Shown here: piece by piece, positions 1 to 64,000 of the stretch
Layout: the number at the start of each line of letters is the position of its first letter
How positions within the stretch are numbered: position 1 is the stretch's first letter
Assembly (NCBI RefSeq): GCF_037042905.1
Contig: NC_087251.1
Coordinates: 19,284,001 to 19,348,000, forward strand
Length of the DNA: 64,000 nucleotides
Direction of reading: 5' to 3'
DNA from: Lytechinus pictus
Taxonomy: Eukaryota
Notes under the pieces: generated by a model
Told to the model about the DNA's origin: nothing
Database searches by the model: none
Seen by the model: the letters and a program-made list of their open reading frames with translations, nothing else
Position numbers and translations under genes: made by a program

Positions 1-269
1 AATCATTGGTATGGACAGCTGCAATCAAGTTCGTGTAACAACAGTCATGACAGTGCATTTAACATGTCCAATTTATCAATTTACAAACAAGAATGTCTAA
101 ATTTGAATTCACTTTAATTCATAATTTACATAGATTGACGGAGCAAGTTTTTTTTTTTTTTTTTTTTTTTGGGGGGGGGGGAGGGTCTACTGATAACCTG
201 AAATGAAAGACGGTGGATTTTTATTTTTTTTGCTTGAAGGCCCTATAATGAAGCCCTAGTTCCCTCTGT

Positions 270-903
270 CGCGATTCGCACCACGAGTAAAACTGTGGTC
301 TCAATCGTGGAGTAATCGTAGTGATCGTACCAGGTCGTATCAGATCATGATATCAGTCGTGGCAATCGTATTGATCGTAGAAAATTTTTGAATGGTCCTC
401 AAATTTTTGCGATCAGTTACGGAAGGCCAATCCTGGCGTTCGTAAAGGATCGCACGACAGCGGGAACGAGGTATAAACGCTACCGCACACCTTACAACTG
501 GTCCTCCATCTGACTGATTTTTGGAATAAATCGCATTTTGCTCATTTTCTGAAAATGTAAATGAAAGTATCTTTTTATTTGAGGCTCAAATTAACTGAAA
601 GAATACTAATATAACATTTTTGGATGATTGCAAGCCTTTATTTTGGAGTGAAGGCCAATTAAGTTTCATCGTAGCCAATCGTACGATTGCTTTGCTGTCA
701 TTACGACTAGATATTAAATTCGCTTTTATTCTAATAAGGATGATAGCATAGTCACATTATTTGAACATAGGAATTCGTATGATTATTTAGTACATTACAC
801 AGTAAGATATTCCATGTCTCAGTATTTCCATTTTGCAAATTCTATACTACGTTTTATTTCAAACTTGGATCGCAGACCAATCGTAAGATGTGCGGTGACC
901 TTA
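270..903. repeat. Degenerate non-autonomous DNA-transposon-like repeats (ATCGTA-rich family; MITE with terminal inverted repeats at ~476..903)
   Basis: 270..380 matches the reverse complement of ~21345..21450 (shared gtatcagatc..cagtcgtggcaatcgta). taccgcacaccttacaactggtc at ~481 is an inverted copy of gaccaatcgtaagatgtgcggtga at ~875..898. Confidence 0.5.
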
Positions 904-1483
904 AAAATTAGCTTTGAATACTGTGGTGGTGAAAGTAGTTCATAAAGTATGCTTTTGGCGTGATATTCCTTTCATATCTTGAATCCATTTTCAATCAAGA
1001 TTTTCTTAGTTATCAATTTTCACATCACATAAAAACAGAAAAACACACTGATATCCCTATCTCGAACACAAACAAAGAACAATTTATTAAACTATCTTTG
1101 AATTATAACTTTCAAATGTTTGAAGAAAAAAAATACCCAGAGTAAACTTACATGGCGAATCGAGGGTATATAGCAACATTTACCAAACATTGAACTCTTG
1201 ATTATTCGATTTTGTCTAGATTTTTTGTTAAACGTTTGTAATACAGAGAATAACAACAACATCGGTGTACAGGTTGTTTAAAGAGCAAAAACCCGTATTC
1301 CTTTTAAATTTGATTCTCTTCCAATGAGAACGTAGCACATGGATTTTTTTTATGAAGCAAATGTGACTATTTCATAGGGTACGGGGGGGGGGGCTCACTC
1401 GTCGTATTTGTGGCATGTGTTCCCTTTCACCACTTTCCCTCGAAACATTCGATCTATATGAACCTTTTAAAACACATTAATGA

Positions 1484-2332
1484 TTAACTAGAATGTGATA
1501 CTGACGATAAATTGCACTCAGTTAATGCAGTGTTTTCTTGTTGTTTGTCTGTGTTGTTTTCTACCGAGTCTTGAGTAGTGATACATTGGTCGTCCTTTCC
1601 ACAATCCATTGGACATTTCAGACTTTCCTTGTCATCATTGAAAACCTCATTCTTGTTCCTATCTTGAGTATTTTTTGGGATCTCTACATGTTCAATGCTT
1701 TGGATACTTTTGGATGTCTCTTTTGTAAGCGATACATACTGCGCAACAGCGGCTCTCCAGAGAACTGATGCACCACGCGAGATGAATTCCTTGGTCCAGT
1801 CAAGGAACCTTTCCCATAACACAATGCCTCGGAAGATGAAGCCATACTTATCAAGAAACACCTTGTCCTGAATATGTCTTCTCATCTCAGTGGAAAGCAT
1901 ATCGATCGTGGCGTTATCCTTAGCTAGTTCCACAGGCATGTCACCATCGTGATTGAACTGAAACATGTCTGCACCGAAGATGATGAGCAAACTAGCAGCC
2001 TGCCTGAATCCTGCGGCAGCCGCAGAATGAAGAGCTGTGTTGCCATTGATGTCTTGGAGGGTGACATCGGCATCGGAGCAGAGCATGATCTTGACAGTGT
2101 CCAGGTTTCTGTTGGCAGTAGCCTGTTGGAGAAGGCTCATCCCCGAATGGTTGGTGGCATTGACATCTAATCGAGCCCCATGCTGATCTAGGAGTCTCAC
2201 CAATTCTGCATTGTCCTGTTGCTGAACAGCACATTGGAAGCTCACCTGGGCGGGAAACGTGATACGTCGTCTGCTGCGGTACGACGTAGGACCGTCTAAG
2301 ACACCGTCGTCCGATTCGGAACCACTTTTCAT
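1484..2332 (-). CDS. RVxF-motif + ankyrin-repeat protein, PPP1R27-like PP1 regulatory subunit (282 aa from the first in-frame ATG; 5' end uncertain)
   Basis: RRRITFP (RVxF-type) directly before ankyrin repeats (SGMSLLQQATANRNLDTVKIMLCSDADV; NGNTALHSAAAAGFRQAASLLIIFGAD; DGDMPVELA), the layout of PPP1R27/MYPT-family N-termini. Frame stays open upstream to 2569 without an ATG. Confidence 0.8.
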   Translation of the reverse strand: MKSGSESDDGVLDGPTSYRSRRRITFPAQVSFQCAVQQQDNAELVRLLDQHGARLDVNATNHSGMSLLQQATANRNLDTVKIMLCSDADVTLQDINGNTALHSAAAAGFRQAASLLIIFGADMFQFNHDGDMPVELAKDNATIDMLSTEMRRHIQDKVFLDKYGFIFRGIVLWERFLDWTKEFISRGASVLWRAAVAQYVSLTKETSKSIQSIEHVEIPKNTQDRNKNEVFNDDKESLKCPMDCGKDDQCITTQDSVENNTDKQQENTALTECNLSSVSHSS

Positions 2333-4471
2333 TGCTGAGGCCACCACCTCTGCAATATCGTCGTCGGTGACGTCTGAAGCACTTGCCGCTCGCGGAGGGT
2401 ATGTCCGACATCTTTGACGTCGGTGTGGCAGTGGTATCGTGAGCTGATTAGAAGCCACGATGGTAGTTAAACAGGCGATGCGGTATTCCAATATCCCAGG
2501 GATTCCTACATGTGATCTCCTGTACTCTAAAGTTTGAGCTTTGGAGTATATAGTGTTCTGAAATCGCACTTAAATTGCAGTCAAATCCTCTTTTACATCT
2601 CGCATCAGTGTTTTCCTCACTAAGATCCAAGGACACAATTCGTCTCAACCAAAGCTTCAATTTAATTGTCACAAATGAATCATACAAACGAGTGTAGTTA
2701 TAAAGTTTCTATTCCATGATCGGCCTTGTTTTATGTGTAAACACTGTAATTTCCAGGCAAATATTCCGCAGTCCTTCAAAGAAACTGCGAGAACCAAAAC
2801 TAGTGAAAATCGTTCAAACGATACCCCTATTACAAATTCAAATTGGAACATCCGCTCAGTAGAAAGCGTCCTGAGTAGTCTGAGAACGCTTGCACTCTTC
2901 GGAAAAGAGCACGGGTGTTTTGGCTCTTCACCAGGGACGTCGAGGTAAATTTATTCCGTCTGCTCTTTGTCGAGAGGCTCGTTCAAATAACTCACCCGGT
3001 CGGGATATATCGGACAGCGCACTTCCGTAGATCGTGTGTGGTGCGAGCTTTGGGGATGTCAGAGCACAGACAGTCAAGTTCAGTAGAGAGAGAGAAAAAA
3101 AATCGTTTGCTCCCCTTATTCTCCCATTACTTCAATAACTGCATTGTACAGACCGCTTTCTCTGAACCAGCCCACACGTTAGAGGAAAACAGGTTTATCA
3201 AACAATTCGTATCGATTGCCACGGTGACGTCCATATTTCTTATCATTGTTATTAGAATACCTAAAATATGTATTTTCCCCTGGAATTACGTTGCTTTTCC
3301 GTTCATGGTTCCATGAATTAATCCCATATTAATAATTCAAAAAGGAGCTTTTACATCAATAAGCTTCAATGTCGTTATTATCCAAACTCGCTACTTTTCA
3401 CGTTTTTTTGTGTGTTATTTCCGCTTCTCTTTCGTGAAATCGTATTACGACGCTTTTATGACAAATCCGGGTCACGGTCATATTTCTCTGAGATCAATAG
3501 CCTACCTCATGTACACCGACAACCGCATTGTATGAACTCACGGTGGTATTACCACTGGAATTATGCTTTCATGGAAAATATTTATGAAATATGAGTTTGG
3601 ATCTGTGTTGAAGAGAATGATGTTTTGAGTTTCGGGTTAAGGACAGGGAAGGGGCGGTGTGACCAAAGTTTACAGTGTCTGTTGCTAACTTGAATGATGA
3701 TCCCGATGATAAAATAATTTGACTTTTTTCTCTCTGTACATGGAGTCACACAAGGGACAAGTCCCCCCCCCCCACAAAAGGATAAAAACTAGGGTATTGT
3801 ATATTAAGAACGGAAAAGGGTGGATTTTCATGAACAAAATTCCCAACTCATCCGACCTTAACTGACGTCATATCAACTTATATTAATGTATTTTGTAATT
3901 CAGGTATTGATTGAAAAATATAAGTAGGCCCAATTGCAATATGATTTAAAAGTAATAATTGATTTTAGTATATATATTTTTTTATTTGACTTAAGTCTCT
4001 GTCTGATTAAAGCAATTTAGAATTAGACCTACTTGAAATTCCTATAACTCTGTGCATTCTAGATAAAATGGCGTGTAAAGTCAAATACACACATTTTCAG
4101 GTTGAAAAACCTTATTCGAATGCGTAACGGAAATGCTGCATTCTAAGTAAAATCTACATAAGAATATCAAGGCGAAATACGGAGGAGCAGATTCATTGCA
4201 TGCGAATGTCCATAAATAATTTTCAAAAGCTTTGTTAGAATACCAGCATATGGATATTTTATGGAGCTCTATCGAAGAAAGGAAACATCGCTTTTATTCA
4301 AATAAAAAGAGGACGTTCAATCATACTGTCGGAAAATCATTTCAGTCTACATATCCAGTTGTTTACAATAAAAACAATCCAACGAATGAATGAATAAACA
4401 AGCGTACACATAAGTGAATAAAATGAACGAGGGATGAATAAATGAATGAATGTTATACTTAAATCATGTAA

Positions 4472-4729
4472 ATTTGTTTCTGTTTCTGGTAACTCCCGTA
4501 GGAACTCGGCAGGACAGCGTTTTGCTGGTAAACGCCAAGCTGGTATATAACCAATTACATAGGAAACATTTTACGTCTAGGTTAATCAGTCATAATGGCC
4601 GACCTTATATAGACGACAGATATTACTCTAGGGCCTTTTTATCAAAGTGGAGACAATGGCAGAGTGGGGATTCGAACTCACAACCTTGCGATTATGAGTC
4701 CAATGCTCTAACCACTGGACCACACGACC
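4472..4729 (-). mobile_element. tRNA-derived SINE
   Basis: Head GGTCGTGTGGTCCAGTGGTTAGAGC..GAGTTCGAATCCC (A and B boxes) at 4657..4729; acceptor stem does not pair; followed by a non-tRNA body and a CAGAAA-repeat tail. Confidence 0.75.
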
Positions 4730-7604
4730 CGTGGTCCAATGGATACAAATCACGTCAAATCGTTTGTCAAAATGAATATTTCTTGTAAATTTATTGACTT
4801 TGTTCGATGAGTCGAACATGTATGGGCCTAAGTGGTATCAAACGTTATCATCTGAAAGTATCAGTTTTACACTGGGAATTGTCTCCTATCATCTGGGATA
4901 TTTTCAGGTGCAAGCAAGAGGGGGGGGGGGGACACAGACATAAGCACAATGATGGCGCTATTGAAATTACGCAGCAAACCCCATCGACCCTCACTCTGTT
5001 TTTCTACTTTAAACAAGCTCATGAGAAAAAAAAGTTCATGTGACTCACTTATGTCAAACCCATGCGGCTGATGGATATATTACCCACTTTTCAGACGGGG
5101 GGGGGGGGGGGGGGTGGGGAGCTGTACAAATGTCTCCCCATTTTTCAAGGAAGATATTGCAAATTTTAGCACATTTTGTGCCCGAGTGATTCCTGTGTAA
5201 AGACTTGCTGCATAGGTTGATATTCACTGCATCACGAGCATGGGTGTCGATCCGGGGGGGGGGGGGTATATCCCCCTAAATTTTAGTTGGGGATGCCCTG
5301 TACAATCACCCCCAAACAAATTTCGAGGGCATGAAAAAATACCAATATATCTACAGAAAAAATCGATGAATTTATTAAAATACATAAAATCAATAAAAAT
5401 TGACACCACAGACATACAACAAAAAAGAAAAAGAAAAGTAAAATTTTTCCCCAAAATCAGTTAATCCTAAGGTTTTTTTTCTGAAGTTGACATGTCTGTT
5501 TTGAAAACAGTTAACACACTCATCTGTATGTGACAAGTGAACTTGCCGATATAGGTTTCATGAGCCATGAATAATTGCATATGTTCAGGCCCTCTCATTT
5601 CGATGGTGCTTAAAAACAAAATTATTTTAACCACAAATGCATTTTTATATGTTCTTATTAATTTAGCAGAAGTTACACAGGTTAGCTTCATCGTTTTTTG
5701 ATAACATAATTTTCCCCTTTGCTTACTATCCTATAGTAGTGAGATCAATCAAGACTGTATGGCAGGGTTTGCGATGAAATCAATGGCCAATGCAATTTAC
5801 ATCACTTTTCAACTCAAAAATTATACACTCTAAATTACAAAGATTTGTAAAAAATAAATCCATTACAGCTATGAATAGTGGCCAGTCGATGTAAGGATTT
5901 AAAATTGATCCTTAAAGGTTTAAATGTTAATGAATTTTGATTTAAACATCAATCTTTAAGATTTACATTATTATGCAAAGTCGTACATTACGCAGCTTCA
6001 AATTATTTTGAGGCGATCCATCAAAATGTGAGCTTACGCTATAACATCTTCCAAGATGATGATGTATAGGCCCTAAATTTCACAAATAGATTTGACTTCT
6101 ATAAACTATTTGAAAAGTTTTTAACTTAGATGGTACTACTAATTGTTTTTGCCATGTTAACAATTATGTCAGAATCTGACACGAGATTTAAAAAGAAAAT
6201 AATGTAGTTAATCTCATAGAGATGATATTTTGACCTTACACAGAACTGTACTTTCAGGTTTTTACCTCATTATGATCAATTAATCTGTTCACAATGGTTG
6301 TTTAAACCGTTGCTTATGCTATTCCGTATTCAAGGGGGCCTACTTTCATTTTTCTGTCAATGTTTTGAGTTGTTCTTTTTCTTGAAATAAAATACTTGTA
6401 ACCTTGAAACTTGTTGTGTGTTCAATATTTGCTAATTTAATAGAGAAAGTGGACAACAATATAATGGCCCAGAAAGTGATTTTAGTATGCTCTAGAGTGC
6501 GATTTTCACATGTCAATTTCTTAAAGAGTCCTTAAAACCATCACTCATCTTTGGGTACTTTCTCAAACGATTTTCGACAAACAAATGCAAAAAAATACTT
6601 CGATGTAAAGGTGCAGTCATACTCTAATCATTATTACACTACCAAAGAAATAAGCACAAAAAGCGTCAATTGTTTAGAATTAATAATTTTATTCACAGCA
6701 AGTTTTTCAAAATATTTTATTACAAATTACATTTTCGCAATTCATTAAAATATATCTCTAATCTGTCAAACAAAAAGTAAATTTCCCACGAATCTAAAGA
6801 TTTGAAAAATTCGTCAAAATATGTTTCTATAGTTGGGACATAAAACAATTTTACATTATGATGTAGATAAGATGGTACATGTATGATACTCAAATGTGAA
6901 GGATGATTTTTTTTCTTAGTAATATATTATAAATTTTACACATTAATGGTATAATACTTTGAAAGTCAAATCACTTTAAAACTATATACATACGAGATCA
7001 AAGCTGCCTATATACTAAGCTGTTTTTGATAATACTTATAATACATCAAAGTGTATAAAGTGCATAAATCATACAGGGTAGTGTATTATAATATTTATAG
7101 AGCTTTATCAGAATGGGAGTATAATACTTTTTATGATAAATCGTATCTATTAATGTCTGGAAAAGGATTTAAAATATTTGAAAATTTACAACTGGTGATA
7201 AACATTGTTTAAGGCAGATTACCATTAAAGGGAGAAGATCCCTCCTAATTTCAAGATAAGTTTTACTTTGGTATCGTCACTTGTGAACTCCTATCACAGG
7301 CCATGTGCTATGAATTTCCTTTAAATATGCCATTTTAGAAACGTTCATAATTCATATACTTATTTTGTCTATTTTCGCCTTAACGTACTTGATACGTTTT
7401 CTCTCGTTATTAGAATTACATTAAAACCAACTCGATATCAGGATTTCCACTTTAAAATGCTAATAATTGATATCCAAATTGACATTGGTGGTACTGGAGA
7501 GTTATAAGCTATAATGATTATTTTCATATCAAATATATTTAATTTAATTTTCTTCTTTCTTTTTATTATTTTGGGGGGGGCTCTTAGGGAGCTTCATCAT
7601 TGCT

Positions 7605-7991
7605 TCAGTGATGGAAGGATGTATGGCTACCAGACGCAGATGGCGCTCTAGGTGAAGTAGTGGCCCTTGGTGTCACTTCATCGACACCGGGCATACCACC
7701 ACCACCTGGTCGTCCAACCACGTTATTCATGTAATCCAAGTAGGAGTTATCACTACCCTGTGCCATCTTGCCCTTTGGAAGAGGATTGTTGGTGGTGTCA
7801 ATTTTACCATTGACAACCCTACCATCATTGCCCACCAGTGCGACAGGAGGTGGGTCTAAGGGTCCCATCACGCCTGTTGGGGGCATGATGTCGTTGTAGG
7901 GGTTCCGTTGGGCGTAAGTTGGTGGAGGCATGCCGTACGATGGAAGCGGCTGGGCACCGTAGGCAGGGGGCATGGGGTCGGCCATTGAGTT
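7605..7991 (-). CDS. REJ/GPS gene exon 28 (last): cytoplasmic tail with PPAY, LPSY, PPTY motifs
   Basis: cag acceptor 7994-7992, phase 0; [12 protein letters not shown]...SFHH then TGA. Confidence 0.85.
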   Translation of the reverse strand, partial: NSMADPMPPAYGAQPLPSYGMPPPTYAQRNPYNDIMPPTGVMGPLDPPPVALVGNDGRVVNGKIDTTNNPLPKGKMAQGSDNSYLDYMNNVVGRPGGGGMPGVDEVTPRATTSPRAPSASGSHTSFHH

Positions 7992-10900
7992 CTGTGAGAG
8001 ATAACGATATGAATTCATATGAGCTGACAATAAATACACAGGGTATTTTACTGCTACATTCATAAATTGCTATCATAACAACCTTTTGCAGCCCATGTAT
8101 TCAATAATCAATATCGTAATGAACTCCTCCTCCTCGTAATGAACTTTCTCCTTCTTTTCAATTTTTTCTTGGTCCATTTTAGGAGGGGTGGGGGAACATT
8201 ACCCTTCAAGTGTCCCATCTTATACGCGAGTGGGTCAAACAGCTATCATAACAACCATATAAAATGCTGGCTAAATTTTTAAGAGGAATTTATCCCTGAC
8301 GGCAGGTTACTTTTAATATGAACAAAAACCATGTTAATGAAAGTTAGACGAAAATCTATCAAAAATAATAGACCTCCAAATTTTCAAAGTTTTATCTTTG
8401 TGTCATCACATTCTATCAGGCATACATCATGAATATCAATTTTATAAACTGCCATATTTTTGTTCAAAGAAAGTTTTTAACTGTAATATTTTAATGGTTC
8501 TTGATAACTAGAACATATTTTCCACAGAAGCAAATACATGACCTGTGGCGCGTAACACAAAACTTAGCAATCTTCGTAGAATACATATTTTTTTATTTTT
8601 GATTGCAATGACTACAATATACAATTATGCATCAAAATCTAGCATACGATCAATTGATAAAAGTGTTACGGGACCCTGAATGTATTATAAAAAACCAAAA
8701 ACAATTTGAACTTTTTGAGAACAATATTAACTTTTTTACAAAGTTCTGGAATTTATACTTCTTGATTCACACGTGATCATAAAAAAATTACAAGTTCACA
8801 ACTCCATTATTCCTTGATAATTCTTCTTCAAAACTTCATTATTATATATTTTTTCAATAAATTTCATCCTTCATAAACAAAAACAATTTTACATCAGGAT
8901 AAACTTCCCCTATAAAACTAATGACAAGTACGCTGATAATGAAAGGCATGACACTTACTTGCGGTGGTGGTGGAGGTGGTACTGACTGGCCGTTTTCAAT
9001 ACTGGTAGAAGGTACAGCAGACCTTTTATTAATCTTCATTACCATACAGATCAAGAGAATCACAATGAAGATTAGGATAATAAACCCAGCAGCACATCCG
9101 ATGGCGATATAGAGGACCAAACCTGTAGGAAAAGTAAAAGAATAATGATATGGTGATTATGGATTATTATGAGTAGTTACTTGATATCTGCTTGTAATAC
9201 TGGAAGACCAGTTCGTATAGTTATCACAGTTCCGACGTACCCTATAGATGAATCTGACTTACTGGGGATCTTTCAGAGAAGACATAAAGGCACTTCAATA
9301 GTTTATGCATATACGTCACGTGCTAGCTATGTCAGCGCATACATGATCTTTTCCTAGGCATACTTAACGCCCCAGTTAAAAATACATAAAAAATAATAAC
9401 TCCTAACTAAATTGTTCTATAAATAGATTGTGTTTCCTTGTGAACAAAATGAATGCTTCAACATTTCATGATTAATAATGCTCCATGAGCGAATAAATGG
9501 TCGATTCGGGAACACATTCCAATATACAGATGCACCTTTCAGCTTCCTGGAGGCGACGTCTGCATTAACCTGCTATGTAAGGTATATTCACTAGGCAATG
9601 GTTTTGGAATCCAATTTATATACGAATCGATTGTTGCTATGTCGAGCAAACGTCTTACAGCATTTCATACCATATATTACAGGTCTGTTAGATGACAAAG
9701 GTAAATTCGTCAAAGCAACAACAAAATGTAATATACAGTTGTTTTGAAGAATAGATTGATGGACTGAGGTTGCTCTGGATTTTGTTCAGTGAAGTAACAA
9801 CATGCCGAGATCAAAATGATAATCAAAACAGTCACAAACTGTTTTATCTCTCAAGAAAGGAGGCAAATAATCGATTCACCTTTGATACATGTCTGCAATC
9901 AGCTCAAAGTTTGTTTCATTACGTTCAAAATGGTAAGAATGATTTCCACTAAAATGTGTTACAAATATTCAAATAAGCAAGTTCCTATATACAGGGGTGG
10001 ATCCAGGATTTCATAATATAAACGTATATAAAATGTATCTAGTTGGTTTGGCGAAATATTTCTGACTAAAATGTTTTCACTTCTGAAAATTCTCTCTAAA
10101 ATTACGAAAAGCAAAACAAATACAATAAATAAATGTATATGTTTTCACTATAACATCCAAAGAAGAGCACAGGGGGGTATATATACTCATCACCTCATCA
10201 GATAAGGGAGTCTGCCCCACCCTGGATCCGGGCCTGCATAATTTTATGAAGATTCTAAATCTCTCCCCGTTCTTAAAACGTGTACACTTAGACGAAAGAT
10301 ACTTACTTGTTAGTCCTTCAAGTTCATCAGCTATGTTTAAAAAAAAAGAAAAAGAAGAAAAAGAAATTGACATAATTGTGATACAGCAGAGATTATGATT
10401 TAGTTTTGAAATAATCATTTTTGTTTACATTTGATCTTTTGAACAAGCAATGCAAGATACACTAGAATGATAAAATTAAATATGCAAAATAGGAAGAAGA
10501 AAAAAAACAAACAATCAATTGGCTTCATAATTTCAAAGTTTAAGCCCATTATGTACTGTTTTGAATTGTTTATTTTAAATGCATTCTTGTTATTTTTTTT
10601 TAATTATCAGTATCATAAATGTGTCATGTGTCTGTTCTATTTAATCAACTTATTTATGTATGTTGATATTTTTTTATTGCTGTTGCCGATTTCTGTTAGG
10701 AAGCACCTTGCTCGACAAGCGTTTCTTGAGATACCACTCATATTTTAACCTTTGTAAAATTTTCTGTTGCATCATCTGAGAATAGATAAATGAATTGAAT
10801 ACAATGGTATATGAATTTATGAATAAACAGATAACCCCCCACACACACACACCCACACACATGATCAGGTAAATAGGAAATAATCAGTGTTCAGCTAAAT

Positions 10901-13900
10901 AACTGACTGACTAATACCTTGGTCACATTTGCTCTACGGCGGCCGTACGGCGGCCGTAGATACCTGAATTCGAGAGATTTCTGCGGCGGCCGCAGAAAAT
11001 CTGCGGTGGCCGCAGGGTCGACGTACGGCGGATTCCTACTTTTTACATGCCGTAGGGGTGGCCGTAGAATTTTAACTCAGAGTTATAACATTTTTTCTTT
11101 TCTACGCTCGCCGTAGAAATTAGACTAGCCGTAGGCATGGCGTAGAATGGTCTACGGCGGCCGTACGTCGAGCGTACGGTGGCCGTAGGGCTGCCCTCGT
11201 GTTTTTTTTCCCTCCTTTCCCCTTTTTCTTTTGTGTTATCTGCTCGGGAGCCACCAGTCGCGTATTTAGAATTTTGCACCTCGGGGGCCCGACCTATAAT
11301 TTTGGCCCATGTGTACTTTTTGGGAAAAAAATGGCGACCCCTCCTCGTCTGGTAAACAGGTGCCTTAAATGCATGTTGAATTATCTTATTTCATAATCAC
11401 ATGAAAAAGAGCAACTGCAGACCACTTTTTTAATGATGACTTAATAAAAAGCAAACTATCCATGAATATGATGTAATACCACTTTTTTAAGAACAAATGT
11501 GACCAGGAAGCACAGATATTGCCCTTTCGCCAGCGGCTAACTTGGGTACAATATGACGTTATTATCATTATCATTATTATTATTATTATCATGGGGAGTT
11601 AAATGCTGATTTTTGTTGTTGTTTCATAGGGTGTAGTTCTTACTTAAGACTAACGCTTTTATTAACATCTTAACTTTATTCATAAAAACAAGTTAACATG
11701 GTTAAGGGAGATTTATTTCATAAGTCTAAATAAATAATGCGAACGCGATTTTTGATAACTTGTGTATAGACCTGAACATAGAATATTCTGAGAATATTTG
11801 TAAGCATGAGCAGGATGGGTATCTATCTATCTGTCAGGGCGAGCTGAAAATTGTCTATATTCCAAAATGACCCAAAGTTTGGAAATTCTAAGCATTATTG
11901 GTAATCATGAACAGGATGGGCACTTAAAAATTATTCGATGCGAGCGCGAAGCGCGAGCTGAACTTTTTTATGTTCCGTTCCAAAACTAGACATTCTACGC
12001 AATTTAGGTAATCATTAGGTGATCATTAACAGGATGTCATCTAACTAATCATTCGATGCGAGCGCGAAGCGCGAATCACCCCAAAGGTCGAATTTGCCCC
12101 CCCCCTTCCTAGGTCGAACATTACTGATCGTATAATATTCAGATCAGTGTCAAACATTAATTTGGCGACCCCCCCCCCTTCCTAGGTCGAACATCAATTT
12201 GGCGCCCCCGCACTTTTATTACTTCTCCCCCTTTCCCCTTTTGTCTTCTCTCATTTTCCCTTCTTCTTGTTTCCTTCTCTTTCTTTTCTCCCTTTTCTCT
12301 TTTTCTTCTTTCCCCCTCCTTTTTTATCTCCCTTTTCTTTCCCTTTCTTTCCTCCCTCTTTTTGGCGCCCCCTTTTCGCCTACCCGGGAGCCCGGGCCCC
12401 GAACCCCCCCTCCCTCCCGCCCAGAATGCGCGCATGGGCATAATGCGACACTTTGAAAACTTTCTGAAATGAAATGTCTCATGTAAAAATATCATGATGG
12501 GTGTGACAAGCAATTCACGGTATACTCACTGTAAAGTCCCCCTGCGGCCGCCGTGAGGGCGCCTTGCGGCCACCTCGCGTCTGCAGTAGTATTTGTCAAA
12601 AACCTACGGCCAGCGCAGGGTCGCCCTATAGGGCGACCGTACGTCATGATTTCAAGGGCATACGTCAGCCGCAGATTTTTTTTTCTCCATAAATTAAAAA
12701 ATACGCCGTGCGGCGACCGTAACATATGTGACCGCTAGAGTAAGTGGCCGTGGAAATATTGCGGCGACCGTAGAATTGCTACTCGCCGTAGAAATTTTAG
12801 AATCTACGGCGGCCGTAGCAAATGTGACCAAGGTATTACTGTCTAACTAACTTTATAAAAAGATAATTGAATACATATTAGATGAATAGAAGAGAGATTG
12901 ATAAATAAACAAATGAATGAACAAAAAATGAATAATTATGTAAAAAGATGTAACAATAAGCAATTAAATAAAAGAATGAATGAACAAATTAACCGACTAT
13001 TTACTCAATTAGGCAGGCAAAGCACAAAACAACCATCTTTATTTGAAATAAGTGAATGTACACTGAAGGGATCTCGGCCAATTATTGATTGTTCAGTCCA
13101 TACTCACTTTGAGCGGTGGTAGAAGGCGGTGCCGTGGATTGGACGGGCGTTCCCATAATTGTAAACTCAGTAAGATGCGTGCTCTCACAGGAAACCGTAC
13201 TATCATCTACCGTTGTCGATGTCATACCATCCGTGCTCCAGTCATCGAGATCGCTGTCCCAATAGACGCAGCCGTAAGAGACCCCGGTCAAGGAGATCGT
13301 TAGAGGAAACGAAATGGTGACCGGTGTCGTCAGGCCACTCACGTTCAGTGTGGAACCTGGTGTGTGAATAATACGATAACGAGGATTTTATTTGAAGATG
13401 ACCATTAAAAAATCTGTACAAATTTTAAGAAACGAAGGATATGGAGGCAACTCCACGAAATAACACAATGAAGATGAGGTTTTAAAATTGCAGAGAGTGA
13501 TTTGTGAGAGTAAAGCAGAACTCAATGTCCAGAGCAAAAAAAAAATCGTCTTGCATGTATCCTTTTTTTCTCAGTTACGTTTGATGAAAGTTCCCATATA
13601 CGGGAACGTTCTCTAACCATTTAAATTTTTCAAATCTAGCCCGTTCATCAGATAATTAATTAATCAAGAATTTAATTACTTCTGTAAATCTGCCTAAAAA
13701 TCAGGAGTCCACAAAAATAGTTTGAGGGCCAAATCTTGTTATTGTCTTTGTTTCTTGTCTGTAGTTAGTCATCATTCTGCATGGTACTTTGTAAAAAGTT
13801 ATAAAATGGGCAGTATGAAGGCCTACATCTTTCGGCGAAGTTGTATTATAATGGGTTTGTGTTGACCGTTGTTCAAGATGGGGATTTTAGATATAAATCT

Positions 13901-16900
13901 CCTTTCTCATGACATAAGAAGTTTGTTTTATCAAGTTTGTATGAATCTATGGAATTGTTTAATTCATGTTTAAGTTTGAATAACATCTTTCTTTGATAGA
14001 ATATGTAACAGGTGAGAGATATGATCTACTTACCAGTAGACGGATTAGACAATTCAATTCCAATGATATCAGCTGCTCTATTATCAACATCATCCTGATC
14101 CATTGAGAACGGATCATTACTGGTCGAATAATGAGAGAATGTGATTGTTACTCCAGAACATGTCTCTCCATCGGCACAATCCCACGCACTTCCATACCTT
14201 ACAGACAAAAGAAATGATGATTATATTAGTAATACTGATACTAATGGGATTATGCAACATCTGAGCGCTTTATACAAATGTTTCTAGGCAGGTTACGTTA
14301 TTTCACTGGCTTCAACGTAGGTGATAAGAAGGCGCTTAAGCATTTTTCAGGAATTGATTTCTGCCAAGTTATTCATATAAGTGTAAATGAATTGTATTCA
14401 TAGTCACAGCATTATAAATAGAAAAAAATATGAATTTCTAGTGATTTACTATCCTAGTAGTATACTGCCACCATTTATTTGGAACAATTAAGATTTTTCA
14501 AAGATTAAGATTCAGTCAAAATGATGAATTCAAGTCAAGTCGCCTTCAGGTACATCATAATACAACATTTTGTATGCAGATTATAGTTTCGTAGCCGTTA
14601 ACATGATTGGCTGTTTCAAAATACGCCAAGTAGATTATTTTTTGAAGGAGCAATCGATTAACGCAAATACGTGGGAATCAATTAGAATTGTAATAATATT
14701 TATCAAAAAATAAAAGAACGTACAAACTGTTGAGTTCACTGCCGAAATCGATAGTCGCTGCTCCAGACCCGGAACTGGCAGATTCAAAACTCCCTGTAAG
14801 AAGAGCTCGCATGACGCCTACTGTGACGTCAGCCGAGATAATCTCTTGACGAGGTGCACCAAGCGCCAACGCTCCTGTCATTGATGTCGTGATCTTGCTT
14901 GTGATTTTACTGTGGTGGAAAAAGTTAAAGTCAAGTTTACCAGAGAATGTCCCAAAGAATTGAAATTAAATGTCTGGTATAATGTTAAGTAAGTGATGCA
15001 GGAAATAAGCTGTATTTGTGTAAATGAAAGTAAACCCAGAGAATACAATAAACATACTGATACAGAACAACCCGTCAAATGTTATCAATGCATCTGCTAT
15101 TTAAAAAAATGATAAAAATTGGCTATTTGTCATTTATAGTGGTTTTGGGATCTTAGGGGGGTGGGAAAACTGTCAAGGGGTAAACTTTAAAAATATGTTT
15201 TAAAATAGCTGCACTCTATTTGGTTGTAATCTCGTTCAATCACATTCAAATTAAGTGATCAAACACACAATGGTAATAGAAATAATAAATATTCTTCTTT
15301 TTTAACACTTTTTTGTGTATTTTGCTCAAAGAATGCCTTCCATATAACATACTTGATCTTATTAAGCATGGGTCCGTTGTCTGTGGCAGTCAGTCCATCT
15401 CCAATGGTAGCTAGCTGATAGAGGATACTCTCTGCACTGGAATCAGGTATGGTAACGTCTTCACTCACGTATACATTCACGATCTGGAGGATGTAGCCGA
15501 GGAATGTATCTGATTGAAGGAAACATTACAAAGGAGTAGACTAACGATTGACAACATCGACTGTATTTTCTTTTATGTAATTTAAAAGCTTGTAATATGC
15601 AAAGAGTCTGGAGACAGCAATATCATTCAATTAAATTCAAGTTAAATCAAATTTAAGAATGGACTTTAAGGATTCAGATCCAATACTAGCCCTGAATCAA
15701 AACTCTACATCAATTCCTTACCACAGCTTATTGATATTCCTGGAAATGTCAATAAGCTGACACTGTGTCTTTTATAACACAACAGTGCCATGTGTCTCGA
15801 AAAAAGATATCGTGTATAAAAATATCATTAATTGTGGAGGTGCCGTGGCCGAGTGGTCTAAGGCCTGACTAGACATTGAAAGTCCGGGGTTTGATCCCCG
15901 GCCTAGGCACATATGCCGGTGAGCATTGCACCTTATCATCAGTGCTATTTTATTCTGCATTCAAATAAATGGAAATGCTCTATGCATTCTTGGTAAATAG
16001 GTGTGAGTATGATTTTTTTTAAATGGAGTAACAAAATTCATATGTTCAAATTGATGAAATGAAATATACTCATCGAGGAGCAGCAAGTTAAACAATGGCT
16101 TTAGGCAGTGCAGATTCGGTAGAAGGGTTGACAAAAGAAAACTTGTATTTTCTGGACTAAACTTGATTAAGATCTTACCTTGATCTGCTAGAGTCAACTG
16201 AGCTGGACTGACAGCTGCGATCTGGTCGATGAGAATCTGAGCGGTGGTCGTATCAAGAACTGTATTACTTAATACATTGGCGATCAGGACCATTTGTTCG
16301 GCTGCTGTTGCCGATGTCTCGTCGGATGCTACACGACGTCGTCTTGAAGCACTTTCGTCCACCTTGGATGCAAGCATATTACGATTAGCCAGAGCTCCGA
16401 TGTGGTCACCTGGTAAGAAGCAAAGAAGACTGGTTAACATCTTTTGATCATTATACATGATGATAGAGAGTAACATAACTACTAAATTGTTAAATACGTT
16501 ACCGACCTTACAAATTGTCGAATTCCAATGAATCATCGGTTTGAATGTGCCAAGCCAATTTTGGGTTGATTTTGCCACTTTTTTGGTAGGACACCAAACG
16601 ATTTCGTATTTTGACCAACTCCTTTTTGTTAAAGTGTAGACATGTCAGTTTATTTTTAAGTTCGTGCACATGCGTTTATACCTATATCATAGTCATTTAT
16701 CTGATACACAATTCAATGTAGAAAATGCCCCTTTTCAATATAAGTCATGCAGGAGATCGTTCTGAGGATTAAAGCAACGATTTTTATGTCTATATAGTTA
16801 GACTCCTACCAAATGGCGGCACTGTGTAAGCAATCCTTCACATTCAAATGAAGAACTTGAAAGAGTAAACAGAAGGAGTAGGGGAAGGGAGGCTGAAGAG

Positions 16901-16968
16901 GAGAAGGAGAATAAATAGGAGAAGGAGGAGGAGGAGAAGAAGAAGAAGAATAAGAAGAAGAAGAGGAA

Positions 16969-17000
<32 letters not shown>

Positions 17001-20000
17001 GGGAAAAGGGGAAGAAGAAGAACTATAACAAATAAATACTCTGCATTTCCAAACTTTGTATGGAATATGCAAATTATTATTTCTAACCTGCGAATGTCTT
17101 TGCATTTACGAAGTCAGCCTTGAAGGAATTGATGTCAGCAGCAGAAAAGCTTAACTTGAGTGAAACATTAGTTCCTGCTATCCAAGTAGCACACATCTCA
17201 TTCTTGTCACAAACCTTTTTAAACGAAAATTAATGGATGACGAAAAAATTAGCATGATGTATGTACAATTTGTCAACTTTTTCTTACCAAATTTGAATTG
17301 AATTAAAGACCTATACTGATGAATTAGGAGTAACCTACCAAGGTACAATAATTGAATTATTAAGGTATTCTTTAGCGTAATAATTCTTTCAGTAAAATAA
17401 AATTTGACATATAAGTACTTTCGTATCATTAAACTGCTGAATCTAGCTATCATCACCGTTAGTATTATGCACCCCAAACACCATCATCATCATCATAACC
17501 ACTACCACCATCATCGTCATCACTATTATCACCCTCTCCTAACTCATCGTCTGCTTTACTTTATAGTTCTCATCATGATTCACCCCATTATCATTATCAT
17601 ACTCTTGATCATTATCATTTTCATATTTGGTATTGAACTCACGGTGATGACGTATGTTCTGTTATCACTCCCCTCTAGCTTTGGTTTGCCCACACCGGTG
17701 AAGCTTGGTTCAGAGTTCTTCTCAGTGATGATCTCGAGTTCGCCGTCGGCTTTGACGACGGAGAGCTGGTAGTTGAGCGGGTAAGCGTCGACCGAGGTGA
17801 CACAGTTCTCGGTGGTAAATATAACCTGCGATAATAAATCAACATATGCTCGTTTTTATCGAGGGCCTTGAGTGATTATTCTTCTGATTGCTTTGTCTAC
17901 TTTTGCCTTGCTGCGGTTTTAAAACGTGCTTGTTGAATATTTATTTTTTTGACAATGATCACTGTCATAATAATGATTACATACATCACTAATACCACAT
18001 TCGGCAAGAGGCCTGTAATAATAAAGAGATACAATGAATATTTTAATAATTTTTCACCTGTATTGTTCAATGTATTACATGCACTAAGGTTTCCATTTTT
18101 AATATCATTTCCTTTATGATAAGAAACTCATAACTAGTAAAATATTTGATACACCACCTTAACAATAGAATATCTTTGTAAGAACAGAGATGTGCCGACA
18201 GAGGAGCACCCGTATGATTCTTATTCTAAATGAACAATATAACCAGTGTGGAAATTCACCCTGATAAACAGCTACTTTCCTCTAATATACAAACATTGAA
18301 AGCTAGTCATTCATGGCAATGATAACGTCTTGACTGACTGACCTCATCGAGTTCTTCATAACTTGGCACGGAAAATTCGCATGATGTCGGGCCTGAACGG
18401 ACTTCGACGTAGCTCTTTACCGTGCTGTACTGATCACCGATGTCAGTTACATTCAGTAAGAATGCATAGCTCGCGCCACGCTGGACAATCCCTGTGGTTT
18501 TTAGAAGAATGGTGGGAACGAAATTCAGTTTTAGCAAAGGTAATCGCTTGTTGAAGTTTTAATTTTCAAGCTTATTTACTTTTAAATCATAACATAAGAA
18601 AACAATCTTCACACAGTTAACACAATTTCAACCAAACAATACAAACACAGATATACTAATTAAAACGGTATCTTGTATGGTGTGCGGAAAAAATTAAACT
18701 TTGTACTTCTCATTAATTTTGTATAGTAAAGCTGAGGGAATGAAGAGAGCCAATAGTAGCGTACAGCTTGCATATAAAGTACTGTTTTTGTTTTCTCAAC
18801 GAGCCACCATAGCATTTTATAGCAGGAGTGGAAAATGGCGACCGGCATTAATGTTGAATGTAGTCATTTAAACATTTTGAATATCTATCAGAAGTCCATC
18901 ATGATTAAGGTATTGTAGTATTCTTCGTTGAGCATCAGTTTTAATGGAAGCATGCTGAACGCATCAGGAGCTTGTCGTGGCATTTATTCGAATCTTAACC
19001 GGCCGCCATAACCATGATGACAAAGAGAGATAGCGAGAAATTGTCCAAGATATGCCTACCTCTTTTACTATAAACACCAAATCGTCTTAAAATACAAATT
19101 TATCTTGGAAATACAGGTTATGACCCATTCCCGTAAAAAAAGAAGATGATGACACCTAAATAAATGAAGCTACTGTTAAAAGAATATCTAACCTTTATCA
19201 ATAGTGATGGTTGCAATGCTGAAACCATCACCCGCTTCAAGAAGCTGCACATCTCCAAGTAGGTTGGAAGAATCAGTCAGGTCGATGTACGAATACCCTG
19301 AAGAAAAAAAAACACAATTTCAGATAAATATTAAAAACTCGCTGTCTTTCGTAATATTCCTGCATTCCCTTTGCTGATCCACATTTACATGCGTGAAAAA
19401 CTGAATTACTTTAAAACACGTATCAACATATTTTTATATACATTCGTAAGTTCAAGGAAATACATCTCACTGTGTGTATTTGAGTTTTGTCAGACGTGTA
19501 TCAATCAGATATGATCATTTACGTCTGGGACCGACCTTTAACGTCACCATCCGAAATACGTGACCAGGGCTCGAACCTCTGCTTCAATTTGTAACTTCCT
19601 CACAGCTTGGATTACAGGCGCACGCCACAACGCCCAGTTTTGGCGTGCATCTTAGCACTTTTAATGAATCTTCTTGAAAGCATTTCATCAACAATTTTCG
19701 TCTAACAAGTTGTCAGATCTAACAAATTTATTTTCAACGATCTCGAAGCACAGATGTCTGACAATCACTGTGGTCATTGTTTAAAAAAAAACTTGTCGGA
19801 TAAATCATTCGACGAGTCCTTTCATTAAAAACACTCACCTAAATCAGAATGACTGATAGTTTTATGGGCCTATTTCATATTAATAATTTCATCTTCTTGT
19901 CTTGTAATGATTTTTTTGTAATATATATTCAAATGTATATATAAGAAATGAAAATATAATTCAAATATTTACCTGAAGTGGTATCCACAGTTTGGAATGA

Positions 20001-23000
20001 ATAAGTAGAAAGGTCGGACGAGTGGAAGATGTATGCTGTAAGCTCAAGACTAACGTCATCATTGATTATATTATCCTCGTCGCTTGTAAACAGGATAATC
20101 TATAAAACACAAATTAAATAATAATGACAATAATAACATTCTCTTTAATAAAGTGCTTAAACGTCGGAATGGCAGCTCTAAGTGCATTAAAGAAATAACA
20201 TCTGTCACGTGACGCTAGGTTGCGGTGCCGGGTTTCGAGCACCCGACCCTCTGATTATAAGATAGATATTCGTACTACTACACAGACACTTCCACTAACC
20301 TACCATTTTAAAAACTGGAATGCAAATATGATTTAGAGATAAAAGGTAAATGCGACTCTGGTACAGATGGTGTGAGATTTCTGATCTGCAAATAATGCCA
20401 TCGCCATTCCTTATTGATCTTATTTGAATAAACACACAAATCACAAATTAACATTGTGGAGTACACGAGACATAACGACTTGCTGATACGACCCCGCGTC
20501 AAAGAACCAAGCATCAGTTGTCTCACCTAAACTTTTAACGGGAGGATCTAGACACAACATTGATTTGATTTGATTTGATTTGGTATGGTAATAACCCCCT
20601 TTTTATCTGGAGAGAATGCATTTTTCATCATTTTAAGATTCGTATCTCATAACGAAACTAATTGCAAATTCAAAGCAAAATATTCCTTCAGATGATATAT
20701 ATTATTGCAAATATTGTGAATATATACCTTTGGTGGATTTCCATTTACAGCTGATATGGTGACAAATGTTTGTGCCGTTCTCGTTTCCTTGCGTACCACC
20801 AGGGTAAATACATATGTCTTTTCTGCTTCGAGTGCCTGAGCATCGAATTCGAGCACGCCGACGTCGTTATTGCTGGTGTTGACAATCAGCGAACCGAGAG
20901 AGTCAGGATCGAATGACCAACAGGCAGAGTTGTCAGTCGTCTGTGTGATAAAAAAAACCCAGGAAATAACAAGATAAGATGAAAATTTGAGTTTTCAACT
21001 AAAATATCAGAATTATGCTACTAATGTTTGTAATAGCTACTCCCACTTGCCAGGAAAATACACAAGTGATTTAATTTTCAAGCTTATGACCGTTTGGTAA
21101 ACCCGTGTCCAGATAAGTATTTTATTTTATTTTATATCTATCATATCTATTGAGATTAGTAAACATCCAAGCAGTTTTCTTATTAAGTACTTAATCTCAT
21201 TTTGATAATAATACCGTTACGTTGTATACATTATGAAAGAATATGAGAGTCATTATGTCTCCTTCTCACTGTCGTGCTGTCCGCTACGAACACCATGATT
21301 TGCCTTCCATAAGTGATCGCGAGAACTTTCGAGGTATTTAATCTTTTCTGCGATCAGTACGATTGCCACGACTGATCTGATACGAACTAATACGATCACT
21401 GGGATTATTACTACGATTATCCCCGTTTCAATCGTGGGCGAATCGTGAAAGTGGAAAATTAGTATCATTGTTCCTCACCTGTTCACACAACCAAGTGTAC
21501 TCCCAATCACGGGCCTGTTCATCGGGATCAATGGAGTTGGTACCGTCCAAGGAGACGGTCCCGCTGTCGCGACCTACGATGAACTCTTTAGCGCCGTCGA
21601 TCTTGGCGATAAGGTCCGATTGATGTGTGGTGACGAGGATAGATGTCTGGGTGGCTTGGTTAGGTGTACTTGATTTGTACACCGTCACAGTGAATAATAT
21701 GTTCTCTCCACCTGTAGAAGAAGAAATAGAGATGTGTCATTTCTCGTTGATTGATTAGAAAGAAAAAAATCAGAAATGTATACGTCCCTCCGCCAATGTC
21801 CCGTTCCTTTTGGTTGAGCTACATAATTATGTATAAGTATTGTGTGTATGATTTTTCTGATTTCACTTTGTGTCATTACTAGGTATATATAATTCAATAC
21901 TTTCTTTGATAATTGTGTTCTCTTACCTAAATTTTAGCACTTTTTTCTCAGAACTTCACTTTAATCTCTATCTGATACCCATATCCCTCTTATCCCCCTC
22001 CCCTCTCCAACCCTCCCTCCCTATCTTTCACACCCTCTCTCTCTCACTCTCCTTCCCTCCCTCTCTCATTCTCACTTTTTGCAGTCACTTTCTATTCCCC
22101 ATCTCTCTCTCTCTCTCTTTCTCTATTCGTATCCCATTTTAAACAAGGAAATAATAACTGAAATGTTTATTCTGCTAGATCGTTCTCCATATAACACCCA
22201 ATGAATCTATGTTAGATATGAACCTATAGTCTCGCCTTCCATTCTTCCCTAGAGCCTGACCTAATATATCTCACCTGGAAGTGATCCCTCATCAACCCTT
22301 AATGCACGTGTGTACATAGTGAAGAGATTGAGAGCGACATCGGTGTTGTTCACCGACCATTCGATCACAGTTTCGCCAGCTGGCACACACTCAGAGTAGT
22401 ACTTGATGTCGGCGACCAGATAGAACCTGTACGATAAAAAAGTAGTTCATTATCGGGAATCGGGATGTACGTTTTCACACAGAAATGAACGTTATTACCC
22501 ACTCTGGTATGAATTGATTACACCGAGATTACTCTCAAGTTCGAATGATGATTTTGATGCAGTTTTTCACAACTGTCACCATGGTGACTTCTCGTTTCCT
22601 TAGAATAGTCGAGGTCCAGTGGATAAAATTTGGGCTGCGGATCACAGGGTTTGAAGTCCCGCTCTGGCACTAATCGTGCTAATGTCCTGAGGCTAGGTAA
22701 TAATGTACATTTGCCACCATCGACCCAGACGAGCTAATGAGGAATCACTAGGAAATTTGAAAGTGCCATAATTATGTTTCGCTTTTCTTAAGTCGGAGGT
22801 AATGAATGTGTAGCGACAAGAGACTCTCGGACAGACCGGAGCATTATATCAGAGATAGTTGATTTTATTATTACCTTCAAATGATAAACAAAAGAGTTAT
22901 TAATTGCTAATTAGTCACATTCATTTATTATATATCGATCTGTTTAGAAAATGGTAAGTTTACGACCAAGTCACTAACACTAAAGTATATCATCTTCAAA

Positions 23001-26000
23001 GGGGGTTTCCTAGACTTACAGGACCCTCTATGTTTAATGAGGTGTCTGAACATGATCCTCCTAGATAACAGTTCAGTATGTAAGACCGAGTTCTGCTTTG
23101 CTTTGTAATAGTTCTAGCTATGTATAACATTTCAGTTTTGCCTCTGTTAAAAGAATATTTCCATTTCCTTTGGCTTCGTATTGTTATATTATACAAAGAG
23201 AAGAACAATTATGAAAGGAAACAGAACTTACATATCAGCCACTTTGACGTAGTCAACATCGACACCACGTGGTTGAATGTTTACCTCTGGTGCTAGAGTA
23301 GCTGAACGTACAACGGTCAGGGAAGCAGAGTCAGATTGACCAAGGAAATTAGTTACGTTCAACGTGAAGTCATATTCCTCATCAGCTTCGGTTAGAAGGG
23401 ATCCATCTAGGACAAGATCTGCAAACCCGTAACCACCTTGGGCCGCTATATGTTAAAAAAGGAATGCAATATAAGAATGTAGGTTATGATAATATATTGC
23501 TATTCGTATAGAGCTATAAGCTTAAAGAGAAACTCGGTATAAGTGTTATTCATCGCACCGTAGAACCCCACCAAAAAAGCTTAGAGTAATAATAACAGTT
23601 ATCTTTCGAGTTATGACGGCAGGTAGACGGACGTTCGATCAATATATGATCAAGTCTAGAGCGATATCTTTTCTGACCATCTTCAACGTACCGTTATCAT
23701 TTCGAGATTTCATAATCTCTGCAAATACTACTGCCTTACCATTGGTAGTATCAAGAGCGTCGGTGAGGTTTGCATCGACAGTAGAAGCGCTGACGGACCA
23801 CTCGTAAATGAGAGGTCTGGCTCCAGAACCAGTAGATTTACGTCCATTCAGTACGAGATTCCCGCAGCTTGGTATCTTAGATGGTCCAGAGAGGAAAGCT
23901 GTTGGAATGAGCGGTGTATCTGGGGCCTGGATGGCTACGCTACCGTTAGCAGCGTAAGAATAATCCTGCAAGAACGCGTACACAGAATCGTTCTTAAGTG
24001 TCAAACTGTCCCCTGTGAAAACAAGAAAACAGAAAAGCGCCTTATTTTCAAATTGTTGAGAGGTGATCATGATGATTACAAATGGTATATGCAACAAATT
24101 ATTTTTCGACGAGGTGACATCGACTTCAATTCCAAAATTTTCAAACGTTTATCTTTTTCTTAATCTGCATTGCCTAATTTGGGGACAAGGAGCATATTTC
24201 CCTGTTATGATTTTCAGTATTAAACTATTTCTCGCACCAAACAGATGAACGATTGAGCAAATTGCTCTCTGACATTCCGAGCATACTCACCGATGCTGAA
24301 GAGGTTGTTCCCGGTGCCAAAGATGACAACCAGTTTCATAGGACCAGCCCAGATACACCAGGCACCCTTTCCAAGGCCATCAACATCCTCAAATATATCA
24401 TCACAAGACCCGAGATCGTAATAGTGAACAGGTTCGCCAAACTCCACCCATAGGAAAGCACCTTGTTTGGGGGAAATATATAGGAAAGCAATTATGATTG
24501 ATTTTATTAGCTTGATTAGGCACTGCGTGTCTCTAATCAATTTATTGTTTTATTGAATTATTATCATTTTGTAAATTCAAAGTTTATTGGTAACCAAATT
24601 GAGTTTAAAATGGTTGCGCTAAAGTAGCTTGATGTTTCATATCGCCTTAGATTTCCTGGTTTTGGTTATGGAATTCGGCAACTTTGACAAAGAAAGTAAA
24701 TTAGCAAACGAGAGTATTGAATGTGGCAACGAAATGTCGCAAAGTTTGCGTCAAGGGTGTTGGCGACAACAAGTTACAAATGTCGTGTCTGAAATCGTTG
24801 AGTTTGAGGTAAACTAGTCGAATTGTAAGTTAAAGTTGAATTACCAATGGACTCGAAATTCAAGGCGATATAAATTATAAATCGATCGCACTTTAGCGGA
24901 AACGAAGATTCTAAAACAAAGCAAAGCTCGAAACTAAAACCGCCAAATTCAAACGTTAGGTAAAGACGTCGAATTAACGATCAATGTTCCTGAAGCTTCA
25001 GTCTAGTTTACATCAAGGGAACCAAACCATGCGCGTTTTGTTCTGTTATTCTCTTATGATATTGAATACCACAGACCAACTGATATACGTAGGCCTACCT
25101 GTTGAAGAAAACTGAGCTAAATCAATGGTCGGAGCGCTCCAATAAGCAGTCAACGTCACTTCGTCACCAATAAGACTGTCCTGTCCGTTTATGCTTGGGA
25201 AGGCGAAGAATCGACCCGACGTCGTTGGTAAGATAAAGTCTACGGTGAACTTTCTGTCGTTTGTGAATGTTCCTGCACTCATCCACACTGTTTCAGCTGT
25301 GGAAGATGAATTTATTAGATGGACATTAGAATGTTAAATGGAGGGGGTGAGGGATGCCAAACAATAAGGTTGTAGGTTTTAAGTAGAGGTAATTACTTTG
25401 AGGTAATTACATTAAGGTAATTACTTTGAGGATGGACAGAATCACTGTATTGGACAATTTGTAAATGAGCGATGAAAGTGAGAAGCAATATATGATAATA
25501 TTGAAATTGATGATTAAATTTGAAATAGATTTTGCGAGTGGAAAGGTCTTGTAGGCTGGGAATTAAAAGAAGTTCAATTAGCATCTTGATGCTGAAAAAC
25601 TAAAAAGAACTGATTTGACCAATAAATACCAATGTTGTATAAGCTTTGGGCGTCTTTTCTTATAAATTCTTTTGAACGGGTTTTAGCAGTAAATTTAAAA
25701 GTGAAGGCTTTAGATATCTACATTTATTTGAGCAAGAACGAAAACAAAACCCGACAAATTGTCATCATTTAGCATAATTAAAGAACAACCGCTTTTTTAT
25801 ATAGAATACCTATTTAGGGTTAAGGGTTATAGTATCGATTTTTTTTGGTTTCAATTAAAAGTTTAAAACATCAAATACAATGAGCCTGGTTGAAGCAGTT
25901 GCAGTGGCGCTCGGCCCACACTGGAATCAAGTTTCTATATCGCAATTAACTTTTAGATGGGAAGCAAGTATCTGGGCACATGTGCATCACAATTTCCTCG

Positions 26001-29000
26001 CTACATAAAAGTTTTTACGTTATTCTCATAGAATTCGACAATATGTTCTCAGTTGATTTTCTTTTTTTTTCAATTATGATTTGTTAACTTACGGTCATCT
26101 TCAGGTGAAACAAAGACCGAAGGAATGACATTGTAATCAGACAATGACATGAAGTCTGAGAATGAACCAGATGGAGCAGTGATCTCAAAGGTTTGTAGTC
26201 TTGGCACCTTGGTAACTAAAGCTTCGGTAGGACTGATGCTGTTGAAGCTGATATCTGACAAAGGTTGTAGGAAGAAGAAGTATTATCATATATTAAGCAA
26301 ATGGTATATTGATTGCGATTTTATCATTATTTACTTATATATTTATCTATTTATTTGTTTTATTACTTATTTATTTAATTATTCATTTATTAATTAATTT
26401 GTTAATTAATTAATTAATTTATTCATTTATTTATTGGGGTAAAGCCTGAAATTGTTTATATAAACATTAGTTAGGAAAATGATTCGTTATTACAATAACC
26501 ATACCAATACACAATTGTAAAAATAAATCCTTCCTCATCATTATCGTCACCCTCTCCCTGTGAATGGCGCCCGATCATTAAAAGCACACAAACTTACCTT
26601 CATATACATAGATACTCTGTCTGAATTCAGAGAGTGAGTCGCTGTTGCGCTTGATTGCCAGATCATATTCACCTGCATATACAAAGATAATCGTTAAAAG
26701 ATGAATCAAGATGTGAGCATGTGACGGTATCGTAATCTAAAATGCTAAACACGGCTGAAAAAACTTAAGAAGGAATGATAATGGTATTAAAATCAAGGGT
26801 TTTATTCGTTAACTTGTACAAAGTAATATCATTCCTACATTAAGTTTCCATTTAAGAAGCATTTAAGTGCACTATGTACATGATGTAATTATTTTAATTG
26901 CCTCTAATCAGCTGACAGTATGAATTATTATGCAAGTTTTAATGATGCATTTTTTCCACAAATACATACTGTCACTTTTTTTTTTGGGGGGGGGGGGGTT
27001 CGATCTTGGCTTATGTATGCACAGATCAGCAGACTCTATCAATCATATTATCAATAATCAATCGCTGAAGCTGCAAGATTCTTATCGATATAACTTACCT
27101 GCATCCAAGGCCGGGGTGGTACATTCAAGTTCAAAGTAGCTGATGAGATCGCCAATCTCTGCTTCGTATTGTTCACCGCTGTTGTCAATGAAGACACATG
27201 ATAGAGATGCATCGCTGCTGAACCCTGCTCCTACCACGTGGATCTGAAGAATAACGAAATTAAAAAAAACCCAGGAAACATGGTTCAGGAGCGGCGAATC
27301 CTTGATGTATGCCATTTTAAGCAAATATATTTGGGAATTACACATTTTCTAAAATTTTTTAATAGAACAACGTGTGTTCAACGGGCAATACATTATTTGC
27401 TAAAAACTAGTTTTAAGCGAAACGTCACGTTGGAATGTATTTAAGATTAAGTCCAATACAGAAAGGAAAGGATGGTCATATTGGTAAGTCAAAGGAAATT
27501 GAACCTTTATAAACGCACACAAAATATGTAAAGAGATCAAAACGTTTATTCTTCTTCTTCTTTAACTCTGGTATATCAGTTTTGAGTTGCGGTGTACCGC
27601 AAGGTTCTATATTGGGTCCATTGTTATTTCTGATTTATATCAATGATATTTGTTTGGTATCAAACACATTGAATTATATATTATTTGCTGATGACACAAG
27701 TGTTTTCCTATCACACCGTGATATTGATATCTTAGAAACACCATCAATATAATGTTGAACTTCCGAAACTATCTAAATGGTTTGGAAGTAATATGTTATC
27801 ACTGAATGTTAAAAAGACTAATTATATACACTTTAAAGGCAGGAAGTCATGTGCTGACCATGATTTAAGATTGAAACTTGACAATGCTTTGTTGGAAAGA
27901 AAGACGTCTACGAGGTTCCTTGGGGTCTACATCAATGATCAACTTAACTGGAATGATCACTTGAAACACATCAGTAAACCAATTTCTCGAAATATAGGTA
28001 TACTGTATAAAGTTAAGTACCTTGTACCTTATAAAATACTTTACATGTTGTACAATACTCTTATTCTACCTTATTTATCATATTGCAATATTCTTTGGGC
28101 AACATCAACGAGTGTCACAAACCCAATTCTTCTGTTGCAAAAGAAAGCAATTCGTATTTGTGCTGGAGTTGATTACCGTGATCATACGCGCCCTCTCTTT
28201 ATAAAGCTGCAATGTCTTACTGTTGATGATGTCCATTTTCTTCAAACTTCCCTTTTTATGATTCGATTTAATGCCAAAATGTTACCTACCTGCTTTTCCA
28301 CTATGTTTCAACAAAATAATACTATCCATACCTACCACACAAGACAAGCATCTAATATGCATTTGTATAACCCTCGCACGCTGTTGGCTCACAAATCTAT
28401 CAGACATTATGGACCTGATGTTTGGAATTCCCTACCTACTAGTACTAGGAATATATTATCAGTGCATTCCTTCAAAAGGGCGGGAAAACGCATACTTGTC
28501 TCTATTAAAGATGTAACTTTTTAGCAAGACACATTTTTGTTGTACTATACATCTTAAACTTAAAGATTGATATAATTTCAATAATTATTACGCCTCACAC
28601 ACTCCTTGTAAATATTTGTAAATAGTTGTGGCACATATAATTTGTTTTTTGTGCGTAATCATTAGTTTTTAATTTTTAGTATTCTTTTATATTTATGTAT
28701 GTATTTTATATATCCAAAGGTGTGACAACAGCTCAAGCATCTGCTTATGTTGTCATACCACTGCATGTCTGCAGCCTTGGTATAATCAGTTGTGTAAATG
28801 ATCATAATTATACATTATTATTATGTAAAATTTAATGTATTTAATGTTGTGATGGTCACACTATGTACATTGTCATGACATGCAGAAACGAATAAATAAA
28901 TAAATAAATAAAAATAAATAAAGGTGACAAGATTCACTAAAATGTTGGGCGTCCCACTTATTGAAACCTAATGGCGTTTCTGATTCAAACTGCTTTCAGG

Positions 29001-32000
29001 AATTAAACTTGATCTATGCAGTAATAAAATTTTAGACCGAAAGCCCAAGCTGACCCAATTTTATACTTTTTTTCAAATCAAGGGTAAATAGAGTGTATTG
29101 AGAACGAGAACAAAACATTTACTAAGTTCAAGATAAAGAATTCATCTTGAATCGTGCATCTTAACAATGCATTTACATCTATAGGGCTTATGTATACACA
29201 ATCAGGACGAACTCACCTTAGTCGCTTTGTTTGGTAGCACATTAGGAGTAATTTCTAACACACCAACACAATCTGAGCCGTCTCCGCCACAAGTCCCACA
29301 CGCATCATATTCCTCACCACTGTCATCAAAGAACAAATTCAACATTTAGTAGTTTGATCACGGGAATGAAAAAAAAAAAAAACGAAGCTCAGAGACAGCC
29401 TTTTGTCTCAGAGAATGAATACCAAATGTACAGAATTATAATTTATGGAAGATGGTATATTACAGACAAAATAAAAATGATTAATTTTGTCTAAATCTTT
29501 TTTTTTAAATATACATTTATGATACTAATATTCGATGGTGTGCTAGGAGCAAATAATGTATGTACCTGGCGGGAACCCCGTCGCAACCAGCACAAGATTG
29601 TTCGTCAGCACTTGGATCGCTATCACATTGACCGCACGCATTAATCCCTTCGTCGATTTCGAGTCCTGTGTTACCACCATAGCATTCACCGCAGTCATTT
29701 TCCTGAGCTCGAGGGAATCCTATGTAAAAAAATGAGATTTTGGATGAAATTATTTAACCTCTAAACTGGCTCCGTAAAAAGTTACATGCAGCAAATAAAT
29801 TTAATGTAATAATTCCCTGAAATGCACATTTCAATAAAGGGGGGGGGGGGGTCATAATGTCACTTACAGGTTTTTTTATATTAATTTATTTCATATTTTT
29901 ATCGGTGGGGGGGGGGGGGGTAGGCGGGGAAAACATCCCCTAAATGTACACCATGTAAGAAATCGGGCCCATTCACAAAGTATTCACATGAATGGTATAA
30001 CTTTGCCATTATGGTGCCATGGTAAAATTGCTCAGTAGCAAATCAAAATCAAGGTTTCCGTGGTAATCATCACATGCAATGGCAAAATTGTAAGTCTTTA
30101 TGAAACGGGATCCGTGTGATCATTTAGCATACCAAGACTATTATAAACTTGTGCAATAATTTACCTCAAGTTTGTAATCAAATCAGAGGTAGATAATTAA
30201 TTATTCATCCGATTAAAGACACAATTTATTATGATAGAAAAATAAACTTGACAAAAGGGAATATTAAATCTTGTTTATATAATGCTTGTCTTCAATGCTC
30301 ACAAGAATTTTTAAAGTAGTCGTGGGGTTAGGGGCAAAAGAGGGGACGGCAAAAACAAACAAAAAAATCGGGGCGTATAGCACAAAATCTAGAACAAAGC
30401 CCACTCTTTATAGTGATTGGGGTGCAGGAGTTATATGCGGGGAGCAAACGGTGACTAAGTGAAAAAAAAGTTTTGAGGGGTGAAAAAGGATCATCTGGTA
30501 CTTTTTACAACTTGAATTAGGAGGCTCATTATAGTAATTACTTTCTATTTACAAATTATTACAAGTTCAGTTTTCAAAATTCCAGGAAGGGAGGGGGGTG
30601 ACATCCCCCTTGCTATATGGCTACCGATTGCCCTTACATAAACCTTTCTTTAATGACGTAACATGAAAAAAGATAGGCTAGCCCCCAAAGTACCTGACTA
30701 TATCTAGGCTAAAATTAGACCGACCCCGGTCAGATTCATACCATCGCCTGCCTGGTACAGAATTGAAAATTGATTGTTCGATTTTTATCATTAACATGGA
30801 TACAAAGATTTTTTTCTTCCTAATGAAATGGATTGAATGCAGTGCAAATACACGATGAGAGAGCAGTATGCCGTGCATCGATAAGGCATTGTATTTGAAG
30901 AGCTACCCCTCACTACCTCGACAGCCGCACGACTCACCCAATACCCCCGCCCTAACCACCAAAAACTGGTCTCCATAAATTCTAAAACAAATCTGATGTT
31001 TGGAAAGGCTTAATCGTTATGTATCTCATGAAGGACATTAGTTTCGAATTTGTTGGCTTACATAAAGGTAGAAAGCATAATCGAAACAATGTTCATACTA
31101 CTATGTTTGTAGCTACGTAACCATAATTACCTAATACGACATTAAATTATAGCCTATGATGAATTTGCAAGATTTGAAGAAGCTAAAAGTTCGAAATATT
31201 CTACAAGCAGAACATTATAAATATATAAAAATGATACTCATTAAAGCTCTCTAAAATCTTGTTTATTAAGCTTCATCATAAACATATATCGTATCTCTTA
31301 TTGATTTGTTAATAATTAGAGTACCAAAATTTTAACATTTACCAGTCAGTGTCTTTAGTATGTAAACCTTGATAAAGATAAGTTAAAGTAAACTACTCGG
31401 GACACTACTTATCAAGGTGTATAATGAATTCCAATGATACTAATTATCGATTGTTTATTCCTTCACTATAACCCAGATACGCTTTCGTGTGAAGTTTAAA
31501 ACCAAGGTCTGATAACAAAAATGCTCATTATTGTGCGGGAAACCGCACGGAAGTTTTCCAAAATGTCCGACACAATACAAAATCAATTAACCAAGCGAGT
31601 CAACTTTTCACTCTGCATAATATGAAGATGGTTGGGTATGGTATAAACTGGGTTGTCTCGATATTGATTTCATTGACGTAGACTGGCTATAACTTCTTTG
31701 CATAAGAATGCTGCACCTAGAATGTTTGGTGGTAGTAGTTACCAACAAAGTTTCGCTTTGAAGTACTGAATCGATTTCTGACAACAGACCATAAAAAAAT
31801 CAATATGATATCGGACGTGGTCTACCACAGACCACCATTTTGTTTTACATTTTCCGTTTTATGCAACCTATATTACCATAAGCTTGCTTGACATTCTTTA
31901 AAAAGTAGGATATAACCCTTCAACAATTACTGTTTGGTGCCTTATATTGTAACCCCCTCCCGCATATGATTACTCAATCATTGAGTTGATTTTGCCTAAT

Positions 32001-35000
32001 TCCAATGAAAGTAGGTGTAAAAATATTCTTAAAAAACATCAAAGAAGTCACATTTCACGAGCTGACATTTGAGAATGATTGTTAATGTCTGAGAATTTGC
32101 AAAGACGAAGGAAGATTTGCAAAACATACAACGAACTATATATATCTTAATAAGTTTGTAATTGCCTAAACTAATTTTCTAGCATTTTCATTTTATTTTT
32201 ATTTTTAGGAATATTTGGTATTATTTACCAACCTGCCCAAATAAAATATATTTAATGAGCCGAATTCCGATAGCCGAAGCCAAAAAGTCTCAAAATGAAA
32301 TGAAGATAAACAAAAATTAATATCGGATAGATATGGGCCAAACTTCCATTATTCCCATTTTGAAGATGAAAAATTATTTAACTAAACTTGAAGATGAAAG
32401 AATCATGATCAGAAATCCTCTCTTTCAGCTAACCTTAAATGTTCTTTTTATGTATCATTCATAATATCGTCCTGATATTTCTTGATTTAACTTAGTTGTA
32501 AATCATTTTGATTATAGTATGATAGTATTCGTTTTCACTCAAAATCAGCCCTCCCTCCCTAATCCATGCACGGACACCAGCAAATAAGTCGAAACTGGTC
32601 AAACTCAGTCAAAATTATTAATAAAATTAACGTTAAAACTCTTCAATTGAATAAAAATGAATCTACCAGAATTAAGTCAATATAAACAAAAATATAATTC
32701 TTGATTCGTTAACTAGAATGGAATGAAATTTAAAGTTAGAGCCCACTTTGCGGTTAGTCATCGTATTTCGTAATCCGTTATATATTTTCTGTAATAAAAC
32801 GTCTGTAATGCACTCATTTAAGATGAGATGGACTAAGTGAAAAAAATAAACGAGTAAGATGTTCTTAGCTGTAAAGATTTTTCTATAATGCATTAATGGG
32901 GTAAAATGTTGGGACCTTGTGTGGTTTTATTTTCAGCGAATTTGGTTGGTATACATCCCCTCATTAGATGACTAAAACTGAATAAATGGGTTTTAAGAAC
33001 ACCTCTTTCATTTCGATACTCTTTACTACCACAATCCTATTTAAATATCCGATTCGCGTTCTTGTGTCACCAATTCCGTATTTCTCCCAAGGATTTGCGT
33101 AGTTATTCATGTCTTACAGTTATTTGTCTCCCCATTAAAAGAACATTTTCAATTAAAAAAAAAATGTATATGTTATTATTGACTACCTAGATTATGCACA
33201 TATATATTCTAAAATTCATAAATCAACCAAGCTATTTAACAAACGAAAGCTTTCAAAGTATTGCGTGGTTTCAATATTTGTTATGATCTCGTTTTTTTGA
33301 AGACATGACGGATCAATATTTGGACTCTGTCACTCATGTCACTCAAAGCCTTGCGACTGATCCGATCGTACAGTTGAATTGTGCGATTGGTAGCACATGA
33401 CGAACATTTCCATCAGAGAATTAATGAGAAATTGGTTATACGATTAATCCTAACACTTTGTATAGCATCATCGAGATGCTTTTAATTGGCTACTCCGGGC
33501 TCAAAATAGTTATTTCTAAATAAATAAAGTAAAAAATCATCAAACAAAACGCTGCAATTTTCATCAAAATCTGATAGGAAAATATTAAGTAATTGAATTG
33601 TAAAGATTACGAGAATTTTGTGAAAACAATTATATGCACGCCTTCATGAATATGCACTAGGTCGTCTGATGATGTCATGTCCCCACTTTCCTTTATTACG
33701 TTATTACATGAAATTATACTTATTTCACATGTTCATGGATGTTCCATGTAAAAAGTTACAGCAATGAATATTCAATGCATTAGATCAGTTTTCAAACAAT
33801 TTTCTTGGTGGTCTTAGTGGTCAAAATTTAAATAAATCTTACTTCATAAAACAAAATACAAAACAATCAGTGAGAGTATGACATCATCAGCTTGCTCATT
33901 GCATATTCATGAATGCATGCATAGAACTGTTTCACCGAAATAATGCAATGCTTTAAAATGTCATAGCTATGTTATTTGTCAGATTTTTTGATGAAATTTT
34001 CAGTGCTTTTTTTTTCATCTGTTCAAATCATTTGATTTTCAACCTTGAGCACCTATTTAAATATCTTGCTACTGAGATATATAACGAGATGTCATGGGGG
34101 AAGGGGAGGGGGGGGGGTAAATGACCAGCGGCGTATCGTGGGTCATGGCATGGGGGGGGGGGCACGAGTTACTTATTGAGAGCTCAGTAGCCAACACAGT
34201 GACCTGGAAAATATACATTTTAAGGACTCTTTGTAGGAATTCATGAAGAGCATACTTATCTAAGGACCCTACTGATCAAATGATACGATTGCCAAGCGCG
34301 AGGTGAAAATATTTGATATTCAGATCTGAAAATAGTATATTCTAAGTACCAGCTTTTTAAAAATAATATCTCACTAAATATGCAATGCAATTTTTGTATG
34401 TCTTTTGTTTGTTTAAAGGTCAAGTCCACCCCAGAAAAATGTTGATTTGAATAAACAGAGAAAAATCAAACAAACATAACACTGAAAATGTCATCAAAAT
34501 CGGATGTAAAATAAGAAAGTTATGACATTTTAAAGTTTTGCTTATTTTCACAAAACAGTGATATGCATAATTCAGTGACATGCAAATTAGACAGTCAATG
34601 ATGTCTCTCACTCACTATTTCTTTTGTTTTTTATTGTTTGAATTATACAATACTTCATTTGTTTATATATTTGACAATAAGGACAAATTTGATTGAATCA
34701 TAGTATTAAACAATGCTCATTCCACACTTGACAATGAGGAGAAAAATATGATATTCCATATTTCACATAATAAAATACAAAAGAAATAGTGAGTGGATGA
34801 CGTCATCAGTCTCCTCATTTGCATATAACTGTTTTGTGAAATTAAGCAAACATTTAAAATGTAATAACTTTCTTATTTTACATCCGATTTTGATAAAGTT
34901 TTCAGTGTTATGCTTGTTGGATTTTTCTGTTTTTATTCAAGTCAACTTTTTTGGGGTGGATTTGTCCTTTTTGACATAACACATGACACGTGAACTCCGA

Positions 35001-38000
35001 GCCTCCCCGTAATTACGCCACTACACATGATCATTCGGAGGTTTAAATTGTACAATATCCTGCAGTGGCGTACAGATGGGGGTCTAAAAAAAAAAGAGAA
35101 AGAAAAGAAAAGACAGAAGGGAAAAAGTGATATTTTCTGAATATCATGTAAAAATCTATCAGAAAATTGGGTTTTAGTAATAAATTTATTGAATTTTTTG
35201 CTCGCTCGCTTTGCCCGCTCGTGAACTATTTATGAAGTTTTCGTGATACGCCATATCTAGCCCCTTCACATTTTATTTGGCTTTAATAGTACGCCACTGA
35301 TTTCCGGGTAGGGCTGTTGGGTTGCGAATCAGAATTTATTTCAGGGACCACAGAATCGGGGAATGAGGGGCCACCTATTTTTTCAGTAAAAATGTACAAA
35401 AACATCAATAATATCTTATTTCTTTTGGCTCTGTCTCTCACTTTTAAAACCTTTCCGCAGCCCCTGTATTTCCCTCAACAATTTACATGTTATCATAATT
35501 GCATTATTATATCAAACGATACGCCTTTGGTGACAACAAATATTGAGAGAGATTTGGATGTTTCATCACTGTTTTGTAAAGTATCTCTACCTCATCCCCT
35601 GATGCCATGTTACGGAAATTATTTCACATTATAGTAAAACAACAAATTACTCTTCGTCCGAAATCTTTGATGGACGTTTATTGGAAGGAGTTCGCAACAA
35701 ATGAGTCAAAACTACCGCTTATGAATGGGAATAAAACTCAAAAGTTTTTTTCAAAGGAAAATAGAAACGTAAAGATAAACAGATGGGTGGAACAATATCG
35801 GACAAACATAAGATGTAATCACTACACAAGTTAAAGAGGAATTTCAAATTGGTCTAACAGAGGTATCGTCGCTGTGATGTAGAAGCTAGGGACAATCCTG
35901 CAATTACTTTTTCTTCTGCGGAGTCCATTATTTTTTTTCACTTACAATGGCGCCAGCTTGCAAGTGAATCAGATTCCGAATGAATATGACACGGAATTAT
36001 GTGGTATCAGCTGAAAAAAATATACTAATTTCTGAGTTACATTCACTCCGAACTGACGCCATTACTAGTCGACTTCCAGACACAAGAATATTATTCTCCG
36101 CCAAATTAAAGTGACGAACAAACCTACCTGGTGTTACACAAGTAGAGGAGCAGTCCATGTATTTGCTGCCACCGGTGTAGTTGACTCGAGAATACGGCTC
36201 GCAGAAATCACAGGTATCCTCCACCCAGTCTCCATCGCATACACCACGGCAATCGAGCCGGTCATCATTGGCGTCCTCATCCAGGCCAGAGTCACCACCT
36301 ACGTGATTGTGGAGGGAACGGGGAGCGGGGAGGGGGGGGGGGTAATATTTATATGCAAGTATAATTGCGAAGCATTATGCAAATGCCATTCAGGCAATCA
36401 TATTAAAGATGATGATCATGATGATGAAGAAGAAGAAGAAGAAGATGATGATGATGAAAAAGTTCTTAATATCACAGATATCTCAATATGCTCCGGTCTT
36501 AATATCTCAGAGGGCATATAGAGTAAGGATATCAATAGAGTTTTGGTTCAGAATAATGTAAAGATTAGGATTAGGGTTTATTTATCTTATATAGTTTTGG
36601 TTGGCTTAACGTGCAAACTTTCCATCGGAGCTATTGGCGCCGGAGCAAATTTCATGGAACCGCGATGTAATCTAAGTGAAGATATTATTATTATTACCAT
36701 TATTATCACTATTATTATTATCATTATTATTATTATTATCATCATCATCACTATCACCATCATCATTAATACTATCATTATTAATATTGTTATTATCATC
36801 ATCATCATATCGCCTGTCTTTAATGCAATTTCATCGATGAATCATTTTATCCCATTAAACCATGCTGGTATAATTAGGCATTTTTAACATTTCTCCATAA
36901 ATAAAACAAGTGGAACGCCTCTGGCAGTCTCGCCTGCATTACGCAATTCGAAATAGCAGCAGTGCTGCCTCTGATAACAGCTAATTAATAATTATTCACA
37001 GAAGAAAACACTAATATGATAATAAAATATTATGTCCAATCACCCAAAATGACCTTTGACCATGATCATGTGACCTAAGACATGTGGAAAACAATCATTC
37101 ATACTTGATTACCCTTCTGTCGATGTTTCATGAGCTAGAGCCATAAACTTTCTAAGTTATGACGCCAATCCAACACAGCCAGATGTCATTAACATTTAAA
37201 TTACCTTTGATCTTTGCCATGTTCCTAAAACGCGCACAGGGTATTCAGGGATACATTGCTGCTCTTAAGTCCAAGTTTTATGAACTAGATCCATAAACTT
37301 TTAAAAGTCTGATAAAAATTCCTCAAATACCCCAACATAGCTAAAGTTCGTTGACCCTAAGTGACCTTTGACCTCGGTCATGTGACCTGAAACTCGCACA
37401 TGATATTCAGGGATACACAGTTGCTCTTATGTCCAAGTTTCATGAACTAGATGCATTAATTCCTTTAAAAAACCCAACATGGCCAAAGTTCGTTGACCTT
37501 AAGTGACTTTTGACCTAAATCATGTGATCTGAAACTCAGGCAGGATCTTCAGTGATGCACTACTACCCTTATGTCTAAGTTTTATGAACTAGGTCCATAT
37601 ACTTTCGAAGTTATGACAACATATCAAAAACTTAACCTTGGTTTAGATTTCGATATTGATTCCCCCAACAAGGTCGAAGTTCATTGACCCTAAATGACAC
37701 TTGACCTTGGTTGTGTGACCTGAAACTAAGACAGGATGTTAAGTAATACTTGATTACCCATATGTCCAAGTTTCATGAACTAAGTCCATATACTTTCTAA
37801 GTAATGATGACATTTCAAAAACTTAACCTTGGTTGAGATTTCAATGTTGACGACGCCACCGTCGCCGTCGGAAAAGCGGCGCCTATATAGTCTCGCTCTG
37901 CTATGCAGGCGAGACAATAAACGAAGGTCTACCTACCAACACATTCACCGCATTTATCATAGAAAGCAGTAGCATTACAGGAACCAGAGCAATCCCATGT

Positions 38001-41000
38001 TTCTTTGTAGTCCTTTGCCTGTTTACATAGACCACAACGGTCAGCGCCGAAGTCATCGTCTCTGTTCGTCCTTCCGCCAACGCATTCGAAGCAGTAGTTG
38101 ATGTAAGCGTCCCCGTCGCATTCACCAGCGCAATCGGGCTTGGCATCACCGTTGCAGACACCGGCACAGTCTTCACGAGCGGGTCCATTGCATTCACCGG
38201 CACAATCGACGATTCCCTTGCATTCCTCTGTAAACATAAACACAATCAAACTTTCATTATCATATGGAAACATTTTATTCTCAATGTGTAAAAGCTCTAC
38301 AACCAAGGGATAAAACTGAAGGAAAACACAATTGCATGAACAAAATTTAATCATTCATTAATAAAGAACACTCTTTTTGATGAATTTACAAAACATCTAA
38401 ACTCATTCAACATGCCTTAACATCAATTTGATTAGCCCTTCGTGATATTCAGAGCAAATAATTGTTTTAATTCAAGTTATTTTTGCTTCTAAAATCTTTT
38501 TAGACATCAATCATGATTAGAGGTCAGATAAGGATCCTAGACTTAAAACAACAAAAACCGACCAACTATTACTAACCAACAACTTCTTGGGTAAAGGCTT
38601 GTACAACAGATAGGCACATATCGCTCCTGTCTTCAAATCCAATTATGTTCAAAATGTCATCGATGTCCATCCTGAAAGGAGCAGATGATGACCACCATCC
38701 CCATGAGTCCCAATATGAATACCAACTGCTTTCTTCTCCTTCAAAGAGGTCCTCGGATGTGATGAGCTCCTCCATGGTGTCAACGAAACGCTCGCAGCGG
38801 TCTACATTCTCCAAAAGCCCGATCACCTCACCAGCCATACGTTCCATGAACTCTTCAAGATCATCTCTACCGTCGACCATGCTGTCACAGACCCTATCCA
38901 AACTACCCATACCGGTGATGACGCCCAAAACATCGTCCATTACATCAAGAGTCTCTTGTGTGATGACTCGTGGACTATCCCTGAAGTAATGAAAATCCTC
39001 CGCTGATGAATCCCAGTACCACCACTGACCGTAATTGTCCCACCATTGCAATTCTTCAACATAGTCCCGAACCTCCTCAATCTGATCGCAAAACGCCAAC
39101 CCATATTCATCAATTACCCAGAGGCCAACATCAACCATGACACTCCTAACAACGTCTAGAATGCTTTGGTCTGATATCAGTACTTCTTTAATTACACCAC
39201 CCACTTCAACACAGACACCTTGTGGATCTCCTTCTTCAATAACACTGGTATCAAATTCAAAGGTATCAGTGATAAATTCAAAAAATTTATCTAAGTCGAA
39301 CGGACGAAGGGACAGAGGATAGTCTGGTCCATAATAGACTGGAACAATGATTTCTTCACATTCTGATATCAAATCTTGTTGTTCAGAACCGCGCCTGCTG
39401 AAAATCCTACAAAGAGACTCGACTGGGGACATACCGTGGACACGGGTCATGTATTGTTCCATGACATCACAAAATGTTTCACTCATCTCCGGAAAGTTGT
39501 CTGCGTTGTACATTTTAGCTATCATCTTGACAGCCGTTTCGAATGGAATGAGGGGTAGGATCATTCCCGACTCAAAGGCCTGTTCACCAAGATAACCCAA
39601 ATAATCCTCCACGTAACTGTACTCGCTTACATCTGGGAGATTTACAGCACCGACTCTGATCTTATTTGCTGAAAAGGTCTCCACAACGAAAGAGCATACA
39701 TCAGAAGCACTTGAGTATCCTGTCATTTTTTCAAGAGCTTCACTCGTGAGGATTTCAGCATTTATGATTTCGTTGACAAAGTTTCTGCAAGAACGGAGGT
39801 TCGTCGTCATGTCTAGGACGCTGTCCACCATGTTGTCTAGAAAATCATATAGATCTTCTTGGCTGATGTCTGGGTCTCCCGATAAAGAGGCCATCTGTTG
39901 ACACATTTGTTCCTCACTGTTCCAGTCACCAAGATGTCGGAAGATGACCGAGAGGACGTTATCAAGGGAGTCAATTTCAGGGATTTTGTACCACCAGAGC
40001 GTGCTGGATTCGTCGAAAGAGTATGAGACCTCTGAAGACCAGCTAGAAGACCAAGATGATGGCCAAAAATGTCTCCAATCATAGTATCTCCAACAAGTAG
40101 TGCTGTAAAGCCAGGCGCTACTGTAGTGGGCAATAGCTGAAATCAGACCATTGGCCTTTTCTTTTATTCCATCATTATCCAATGAATATAGGTTGGTGTA
40201 GGAATTGCACAATTCATATGGGCCATTGTCGCTGATATTCAATGCGTAAGGAATCGTATCAAATAAACCTTCTAGGAATATATCTTCAAGGTAGTCGTCC
40301 CAATCCTCCCAATCCTCCCAGTCATCGTAATCATCTTCGTGAGAGACTTGGTAGCAGAGTTTGAGGAATTCATAAAAATTTTCATCATCCAAAGCCTGGC
40401 ACATTTCTGTCGCAACTCTATCCATTAACGCATCTGGAACAGTCTCGCAGAATATGAGAGCACCTTCTCGTAAATTATCGGCCTGGTATATTCGACCTGC
40501 AAGCTGGATCCAAATTTCGATTGGAACCCTTTCTATGACGTATGGATCAATTGGATTCCATTCACCTTCATAACTGGATCCCCACCACCATGAAGAGCTT
40601 GACCACCACCAAGAAGATGACGACCACGAATATGACGATGATGACCATGGAAAGGACGATGAAGACAGCGATGAAGATGACCATGAAAAGGACGATGAAG
40701 ACGGCGATGAAGATGACCATGAAAAGGAGGATGACGGAGATGAAGATGACCATGAAGAGGAGGATGACGGAGATGAAGATGACCATGAAGAGGATGACGG
40801 AGATGAAGATGACCATGAAGAGGATGACGGAGATGAAGATGACCATGAAGAGGATGACGGAGATGAAGATGACCATGAAGAGGATGACGGAGATGAAGAT
40901 GACCATGAAGAGGATGACGGAGATGAAGATGACCATGAAGAGGAGGATGACGGAGATGAAGATGACCATGAAGAGGAGAATGACGGAGATGAAGATGACC

Positions 41001-42606
41001 ATGAAGAGGAATACGATAGAGATGAAGAAGACCAGGAGGACAGCGAACTCCAAGATGAAGAAGACCATGATGAAGACCAGCTATAGGAAGATGAAGGGAA
41101 TGAAGACCATGAATATGAACTTTCCTCTGGGAACGATGAAGGAAATTCAATATCAAAATCGGCATCTTCGTCGAAAGAATCAATAATTGACGTACAGAAC
41201 TCAGATTGAGTGATGTTGATGAAGCTGAATGTCATGTTCATCAAGTCTGGGGCCTCTTCCACAAGATTTTCTAGCATGCTTTCACAGAATGATGCCGAAG
41301 AAACAAGTTCAAATAGATTCGATTTCATTGTATTTAATATGCCATCAAGTGCATCGCGATCCCCATTCTTTTCATCAAGAGCTGCTTGGACGATATTATC
41401 ACAATAATCATCTTTGTTTGAATAGTCACCGAGAGTCATCATCACATTGGATACAAAATCATGAATGGAAAAATCGGGGAAATACCAGCTACTGCCGCTA
41501 AAAGAGTCTATGTAAGAGCTTTCCGACCATGAGCTGCTGAATCCAGAACCCCTTCGACATTTGTTAATCTCATCGGAGAGGACGAGTATGATGAAATCAT
41601 AAGCGAATTCATCCATTATGTCGCTAACGCTGCTTGAATCATACTGCATGGTACCGGTCACTCCACGACAAACAGAATGGTCGCTATTCGGATCAACAAT
41701 GCCAAGGGCATCCGTGAACTGATCGAAGATAAAGTCCAATTCTCCACCTCCATCATCCCAGTCTGATTCCCACCACCAGTCGTCAGATCCGGACCACCAT
41801 TCGGAATACTCCCATTCTGAATCCCAATCCCACCAAGATGACCAGGAACTCCACCAGGACCAGGATGACCAGGACGGTGAACTCCAGGATGAATCCGACC
41901 AAGACCAAGAGGAAGATGACCATGATGACGAGGACCAAGACGATGAAGACCATGATTCCGAGGACCAAGACGAAGAAGACCATGATGACGAGGACCAAGA
42001 CGAAGATGACCATGATGACGAGGACCAAGACGATGAAGACCATGATGACGAGGACGAAGACCCTTGAGAGGACACGGCAGATGAAGATCCACCTCTTCTA
42101 TAGCGGCCTTCATCTTCAATATCGAAATCTCCCTCAGCTAGTCCTATGATACCTTCACATACCCCATTGAAATCGGCATCCTGCGGATCATCAACGAGAG
42201 TCTCACAAAGGAATGTTGTCATCTCTTCTGGAAGGAACTCTCCAAGAAATTCGAAATTGTCGCACATTATTCCGATGGATTCCGATATGGTGTCGGCATT
42301 GATGGCCTGGCCGAGTGCCTGTATCACTTCATGAATATCCACAGGGAAGTCGAACCAGCTTCCTTCGGACGAATACCGCCACCATGACGATCCATACCAG
42401 GATGAATCCCACCACCATGAAGATCCACCATATGATGATCCCCACCACCAAGAAGAATCATACGACGATCCCCACCACGAATCCCATGAAGATCCCCACC
42501 ATGACGAATCCCACCCATATGAAGAATCACCCCAATACCACGAACTGGAATCCGCCTTTACAGTAGCTGCTCCAAGGAGCAGGACTAGTAGAAACAGGCA
42601 CCGCAT
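7605..42606 (-). CDS. Whole gene model: 28-exon, ~2945-aa single-pass REJ/GAIN-GPS (polycystin-1/REJ family-like) membrane protein
   Basis: Hand-spliced exons sum to 8838 nt (2945 aa + stop); all 27 introns are GT..AG with matching phases. Order: signal peptide, novel repeats, Cys-rich repeats, IPT-like x2, REJ-like, GAIN/GPS, TM, Pro-rich tail. Confidence 0.85.
8959..9122 (-). CDS. REJ/GPS gene exon 27: single transmembrane helix
   Basis: cag acceptor, gtaagt donor; [28 protein letters not shown] followed by basic KINKR. Confidence 0.9.
9992..10236. mobile_element. Short MITE (CAGGGGTGGATCCAGG-type ends)
   Basis: caggggtggatccagg at 9992 and inverted cctggatccgggcctg ending 10236; no clear TSD. 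Confidence 0.5.
10307..10330 (-). CDS. REJ/GPS gene exon 26: 24-nt microexon (TDELEGLT)
   Basis: Long polypyrimidine tract + tag acceptor, gtaagt donor, phase 1-1. Confidence 0.7.
10912..12838. mobile_element. Non-autonomous TIR element (CGGCCGTA-rich arms) with a nested G/C-tract repeat at ~11254..12440
   Basis: taataccttggtcacatttgct at 10912 and its inverse agcaaatgtgaccaaggtatta ending 12838; repeated tacggcggccgta motifs in both arms; TA/TWA target ambiguous. Confidence 0.75.
13108..13356 (-). CDS. REJ/GPS gene exon 25: GPS motif and S/T/P stalk
   Basis: [16 protein letters not shown]...[11 protein letters not shown]; cag/gtgagt sites, phase 1-1. Confidence 0.92.
14034..14197 (-). CDS. 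REJ/GPS gene exon 24 (GAIN region)
   Basis: aag acceptor, gtaagt donor, phase 2-1; [10 protein letters not shown]...ELSNPST. Confidence 0.85.
14724..14909 (-). CDS. REJ/GPS gene exon 23
   Basis: cag/gtacgt, phase 2-2; [17 protein letters not shown]...ELNS. Confidence 0.85.
15353..15509 (-). CDS. REJ/GPS gene exon 22
   Basis: cag/gtatgt, phase 1-2; [14 protein letters not shown]...MLNKI. Confidence 0.85.
15838..15960 (+). mobile_element. tRNA-derived SINE head
   Basis: GGTGCCGTGGCCGAGTGGTCTAAGGC (A box) and GGGTTTGATCCCC (B box); cloverleaf incomplete. Confidence 0.65.
16179..16409 (-). CDS. REJ/GPS gene exon 21 (helical region, RRRR furin-like site)
   Basis: cag/gtaaga, phase 1-1; [29 protein letters not shown]...LADQ. 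Confidence 0.85.
16865..17022 (+). repeat. (GAA/GGA)n polypurine microsatellite
   Basis: Seen directly. Confidence 0.85.
17088..17214 (-). CDS. REJ/GPS gene exon 20
   Basis: aag acceptor, gttaga donor, phase 0-1; [14 protein letters not shown]...KTFA; needed to reconcile phases of exons 19 and 21. Confidence 0.8.
17643..17825 (-). CDS. REJ/GPS gene exon 19 (REJ-like)
   Basis: cag/gtgagt, phase 0-0; [21 protein letters not shown]...YVIT. Confidence 0.87.
18343..18491 (-). CDS. REJ/GPS gene exon 18 (REJ-like)
   Basis: cag/gtcagt, phase 1-0; [16 protein letters not shown]...GPTSCEF. Confidence 0.87.
19193..19297 (-). CDS. REJ/GPS gene exon 17
   Basis: cag/gttaga, phase 1-1; [14 protein letters not shown]...ITIDK. 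Confidence 0.85.
19471..19638 (-). mobile_element. Candidate SINE with 7SL-RNA (Alu-domain)-like head
   Basis: 5' ACTGGGCGTTGTGGCGTGCGCCTGTAATCCAAGCT resembles the SRP RNA 5' end; B box GGTTCGAGCCC; SINE core-like TTTCGGATGGTGACGTTAAAGGTCGGTCCC; (CA)n tail. Confidence 0.7.
19973..20099 (-). CDS. REJ/GPS gene exon 16
   Basis: tag/gtaaat, phase 0-1; [14 protein letters not shown]...VDTTS. Confidence 0.85.
20118..20295 (-). mobile_element. Degenerate tRNA-derived SINE
   Basis: B-box-like GCTCGAAACCC, LINE-like 3' end and (ATT)n tail. Confidence 0.5.
20728..20940 (-). CDS. REJ/GPS gene exon 15 (REJ-like)
   Basis: cag/gtatat, phase 0-0; TTDNSACW...[14 protein letters not shown]...GNPPK. Confidence 0.88.
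21479..21711 (-). CDS. REJ/GPS gene exon 14 (REJ-like)
   Basis: cag/gtgagg, phase 1-0; [16 protein letters not shown] is a typical REJ/PKD motif. Confidence 0.9.
22275..22426 (-). CDS. REJ/GPS gene exon 13
   Basis: cag/gtgaga, phase 2-1; [13 protein letters not shown]...GSLP. Confidence 0.87.
22610..22875 (+). mobile_element. Degenerate tRNA-derived SINE
   Basis: GGTCCAGTGG A box, GGGTTTGAAGTCCC B box, core-like ccatcgacccag, (ATT)n tail. Confidence 0.55.
23232..23445 (-). CDS. REJ/GPS gene exon 12 (REJ-like)
   Basis: tag/gtaagt, phase 1-2; [22 protein letters not shown]. Confidence 0.9.
23740..24012 (-). CDS. REJ/GPS gene exon 11
   Basis: cag/gtaagg, phase 1-1; [38 protein letters not shown]. 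Confidence 0.9.
24291..24461 (-). CDS. REJ/GPS gene exon 10
   Basis: aag/gtgagt, phase 1-1; AFLWVEF...LGKGAWCIW. Confidence 0.85.
25099..25296 (-). CDS. REJ/GPS gene exon 9
   Basis: cag/gtaggc, phase 1-1; ETVWMSAG...SINGQD...AQFSST. Confidence 0.87.
26093..26254 (-). CDS. REJ/GPS gene exon 8 (second IPT/TIG-like start)
   Basis: cag/gtaagt, phase 1-1; [13 protein letters not shown]. Confidence 0.87.
26598..26672 (-). CDS. REJ/GPS gene exon 7
   Basis: cag/gtaagt, phase 1-1; [24 protein letters not shown]. Confidence 0.85.
27099..27243 (-). CDS. REJ/GPS gene exon 6 (IPT/TIG-like)
   Basis: cag/gtaagt, phase 0-1; [18 protein letters not shown] pattern. Confidence 0.9.
27565..28922 (+). mobile_element. 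5'-truncated, frameshifted non-LTR retrotransposon (CR1/L2 group) in intron 5
   Basis: RT motifs [20 protein letters not shown] and LFADDT from 27588; frameshift near 27750; ORF 27793..28524 (LNVKKT, FLGVYI, YCNILW); 3'UTR and (AATA)n tail at ~28890..28922. Confidence 0.93.
29217..29319 (-). CDS. REJ/GPS gene exon 5
   Basis: cag/gtgagt, phase 2-0; [29 protein letters not shown]. Confidence 0.88.
29566..29719 (-). CDS. REJ/GPS gene exon 4 (Cys-rich)
   Basis: tag/gtacat, phase 1-2; [12 protein letters not shown]...CAGCDGVPA. Confidence 0.88.
33490..34060. mobile_element. Older palindromic MITE related to the 34417 family
   Basis: aattttcatcaaaatctga (~33556) and inverted ttgatgaaattttcagtg (~33988); shared tgatgtca/tgacatca internal motifs. 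Confidence 0.5.
34126..35023. mobile_element. CAGTGGCGTA-ended MITE hosting a nested element
   Basis: cagcggcgta at 34126 and tacgccacta ending 35023. Confidence 0.5.
34417..34968. mobile_element. Palindromic MITE with TTAA|AGG end (Kolobok-like)
   Basis: ~150-bp arms: aggtcaagtccacccc..catcaaaatcggatgtaaaataagaaagttat versus ataactttcttattttacatccgattttgat..ggggtggatttgtcct. Confidence 0.8.
35063..35299. mobile_element. hAT-like MITE
   Basis: 11-bp TIR cagtggcgtac / gtacgccactg; degenerate 8-bp flanks atatcctg / atttccgg. Confidence 0.65.
36128..36298 (-). CDS. REJ/GPS gene exon 3 (Cys-rich)
   Basis: tag/gtaggt, phase 1-1; [37 protein letters not shown]. Confidence 0.88.
36682..36810 (+). 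repeat. (ATT/ATC)n microsatellite
   Basis: Seen directly. Confidence 0.85.
36904..37917 (-). mobile_element. Helentron-associated (HINE/DINE-1-like) non-autonomous element with about five internal 140-190-bp tandem units
   Basis: Subterminal inverted repeats gtctcgcctgcat (36927) / atgcaggcgagac (37903), terminal hairpin, T-rich insertion site, repeated tgacctttgacc..tgtccaagtttcatgaactag units; second copy at 47667. Confidence 0.8.
37937..38227 (-). CDS. REJ/GPS gene exon 2 (DCAGxCxG Cys-rich repeats)
   Basis: cag/gtaggt, phase 1-1; [32 protein letters not shown]. Confidence 0.9.
38577..42606 (-). CDS. REJ/GPS gene exon 1 (4030 nt): signal peptide, Ser/Trp repeats, three 8-Cys acidic modules
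   Basis: ATG in accatcATG context; [18 protein letters not shown] signal peptide; G|gttagt donor after 38577, phase 1, matching exon 2. Confidence 0.9.
40570..41130 (-). repeat. Coding minisatellite (30/33-bp unit encoding [10 protein letters not shown])
   Basis: Six identical aggatgacggagatgaagatgaccatgaag units at 40761..40940, flanked by diverged 33-bp variants. Confidence 0.95.
41760..42090 (-). repeat. Coding tandem repeat (15/30-bp unit encoding SSSSW)
   Basis: gaccatgatgacgaggaccaagacgaNgaN units at ~41900..42060. Confidence 0.9.
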
Positions 42607-45600
42607 GATGGTGCCGATTATAAAAAAATTAATCTTGCATCCACAAAGAAAGGGACATAATGTTTCTCTACATCCAAACTAAAAGTACACGAAGACGTCC
42701 GTCTACATGGACTGTAATGGCGTATAATAGATTAGTATTGCAAAGAGAGTGCAGTTCGTTCCCTCTCCAGATCGCCAATCAATATCTGATGTTTCGTTGT
42801 GCTACACTTTATCGAAAAGAGGAAAGAGTTGGATATTGATTAAGACAACGAGATCAATATTTGGGGGGGCTGTGGACTTATGACGTGCATTCAGTTGCAG
42901 AATAAAAGTTTTTGTTGTGTTAAACAGGTGCGTCACAGTATAAATGGAGAGATGGAATGAAATCGAAGCTATCAATGATGTTACAACTGGGACCGAAGAT
43001 TTTGTCCTAGACTAGGTGATCTTGTGTATTAAAACGTGGATGGAAAAGTTGATATCAATACTCCTAGTTGGTTTTATAATTTGAGAAAAATCTAATATTA
43101 CTTTCACGTATTACTGATAAACATTGAACAACGAGAGAAATCCATTCAATCTGCCGTGTTATCCAAGCATTCCTTCGGTCCGGAGTTTAGTCTCTCTTTT
43201 CAAATGGAAACCCAACCTTGGTCGTGAGAGGGGGAAATAAAGAAAAATAAAATGTCGAAAGTTTGAAAGAAATTGGGCAATATAGTAAAGTAAGTAAGGA
43301 CTGTTTTAAAAACGAGATCAATAAGACGATGTAAAATGCAAATTTGCAACTTAGTAAGCAAAGTAGGATAAGTGGTAGGGACAAATTTCCCATAGGCTGT
43401 GTACTCAATTATCAGAGAATTGTGGTTTTCTCATTAGTACGTATTCCCCTTGGGCAATAGAAATTGAAATTGAAATTGAAAAGGTTTTATTGAAATTATT
43501 GCACTTTGCAGCCAAAAGGCTGAATTGCGTACAATTTACAGGCATATATACATAGAGTGTACAGATTTAAAAACATCAAACTTGAAATCATGACGAAAAT
43601 ATAATGCAAGTATATAGTCGAAATATAACACAGATATCTTATTGTTCTGTATCCTCATGAAAAAAAATATATATAATTAGAATTTAACGTTTAAAAACTC
43701 CACATTTTAGCCATTTTGTGTTTTGGGGCAAATGAAAAAAATATTTTTTAGCTTAAATCATTAGTACATTAATTCAAAGTCTCCAAAGTTGTAATAATTA
43801 CAATTTCTTACAACTTGAGGAATCATAACTTTCTTATCGTTGTCCATTTTTCATACATTCACCTATCTTCTTGTCTGGTTTTCTTTTTCCTCAAAGGATA
43901 ACTTTTTTTATTTGGGTAGGATTTCCCTTTAACTCTTCGACCTAATTATTATTTTGCTTAAATCTTTTGACATCCCGGTACATGAGTTCTTGGCATTGTT
44001 TTATATATAGGTTTTTCTCTTGGCCTAGTTCCTCTTCTAAACTATCATTTAAAATCCATGGGGGCTGCGTGGATTTTAACGGAAAGTTATAAACTTTATC
44101 TTATTTAACCTGTTTCTTAAAATAATCACTAGCTTCTGAATTCAATTGATTAGAAGAATGAAATGAAATTTTTAATGACAATAATAATAATATTTGAAAT
44201 ATAGCGCATAATAGTCAAATGTATTATAGCATAATAGTCATGCGCTGTACAAAATATCAATTTACTAAATTATACATTAAACCTAATTCAAACTATCAAT
44301 TAAACCTAAACCTCAAATATTTCATACATATAAGAACAAATATAAAAATAACATAATAAATGAAAACTAATAATATCTAACAACATACTATATTGAACAT
44401 TATTAACATTATTTTGAAAATAATTAGGTCTTGAGGACAGATTTAAATATGGAAAATGTAGTGCCAAATAGATTTATGAAAGATGTAGGTCTGAATTTTA
44501 ATGATAAGGCAACATAACATAGTGCTTTACGCTTCCATGCTGGATTAAACAAATAGTACAAATTAAGTTTAACTTCAGTTTACGTAATATTGTTTTTTTA
44601 ATCAGTGAGGAAACAGTTGGATATTGTATACAACCATGACTTGGCTCACTGCGATTACTAATCTTCAAAACTCAATTTTCTTTAAAGCATCCAATCGTTG
44701 CAAAAAAGCTGAAAAATAAAATCCCGAGAAAATTAACACGCAACACGAGGGGCCTGGCAACTATTTTTGAAGAGGGGGCGCTGGTTTGGAAAAAAATGAA
44801 AGGAAAAAAAAAGGTTTCGCTCCAAAAAAAAGACGAAATTCTTTGGGTCAATTTTCTGCAATTTAGCGTGCCAACCTGATTTCCAGGGATTGCTGCTTAT
44901 GGGGTACAAATTGGGTACAACATACGCAGCATCCCGCTTTCCAGGGCCATGGCAATAACAGATGCTGCCGACCCCCCCCCCCCCCAAAAAAAAAAAAAAA
45001 AAAAAAAAAAAACGGCTAAACTGCTCTTCTTCAATAAAAAAAATCCATAGAGCAAATCCATATTTCTTTTAATTTTATTATCATTGACAGAAGACTTAAT
45101 CTCTCATAAGCGTATTCGTAATTAATGAACAGTTACAGGGATTAGGCACAATAAAAAAGAGTTCATCTTTTGACCGATGGTAGACTTTTATAGAAAATGA
45201 TAGACATAACTGGAATTAAACATATTCCGAGGAGCCCTTGACAGGGAAATATGTTCTGTTTTATTAATTTGTTTTATATTTTCTTTGTTTATATTATATC
45301 AACAGACAGGAGAGGATTCTGAAAGTTAATGAAATGATACTGTAGGGGGCGCTATTTAGAATAGATAAAAGCGGCCCTTGAATGTAAAAAAATATTTAAA
45401 AAAGGAGGGGAGATTTCGAAAGAAAATATACTTGGCATTGTAAATCAGAAAAGATATAGTTGGAAACAAAAAGGACACTGGAAAAAAGTGATAAAAATGA
45501 GGCATCGGAAAAAAACATTGTTTGAAAATACTGGCCACACTAATTTAGTTTTGATAAGAAATCAGGCACTTGGAGAGGAGTACGCTACATTTGTGAGACC

Positions 45601-45628
45601 GCCCGAGCTCGTCATCTGTCATGATTCC

Positions 45629-46230
45629 TTAAAGGTCGAGTCCACCCAAAAAAGGTTCGATTTGAATCAATAGAGAAAAATTAAACAAGGATAACACTGG
45701 AAATTTCATCAAAATCGGATGTAAAATAAGAAAGTTATGACGCTTTAAAATTTCGCTTATTTTTCATATAACAGTTATAAGCACATCCAGGTCGGTATGT
45801 AATTCAGGTGACTGATGACGTCATCCACTCACTATTTCTTTTGTATTTTACATGAAATATGAAGTATTCTAATTTTCTCCTCATTTTCGAGTAAAACATG
45901 TGGGATTACTAATATTTTAACATTTTATGGTTCAGACAAGTTGCCCCTTGTCACATCGGTAAAAATTTTAATATTGTATAACTCAGTAACATGTAAATGA
46001 GAGAGTCGATGATGTCCCTCATTCACTTTTACTTTTGTTTTTTATTGTTTGAATTATACAATATATCATTTTTTTACAGATTTAACAATAAGGACAAACT
46101 TGACTGAACAATATAATGTAAAACATTTGTTATCCCACATGTCTAGGGAGGAATAAAGCTTTGATTCATGGGACAATGAGGAGAAAATGAGAATATCTCA
46201 TATTTCACATGAAAAATAGTAAGTGAGTGA
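45629..46230. mobile_element. Truncated copy of the Kolobok-like MITE family
   Basis: ttaaaggtcgagtccaccc..catcaaaatcggatgtaaaataagaaagttatgac matches 34413 onward; right arm missing. Confidence 0.75.
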
Positions 46231-46829
46231 ATAGTATATAGCCTGCATAGTGAAATTAGGGAAATGGGCTGATAGTAATGATTACATGTTATTCAAACGG
46301 ATGGATTGGGGTGGGAGGCATCTGAAAGAGTGAACGAGTAGCTCTTAGAAACTGGGAAACGAAATCTATATCAACGCCATCTATCGGTGATATCGATCCA
46401 AGTGTTTGGGTCTCGAAGTGAGCGAAATAAAAGTGCAAGAAAACGACGGGGGGGGGGAACTAGTTATGTTGCAATTTTAAAATATCATAAGATGAATTTA
46501 GAATGTTTTGATATTGTTCCGAAATCACAGATGCTAAACCTACATGCTTGTAAATGAACACAACGTAACAAATTATGATCAAATCAAAGCAGTCCACGTT
46601 GTGAAGATACTAATTCGGCATACGTGTTCTTTATTCAATTTACGTATTTTGAATAACAATCATAAAACAAAACATTCTGAATGTTTAAGGCAACAGTATA
46701 TTATTTTTACTGCAAAATATAGCCGATAAAGTAACAGCATATATGAGCAGGTTATAATAGTAACATGAAATTCATAGATCCTGTGGTAAAAAGACAATTG
46801 ATGAGCTAACGATTAACATGGCAATCAAG

Positions 46830-47441
46830 CAACGTTGCCAGAACTGGCATAATTATGCTTTCTGGCATAATTTCGACCCTTTCAGCAAAATTCATTATGC
46901 TGACATAATTCTGGCATAATTATACTTTTTTAAGCAAAGAATCTGGCATAATAATAGCATATTTAGCATAATTTTGATCGATTTTTTTCCCCACATGTTC
47001 TTTTTCATTTTTCACATTTCTACTAACTAATGAACGACGCCAGCACCGACAGAAGTGGGGGAAATCGTTCACATGCATGCATCCACTCCTTAGGTTGATA
47101 ACCTTTGTTTTTTTTTTTGCTTGTCAAAAAATTTTGGTTTGCCACTCCTAAAATTTAGGTTGATAACCTTTTTTTAAATTTATTTATTTTTATTTATTTA
47201 TTTTTTTTGCTTGTCAAAATTTTTTACTTATAGCCACTCCTAAAATTTAGGTTTATAACCTTTTTATTTATTTTTATTATTTTTTTTGTTTGTAAAAAAT
47301 TTTGGTTAGCCACTCCTAAAATTTATGCTAACCTTTTTTTTTTGGGCTTGTCAAAAAAACCGGTTTGGCATAATTTTTCGCGATTTAGCATAATTTCGCT
47401 GCTCCTCTAGCATAATTTGATTTTTTTCGCTGGCAACGCTG
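46830..47441. mobile_element. Non-autonomous hAT element with perfect 8-bp TSD
   Basis: TSD caatcaag at 46822-46829 and 47442-47449; TIR caacgttgccag / ctggcaacgctg; repeated subterminal GCATAATT; four internal tandem units at ~47082..47360. Confidence 0.9.
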
Positions 47442-47666
47442 CAATCAAGCCTGCAAATTAATACAACTACTACAAGGATGAAGAGGGGTAAAACGATATT
47501 TTCGCTTTGCTAATGGTTTAGTGCAAATACAAGAAGCCAAGCCTTATTGAGCACTTGCATGTCTGTTTTATTTGTAAGGTTATCGTGGAATGGTGCAGCT
47601 AATTATTACATAAATCTCAGGTTCGGATCCAGGCAGAGCCGCATGAAACGTATGCCTTCAATCTCC

Positions 47667-48337
47667 AACAAATGGAACGCCTCTGGTAGTCTCATCTGCA
47701 TTACGCGAATTCGAGCTGTGCGGAATTTGAAAACAGCTATTGAATAATAATAATTCACAAAAGAAAACATTCATATAATAACATACTATGTCCATTGACC
47801 CAAAATGACCTTTGACCTTGATCTTGTGACTCAAGACTAGTTTTGCAAAACAATCATTCATACTTGATTACCCCTAATGTTTCATGAAATAGATCCATAA
47901 ACTTTCTAAGTTATGCCAATTCAACAAATACCCCCAACACTGCCGAAGTTCATTGACCTTAAATGGCATTTGACCTAGGTCATGTGACCTGAAATGCGCA
48001 CGTGATGTTCAGTTTATACATGGTTGCTCTTATGTCCAAGTCTCATAAACTAGATCTATAAACTTTTAAAGTTGTGATGACATTTCAAAAACTTAACCTT
48101 GGTTAAGATTTCGATATTGATTCCCCGACATGGTCTAAGATCATTGACCCAAAATGACGTTTTACCTTGGTCATGTGACCTGAAACTCGGGAAAAGGTAA
48201 TCAGTGATAGTTGACTACTCTTATTTTTAAGTTTCATGAACTAGGCCCATATACTTTTTAAGTTATGATGATATTTCAAAAACTTAACAAAGCGGCGCCT
48301 ATACATGTGGTCTCGCTTTGCTATGCAGGCGATACAA
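47667..48337 (-). mobile_element. Second HINE/DINE-1-like copy (three internal units)
   Basis: Same termini and internal units as 36904..37917. Confidence 0.8.
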
Positions 48338-51157
48338 TAATTGGTATTGTGCCTAATATAAATTATTTTCAATTAATTATGTATTTATTTTTTAATTGTC
48401 AGACTTTCGGGAATGAACTTGCTCCATTTTCTCTAAGTAAGAATCATTCACTGCTTTTGCCTACCGGATGCCCCTTTCTATTATTGGGGGGGGGGGGGGG
48501 TAAGGGAGAACAATTTGTACATTTTTTAAGTGTTCCTTTTTTTTTCACTTTTTATTTTCTGCTTGTCAGAACGGCCAGCGGCATTCACTTGGTGTTGGAA
48601 AAGCAGGATATTTCAATACTTGAGACCGTCGGAAGGGAATACATGTAGGATCAGAAGTGCCAGATTAACCAGCTATCAGCTATCCAGAGTCGATACCGTT
48701 AAAATATCAAACAATTCCTTTTCGTGTCTGCAATGTCACAGTGAATTGTAGTCGTACCTCAAGTGAAATAGTTTAATGCTCCTCAAAACTACATGGAGAT
48801 GATCACCCCATCCCCCTTTTAGAATACTTTGATTTGTATTTTCATTTTTATAGGGTTTTGCTAAATGACAATGTATATTCAAAGGCAAGAATTTTGGGAA
48901 ATATTAAAGTGCATACGCCATTTTAGAATCCTTCATAATTTTTTGTAGAGTTCATAATGTGGTCAGATAAAATGGCTGTCATATCGACCTTGTCTCTGTT
49001 AACATAATCACCATGAAGCGGAACAACATTCGTGCTGTATGTGAAACCACGCAGGCTATCCCATGATAGCCTACACATTCTAAGAGCCTCCGTGAGGTCC
49101 ACGCATAAATCATGGAGGGCACTCTGCGGTCGTTCTTCTCCTTTTGACTTTAACTTTCTTGGCACATGCTTCGAACTTGAAGGAGAAAAAGAAGACTATG
49201 TTGTTTTGTGTTGCCTGGCCAGGGGTTTTCTTTCCTGACCCTCGTCTGACCCCCACGAATGTTCCGTATCACATCTATGATTCATGATCTATGGCGGGCG
49301 AAGGTTAACGAGTCATGACTACAAGGACCCCTCTCTCATTTCTTAACACCCCCCCTCACCATCAACATTTTCAAGTTCGCAAACTGCCTTCTTCTTTATT
49401 TTCCAGCTGTGTATTAACTCACATATAGTCCTCATGACCAAGGTTAAAGGTGAGATATTCAGCGAAACATTTGTGCACGAATGTTTGTCGTTACGGATTG
49501 AGTGGGGTGGGACAGCATCACCCTACAGTTGTTTTTTGAAGTTCAGTATTATAAGATCTTAACCATTGAAAATCGAGCTATTTTAAATCGTGTTTTCAAA
49601 GTAAGGATTTTGACGGGGGTCTAAAGTAAACGGCACTCCTTATAGTCGATTGAAATACATCATTCTACACACCTTGATATGAATTTTGTCAGGTAGCTTT
49701 GCTTCGTTTCCTCTACGTCACTTTGAAAGTTAACGTTGGGGGCCAATTATTCAGCACGTTGGCTCGAACGTTCCCAAGCAATCAGCATCGAGTGCAAAGT
49801 AGACTCGGAACGAATTTAGAAGCGTTAATGTGCTTCTATCCTTTTCCGCTCAATATTTCTCAACGAGACATTTACAAAAGTTAACGATTTTTAAAGTCCA
49901 ACCGAAAGGACATTTTCTGCGGGCAAGTTTGTAAAAAGATGAAATTGTTTTCGTATCTCACTTTACTTTGAATGGAACTGCATCAAAATAGACACTCTTA
50001 AATGTGCTAATCAAAGAGTACATCCTCCTTATACAAGATGACCTGGCAGGCACCATCATCTCGTACAAAACACGTCTTACATTTCAACATGTTTAGAAGG
50101 TAATTGAATCCCGAATGGAATACGTAGTCTATAATCTATTGATACTTGTCACAACATTGGACCCCAATTATTTGCCCATATTAACTTTCATGAACGGCAT
50201 TTTAATGACAAGTGTTATAAAAATTATTTGTGTAGCCCAATGAAGATCTATGAAATAACATCAGGGAAACAAATCTCTCTGATTGCCGTCTTCTCTATAT
50301 GTACAAGACGTTACTTGATGGAGAAAGTGTACTTTTATGCCCCATCCACGCCGCTATTCCTACCAGGGCGCCGCCGCATTCCTAACTCGCAAATTTTCTA
50401 CCTATCGGCTTTTCTTGCACCAAACTCATACCCCCCCCCCCCCGAATCCTTGCACCACCCACTTCTCATTGCCATAACCACGATAACATCCAACTTTCAC
50501 TTACGACTGTATTATACCATGATACTCACCTGAAGGAATCGCTATGTCTCGCTGAGTAAGGAATGCACAGGTGTACGCTAGCCAGTAGTCGATAATCTTA
50601 CGAAGAAGTGCCAACCAGACATAATTCATCCTTGATTGATTGGATGTAGTTCTTAATCCTTTGCCCCCATCCTCCTGTATTTTCTAAGTCATGTTGTCTT
50701 CTGAGAGTTTGTATTCTCCACCATCAATTCCTCATTGTCGGGATCAATAGCCATAACAAAGCTCGATCCTGTTATCATAATCATTGGAAATGATGCCCAT
50801 ACTATACTTTGCTAATAATATTAAAGTTTACGCCAAGCACACCCTACTTTCTTTTATTTCAATAATTAGAGAGAAAAAATAACTTTCTCCTTTCATAAAA
50901 AACTTCATAGTAAAGAACCTTTCTATTGAACCACAATAAAATACAATAAGTCAAACGGCATTCAAACTATTAAATTAGAAGACAAAAATTAAATCTTTGA
51001 GATATAAACTCAACGAAAAGTGAGTGAGTGGCATCTTCGAATCCTTCATTATCATCAATCCCTGCTCGTGGATATTATAATAATCGTTGAAAATTACATA
51101 ATTTATCTATTCCACGTCTAATTTTTTTATCAGCTTCACGACATATTAAGAAATATA

Positions 51158-51397
51158 CAGTGGTGCTAAAAAGTTAGAGAATCCCACCAGAAAAATGAAC
51201 ATAATAATTATTTAAAAGTGTTAATTTCTGCCAAGTTATAGATATTAAATTGTGAAGTCAGGTGATAAAATATTTCATTCAATAAAGTTTATTTCTCTGG
51301 GCTCGCCCGACATTGAAGGGTTGTTGTTTTCATTCAACACTCAGCATGAAGGAGTGCATTTTGTGATGGGGTTCACCAACTAATTTTTAGCACCATT
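51158..51397. mobile_element. Small Tc1/mariner-type MITE
   Basis: TA|cagtggtgctaaaaagtt left end; inverted aactaatttttagcacca right end. Confidence 0.6.
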
Positions 51398-54300
51398 TTT
51401 GGAGATTGACGGCATCATCGTCGTAGCTATGTTCTCTTCATCATCATCATCACTACTATCATTTTGCTCACATTCTCATCGGCTTGATACCAAAGTCACC
51501 GCCACGTTGTTTTATACCCCCATCCACCTAACCTCCCATTTACAGTCACACAATCATCACACATTTCAATCATTACCAATAAACCAGCTTTTTTTCCTTC
51601 AAAAATCCATCAAACATCGATAAATGTTCACGATTGATTTCTTGTTCGGTATTAAACACAGTATATTCATATACATGAATATAGACCACAAAATAAATTC
51701 ATATCTCTTTTCATAGGCTTTGTTTGCCACCTCTCACTAACGATTGGCTGTCAATAAATTGCACAAACCAAAGTGTTGTGTGCCCCCTTCAATTTCAATC
51801 GGGAGGTAATTTTCAGCAATTCGTGACCTATTTCATGCATTTTGTCAAATGATATATCTAACACTATAAACATATTTTTTTTAAATAAAAAATGATTAAG
51901 GGTGTAAAATAATTTTGATATCATGTTGGATAAAACTTAACACACTTGGTTTAATACCAAGACGAAGAAACAAAACAGAGTTGAGCCAGAACACGTGGAT
52001 ATTATTCAGAAGAATATTCCATAAACCTTTGGAGCCATTTTATTTGCCAACAAATAATGCTTCGTATAAACAAGCACGAAAAAATAACATCAAAACACAA
52101 AAAAAGAATAGATGGAAATAGTTCTTTGACAGACAATAACAAAATAGTTTACGAGAACGGATTAATTCATTTCATTTTGATTAAAAGAGCTAAACGATAC
52201 CATAACTATATTGAGTGATACATAATTAGTGATGGTAAGAAAGCAAATGAGTTTACATGGAAACCTTATAGGTTTCATGGTGAAATACAAAACAGATGAC
52301 AATACAATAGGAGGTTACACCCCATTTTTTTTTCTCAAGCAGCATAAAAAAACACGATTGCGAATGTCAACATCGGATTGGCTAAATGTTTATAACCACA
52401 CTTTTAAGGGCATTATGAGTAAAACACAACATCAAACGGGATTTGGGTAAAAAGGCTAACAAATTCATATCATGATAAAAAGTATATTGGTATATTAGGT
52501 CTTTGTAATGTGTTTTCAATGCATTGTTTTCATTTCAGTACTTGTAAAGTCATAATCGCCTGATCATGACTTGACCTTGATTTTTATTTTGAAAGAAATA
52601 TTCTCCTTTTCTGTCCAAAGATCGGTGTATGAGAAAAAAGTTCGACAAGGCAATCGAATGTAATTTAATGGTGTTTTGTATGATACCTAATCATTATGAT
52701 ATTCATGACGATTCTTAGCGTGAAGTACATCAAAATCTTTGAAAAGCTGTCGCCAATTAATTTTCATGTGAACCAGGCAACCAGCACGAATATTAACCTT
52801 AAAATAAATTCGCAAATTCTAGTAATCATTTACACAGATAAATTGCCATTTGATAAAATAATGAATTATTTTAACTTACACCATTGAATAGGTCGACCTA
52901 CAAAAGGGGGGGGGGGTCCGATTTCACATTATTAGAATTGAGCATTGCTGGGATTTGATTGTAAAAAATAAAAATTGAGATTTTCACTTTGCAACAATTT
53001 CCACAATCTTAAAACATGATTTAAGTATGGTTTGAGTGATGTCAATAGAAAATAAAGTCGTTTGTTCATTATTTTCTATTTGTGTTTGTAAAAAAAAAAA
53101 AAATTAATTGCTTGATCAAAATAAATTCATTTATAAAAGTAATCAAATCTAAAGAAAAGTGTTTATTTCCTTAATTTGGGCCAAAATTCTGTTTCATGTC
53201 GTTTGTCGCATAAACTCAGTTATTTTTGTGAATCATAGCCATCCCCGATATAATTACATGTATTTGATCCCCCCCCCCAAAAAAAAAAAAAAAAAAAATC
53301 CTGCCAAAAATTATTTTGTACTGCATCTTAATTATTTTTCCCTTTACAATCCATGTTGATCTCGTGTAAACTTTTTTCATCAAATACATCCAAAATGTAT
53401 TGCGGGGTAACCGTTCTTGCATACCATGTCTGTGATTTTATTGTCAATATAAATTCAAAAGAAATATGAAACATTAGACGATTTAAAATCGCATTAAAGA
53501 GAAAATACACGACATAATATGAAGATTAAACAATACCCCCGTCCCCAAAACCAAATACAAAAGATAAAAATACTATACTGATAAAATATCTAATTTGAAT
53601 GGTAAAGATGTTATTTTTAATTCCTTAAGGAAGCGTATTTATAAATGAACATGTCATTAAAGCAAAGGAAAAAAAGCAAGACAGCTTCATAAGCCATCAG
53701 ATATTAAAACGAAAATGACTCATTAATGAATTTAAACGAAATAACTCATTAGCTTATAGCTTATTTGACACGATCCACGGCAAACTTGGGTCAGTGGTGA
53801 TTTGTACAAATTTGAATCCATCTGCCCATTTCCAATTAAAATACAAACATTCTTTCATTAAAAAAAACAAGCACGTTCAACACTTCCTATTTCACTCAAG
53901 GCGTACATTCTTCTTAAAACTATAACAGGATTCAGCTGCAATTATTAACTACATACAACGACCGTTTTATTTAGTAGATTTTTTTTTAAATCCCTAAAAC
54001 TTTTATCTTAAAAAACACAAAACCTTCTCACAACTATGCTCAACCTTCACACATTTTATTAGTGTTCCAATGTCTATCTATTTGTCAATACTCTTTCCTG
54101 ATTCACAAGTTCAAGTCAAAAAATTATTATTTTTTAATTACCAGATTAGCAACCTTGAATTCCTTCTGTAACCAAGTAACATACTTCATTTTTTTGGTTT
54201 TATAATCATACTAATATTTGTTATTTTGATTTTAAATGAAGGTTATTCATTAGAATTATTATGTTATAATTTCTAAAGTAAAAAATGATGGAATATCAAA

Positions 54301-54879
54301 CATTTTATAGGAATCTGGAAACATATTTATACGTGCATAATGAAAATAACACCATTGTATCTTTCCCATGCAGCTCTCAATGACAATCAAACTCACACAA
54401 ATAAAAGGCAGCATATTTATCATAAGGGGGATACAACCAAGAGGGCAGCATTTCATAATTAAACAACCCCTCGTCCAATCACAAATGGTGGATAACTATT
54501 ATCCAATCAAAATTGAGGAATGCAGAATTTAGCCAGATTATGATGAAAAAATCGAGGGAAATCTCGATGCTAAGTTTTGTGGCCCAAGACTCAAAAGATG
54601 TTTTGCCTGACAATAGCAAATGTATTTAAACCTTTCTTTGGGTAATTTGGTTTGTCCTTTTTTAATAATAAGCCTATAGCAACAATATGGAACTTTTAAA
54701 ATGGAAATGTAGTTAATCAACGATAAATGTTTGTTGACAATTTGCTCCTTGTTCAAATTTTGTTCTTGGGTATTTTCATCATTTAAAACACCATTTCTTC
54801 ATTTTTTTTAAATTCTTTTACAATATCAATAATAAATTTGTAAATGATATGCTAAATGTCAATGTCAATTTGTAATATA

Positions 54880-57800
54880 ACCTTCATGTATATTTATTAA
54901 AATTTCTGAATAAATTCATGAATCAAGTAATGAGTGGTTCATATAACTGTTAGGAAGTATATTGGAATTTATGTGAGATAATCTTATTTTGGAAATATTC
55001 ACAACATAGAACAAGTTATTTACACAAATTTAAGGGACATTAGAATGGATGTTGGAAAAAAATTGTAAAACAAGTTTTAGATTTCAGTTTGATAAGTTTA
55101 CAGTTAGGTTTGGATGACATTGTCTGTGTCTAAAGGTTGCATCAGCTGCTAATAATCTAATTAGTACAAGGATACAAAATAAAACAATTGCTAGGGATTT
55201 CATTCACTATACACAAGAGAGTACATCTATTTCAGATAATAGGAAAAACTGCATTGTGATAATACACCAGCTCTTATAAAAAAATAATAGACAGATTTCA
55301 TGCAAGCAAAGAACTGAAAAATAAAAACTGTTATAACGTTAAAGACTACCGGTAATAATTTATAGGAACCTGCAGAACAGAGTCACCAGTATACAACCGG
55401 GTCATGTGATTGAAGGAAAAAAAAAGAACAGTGGAAAATACACAAGTATAGCTGCAAAGCATGATAAATAATAACAAACATCAATCAATTTGCTACTTGA
55501 CAGATAAGAATAAAACTTGACATATTTCATAAGAACATTGTGGTATAAATATATAGCAATGTATCAATATGCAGACTGTATTTTCATATTTTCTCCAATG
55601 GATCGATCTCAAAATATCTTGTGATTGGACAGATTGTTGATGGCTTTGCTGTCAATATAAACCCTTTTCCAGTCAACAGCTATATCTTTTCAAACCTCAT
55701 CTATTTCAGTGAATCTTTTTTTAATAGAATATTTCAAGAATACTCACCCAGCCATTTTGTGTAATTTCTCTTAATCTATGAAATATTTACATCCACGACT
55801 TCAATGTAACCATATACATCACATCATACTTCTAGACAGGCATCACAATCATAAGATTTCAACAAGAAGAAATAAAAATTAAAATTGTGTTAGATTGTCA
55901 AGTGGGTATAGCCAAATGAAAAAAAATCTATTATAAAAGACAGATAAATTGTGTCACTGTAATGTAAATATGTATAGATATATATTTATATATATAATAT
56001 TTCTGTGAAATGTAGATATTGTAACTTGAAATCATGCTATGTGCTTTAAAGGTGCATTTTAATGAAGCAGCCTTTAAGAATGACACAAATGAAAAGGTAC
56101 ACCTTTAAATGTGAATACCACATCTCCAAAATTTAAAGACATTCCCTTCATTTATGTTCATTCTAGCACTGCACCGTAAGGTAGAAACAAATTGAAGGTG
56201 TATTCTTTATGAATCCAAAGATTGAAATGTTTTGTGTGTGTGACTAGTAAAAAGTGTTATTCTGCAATGTAAATATCAATCGTGTGTTAGTGGGCTCTTT
56301 TTATATACATTTCTCCTTGTGCCCCACCACACACATACAGGTAGATAGAAAACTACAATATATATAATTCCACCTCTGTAGTCCTACCTACCTAACATTC
56401 TGTACAGATTTCCCCCACAATCAATACCTATTACCCAAATAAAGAAGATGAAAAAACAAAACAAATATCATCATCCCAAGTAGCATTTCATACTCTCCAA
56501 CATTCTTGTAACATCATAGATAGTTTTGTTCAGTGAATTGATGTAGCTTACTCTAGTGTATTACCTAATATATACTAGTGATAAAAAGGGTAACCATGCT
56601 TGTTTAGGGTTTGTTTGGTTCTTAATATAACTATCTGGTAGAACTAATCACTCTTAGCATCTTAATTACATCTACTAAACGTAATCGAAAACTCACAGTA
56701 AAAAGCTGACCATCCCCTAAGATGCAAATCACATTTAAACAATTTACTTATTTCAGCACTAAAATGATAATTAAAAAAACGTAATGAAATAGAAATATTG
56801 CACAAGTTTTAAATCTTTAGACATGACGATCTTTCAAATTCAGGATTTCAAGCAGCATAAGTAGAGTACCATACATCACCCTAACTTTTTGCTCTGCAAA
56901 AAAAAAAACCCAGACGTACAAAGCTCTTTTGAGTTCATACCATTAATAAGAAAACAAACAATGTACATTTCAGAGGATATGACACAAGTTCTCATCTTTT
57001 ACAAACACACAACAGTATCAAAGTAAAAGAAAAAAAATACAATAACAGTTGATGAGAAATTAAAGTAAAAAAAAAAATGTGTTTTTCAAACACATTAAAA
57101 TAATTTCAGAATTTCTGCACTACAGTCTTTTCGTCTTGAATAGCATCATTTCCTAAGCAAGCAGCAAACACCTTTTTTTATAACGGCTGTTTTCACACAC
57201 TATACATCCGTTTGTTACCTCTACGGATCACCAAAGAGTAATACTTAACTTAGCATAGTTCATTTTACACCTTACATTTCAAAGATCTGGATATGAATGC
57301 TGGCAGTGCTTGTTCCTCATGGACTCTCCACAATTTGCCAGAAAATTCACAAATTCCAAGGTTTTTTTTCACTTGATAGACTACACAAGCTTTCCTCCGG
57401 TATCATTAGTAGTTTTTAAACATCCAGGTTTGGAGCTTTATACCACAACTACTGGCCGATGGATTCTTAACCCATCATCTCATATGATGGAACATAGATT
57501 TGTAGTCTGGCTGAAAAAAACATATTCCATGGCGAGATCCAGTCTGTTAGCAAGACTAACTTTGACATCCATTGTGACATCACTGGTAGCTGCTGACCAT
57601 TGGTAAAACACTATTATTACATACTTGTATCATTTGAACTCTTAAAAGAGTCCATAGACTTAATCTTACATGCATCCAACAAGAGAGAAAATTTCCAGTT
57701 AAATTCTACCTTCAAATTACCAGTGACTACCTTATTTATTGTTACACTTTTCATACAAATTTCAGCTTATTTAAGATATTTCTTACTAGCTCATTACAAA

Positions 57801-60388
57801 CATCTGTAATCTTTTTACTCCACAGGTCTTTCCAGAAATGAACAAAAACATATATTCTTCTTTGGCACTTGGATACATTTACCTTGAAGAATTGGTCACT
57901 GAATTTTATTCATTTGGGCAAATACAATGAGATGCTCCATGTTAAACTTTAGGCACAATTTAGTTTATTTCAGTCATCAAAGATGATATCATTGGTACTA
58001 TCATTTATAGATATCCTGCACAGTTTTTCCACTTAAAGACTAATTTGAAGCAGAAAGTATAGAAGCATTATTTTTTTTACATTTTGCCTCATTTCATTCC
58101 ACATAGGGAGCATAGAAAAGCAGTAGCTCCTCAAATCATCTTTCTTATATTGATAGGAGAATGAAAGTCAAATATAAAGATTTTGCATTGTGTAATACAT
58201 AAAACTCACTTTTAAAAAGATTCATTCAATGTACACATGCAAAAGAATTTCCATCCTGGAGTTGCCAATATATTCTCATAATAAGAAGTGACCAATACAT
58301 TTTATGCTTCATTCTGCTCAGAATTTGGCATAGATCTTTTCTCATTCCTTAGTGTTCTCATGGATGCTACAAAATAAAGTACAAGGAGATTGTAGCTTTG
58401 CAATCACTAGGATTTGAAATATTTCAACTTTTAGAATTACAAATGATATCATTGCTATGATTAATAATATTGGTTAGTACAGATCATTGTAGGTGGTTCA
58501 TCTCACGATATATAGTGTATATATTACAGATTGGTGCAGACAAAGCATGATACAGTCCATATTGTGAACTTTTCCAGACTTCAGTTTTTTTTAACCAATA
58601 AGCAAGATTTGTACATTTTGACTTTCATTCTCCTGTGATACAAATGTTTTATAAAAAATTGCAAATATTTCAATTGAAGTACGTTTTTTTTATCCACTGA
58701 CAAAATGTGTTCCTATGGTATATCAATCCCCACATTTTGTTAATCAATGCAAGTCCGTGATTTTGTCACCTGGGTGCTAGAAGGGCAGTAGGATGTAAAG
58801 AACATCAATTCCCATTCCCGTTTGCCAAGCAGAAGGGTGTTAACTCTCACACCATTGAACATTTTGCGTAGCATATACTTGAGTCAACGGCCTTTAGCCA
58901 CAGGAATTTACATTCACCACGCACAGGCAACTTACTGCCCTCCTGCAAGCAAAGTGATAATTTGTTATTTTCTATTATCAGGTTTGAAATTTATTAAACC
59001 AATACCTTTTTTGAGCAAGACTCACATATGATGCAATCCTGAAATCTGGTCATATACAAAGCAAAACATGTGTATTACTTTTAAAATCAGTGTCTCAATA
59101 CATCTGTTTGTTTTTATCAAAATGAACATTTCCACGTCAAAGTTCATATGGCTTCAACAAGACATTTAAACTTTAAATTTTGATTCAATTCATCAAACTT
59201 GTTTGCAAGTTAATAATATTATTATACTCCTACGTGTTCTTTTAAGTTTGAGTTATCATTAACAATGGATACATTTACTACCTCTAACACTGTGACACAT
59301 ATCAAGAGTCAGATTTAAAATATAAATATAACTTTGTATATATTTGCAGCTTGTTTATTTTTTTTCTAGCAGCATAATGAATGTTAATCTTTATTCCCAT
59401 CTTGAAAGGCTGTAATAAAGTTTTTATTTAATAAAGTGCTTTGGATAATTCAGTGCAGCATGATCCAATCACAGCATTAAAGAGATTCATTTTTAAATAT
59501 TTCACTTATTTCACATTTCCATAATTTCATTACTTTATTATTTCATAGTTTAATTATTTCAAAGTTTGGCAATGAATTACATACATTATATTTATCAATA
59601 TTCCATGATAGTAATATGCAGCCAACGATGTATACATCATACATTCCACTTGAATATTAAGGATCATCAGGCCTGTGTTGCGATAAGCTCGCTTGAAGAT
59701 GCAAGAACAGGATAAAGAAAGCTATATTTTTGCCTACACTACTTTATACATAAGACCCCTACACCAGGCAGACAGACATGGAATGGATATCTTGTAGCTC
59801 CAATTCACTTCATGGAAAGCTCCATTCTCCCACGTAGAAATACATGAAGAGTGGAAATCTTAGGATATTCACAAATGTAGAAAAAACTTGTACATTTCAT
59901 TATCAACTTATTTTTCTATTTCAGACTCAGATTCTGCAGAAGAAATTATCAAATTTCTATGAAGAAATTTCTTATAAATAATCACTGTATAGCGGTTTTG
60001 ACTGCCCATAAGTGAACAAAAATATCCCATATCATGTTCAATAGCAAAAGGCTTTTAAAGATAGCATTGAGCATTAATAGGCTGCAAATGTAAGCTTGCT
60101 AAAAATGACTTGCCTGTTTTGTAATGAAGACAGTACATGGCTGGCTAAAGAGTTGTCATGTGGGAATTAGAGTGATAATTTGATCACCACTATCCAAGTT
60201 GCTAAGAAGCTACTGCAAACTAGGGGTTGTGGAACATTTACAGTTATACTAGACAGACATTTTCACTCCATGGAGTGAATACGACGGGAATCAGCTGCAA
60301 GGAAGAACCAGCCTTGAGTGGCTGTTCTCATTCAAGACAGGCAAGTCTTGTAGATTTGAGGTTGTTCTTTTAGAGTGACTACCTCATA
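54880..60388 (-). other. Probable long 3'UTR of Bcl11
   Basis: Directly downstream of the stop, no recognisable repeats, CpG-poor, several minus-strand AATAAA (e.g. 54893-54898); true end unknown. Confidence 0.45.
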
Positions 60389-62601
60389 TCACTTAGACAA
60401 TCCTGGTAGATTGGCCTTGTAGCTGTACATTCGTGCACCCACCGCGTCGGTACGGGGAGCCAACCCCTTGATGGCCCCCCAATGCTCTTTCTTCATGTGC
60501 TTTTCTAGAGTGCTGTAGACAGAGAAGGGCATGTTGCACACCTCACACTTGAAGACTTCTTTTGCACCATGACCATGGGTCTTCATGTGGCGTGTAAGCT
60601 TGCTACTCTGAGCACAAGCATATGAACACAGCTGACATTTGTACGGCTTCTCACCAGTGTGTGAACGACGATGGACCGTCAAGTTGCTGCAATTCTTGAA
60701 CCGCTTGCCACAGAACTCGCAGGTATCGCTCCGTTTCTCCGATGCCCTTTGTGGCTTCATTCTATTGGGAGGACTTGAGTATGGCAGTACGGCGTTGGAT
60801 GGCATGCCACCGTTGGATTCTATGAAGCGACGCTGAGCAAAGAAAGCAGCTGGACCGCCATTTGTTGTTCCAAGTGGGCTGGCATCCGAGCGGACGGGTG
60901 ATGACATGAGTGGTTCTCTATGTATTGCTAAAGGAGAAGGTGGCCATGATGTTGATGGTTCCATTTTGATGCGGTTGGTCACCAGTTCCAAGTCAGACAT
61001 AGCACTACGCTCTACTATACCTTGTGTTAAAGGATGATTACCTTGGAAAAGGGTATGCTCTGCTCGTAGCCTTGCCATCAAACTTGATTCAATGGGACTG
61101 TGGTGATCATGTGGTCTGGATGGTGGCCTGCTGTTAGAATTACGTGGATGGTGGTTTTCTGGTGACGATACATCACTCAACGATCGAGGCTTTCCAAAGA
61201 TTATATTCCGTTCTGCTATGGCCTGCTTAAATGCTTCGCTGTATTGCTGAATTTCATCTAATCCAGAATTGACCATCATCTCACTTAACAATGAAGAATG
61301 ATGATGTGATAGTCCTTTAGGACTCCCTCTGCTCACATTCCTCACGCGTTCCACATCAGCGCTTGATGGCCTCCTTTCCTTGGATCTTTCCTCTTCAAAT
61401 TCTTGTTCTGATGATTTGGCTTCACCTTCAGACTTCACAGTTATTTCTTCATTCTCTCTTTCAGGTTCCTTTGGTTTTATATCAACCATGTCTGCCTCAT
61501 CAGGTTCTTCCTCTTCTTCTTCCTCTTCTTCCTTTTCCTCCTCTTCCTCCTCTTCCTCTTCTTCTTCCTCCTCCATCTCTTCCTCTTCTGGGGAGGAGCT
61601 ATCACTCATATTCTTTCTATCGCCGGTGCCCATTGATCCCTCTTGCCCTTCTTCCTCATTGCTGTTTTCATCCTTATCATCCATATCTGGAGCGGATCCC
61701 ATTGCCGATGGTGGTTTATTCATGTGTGTCTTCATGTGTCGCTTTAGCTTGCTGGCTTGACTGCAGGCATGATCACACAGATGACACTTAAAAGGTTTCT
61801 CACCTGTATGAGATCTGCGATGGACGACCAAGTTGCTCTGGAACTTGAACGTCTTCCCGCAGAATTCACATGACTTGCCCTTGGACGAGAAAGATGGATA
61901 CCTGCGGGTCGGATAGCCAGGGTAAGGCAGACGCCTGTGTGGTGAGAGTGGTGGGCTCTTTTTGGCCAACAGCTTCAAGTGGTTTGCAGCACTGGAATCC
62001 GTCGGTGGTTGATGTTGATGTTGATGTTGATGTTGCGGTTGAAGGTGTGGTGGCGGTAGGGGTGGCGGTGGAGGGGGGACAAATGGCAGCTGAGTGTGAA
62101 AGTCGGCTATGCTGACAGGAGATATATGTGGTGGTAGCTCAGTGATTCTACTCTCTGGAGGAGGCATATGAAAATCCCTCCGGTGCATGTGATTTATATG
62201 GGGATAAAGCCTCTCCAACCCAGGTGAATACAGCCTATCTGGGCCCGTTGGACGAATTAAGACTGGAAACGTTGGCGTGTGACCATCTACAGGATGAGAA
62301 TGTGGACTGTGGACTGGTATAGGAGCCAGTGGAGGGTGAATAATTTGTGGTAAACTGCTCTCTATTGGTTTGGGAATAAGCTGCTTGCTGGTGCTAGATG
62401 TTGTGCTCTTGGGTGAGAGGGAGTCCACCTGAGAGACCGACTCCACAGACACAGACCGGGACCTTGAGAAAGGCCTCTCCTCCTTTGGAAATGTGTATAT
62501 CTGCATTCCATGGTCTTCCTGTGCATGTTTCAGGAGCGTTGCAGCATTCTCAAACAAGCCCTTGCAAGACACACATATGTATTTTTCAGCTGCGTGGGGA
62601 T
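60389..62601 (-). CDS. Bcl11: BCL11A/B-family C2H2 zinc-finger transcription factor, terminal coding exon (upstream exons outside the window)
   Basis: cag acceptor 62604-62602; six C2H2 fingers in a 1+2+3 layout; KSCEFCGKTFKFQSNLVVHRRSHTGEKP, CSNLTVHRRSHTGEKPYKC, MPFSVYSTLEKHMKK are BCL11 signatures; poly-Glu tract. Confidence 0.96.
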
Positions 62602-63168
62602 CTGCAAAGAGAAATAAAGAATATAGAAAGGAAAATTCATTAAGCATCAAGAATGATTATATTTTAGAGGTAAATTAAATTTATTAAAATCACATACACA
62701 TAAATAAAAAGGAACAAATCTTAAAGCTAAGAGCAGGGGAGAGGGAGAGAGAATGCAAATGAGAAGGAAGAAACTAGAAATGACAGAAAAGAAGGAGAAA
62801 TTAAGATAAAATAATAAAAATCTAAGCTTATATCAAAAGATGCATGTAACTAAACCAAAGATAAGTCTTTTATAAAACTGAGAATAGTTAATTCAAATAT
62901 TTACAGTGGGTGTTAACATGTTTAATATACAGGGCTTAGAAAGAATTCATCAAATAACTATTCGAAAGTATGTCATTGACATTTAATAAATCACAATAAC
63001 TTAATCAGATGTTCATCTTTACGCAATTCCCTGTGATAAAAATGTAGGTTAGAAATAGATTCTCCCCCTTTACAATCTTAAACCAGCTGCCAATAAATCC
63101 TAATCCATAGTGGAAAACTATGATGGGCTGTCAATGCATTCTAATTCAATTCTATGAAAAGTATTATA

Positions 63169-63975
63169 CAGTGCGTCCCAGAAAAAACGAAACCGAGATT
63201 TATCGATGATTTATCATAACTTAATCACAAATACAATAGACAAGTTACCTACCATTGTAAAGCTTTGAATCTCCTCTTTCATCTGAAATTAGTTAGATTA
63301 TTTCTCATTCACGCATGAGTAAGCAAAAAAAAAGCAAAAATTCACCTGGCGGGCTGTATCGAAGTTTCAAAAAGAAAACCACATTTCAAAAAAATTCAAT
63401 ATCTGCTCTTTAATTTGATACCTTAATTACAGAAAATGGTCAAGAAATAACAAAGTTCTGCTTGTTTGAAATAAAGCTTGAATTTCAATGATTTCATAAA
63501 ATGAAGAGGTTTTACAGGCTAGCATTCACAGTCACTCAACACTCCGTTTTCTTGAGGATCAGCCATGCATTAAGTCTTTTGTTAACCGTGCGATAGCTTC
63601 TGTGGGAAACTGGTGAAAACACGTTTATTTAATGAAATTATGGAAATACAAGCATTGATTCAAGGGAACAGAACTTTTTTACTTCTTGACCATTTTCTGT
63701 GATTAAGGTATCAAATAAAAGAGCAGATATTGAACTTTTTAGGAATGTGATTTTCTTTTTGAAATTCAGATACCCCCCCGCCAAATGATTTTTTGGTATC
63801 CTTTCTTCAAATTGTTTTTGCTCACTCATGCGTAAATGCGGAATAATCTAAGTAATTTCAGATGAAAGAGGAGATTCTAAGCTTTACAATGGTAGGTCAC
63901 TTGTCTATTGTATTTGTGATTAAGTTATGATAAATCATCCATAAATCTCGGTTTCGTTTTTTGTGGGACGCACTG
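63169..63975. mobile_element. Tc1/mariner-type MITE with ~330-bp terminal inverted repeats in a Bcl11 intron
   Basis: TA|cagtgcgtccca..aaaaacgaaaccgagatttat and ataaatctcggtttcgtttttt..tgggacgcactg|TA; arms align over roughly 330 bp. Confidence 0.92.
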
Positions 63976-64000
63976 TATAGAATTTATACACTGGGTGTCA

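Follow-up and report, generated by a model that had tools for sequence, protein, structure and literature searches.

The Lytechinus pictus counterpart of sea urchin REJ9: a spliced 28-exon gene for a single-pass REJ-GPS protein with predicted eight-cysteine helical modules

A spliced gene of 28 coding exons on the minus strand of the window (the whole 64,000-nt stretch of Lytechinus pictus DNA analysed here) encodes a protein of 2,945 aa with one predicted membrane span. We regard it as nearly certain, taking the gene itself, the splicing of exons 1 to 15, the REJ and GPS matches and the orthology jointly, that this is the L. pictus orthologue of Strongylocentrotus purpuratus SpREJ9. As to its role, we propose with a probability of about 0.6 that REJ9 is a self-cleaving surface tether on late-embryo and larval cells.

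The REJ9 coding span (7605..42606, minus strand; LOC129264802) runs from the ATG at 42606 to the end of the TGA at 7605, with exon boundaries fixed by script. Exons 1 to 7 lie at 42606-38577, 38227-37937, 36298-36128, 29719-29566, 29319-29217, 27243-27099 and 26672-26598; exons 8 to 14 at 26254-26093, 25296-25099, 24461-24291, 24012-23740, 23445-23232, 22426-22275 and 21711-21479; exons 15 to 21 at 20940-20728, 20099-19973, 19297-19193, 18491-18343, 17825-17643, 17214-17088 and 16409-16179; and exons 22 to 28 at 15509-15353, 14909-14724, 14197-14034, 13356-13108, 10330-10307, 9122-8959 and 7991-7605. The spliced coding sequence (8,838 nt) forms one frame with the sole stop at its end. The introns are in phase, 27 of 27 have GT-AG ends, and the mean pyrimidine fraction upstream of the acceptors is 0.73. 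The translation shows 0 differences from RefSeq XP_054758721.2 ("uncharacterized protein LOC129264802 [Lytechinus pictus]", P0002), so NCBI already annotates the locus as one gene in this species. In a protein search among 1,879 long candidates, XP_054758721.2 was the only protein matched by part of exon 1. An older RefSeq version (P0011) is 99% identical to the model and carries one additional 10-aa Ser unit plus 3 aa inserted close to the C-terminus; the differing number of Ser units in P0002 and P0011 suggests a length polymorphism or an assembly difference.

Splicing was examined with reads from four runs (X1, X5, X19 and X20) on 20650-40530, a region covering 14 introns. X1 and X5 are presumed to be RNA, which is supported by the spliced form of their contigs. 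A single 6,523-nt contig of run X1 skipped all 14 model introns with sizes exactly as modelled, including the 349-nt intron at the exon 1-2 joint (38577/38227). Run X5, which has a second species label, skipped 13 of the 14 and also contained the exon 1-2 joint; it differed from the model at 48 positions over 1,954 nt of exon 1. The raw RNA runs X19 and X20 (same species label, tissue given as a code, about 6% of each examined) contained 0 of 14 joints and left exon 1 uncovered, so not all samples express the gene. The read test covered exons 1 to 15; the 13 introns after exon 15 are based on the RefSeq identity and on colinear orthologues. The earlier note had proposed 28 phase-consistent exons with exon 1 joined to exon 2; the first is borne out by the single 2,945-aa frame, and the second was found in contigs of two species labels. 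Its warning that annotation may split the gene also proved apt. In Apostichopus japonicus, two consecutive accessions hold the exon 1 part alone (PIK61043.1, P0031, "hypothetical protein", 1,343 aa) and a 723-aa protein named "receptor for egg jelly protein 9" (PIK61042.1, P0030). The later RefSeq model for that animal (XP_071840802.1) is whole.

Several other features were noted in the window. A 755-aa open frame at 60392-62656 (minus strand) has several C2H2 zinc fingers (Pfam E 6e-24) and probably represents a large exon of a transcription factor gene, the neighbour on the upstream side. Downstream, on the same strand as REJ9, a 361-aa open frame with ankyrin repeats (1487-2569, minus strand) is apparently a single-exon gene. 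REJ9 intron 5 contains a broken reverse-transcriptase remnant in two frames, antisense to REJ9 (27513-28521, plus strand; RVT_1 E 1.4e-8 for the first piece), likely a decayed LINE-type element. Introns 2 and 3 hold high-copy repeats (~36900-37900 and 33900-35200), with tandem units of 142 nt and 191 nt at 37317-37850. Related copies of these intron repeats are abundant in runs X19 and X20, those at 36562-37887 being strongly biased towards one strand.

Ten S. purpuratus REJ cDNAs were cloned by Gunaratne et al. (2007; PMC1934368), in whose text the PKD1/REJ family is defined by the REJ domain. SpREJ9 (GenBank EF203419) is described there as a full-length cDNA with start and stop determined experimentally, encoding 2,965 aa in 29 exons over ~31 kb, with a signal peptide, Ser-rich tracts at 173-284 and 528-694, a REJ domain, a GPS and one TM (PMC1934368). 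When the SpREJ9 qPCR primers were placed on our spliced model they fitted with 3 mismatches in 21 and 4 in 23 nt, straddling exon junctions 14/15 and 16/17 respectively, and gave a product of 350 bp, equal to the published size. None of 60 shuffles per REJ9 primer fell below 6 mismatches. The three of the nine other primer pairs that were tried (REJ1, REJ8 and REJ10) had 7 to 10 mismatches and yielded no sensible product. The two proteins are alike in length (about 2,950 aa), signal peptide, position of the two Ser-rich tracts (164-264 and 486-684 in L. pictus), REJ domain, GPS followed by exactly one TM, and lack of PLAT. They differ in exact length (2,945 vs 2,965 aa), exon number (28 coding exons, UTR exons unmapped, vs 29 in total) and gene span (35 vs ~31 kb). 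The REJ domain of SpREJ9 was described as "partial" with 319 aa under the ~600-aa definition then in use (PMC1934368), and is not comparable with the L. pictus domain, which covers the full 452-position Pfam model. The name "receptor for egg jelly protein 9" is borne by the Apostichopus relative. The SpREJ9 protein itself was absent from the results of all protein searches, and orthology therefore rests on the primers and the described features. The claim in the earlier note that the architecture matches no described protein has to be withdrawn, because SpREJ9 was published in 2007 with signal peptide, Ser tracts, REJ, GPS and one TM; it is a known protein of the same overall architecture, described but not functionally characterised. 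Single-pass REJ-GPS proteins are a described subgroup (SpREJ1, SpREJ8 and SpREJ9), SpREJ1 and SpREJ8 being likewise single-pass (PMC1934368). The text of the SpREJ9 paper names no domain upstream of REJ and mentions no 8-Cys modules, Cys-Gly repeats, IPT domains, basic site or tail motifs (PMC1934368).

The following domains are all encoded on the minus strand. A predicted signal peptide (aa 1-18, 42553..42606) was placed by the N-terminal hydropathy peak and its cleavage point was judged by eye. The rest of exon 1 encodes 24 Cys in three groups of eight. Each group corresponds to a module of ~300 aa with Cys spacings of 16-20, 15-17, 49+, 37-41, 52-67, 31-39 and 30-60. Module 1 (aa 86-480, 41167..42351) was assigned by Cys spacing and by a module HMM that scored 21 bits over its second half; between its Cys3 and Cys4 lies an inserted Ser/Trp tract (aa 164-264, 60% Ser). 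A second Ser/Trp tract (aa 486-684, 68% Ser, 40555..41151) precedes module 2 (aa 686-980, 39667..40551, 61 bits), and module 3 follows at aa 1005-1343 (38578..39594). Tandem repeats of 30 nt at 40640-41034 and 41903-42061 encode the Ser/Trp tracts. The N-terminal region has 16.5% Asp+Glu vs 3.7% Lys+Arg, and the corresponding regions were acidic in 16 of 16 proteins counted (14.5-22.9% Asp+Glu).

An HMM built on module 3 matched module 2 (61 bits), part of module 1 (21 bits) and repeats in relatives, and gave no match in three distant REJ proteins. It matched 29 of 151 stored proteins, all of them REJ8/9-like, a result that is partly circular as the HMM was built from 17 of the 29. When modules 2-3 were run against the full set of 1.84 billion representatives, 11 matches were found: four named, or clustering with a name, as echinoderm (Acanthaster, Holothuria, Apostichopus and Amphiura) and seven unnamed. 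AlphaFold2 models of module 3, made with 16-17 sequences, were predicted all-alpha with middling confidence (pLDDT 65.5 for the whole and 73.2 for the C-terminal 252 aa). The first model is weakened by alignment A1, in which the first ~60 query columns were paired with the neighbouring module of relatives. With the two module 3 models, Foldseek returned 0 matches at E<=0.001 and VIA, against 48,161 chains, none with Z>=5 (best 4.4 with 56 aligned and rmsd 3.2, and 4.9 with 80 aligned and rmsd 4.3). Pfam scans of exon 1 and of module pieces gave nothing above cut-off; CCD_aECM (E 0.31) and four others (E 0.04-0.35) among 9 Pfam queries were taken as chance. An ESM Atlas search with module 3 and P0020 gave no usable match and shows neither novelty nor absence. 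Eight Cys per module held exactly in 8 of 16 proteins; the other proteins, several of them fragments, deviated by up to 3, so that module copy numbers are approximate. The modules diverge fast, with 14-39% identity among six REJ9 orthologues (a range lowered by P0003 and P0005, which are incomplete at the N-terminus). On these models the tip would consist of tandem 8-Cys, all-helical modules with neither a Pfam nor a fold match; absence of a match proves no new fold.

The modules are followed by Cys/Gly/Asp repeats (DCxGxCxG and CxxCxGG; aa ~1344-1570, exons 2-5, 29256..38227). The final Cys-Gly unit resembles an ADAMTS Cys-rich domain, a weak match from a nine-protein profile. Next comes a predicted beta-sandwich stalk of IPT/TIG-like and further Ig-like domains (aa ~1571-2000, exons 5-13, 22414..29255), for which TIG matches in relatives were used and the other boundaries are putative. 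Pfam TIG matched the first IPT-like domain of the Diadema orthologue (E 1.6e-5) and also P0069, and no IPT match was obtained in the L. pictus protein itself. Of the two IPT-like domains in the earlier note, the first is thus supported through the Diadema orthologue and the second was confirmed by no library. The REJ domain (aa 2001-2436, exons 13-21, 16378..22413) matched PF02010 with E 4.5e-84 and 283 bits (cut-off 25) over profile positions 1-451 of 452. Among the relatives, a Kazal domain separates modules and Cys-Gly repeats in the Amphiura filiformis protein XP_072037596.1 (P0025), and in Holothuria leucospilota KAJ8029481.1 (P0022) the repeat-plus-IPT block appears doubled by eye.

Just after REJ, between predicted helices, the alignment shows a putative tetra-arginine furin-type site (aa 2448-2451, 16333..16344). 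All 9 echinoderm proteins aligned have a basic cluster here, with R2449 and R2451 as invariant columns. The predicted GAIN domain (aa ~2405-2745, 13136..17151) was assigned from the Pfam GPS match and from PDB GAIN matches. PF01825 was found on exon 25 (13270-13151; E 4.1e-10, 40 bits, cut-off 22.5) and was unreported in the whole-protein scan; the GPS motif reads His-Leu/Thr at aa 2732-2734. A nine-protein profile matched the GPS end of adhesion-GPCR GAIN structures in PDB with a best E of 8e-8. Two of the usual four GPS Cys are kept, and all 9 echinoderm proteins, drawn from echinoids, holothurians, an asteroid and a crinoid, retain the HL/T(S) motif. The GPS consensus is given as His-Leu/Ile-Ser/Thr, with the cut made in the ER and the halves staying together, and sea urchin REJ and PKD1-like proteins are stated to autoproteolyse (PMC13197933). 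We infer from the motif that REJ9 would likewise self-cleave at its GPS. The only internal hydropathy peak (hydrophobic segment ~2760-2796) corresponds to a single predicted TM helix at aa ~2763-2790 (9040..9122), and each full-length echinoderm relative checked also has one such peak. The Pro-rich cytoplasmic tail (aa 2791-2945, 7605..9039) contains PPxY, V-[A/T]-L-V, a Tyr-containing block and a penultimate His. All 7 REJ9-type tails have PPxY, V[AT]LV and His at -2, against 0 of 2 REJ8-type tails and 0 of 1 coral tail; the tally is descriptive, as the motifs were picked from the same alignment.

By a search with aa 1345-2820, 9 proteins among 7,999 scored were found: the protein itself, four orthologues (Diadema 69% identity, Holothuria 52%, Acanthaster 46% and Anneissia 44%), a Diadema paralogue and three distant REJ proteins. 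Among six REJ9 orthologues the Cys-Gly repeats are the most conserved large region (61-83% identity), followed by REJ (50-72%) and GAIN (38-65%); outside echinoids the TM is poorly conserved (13-29%). Full-length relatives that end after one helix and a short tail were found in 7 other echinoderm-named records and in a coral. In a quick tree with long-branch outgroups and an unresolved base, P0015 (Diadema) and P0022 (Holothuria) branch together as a separate clade (SH-aLRT 96) and may represent a REJ8-type paralogue. They share with REJ9 the module array, Cys-Gly repeats, REJ, basic site, GPS HL-T/S and one TM, but have more modules and lack the long Ser tracts, PPxY and the other REJ9 tail motifs. 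Among shorter proteins, the segment aa 1345-1800 had 111 matches, many of them bacterial or protist proteins sharing the Cys-Gly repeats only. The best was an uncharacterised hemichordate fragment (XP_077978789.1, Glandiceps talaboti; 35% over aa 1356-2275) with the same repeats and REJ; the record begins at the Cys-Gly repeats and the tip lies outside it. KAL9978304.1 (Oculina patagonica, 1,639 aa), an uncharacterised protein from the same cluster as a coral match, aligns colinearly with REJ9 between the start of the repeats and the GPS (28% over 1,373 columns, E 2e-99) and has one TM. Where REJ9 carries the helical modules, the coral protein has a short stalk of Ser/Thr/Met repeats. Its GPS reads His-Ala-Thr, its tail is very short, and it lacks the basic site and the tail motifs. 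Judged from these sequences, the core without the modules is older than echinoderms. Neither the basic site nor the set of tail motifs is essential to the design, since both are missing from the coral protein and the latter also from the REJ8-type paralogues. The Cys-Gly repeat also appears to be a mobile extracellular repeat, occurring in many marine bacterial proteins, and its echinoderm copies have no Pfam match. Several guanylate/adenylate-cyclase proteins of Thecamonas trahens (P0064, P0081, P0110, P0112, P0116 and P0118) carry the same repeats. In P0090 (JGI), a REJ-GAIN protein, they stand after the GPS-like region and not before REJ, with a short hydrophobic C-terminus by eye.

Comparison with characterised families places REJ9 as follows. 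SpREJ8 (3,274 aa, one TM) is single-pass like REJ9, and its transcripts are reported to peak at blastula (PMC1934368). SpREJ1, the sperm receptor for egg jelly, is also a single-pass sea urchin protein with REJ and GPS and is alone in having a shown ligand, the fucose sulfate polymer (PMC1934368); it differs from REJ9 in its 1,450 aa, its C-type lectin and EGF domains at the tip, its testis-specific expression and the misfit of its primers. Polycystin-1, PKDREJ and SpREJ3-6 likewise have REJ and then GPS before the first TM, but go on to a PLAT domain and 11 TM that include a channel-like part, whereas REJ9 stops 155 aa after its TM. The 11-TM polycystin-1 type was rejected for REJ9 on the single hydrophobic segment and the lack of a PLAT or channel match by Pfam in the L. 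pictus protein, and no such match was found in the six relatives scanned. Adhesion GPCRs (ADGRF1, ADGRG1 and latrophilin-3) have a homologous GPS end (E 8e-8 to 2e-6) with the His-Leu-Thr consensus; REJ9 differs from them in lacking a 7TM region and two GPS Cys, and has ~30 residues between cut and TM. That class was also rejected, as the His-Leu/Ile-Ser/Thr GPS is present by sequence, yet there is one TM rather than seven. The view of the earlier note that this is one single-pass gene with REJ and GPS, neither channel nor GPCR, is upheld by the same findings.

In the mechanism that we propose, the chain would be cut at two places. The GAIN domain would sever it at His-Leu/Thr (2733/2734) within the ER, a step reported for suREJ3 and for polycystin-1, and the Arg cluster 2448-2451 would serve a furin-type protease as the second site. 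On their motifs, both cuts are probable. The IPT/Ig/REJ stalk would hold an acidic, probably glycosylated tip of modules and Ser/Trp tracts far from the membrane, where the tip would bind matrix or a neighbouring surface. This picture of a long stalk presenting a binding tip is drawn from the anatomy of the chain and is tentative, being slightly short of an even chance. Pulling or shedding at the two cuts may then release the ectodomain, and the membrane stub would be turned over or would signal via its PPxY/Tyr tail. The cut at the basic site could mean ectodomain shedding or a mere nick in a helical bundle. The PPxY motif is presumably recognised by Nedd4-type ligases with WW domains. The proposed stage fits reports that the SpREJ9 message increases after 22 h and by 65 h ranks with the most abundant of the REJ transcripts (PMC1934368), and that REJ9 peaks at pluteus in Mesocentrotus (M. 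franciscanus) (PMC13672419). Among the points against the tether reading are the GPS with 2 of 4 usual Cys and the lack of exon reads in X19 and X20. No study of REJ9 cleavage, location, ligand or partner, or of REJ8/9 function, was present in the literature found (subscription journals, figures and one supplement lay outside it); hemichordate cell-atlas and Nematostella hair-cell papers deal with other genes.

It is hardly credible that the single-pass form is an artefact, with exon 1 a separate gene or the whole a truncated 11-TM polycystin. Exon 1 alone is a stand-alone 1,344-aa ORF, several database entries resemble exon-1-only products, and read-based splice support ends at exon 15; against this, the exon 1-2 joint in contigs of two species labels refutes the separate-gene version, single-TM full-length relatives exist in the seven echinoderm-named records and the coral, and the start, stop and full cDNA of SpREJ9 are experimental (PMC1934368). 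REJ9 could instead be the ligand-sensing or force-sensing half of a pair, its helix joining a 7TM adhesion GPCR or a PKD2/11-TM REJ channel that signals. Related cases are on record: in mechanosensing, Drosophila Cirl acts through a 1TM form paired with its 7TM form (PMC13197933), SpPKD2 is a partner of SpREJ3, and calcium rises when antibodies bind SpREJ1, itself single-pass (PMC1934368). For REJ9 we consider it unlikely, because a TM identity of 13-29% beyond echinoids is unexpected for a fixed intramembrane interface and because REJ9 owns conserved tail motifs.

The same tail motifs, found in 7 of 7 REJ9 orthologues from crinoid to echinoid, suggest an intracellular job and make it rather improbable that REJ9 is the precursor of a shed structural protein of an apical or mineralising matrix, with the stub as a delivery anchor only. 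The acidic N-terminal regions (16 of 16) and the conserved basic site would suit such a precursor, and a coral REJ protein was found in skeleton and proposed to be shed, but it is multi-pass with PLAT (PMC4890752); the main text of one sea-star skeletal proteome paper mentions no REJ, PKD or polycystin. There is a slim chance that the modules bind lipids or microbial surfaces in the manner of saposins and that REJ9 is a feeding or immune-recognition receptor of larval gut or epidermis. All-helical, Cys-stapled modules with fast divergence (14-39%) and variable copy number would agree with this, and we take the 8-Cys module to resemble saposin in general form. The Cys spacing differs from the six-cysteine saposin pattern, and saposins were absent among the fold-search matches listed for the models of middling confidence and from the Pfam scans to E 10. 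Expression is highest at pluteus (PMC13672419), in favour of a larval receptor, and SpREJ9 is reported to be low in coelomocytes (PMC1934368), against an immune one. We retain the self-cleaving tether as the main reading. A bolder form of it is doubtful at present: that the module is an undescribed fold, of which echinoderms added 3 to 6 fast-evolving copies atop an old single-pass chassis (Cys-Gly repeats, IPT, REJ, GAIN and one TM) that corals already have, and that REJ9 is cut twice and signals via its own PPxY/Tyr tail without a 7TM or channel partner.

Both the gene and its single-pass REJ-GPS arrangement were published in 2007, in a paper that flagged REJ8 and REJ9 as odd, with no known domain upstream of REJ (PMC1934368). 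The module array, the second cleavage motif, the tail motifs and the coral counterpart were not in the literature found, within the same bounds as above. The present analysis supplies a domain map and adds to it a repeated domain that fits no class, a second cleavage motif and tail motifs, both conserved, and a counterpart in a coral. L. pictus is called a genetically enabled model in the title of a reference in PMC13672419, which makes a knock-out and a cleavage test of REJ9 practical. Both would bear on the purpose of GAIN cleavage when there is no 7TM region to activate. If REJ9 is indeed a twice-cut, tail-signalling protein, it would be a clean model for GAIN cleavage apart from G-protein activation.

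Follow-up and report, generated by a model that had tools for sequence, protein, structure and literature searches.

A candidate SINE with a head derived from 7SL RNA and a tRNA-type back half in an intron of the sea urchin Lytechinus pictus

SINEs derived from 7SL RNA are on record from Euarchontoglires, hagfish and the shrew mole and all of them keep both 7SL ends (PMC7245038, PMC13023118). A 2026 paper treats such SINEs as exceptional, names supraprimates, hagfish and the shrew mole as their hosts and reports nearly the same central deletion in them (PMC13023118). An earlier sequence-only reading of the locus described below had given primates, rodents, tree shrews and hagfish, a host list that is incomplete, since the Urop element of the shrew mole is missing from it (PMC13023118). 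As described there, Alu, B1, Tu and Urop have a U-turn 5′ Alu domain at the 5′ end and Pol III A and B boxes, with the B box about 60-75 nt in, and combine a central 7SL deletion and a retained 3′ end with poly(A) and L1; among them the nearest parallel to the present case is one Tu unit of dual 7SL and tRNA origin (PMC13023118). The SINE1-1_EBu element of the hagfish Eptatretus burgeri is built differently: 96 nt of the 7SL 5′ part, a 7SL 3′ part and the 7SL B box stand on an older tRNA-SINE back part with no S domain, and a LINE-recognition tail (a bipartite RTE sequence) with a short-repeat end takes the place of poly(A) (PMC7245038). Template switching or recombination has been proposed for its birth (PMC7245038).

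Exchanges of the 5′ part are also established for the Deu-SINEs with 5S rRNA or partial tRNA heads (Nishihara 2006, via PMC4824008, PMC4758252) and for HaSE1 and HaSE3 of a moth, where a different Pol III RNA stands ahead of a tRNA-Deu/Nin SINE with the same central motif (PMC5786205). These 5S-type Deu-SINE and moth grafts probably arose by template switching, as those sources propose for the composite 5S/tRNA heads (PMC4824008, PMC4758252). A third point of reference is experimental. In human cells, nucleotides 1-46 of 7SL RNA promote retrotransposition and equal the 86-nt domain in SRP9/14 binding; the engineered constructs SA46 and AY46, which span these nucleotides, bind SRP9/14 and promote one round of retrotransposition in HeLa cells, although they have no B box, use an external promoter and depend on poly(A) and L1; and an active Alu requires the 3′ part of the domain for the sake of its B box (all from PMC11760393). 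Another paper places the SRP9/14 site within the first 50 nt (PMC12265939). Of sea-urchin SINEs we know, by their listing, SINE2-1_SP and SINE2-2_SP, which are MetaSINEs, and the DeuSINE SINE2-3_SP, which carries a Deu domain; all three are classed as SINE2 and are tRNA-headed (PMC4824008). A literature search through titles and the beginnings of abstracts, in which subscription papers and Repbase Reports were thinly covered, turned up no 7SL-derived SINE from a sea urchin or any other invertebrate; Repbase does contain Lytechinus entries, among them RTE-2_LVa.

The window analysed here, a 64-kb stretch of the Lytechinus pictus genome, contains one element with a 7SL-like head. It is 168 nt long, lies on the minus strand at 19638-19471 and shows a head-body-tail build of less than 1 kb with a Pol III B box. 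Because its head alone matches SRP RNA and the rest recurs behind other heads in three dispersed metagenome loci, the element is likely a chimera of a 45-nt 5′ Alu domain of 7SL RNA and the back half of a tRNA-type SINE. We assign a probability of roughly three in four to the reading that it is this chimera and likely represents one insertion of a sea-urchin SINE family with many copies. Like SINE1-1_EBu, it joins a 7SL head without S domain to an older tRNA-SINE back part and ends in a candidate LINE-recognition region and short repeats; unlike it, it has no more than 45 nt of 7SL, and its B box is of tRNA type and followed by a Deu/Nin-like motif and a stem-loop (PMC7245038). With Alu, B1, Tu and Urop it shares the 5′ U-turn domain, the two promoter boxes and the distance of the B box, without their central deletion, 3′ end, poly(A) and L1 association (PMC13023118). 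Alu, B1, Urop and SINE1-1_EBu combine both parts of the Alu domain with a 7SL B box; the urchin element has the 5′ part alone and a tRNA-type B box.

The element sits in sense orientation in a phase 1 GT..AG intron of 675 nt (19972-19298, minus strand), and the exons on either side form a continuous open frame when joined. The exons near it carry Pfam REJ and GPS domains, by which the host gene is a PKD1/REJ-like gene. As a whole this multi-exon gene extends over about 7600-25400 on the minus strand, with a single membrane-like segment near 8854-9156.

The head (19594-19638, minus strand, element nt 1-45) is matched by the Rfam family Metazoa_SRP (RF00017) at 19586-19638 with 30.5 bits and an E-value of 4.4e-6 in a scan of 701 bases, and in a scan of the whole 64 kb with 4,227 families it is the top of four matches at E ≤ 0.5, with E 4e-4. 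The alignment covers model positions 1-46 with identity at 34 of 45 consensus positions and one inserted base (counted by eye on the Rfam alignment), and the similarity stops at nt 45, the point at which the 5′ domain is completed by its closing helix. Derivation of the head from the 5′ part of 7SL RNA is supported by this comparison with the Metazoa_SRP family model, in keeping with the earlier placement of a 7SL-like head at this site and on this strand; the 27 of 35 positions then said to match human 7SL are counted correctly for the human sequence quoted there. A 7SL RNA gene or plain retrocopy was considered and rejected, the score being far below the gathering score of 70 for the family, with 252 of the 299 model positions skipped and, as had been reported, no S domain; the low score also weighs against the favoured chimera. 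Likewise absent is the Alu domain's 3′ half, since model positions after 46 are skipped and the downstream sequence aligns to SINEs that are not 7SL-derived. The description as an Alu-like SINE is supported as regards a 7SL head on an invertebrate SINE body, by the Rfam match, the conserved fold, and the body and tail common to dispersed elements elsewhere; it goes too far in the term Alu-like, as the 5′ domain alone is kept.

The match could in principle be fortuitous, if the A-box region of an ordinary tRNA-Deu SINE had decayed and come to resemble the 7SL 5′ end. The A boxes of tRNA and 7SL RNA are alike, the B box with its T-arm-like hairpin is of tRNA type, and in one of four comparisons the head showed a weak local similarity to the tRNA-like element elsewhere in the window, which 20 of 500 shuffles equalled. 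We regard this as very unlikely, however, given that the E-value of 4e-4 is already corrected for 4,227 families and 64 kb, that identity extends over three quarters of the consensus positions (34 of 45), and that the relatives with other heads lack an SRP match. Within the 701-base scan no tRNA match to the head appeared at E ≤ 10, and no tRNA-type A box was found in it at one mismatch, although the tRNA-headed element of the window does score as tRNA (23.3 bits). The missing tRNA match is weak evidence when taken alone, because ARAGORN and Rfam also miss the heads of the three metagenome relatives.

The resemblance of the head to Alu 5′ ends also raises the question of mammalian Alu or B1 contamination, of a mis-joined assembly or of a decayed 7SL gene. 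These explanations appear extremely improbable in view of the clean intron between in-frame exons, the direct continuation of the head into a marine-invertebrate SINE body and the absence of the S domain and the 3′ part. Moreover, in the closing-helix pairs 1-45 and 3-43 both bases depart from the consensus with pairing kept, compensation that would be expected if the SRP RNA were a functional one of a different lineage and not if this were a decayed Alu.

Behind the head follows a 16-nt linker (19578-19593, minus strand), which the SRP model reaches only by a local end and in which 3-5 of 13 positions are identical to the metagenome relatives. The B box at 19577-19567, noted already in the sequence-only reading, agrees with the consensus used at zero mismatch and is predicted to lie in a small T-arm-like hairpin. 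The B box precedes the Deu motif by 22 nt in the window copy and likewise in all three metagenome loci. This suggests that it came from the tRNA-type parent SINE and not from 7SL, because the same register is found in three relatives without a 7SL head. Of the Deu/Nin central domain, a resemblance to which had been pointed out, only the 5′ motif is resembled, by eye, over about 38 nt at 19527-19564 (minus strand), and the remainder is absent; the stretch is common to the three relatives. By eye, and in part from supplement sequences, this motif is also like hagfish SINE2-7B_EBu, moth HaSE1 and HaSE3, and the stretch of BivaMD-SINE1 after the Meta domain, which has been called a partial Deu (PMC4824008). 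Assignment to the MetaSINEs, a class defined by a 66-bp Meta domain after the tRNA region, was tried and rejected, the stretch behind the B box being unlike the Meta region of BivaMeta and BivaMD by eye. The body is followed by a 37-nt stem-loop (19491-19527, minus strand; MFE −10.6 kcal/mol) that the sequence-only reading did not mention. The same fold is found in two relatives, L007 (−11.5) and L008 (−10.3 kcal/mol), and a weaker one in L006 (−4.8 kcal/mol), and the stem-loop is likely the signal for the reverse transcriptase of a partner LINE. What had been called a (CA)n tail (19471-19490, minus strand) proved to be a 20-nt A/C-rich run with only a few terminal CA units; the tails of the relatives end in CA or CAAC repeats. 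A sequence scan found no run of four T inside the element, and the first one downstream, a possible Pol III terminator, lies at 19416-19413 (minus strand).

The relatives were recovered from marine metagenome contigs with a 23-nt body pattern that was chosen without reference to the head. It gave three loci (L006 at 370-584, L007 at 428-590 and L008 at 168-372), each with the module of B box, Deu motif and stem-loop behind one of three different heads. Over the stretch that starts near the B box and includes the tail, the window copy is identical to them at 76 of 90, 95 of 107 and 81 of 85 positions (84-95%). Since the search pattern itself forces identity, identities were also counted outside it: between the pattern and the far end of the stem-loop they amount to 35, 40 and 40 of 42, and from the B box to the pattern to 13-16 of 22. 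Register of the B box, stem-loop and tail type are shared by all three loci, and a profile built from them alone finds the window copy at E 2e-31, with no other hit below E 0.75 in the 64 kb. Conversely, none of the three (0/3) has an SRP match by Rfam or a similarity to the head in sequence comparison. On visual inspection, sequence like a tRNA D-loop or A box is seen in L007 and L008, and L006 has no clear A box; neither Rfam nor ARAGORN calls a tRNA in any of them, so that the putative tRNA origin of these heads rests on the visible boxes. B box, body, stem-loop and tail together are, to judge from these comparisons, a mobile SINE module that travels behind several heads.

Parts of the element were also sought more widely. 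A degenerate body pattern found five loci in viral contigs, all unrelated by their flanks; the head pattern and the linker/B-box pattern found none there, and the tail pattern found one, a chance match within a phage gene. Two pattern scans of prokaryote genomes, one of them with the tail motif, gave 0 and 0 loci. Among sequencing runs searched with a 601-base stretch, 20 of the 24 listed contain part of it; they come from 10 studies, with no RNA run listed. None contains half of the words of the stretch, and the best shares, 0.21-0.23, would be as compatible with a match to just the element as with one to this locus in a form about 5% diverged.

As for traces of the insertion itself, no target-site duplication above chance was found: the best candidate requires a 3-nt gap, and 854 of 5,000 random pairs equal its score. 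In this, and in the single copy in the window, the earlier account stands, and both points weigh against the favoured reading. A different mark, absent from that account, lies directly upstream of the head, where 19648-19637 is an inverted copy of 19631-19620 with 11 of 12 positions matching, the part beyond the element being 19639-19648 (minus strand). Fold-backs of that length occur in 2 of 1,495 random flanks. The window contains 11 distinct hairpin sites of this size, four of them with GC-rich arms (eight shuffled windows: four such hits), and two of these four are the 5′ ends of the two SINE-like elements of the window. The second of these elements, at 4657-4742 on the minus strand, has a head that resembles a tRNA (23.3 bits with the Rfam tRNA model, E 0.016 in 451 bases), and at its 5′ end 12 bp of its own 5′ sequence are repeated as a fold-back (4712-4742). 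Among the 5′ junctions of R2-mediated insertions, one class that has been described arises by snap-back synthesis on the cDNA (PMC11204384), and by this analogy, with two cases at hand, the fold-back was likely made at insertion. If it is a snap-back, the cDNA ended at 19638 and the RNA consequently began with the 7SL domain. In this genome, such 5′ duplications (19620-19648; 4712-4742) may commonly mark insertions.

The same paper shows that extra templates at the 5′ junctions of non-LTR insertions are known (PMC11204384), and the element could therefore be a one-off chimeric retrocopy, in which a single switch from a Deu-SINE to a 7SL template, as in U6/L1 chimeras, left no descendant family. 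There is a single copy in 64 kb, and no headed copy was found in viral contigs, both as such an event would have it. Yet the junction at the end of a complete domain, together with a workable spacing of A and B boxes, would rather suit a founder that had been under selection, and we consider the one-off event clearly unlikely.

A pathway by which the multi-copy family may have arisen and may work can be outlined as follows. A LINE reverse transcriptase copying the RNA of a tRNA-Deu SINE would have switched template to 7SL RNA, or the two would have recombined, and the 7SL 5′ domain would thereby have replaced the front half of the tRNA head. Pol III would transcribe the hybrid from a 7SL-type A box, assigned to the head by analogy to SINE1-1_EBu (PMC7245038), and a tRNA-type B box about 55 nt on, reading through to the T run in the flank. 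The head of the transcript would fold as an SRP9/14-binding domain and bring the RNA to ribosomes, and the reverse transcriptase of the partner LINE would recognise the 3′ stem-loop and the tail, leading to target-primed insertion, with the fold-back at the 5′ junction likely marking the end of a full-length cDNA. In the 5S Deu-SINEs and in HaSE1 and HaSE3, by contrast, the grafted 5S rRNA takes over the promoter, whereas the 7SL graft, having no B box, must rely on that of the tRNA (PMC4824008, PMC4758252, PMC5786205). We hold it an evenly balanced proposition that a sea urchin has independently evolved a successful SINE family with a minimal 46-nt SRP9/14-binding domain, without the 3′ Alu half, with a B box borrowed from a tRNA and with a partner LINE that reads a stem-loop. 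Searches for that LINE, which covered the LINE of the window and tail-motif scans of viral contigs and prokaryote genomes, found none. The window's LINE is a 3′ fragment at 27736-28910 (plus strand) with a frame of 262 aa that is like the C-terminal part of a reverse transcriptase and has no Pfam match, a 3′ UTR that is AT-rich and forms a hairpin near 28720-28760, and AATA repeats at its end. It has a 13-nt word in common with the stem-loop; its 3′ end differs, and it was rejected as partner.

The function of the head is the only point on which this proposal differs from another, namely that a multi-copy family exists and its head is truly 7SL, serving as A-box donor only, with no SRP9/14 binding and with the fold a leftover. 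The closing helix, helix 3, the U-turn at nt 23-27 and helix 4 are all found in the head (19594-19638, minus strand), which likely also includes the A box, and the Alu-domain stem and U-turn described earlier are thus borne out. Loop bases are intact along with the U-turn motif, and one consensus helix-3 pair is broken in the Rfam alignment. Counting the Rfam pairing and three loop-loop pairs, 15 of 17 pairs are able to form. This is equalled by 23 of 200,000 shuffles; at least 15 pairs are possible in 10 of the 127,908 46-mers of the window, the head and nine others, so the pattern alone is not unique. Thermodynamically, the isolated head is no more stable than its shuffles (z 0.67), its Alu-type fold lies 2.1 kcal/mol above the MFE, and in a 152-nt RNA the pair probabilities predicted for its helices are 0-0.25. 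The poor prediction of these helices in the full RNA and the broken helix-3 pair accord with a mere A-box donor, as does the LINE-type 3′ stem-loop in place of a poly(A) tail, with which ribosome targeting may be unneeded. However, the folding program models neither protein binding nor loop-loop pairs, and the whole domain is kept, well beyond the nt 6-15 that an A-box donor would account for, with its U-turn motif and loop bases. We therefore judge the donor-only explanation rather doubtful and favour a head that would fold as an SRP9/14-binding domain, the binding being carried over from the human work.

The span of 7SL in the urchin element is that of SA46 and AY46, nt 1-46, so that the graft matches the minimal Alu domain as defined by experiment, and the element would be a natural version of these constructs with a borrowed B box (PMC11760393). 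If the proposal is true, it would be the first invertebrate SINE with a 7SL head, and an invertebrate case of such different build would show a second route to these elements, the grafting of the 5′ domain alone onto an existing SINE. It would also offer a natural test of whether SINEs that do not belong to the L1/poly(A) system profit from being brought to ribosomes by SRP9/14. The tRNA-headed parent, in a group of laboratory animals, would then be the control for whether SRP9/14 binding raises the success of a SINE that works with a stem-loop-reading LINE. With regard to nomenclature, SINEBase speaks of a SINE from at least 100 interspersed copies per genome and of SINE1 when 60% identity to 7SL or more extends over 60 nt or more, and the present match, spanning 45-46 nt, is too short for the latter rule. 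Under the wider usage, in which any SINE whose 5′ part derives from 7SL is a SINE1, the element would qualify provided it is multi-copy.

Several other features of the window may be recorded. Two diverged sets of Cys-rich tandem coding repeats (36905-37920 and 47667-48340) are 66-87% alike, and other dispersed and inverted repeats (33519-34970 with 45629-46108; 260-476 with 21253-21457) are 69-86% alike. On the minus strand, an open frame of 1,368 aa at 38572-42678 is rich in Ser/Trp repeats, which alternate with acidic domains, an ankyrin-repeat gene lies at 1484-2569, and 60389-62656 contains an exon of a BCL11 zinc-finger gene, whose product shares 97% identity with its Lytechinus variegatus counterpart and 69% with the one in Diadema setosum, in keeping with a Lytechinus or closely related host.

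Follow-up and report, generated by a model that had tools for sequence, protein, structure and literature searches.

The Gene at the Locus

The window, a stretch of 64,000 nucleotides of the Lytechinus pictus genome, carries on its minus strand LOC129264802, the orthologue of sea urchin REJ9. Its parts, in window coordinates and with the evidence in brackets, are:

38577..42777, minus: exon 1, at least this long, with 5' UTR, signal peptide, three modules and a phase-1 donor at its end (contigs, splice joint)
38575..42678, minus: ORF holding all the sequence blocks quoted in the earlier note, Met at 42606, 1368 codons (ORF reading)
42553..42606, minus: predicted signal peptide, aa 1-18 (hydrophobic stretch after Met; cleavage point placed by eye)
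42355..42552, minus: low-complexity N-terminus rich in Ser/Trp/Gly/Tyr, 38% S, 28% W (composition)
41173..42348, minus: module 1, aa 87-478, 8 Cys, net charge -57 (profile limits)
42094..42105, minus: furin consensus RYRR, aa 168-171, in the C3-C4 loop of module 1 (motif; putative cleavage)
41746..42090, minus: Ser/Trp-rich insert in module 1, aa 173-287, matching SpREJ9 Ser173-Ser284 as given in PMC1934368
40561..41121, minus: Ser-rich linker between modules 1 and 2, aa 496-682, 72% S, matching SpREJ9 Ser528-Ser694 of the same source
39673..40536, minus: module 2, aa 691-978, 8 Cys, net charge -42 (profile limits)
38593..39558, minus: module 3, aa 1017-1338, 8 Cys, net charge -51, predicted all-helical (profile limits; AlphaFold2)
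29217..38227, minus: DCxGxC cysteine-rich repeats in four exons, 37935-38227, 36127-36296, 29566-29718 and 29217-29319 (spliced joints, exon map)
23231..27246, minus: likely Ig-like beta domains, IPT/TIG- and PKD-like (exon map; weak Pfam matches in relatives)
16378..22413, minus: REJ domain in many exons, aa 2001-2436 of P0025 (PF02010, E 4.5e-84)
16333..16344, minus: second furin consensus RRRR, aa 2448-2451, just behind REJ (motif; putative cleavage)
13108..13356, minus: GPS exon with an intact HL|T autoproteolysis motif, His2732 at 13177 (PF01825, E 6.5e-10)
8959..9122, minus: exon with a single predicted transmembrane (TM) helix (exon map)
7608..7994, minus: Pro-rich cytoplasmic tail with three [LP]PxY motifs (exon map)

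From the Met at 42606 the frame opens on the predicted signal peptide and runs for 1343 residues to the phase-1 splice donor at 38577, and over these 1343 aa it is 100% identical to the N-terminus of P0025, the 2945-aa NCBI record of LOC129264802, which is labelled 'uncharacterized'. Contigs of runs X1 and X15 pass unspliced through 38577-40754 and 40981-41941 and continue to 42728-42777, apart from a gap at the Ser repeat, which bears out the view of the earlier note that all copies share one exon; in both, the joint from 38577 to 38227 is a canonical intron and the first five exons are canonically spliced. X1 and X2 are presumed to be RNA and the kind of X15 is not stated; contigs of all three are spliced. 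In two RNA runs of raw reads, of which about 6% was sampled, the exons are almost uncovered.

Downstream of exon 1, the DCxGxC exons have no Pfam match in the two exons scanned, and a TIG match comes from a relative, P0028 (E 0.0009). The REJ exons also match PF02010 in the window itself, and the GPS stands ahead of the single hydrophobic helix. Bacterial T9SS-type proteins match the region with the DCxGxC repeats (window 29217-38227, minus), as do oomycete REJ-GPS proteins. Elsewhere in the window, a large C2H2 zinc-finger exon at 60392-62656 (minus) resembles a BCL11 homologue, a single ORF at 1487-2569 (minus) has ankyrin repeats by Pfam, and a fragment at 27736-28521 (plus) within a REJ9 intron, with no Pfam match, resembles a non-LTR reverse transcriptase.

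The 2007 description gives SpREJ9 of Strongylocentrotus purpuratus as a protein of 2965 aa with one TM, a REJ domain, a GPS and Ser tracts at Ser173-Ser284 and Ser528-Ser694, and states that neither REJ8 nor REJ9 has a known domain upstream of REJ (PMC1934368). Orthology is judged here by the published length, TM count, Ser tracts and primers. The L. pictus protein agrees with SpREJ9 in length, TM, REJ and GPS; its Ser tracts coincide with those of SpREJ9; and both published SpREJ9 primers map on P0025 at 6/7 residues each, at the published spacing of 350 bp. The published REJ8 primers (PMC1934368) match the REJ8 record P0036 at 8/8 and 7/7 residues and P0025 at only 4/8 and 4/7. Because length, the single TM, Ser tracts and primer sites with their 350 bp spacing agree, the gene is REJ9, orthologous to SpREJ9 rather than SpREJ8. 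REJ9 transcripts are highest in the pluteus in two other urchins, and the available portions of these reports give no function (PMC1934368, PMC13672419).

The Triple Repeat in Exon 1

Exon 1 encodes three copies of an acidic module of about 275 residues with exactly eight cysteines each: the ORF has exactly 24 cysteines outside the signal peptide (and one within it), eight per copy, in blocks A, B and C of three, two and three. Once Ser/Trp-rich windows are taken out, local alignment of copies 1 and 2 scores 119 (z 14.5; best of 1000 shuffles 73) and of copies 2 and 3 scores 121 (z 14.4; best shuffle 64), both at 26-28% identity. Copies 1 and 3 alone align weakly (score 67, z 4.3; best shuffle 80), not clearly above chance, and their relation holds by transitivity via copy 2 and by the family profile. 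The three tandem copies that had been aligned by eye, with their quoted blocks in this one minus-strand ORF and eight conserved cysteines apiece, therefore stand as a significant internal repeat.

The repeat is a domain for which searches of Pfam, NCBIfam and PDB sequences found no match, as its description as an unrecognised module anticipated. Exon 1 matches no Pfam family at E<=0.1, and 9 single modules searched at E<=10 give only two chance matches (E 0.097 and 0.34); NCBIfam on 6 proteins yields one chance match (E 0.13), and PDB sequence searches find no match (best E 0.86, 0.32 and 0.2). Two queries of the ESM Atlas yield no usable match, a result that carries no weight.

Range and History of the Module Family

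A search of 1.84 billion representative sequences with modules 2-3 returned 11 proteins, extended by iteration to 51 modules, and a second search, using the conserved region that follows the modules, returned 25 proteins, 22 of them new. Eleven of these 22, the window's own record included, bear the module by a profile built before they were fetched; the others are a Ptychodera paralogue with a Ser tract only, two REJ-GPS proteins of oomycetes, seven proteins that are bacterial or unnamed, and one more without a name. Reversed-sequence controls for the profile reach E 0.2 at best. Among named organisms, the module is carried by Lytechinus, Strongylocentrotus (REJ8), Diadema, Apostichopus, Holothuria, Acanthaster, Patiria, Amphiura, Anneissia, Antedon and Ptychodera, which we take to represent all five echinoderm classes and the hemichordates; in these word-limited or single-sequence searches, the range found is Ambulacraria.

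Cysteines C1 to C8 are kept in 92, 94, 96, 94, 96, 96, 96 and 96 of 96 modules, counts that run over related sequences and so are not independent events. The median spacing over 84 modules is C-x18-C-x14-C-x64-C-x36-C-x57-C-x34-C-x29-C and no spacing falls below 10; as the earlier note had proposed, inserts sit at block borders, with C3-C4 spanning 34-244 and C5-C6 29-139 residues vs 34-41 for C4-C5 and 10-19 for C2-C3. Net charge is negative in each of the 84 (-7 to -57), and full-length proteins hold 2-6 complete copies. Besides the cysteines, only 8 columns reach 55% conservation (51 modules), and with so few invariant positions no shared binding site is evident. Strict pairing of the cysteines fits poorly with the loss of Cys 4 alone in two of the 84 modules.

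A quick tree gathers all last modules in a single group (21 rows, SH-aLRT 89) and unites second-last modules of the REJ9 type from different classes (10 rows, support 94), so the array is older than the split of these classes, in agreement with the ancient triplication proposed earlier; module 3 carries the last-module signature [YF]G..[YH]P. The middle modules of REJ8 are recent, near-identical duplications in the same tree. The L. pictus REJ8 orthologue has five modules in one 5-kb exon (C5:22323725-22328821, minus), and the S. purpuratus REJ8 record P0036 has six, three of them nearly identical. In Ptychodera flava, P0028 (a truncated record) has modules and P0029 has a 700-residue Ser-rich tract instead, so the receptor can exist without the module. 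P0012 has an inserted Kazal domain that separates the last module from the DCxGxC repeats. No stand-alone single-module protein, which the earlier note proposed to search for, came to light: P0001, P0005, P0006, P0007, P0010 and P0011 all stop a little beyond the conserved end of the exon and resemble fragments of a first exon.

Furin and GPS Motifs

The furin consensus R-x-[KR]-R is found in 10/16 first modules (10/15 without the truncated P0028) vs 0/68-69 other REJ modules, where shuffling predicts 0.4 and 1.2, respectively. Nine of the ten have it in the C3-C4 loop and one in C5-C6. Outside the REJ genes it occurs in 5/12 modules, always after Cys 3, so that 14/15 motif-bearing modules carry it in the same C3-C4 loop; it is present in every module fetched from two gene clusters on contig C21 and absent from five complete first modules and from all four SRCR-gene modules. 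The sole R-x-[KR]-R of exon 1 in the window lies inside module 1, and the inter-module linkers of 26 proteins contain none. A second site follows REJ, at aa 2448 in L. pictus and in 14/14 other records that reach past REJ, 10-21 residues beyond the Pfam REJ boundary in the 8 proteins for which the boundary was computed. The GPS motif HL[TS] is intact in 14/14 proteins examined. By general furin and GPS chemistry, cutting would be expected at these motifs.

Nematode polyprotein allergens (ABA-1 type) are likewise tandem helical units with basic convertase sites, but there the sites separate released units, whereas the REJ9 site is inside module 1, none lies between modules, and the units are tethered to the receptor.

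Module Exons in Other Genes

A search of the L. pictus genome with a distant module, followed by further searches, finds loci outside REJ8/9 on contigs C8, C9, C13, C19 and C21; as products of single-protein searches, these loci are a lower bound. Among 3879 open frames of the fetched stretches, 21 match the module profile at E<0.01, and reversed frames reach 2.1 at best. All 12 modules outside REJ9/8 keep the eight cysteines.

The clearest case is on contig C9, where a gene that combines TIL repeats with two modules and numerous SRCR exons (C9:16269851-16278469) yields single contigs of X1 and X2 in which module-SRCR-module-SRCR-SRCR-SRCR are joined. Four of its five joints, at introns flanking the modules and first SRCRs, are GT-AG, and the fifth has four extra letters; both module exons (996 and 1167 nt) are phase 1-1 (2/2), with TIL exons upstream of and between them. 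A second similar TIL/module/SRCR gene lies about 60 kb off (C9:16204460-16217032), and on contig C8 one module exon precedes at least 11 SRCR-like exons (C8:33002295-33021272, minus). Multi-SRCR architecture with phase 1-1 exons is ordinary for the sea urchin group B SRCR/DMBT1-like mosaic proteins (PF00530), among which the C9 and C8 genes differ by carrying a REJ9-type module as an added phase 1-1 exon; no literature on SRCR genes with this module was found.

Other associations are seen by adjacency. At C13:4603725, a single module with five arginines in its C3-C4 loop is followed by an EGF exon, and a 96% identical copy 130 kb away (C13:4471646) is broken by stops and a frame change. The modules on contig C21 are followed by an exon with a weak likeness to SEA (E 0.017) and by one that is TM-like; they form two clusters of two-module genes with near-equal scores (C21:7160100-7215163, plus, and 8963968-9022819, minus), either a recent segmental duplication or an assembly duplicate. 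On contig C19, at least three loci have intron-split modules followed by DCxGxC exons, and are possibly further REJ8/9-like genes. On both C19 and C21, the module is predicted to be interrupted by an intron that falls between C6 and C7.

Two trees put the non-REJ copies inside the last-module group, next to the last module of REJ8 from echinoids (support 99 and 95). No donor gene for the REJ9 exon was found, predicted introns interrupt the module in other genes, and the trees place the copies beside REJ8, so REJ8/9 look like the source. These comparisons suggest that the module was exported from REJ8 into other genes, although an AU test does not reject REJ last modules as a clade without the non-REJ copies (p 0.087; 36/96 rows). 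The earlier proposal that the exon was acquired as a unit holds in that single modules do travel as phase 1-1 exons into SRCR genes; the absence of a donor among the genes found, the predicted intron within the module and the position of the non-REJ copies in the trees speak against acquisition of the REJ9 exon itself.

Symmetric phase 1-1 exons (both in the spliced C9 gene, with predicted sites elsewhere mostly phase 1) and several architectures, REJ-GPS and SRCR by splicing and EGF and SEA-like/TM by adjacency alone, make a mobile extracellular binding module likely. It could instead be an inert, rigid acidic spacer or calcium scaffold without a ligand, its copy number setting the reach or charge of the ectodomain, for instance in outer matrix or mineralising tissue, which we consider unlikely. 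The acidity of every one of 84 modules, the range of two to six copies per protein, the recent duplications in REJ8, the plain Ser-rich tract in its place in P0029 and the scarcity of conserved non-Cys residues would suit such a spacer; yet a spacer would have no need for single copies to move into SRCR genes and next to EGF exons, for module types tied to position to be kept from class to class, or for a furin motif to recur in one loop. We favor a binding module.

Predicted Fold and the Comparison With Saposins

AlphaFold2 models module 3 from 24 aligned sequences with helices only (pLDDT 80.9, pTM 0.70; 77.6-80.9 over five models), consistent with the helical module foreseen in the earlier note; a single-sequence run (pLDDT 43) was not folded and was set aside. 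Foldseek of this model against the PDB, a check that the note proposed, gives 0 matches at E<=0.001 (best E 1.9). VIA-align over 48,161 chains finds nothing at Z>=8; its best match has Z 6.0 (rmsd 3.2 over 52 aligned positions, residues 6-57), and nearly every row covers residues 1-57 only, so that blocks B-C are barely probed. A repeat comparison over 111 chains reaches Z 3.6 at best. No saposin stands among the 50 listed structural neighbours, a result of searches dominated by residues 1-57 that leaves room for saposins and does not establish a new fold.

The module was also called loosely saposin-like, a likeness that its cysteines and profiles do not sustain. Saposin-like proteins (SapB_2, PF03489) are, as the module is predicted to be, helical, cysteine-conserved and extracellular or luminal, with a similar helix-loop-Cys-helix turn. 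They differ in their pattern C-x2-C...C...C...C-x5-C, six cysteines in about 80 aa, present in saposin repeats of the L. pictus genome itself; the REJ9 module has eight in about 275 aa (against about 76), no C-x2-C and no significant profile match. SapB has no match in 9 modules at E<=10 in Pfam; hhalign of blocks A, B and C against a two-sequence saposin profile gives 30, 14 and 21%, and with further comparisons to L. pictus saposin repeats the range is 13-30% overall, and 0.2% in another. Cysteine pattern and profiles both speak against membership in the saposin family, and a saposin-like subfold is possible.

A helical cavity could nonetheless hold a lipid or other hydrophobic ligand, the module working like saposins or nematode polyprotein allergens while belonging to neither, a function that we think quite improbable. 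The all-helical model and its amphipathic periodicity would agree with it, as would a motif helix-G[YF]xS-xxx-hC-helix that profile comparison finds repeated in blocks B and C (94.6% for the C1 vs C2 halves, 80% for B vs C, and lower when columns are shuffled, a weak control for helices) and that is reminiscent of the saposin helix 3-4 turn. The missing C-x2-C, the low saposin comparisons and a furin motif within rather than between modules count against it, and the acidic surface would disfavor anionic membranes at seawater pH. The module is a new family, possibly of new fold, among lineage-restricted shuffled extracellular modules.

Proposed Role

The gene's identity, the conserved repeat, the splice joints that place the module in REJ9 and in an SRCR gene, and the cleavage motifs are established; the reading built on them is one that we find about evenly balanced for and against. 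In REJ9, the modules would be an uncatalogued, disulfide-locked binding domain at the tip of a surface protein that is cut, and in part shed, in the embryo and larva; in SRCR proteins, the module would be accessory to binding. The REJ9 modules would cap a stalk built of REJ, Ig-like domains and DCxGxC repeats. One furin cut would fall within module 1 and a second directly after REJ, and the GPS site would cleave itself. The two furin cuts would free a module-bearing piece of about 2,280 residues, to be either shed or retained, with no peptide bond holding it, at the surface or in the outer matrix of the embryo and larva. Block A has an odd number of cysteines, three: were all eight of a module bonded, one bond would have to link block A to blocks B-C, and cutting in the C3-C4 loop would leave two chains still joined as a unit.

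The cut might itself be the function. In a furin-armed switch, cleavage in the C3-C4 loop would free or loosen block A and unmask a site, or the loop would be a breakable joint like the cleaved SEA domain. The confinement of the motif in REJ proteins to the outermost module, its place in one loop in nearly all carriers and the treatment of residues 1-57 as a small bundle of their own in structural alignments speak for such a switch, to which we attach little credence: if all cysteines pair, their odd number in block A means that a covalent bond would tether it, and most modules lack a furin site.

Under the preferred reading as a binding domain, the partner is most likely extracellular (a protein, glycan or microbial surface), by analogy with the lectin, EGF or WSC domains that fill the same slot in other REJ proteins and with the series of modules and SRCRs; the strong negative charge suggests a calcium-bridged or cationic partner. 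A bolder version, tentative and doubtful to us, is that the module has a new fold and is a mobile recognition domain of echinoderms and hemichordates, born in REJ8/9, matured by furin as a disulfide-tethered two-chain unit, and exported as a single exon into scavenger-receptor and mucin-like genes.

Significance

The module fills a region of REJ8 and REJ9 that was left blank in 2007 (PMC1934368), whose accessible part describes neither the repeat nor its cysteines or furin sites in SpREJ9 and SpREJ8. The genes were already known or catalogued; the domain, its range, its shuffling into SRCR genes or its furin pattern is described nowhere in the openly accessible literature searched, mostly by listings, and gene identity, furin sites and module mobility go beyond the first reading of the DNA.

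The module is a defined, expressible unit with a profile able to annotate genes now called 'uncharacterised', and a solved structure could be a new fold. From the two furin motifs, both conserved, follows a predicted processing scheme for single-pass REJ proteins that can be put to the test. Exon shuffling links the polycystin-like REJ family to the expanded SRCR repertoire of sea urchins, and, if the bolder version above is correct, the exported module would add an unrecognised class of innate or adhesive binding domain to these sea urchin genes.
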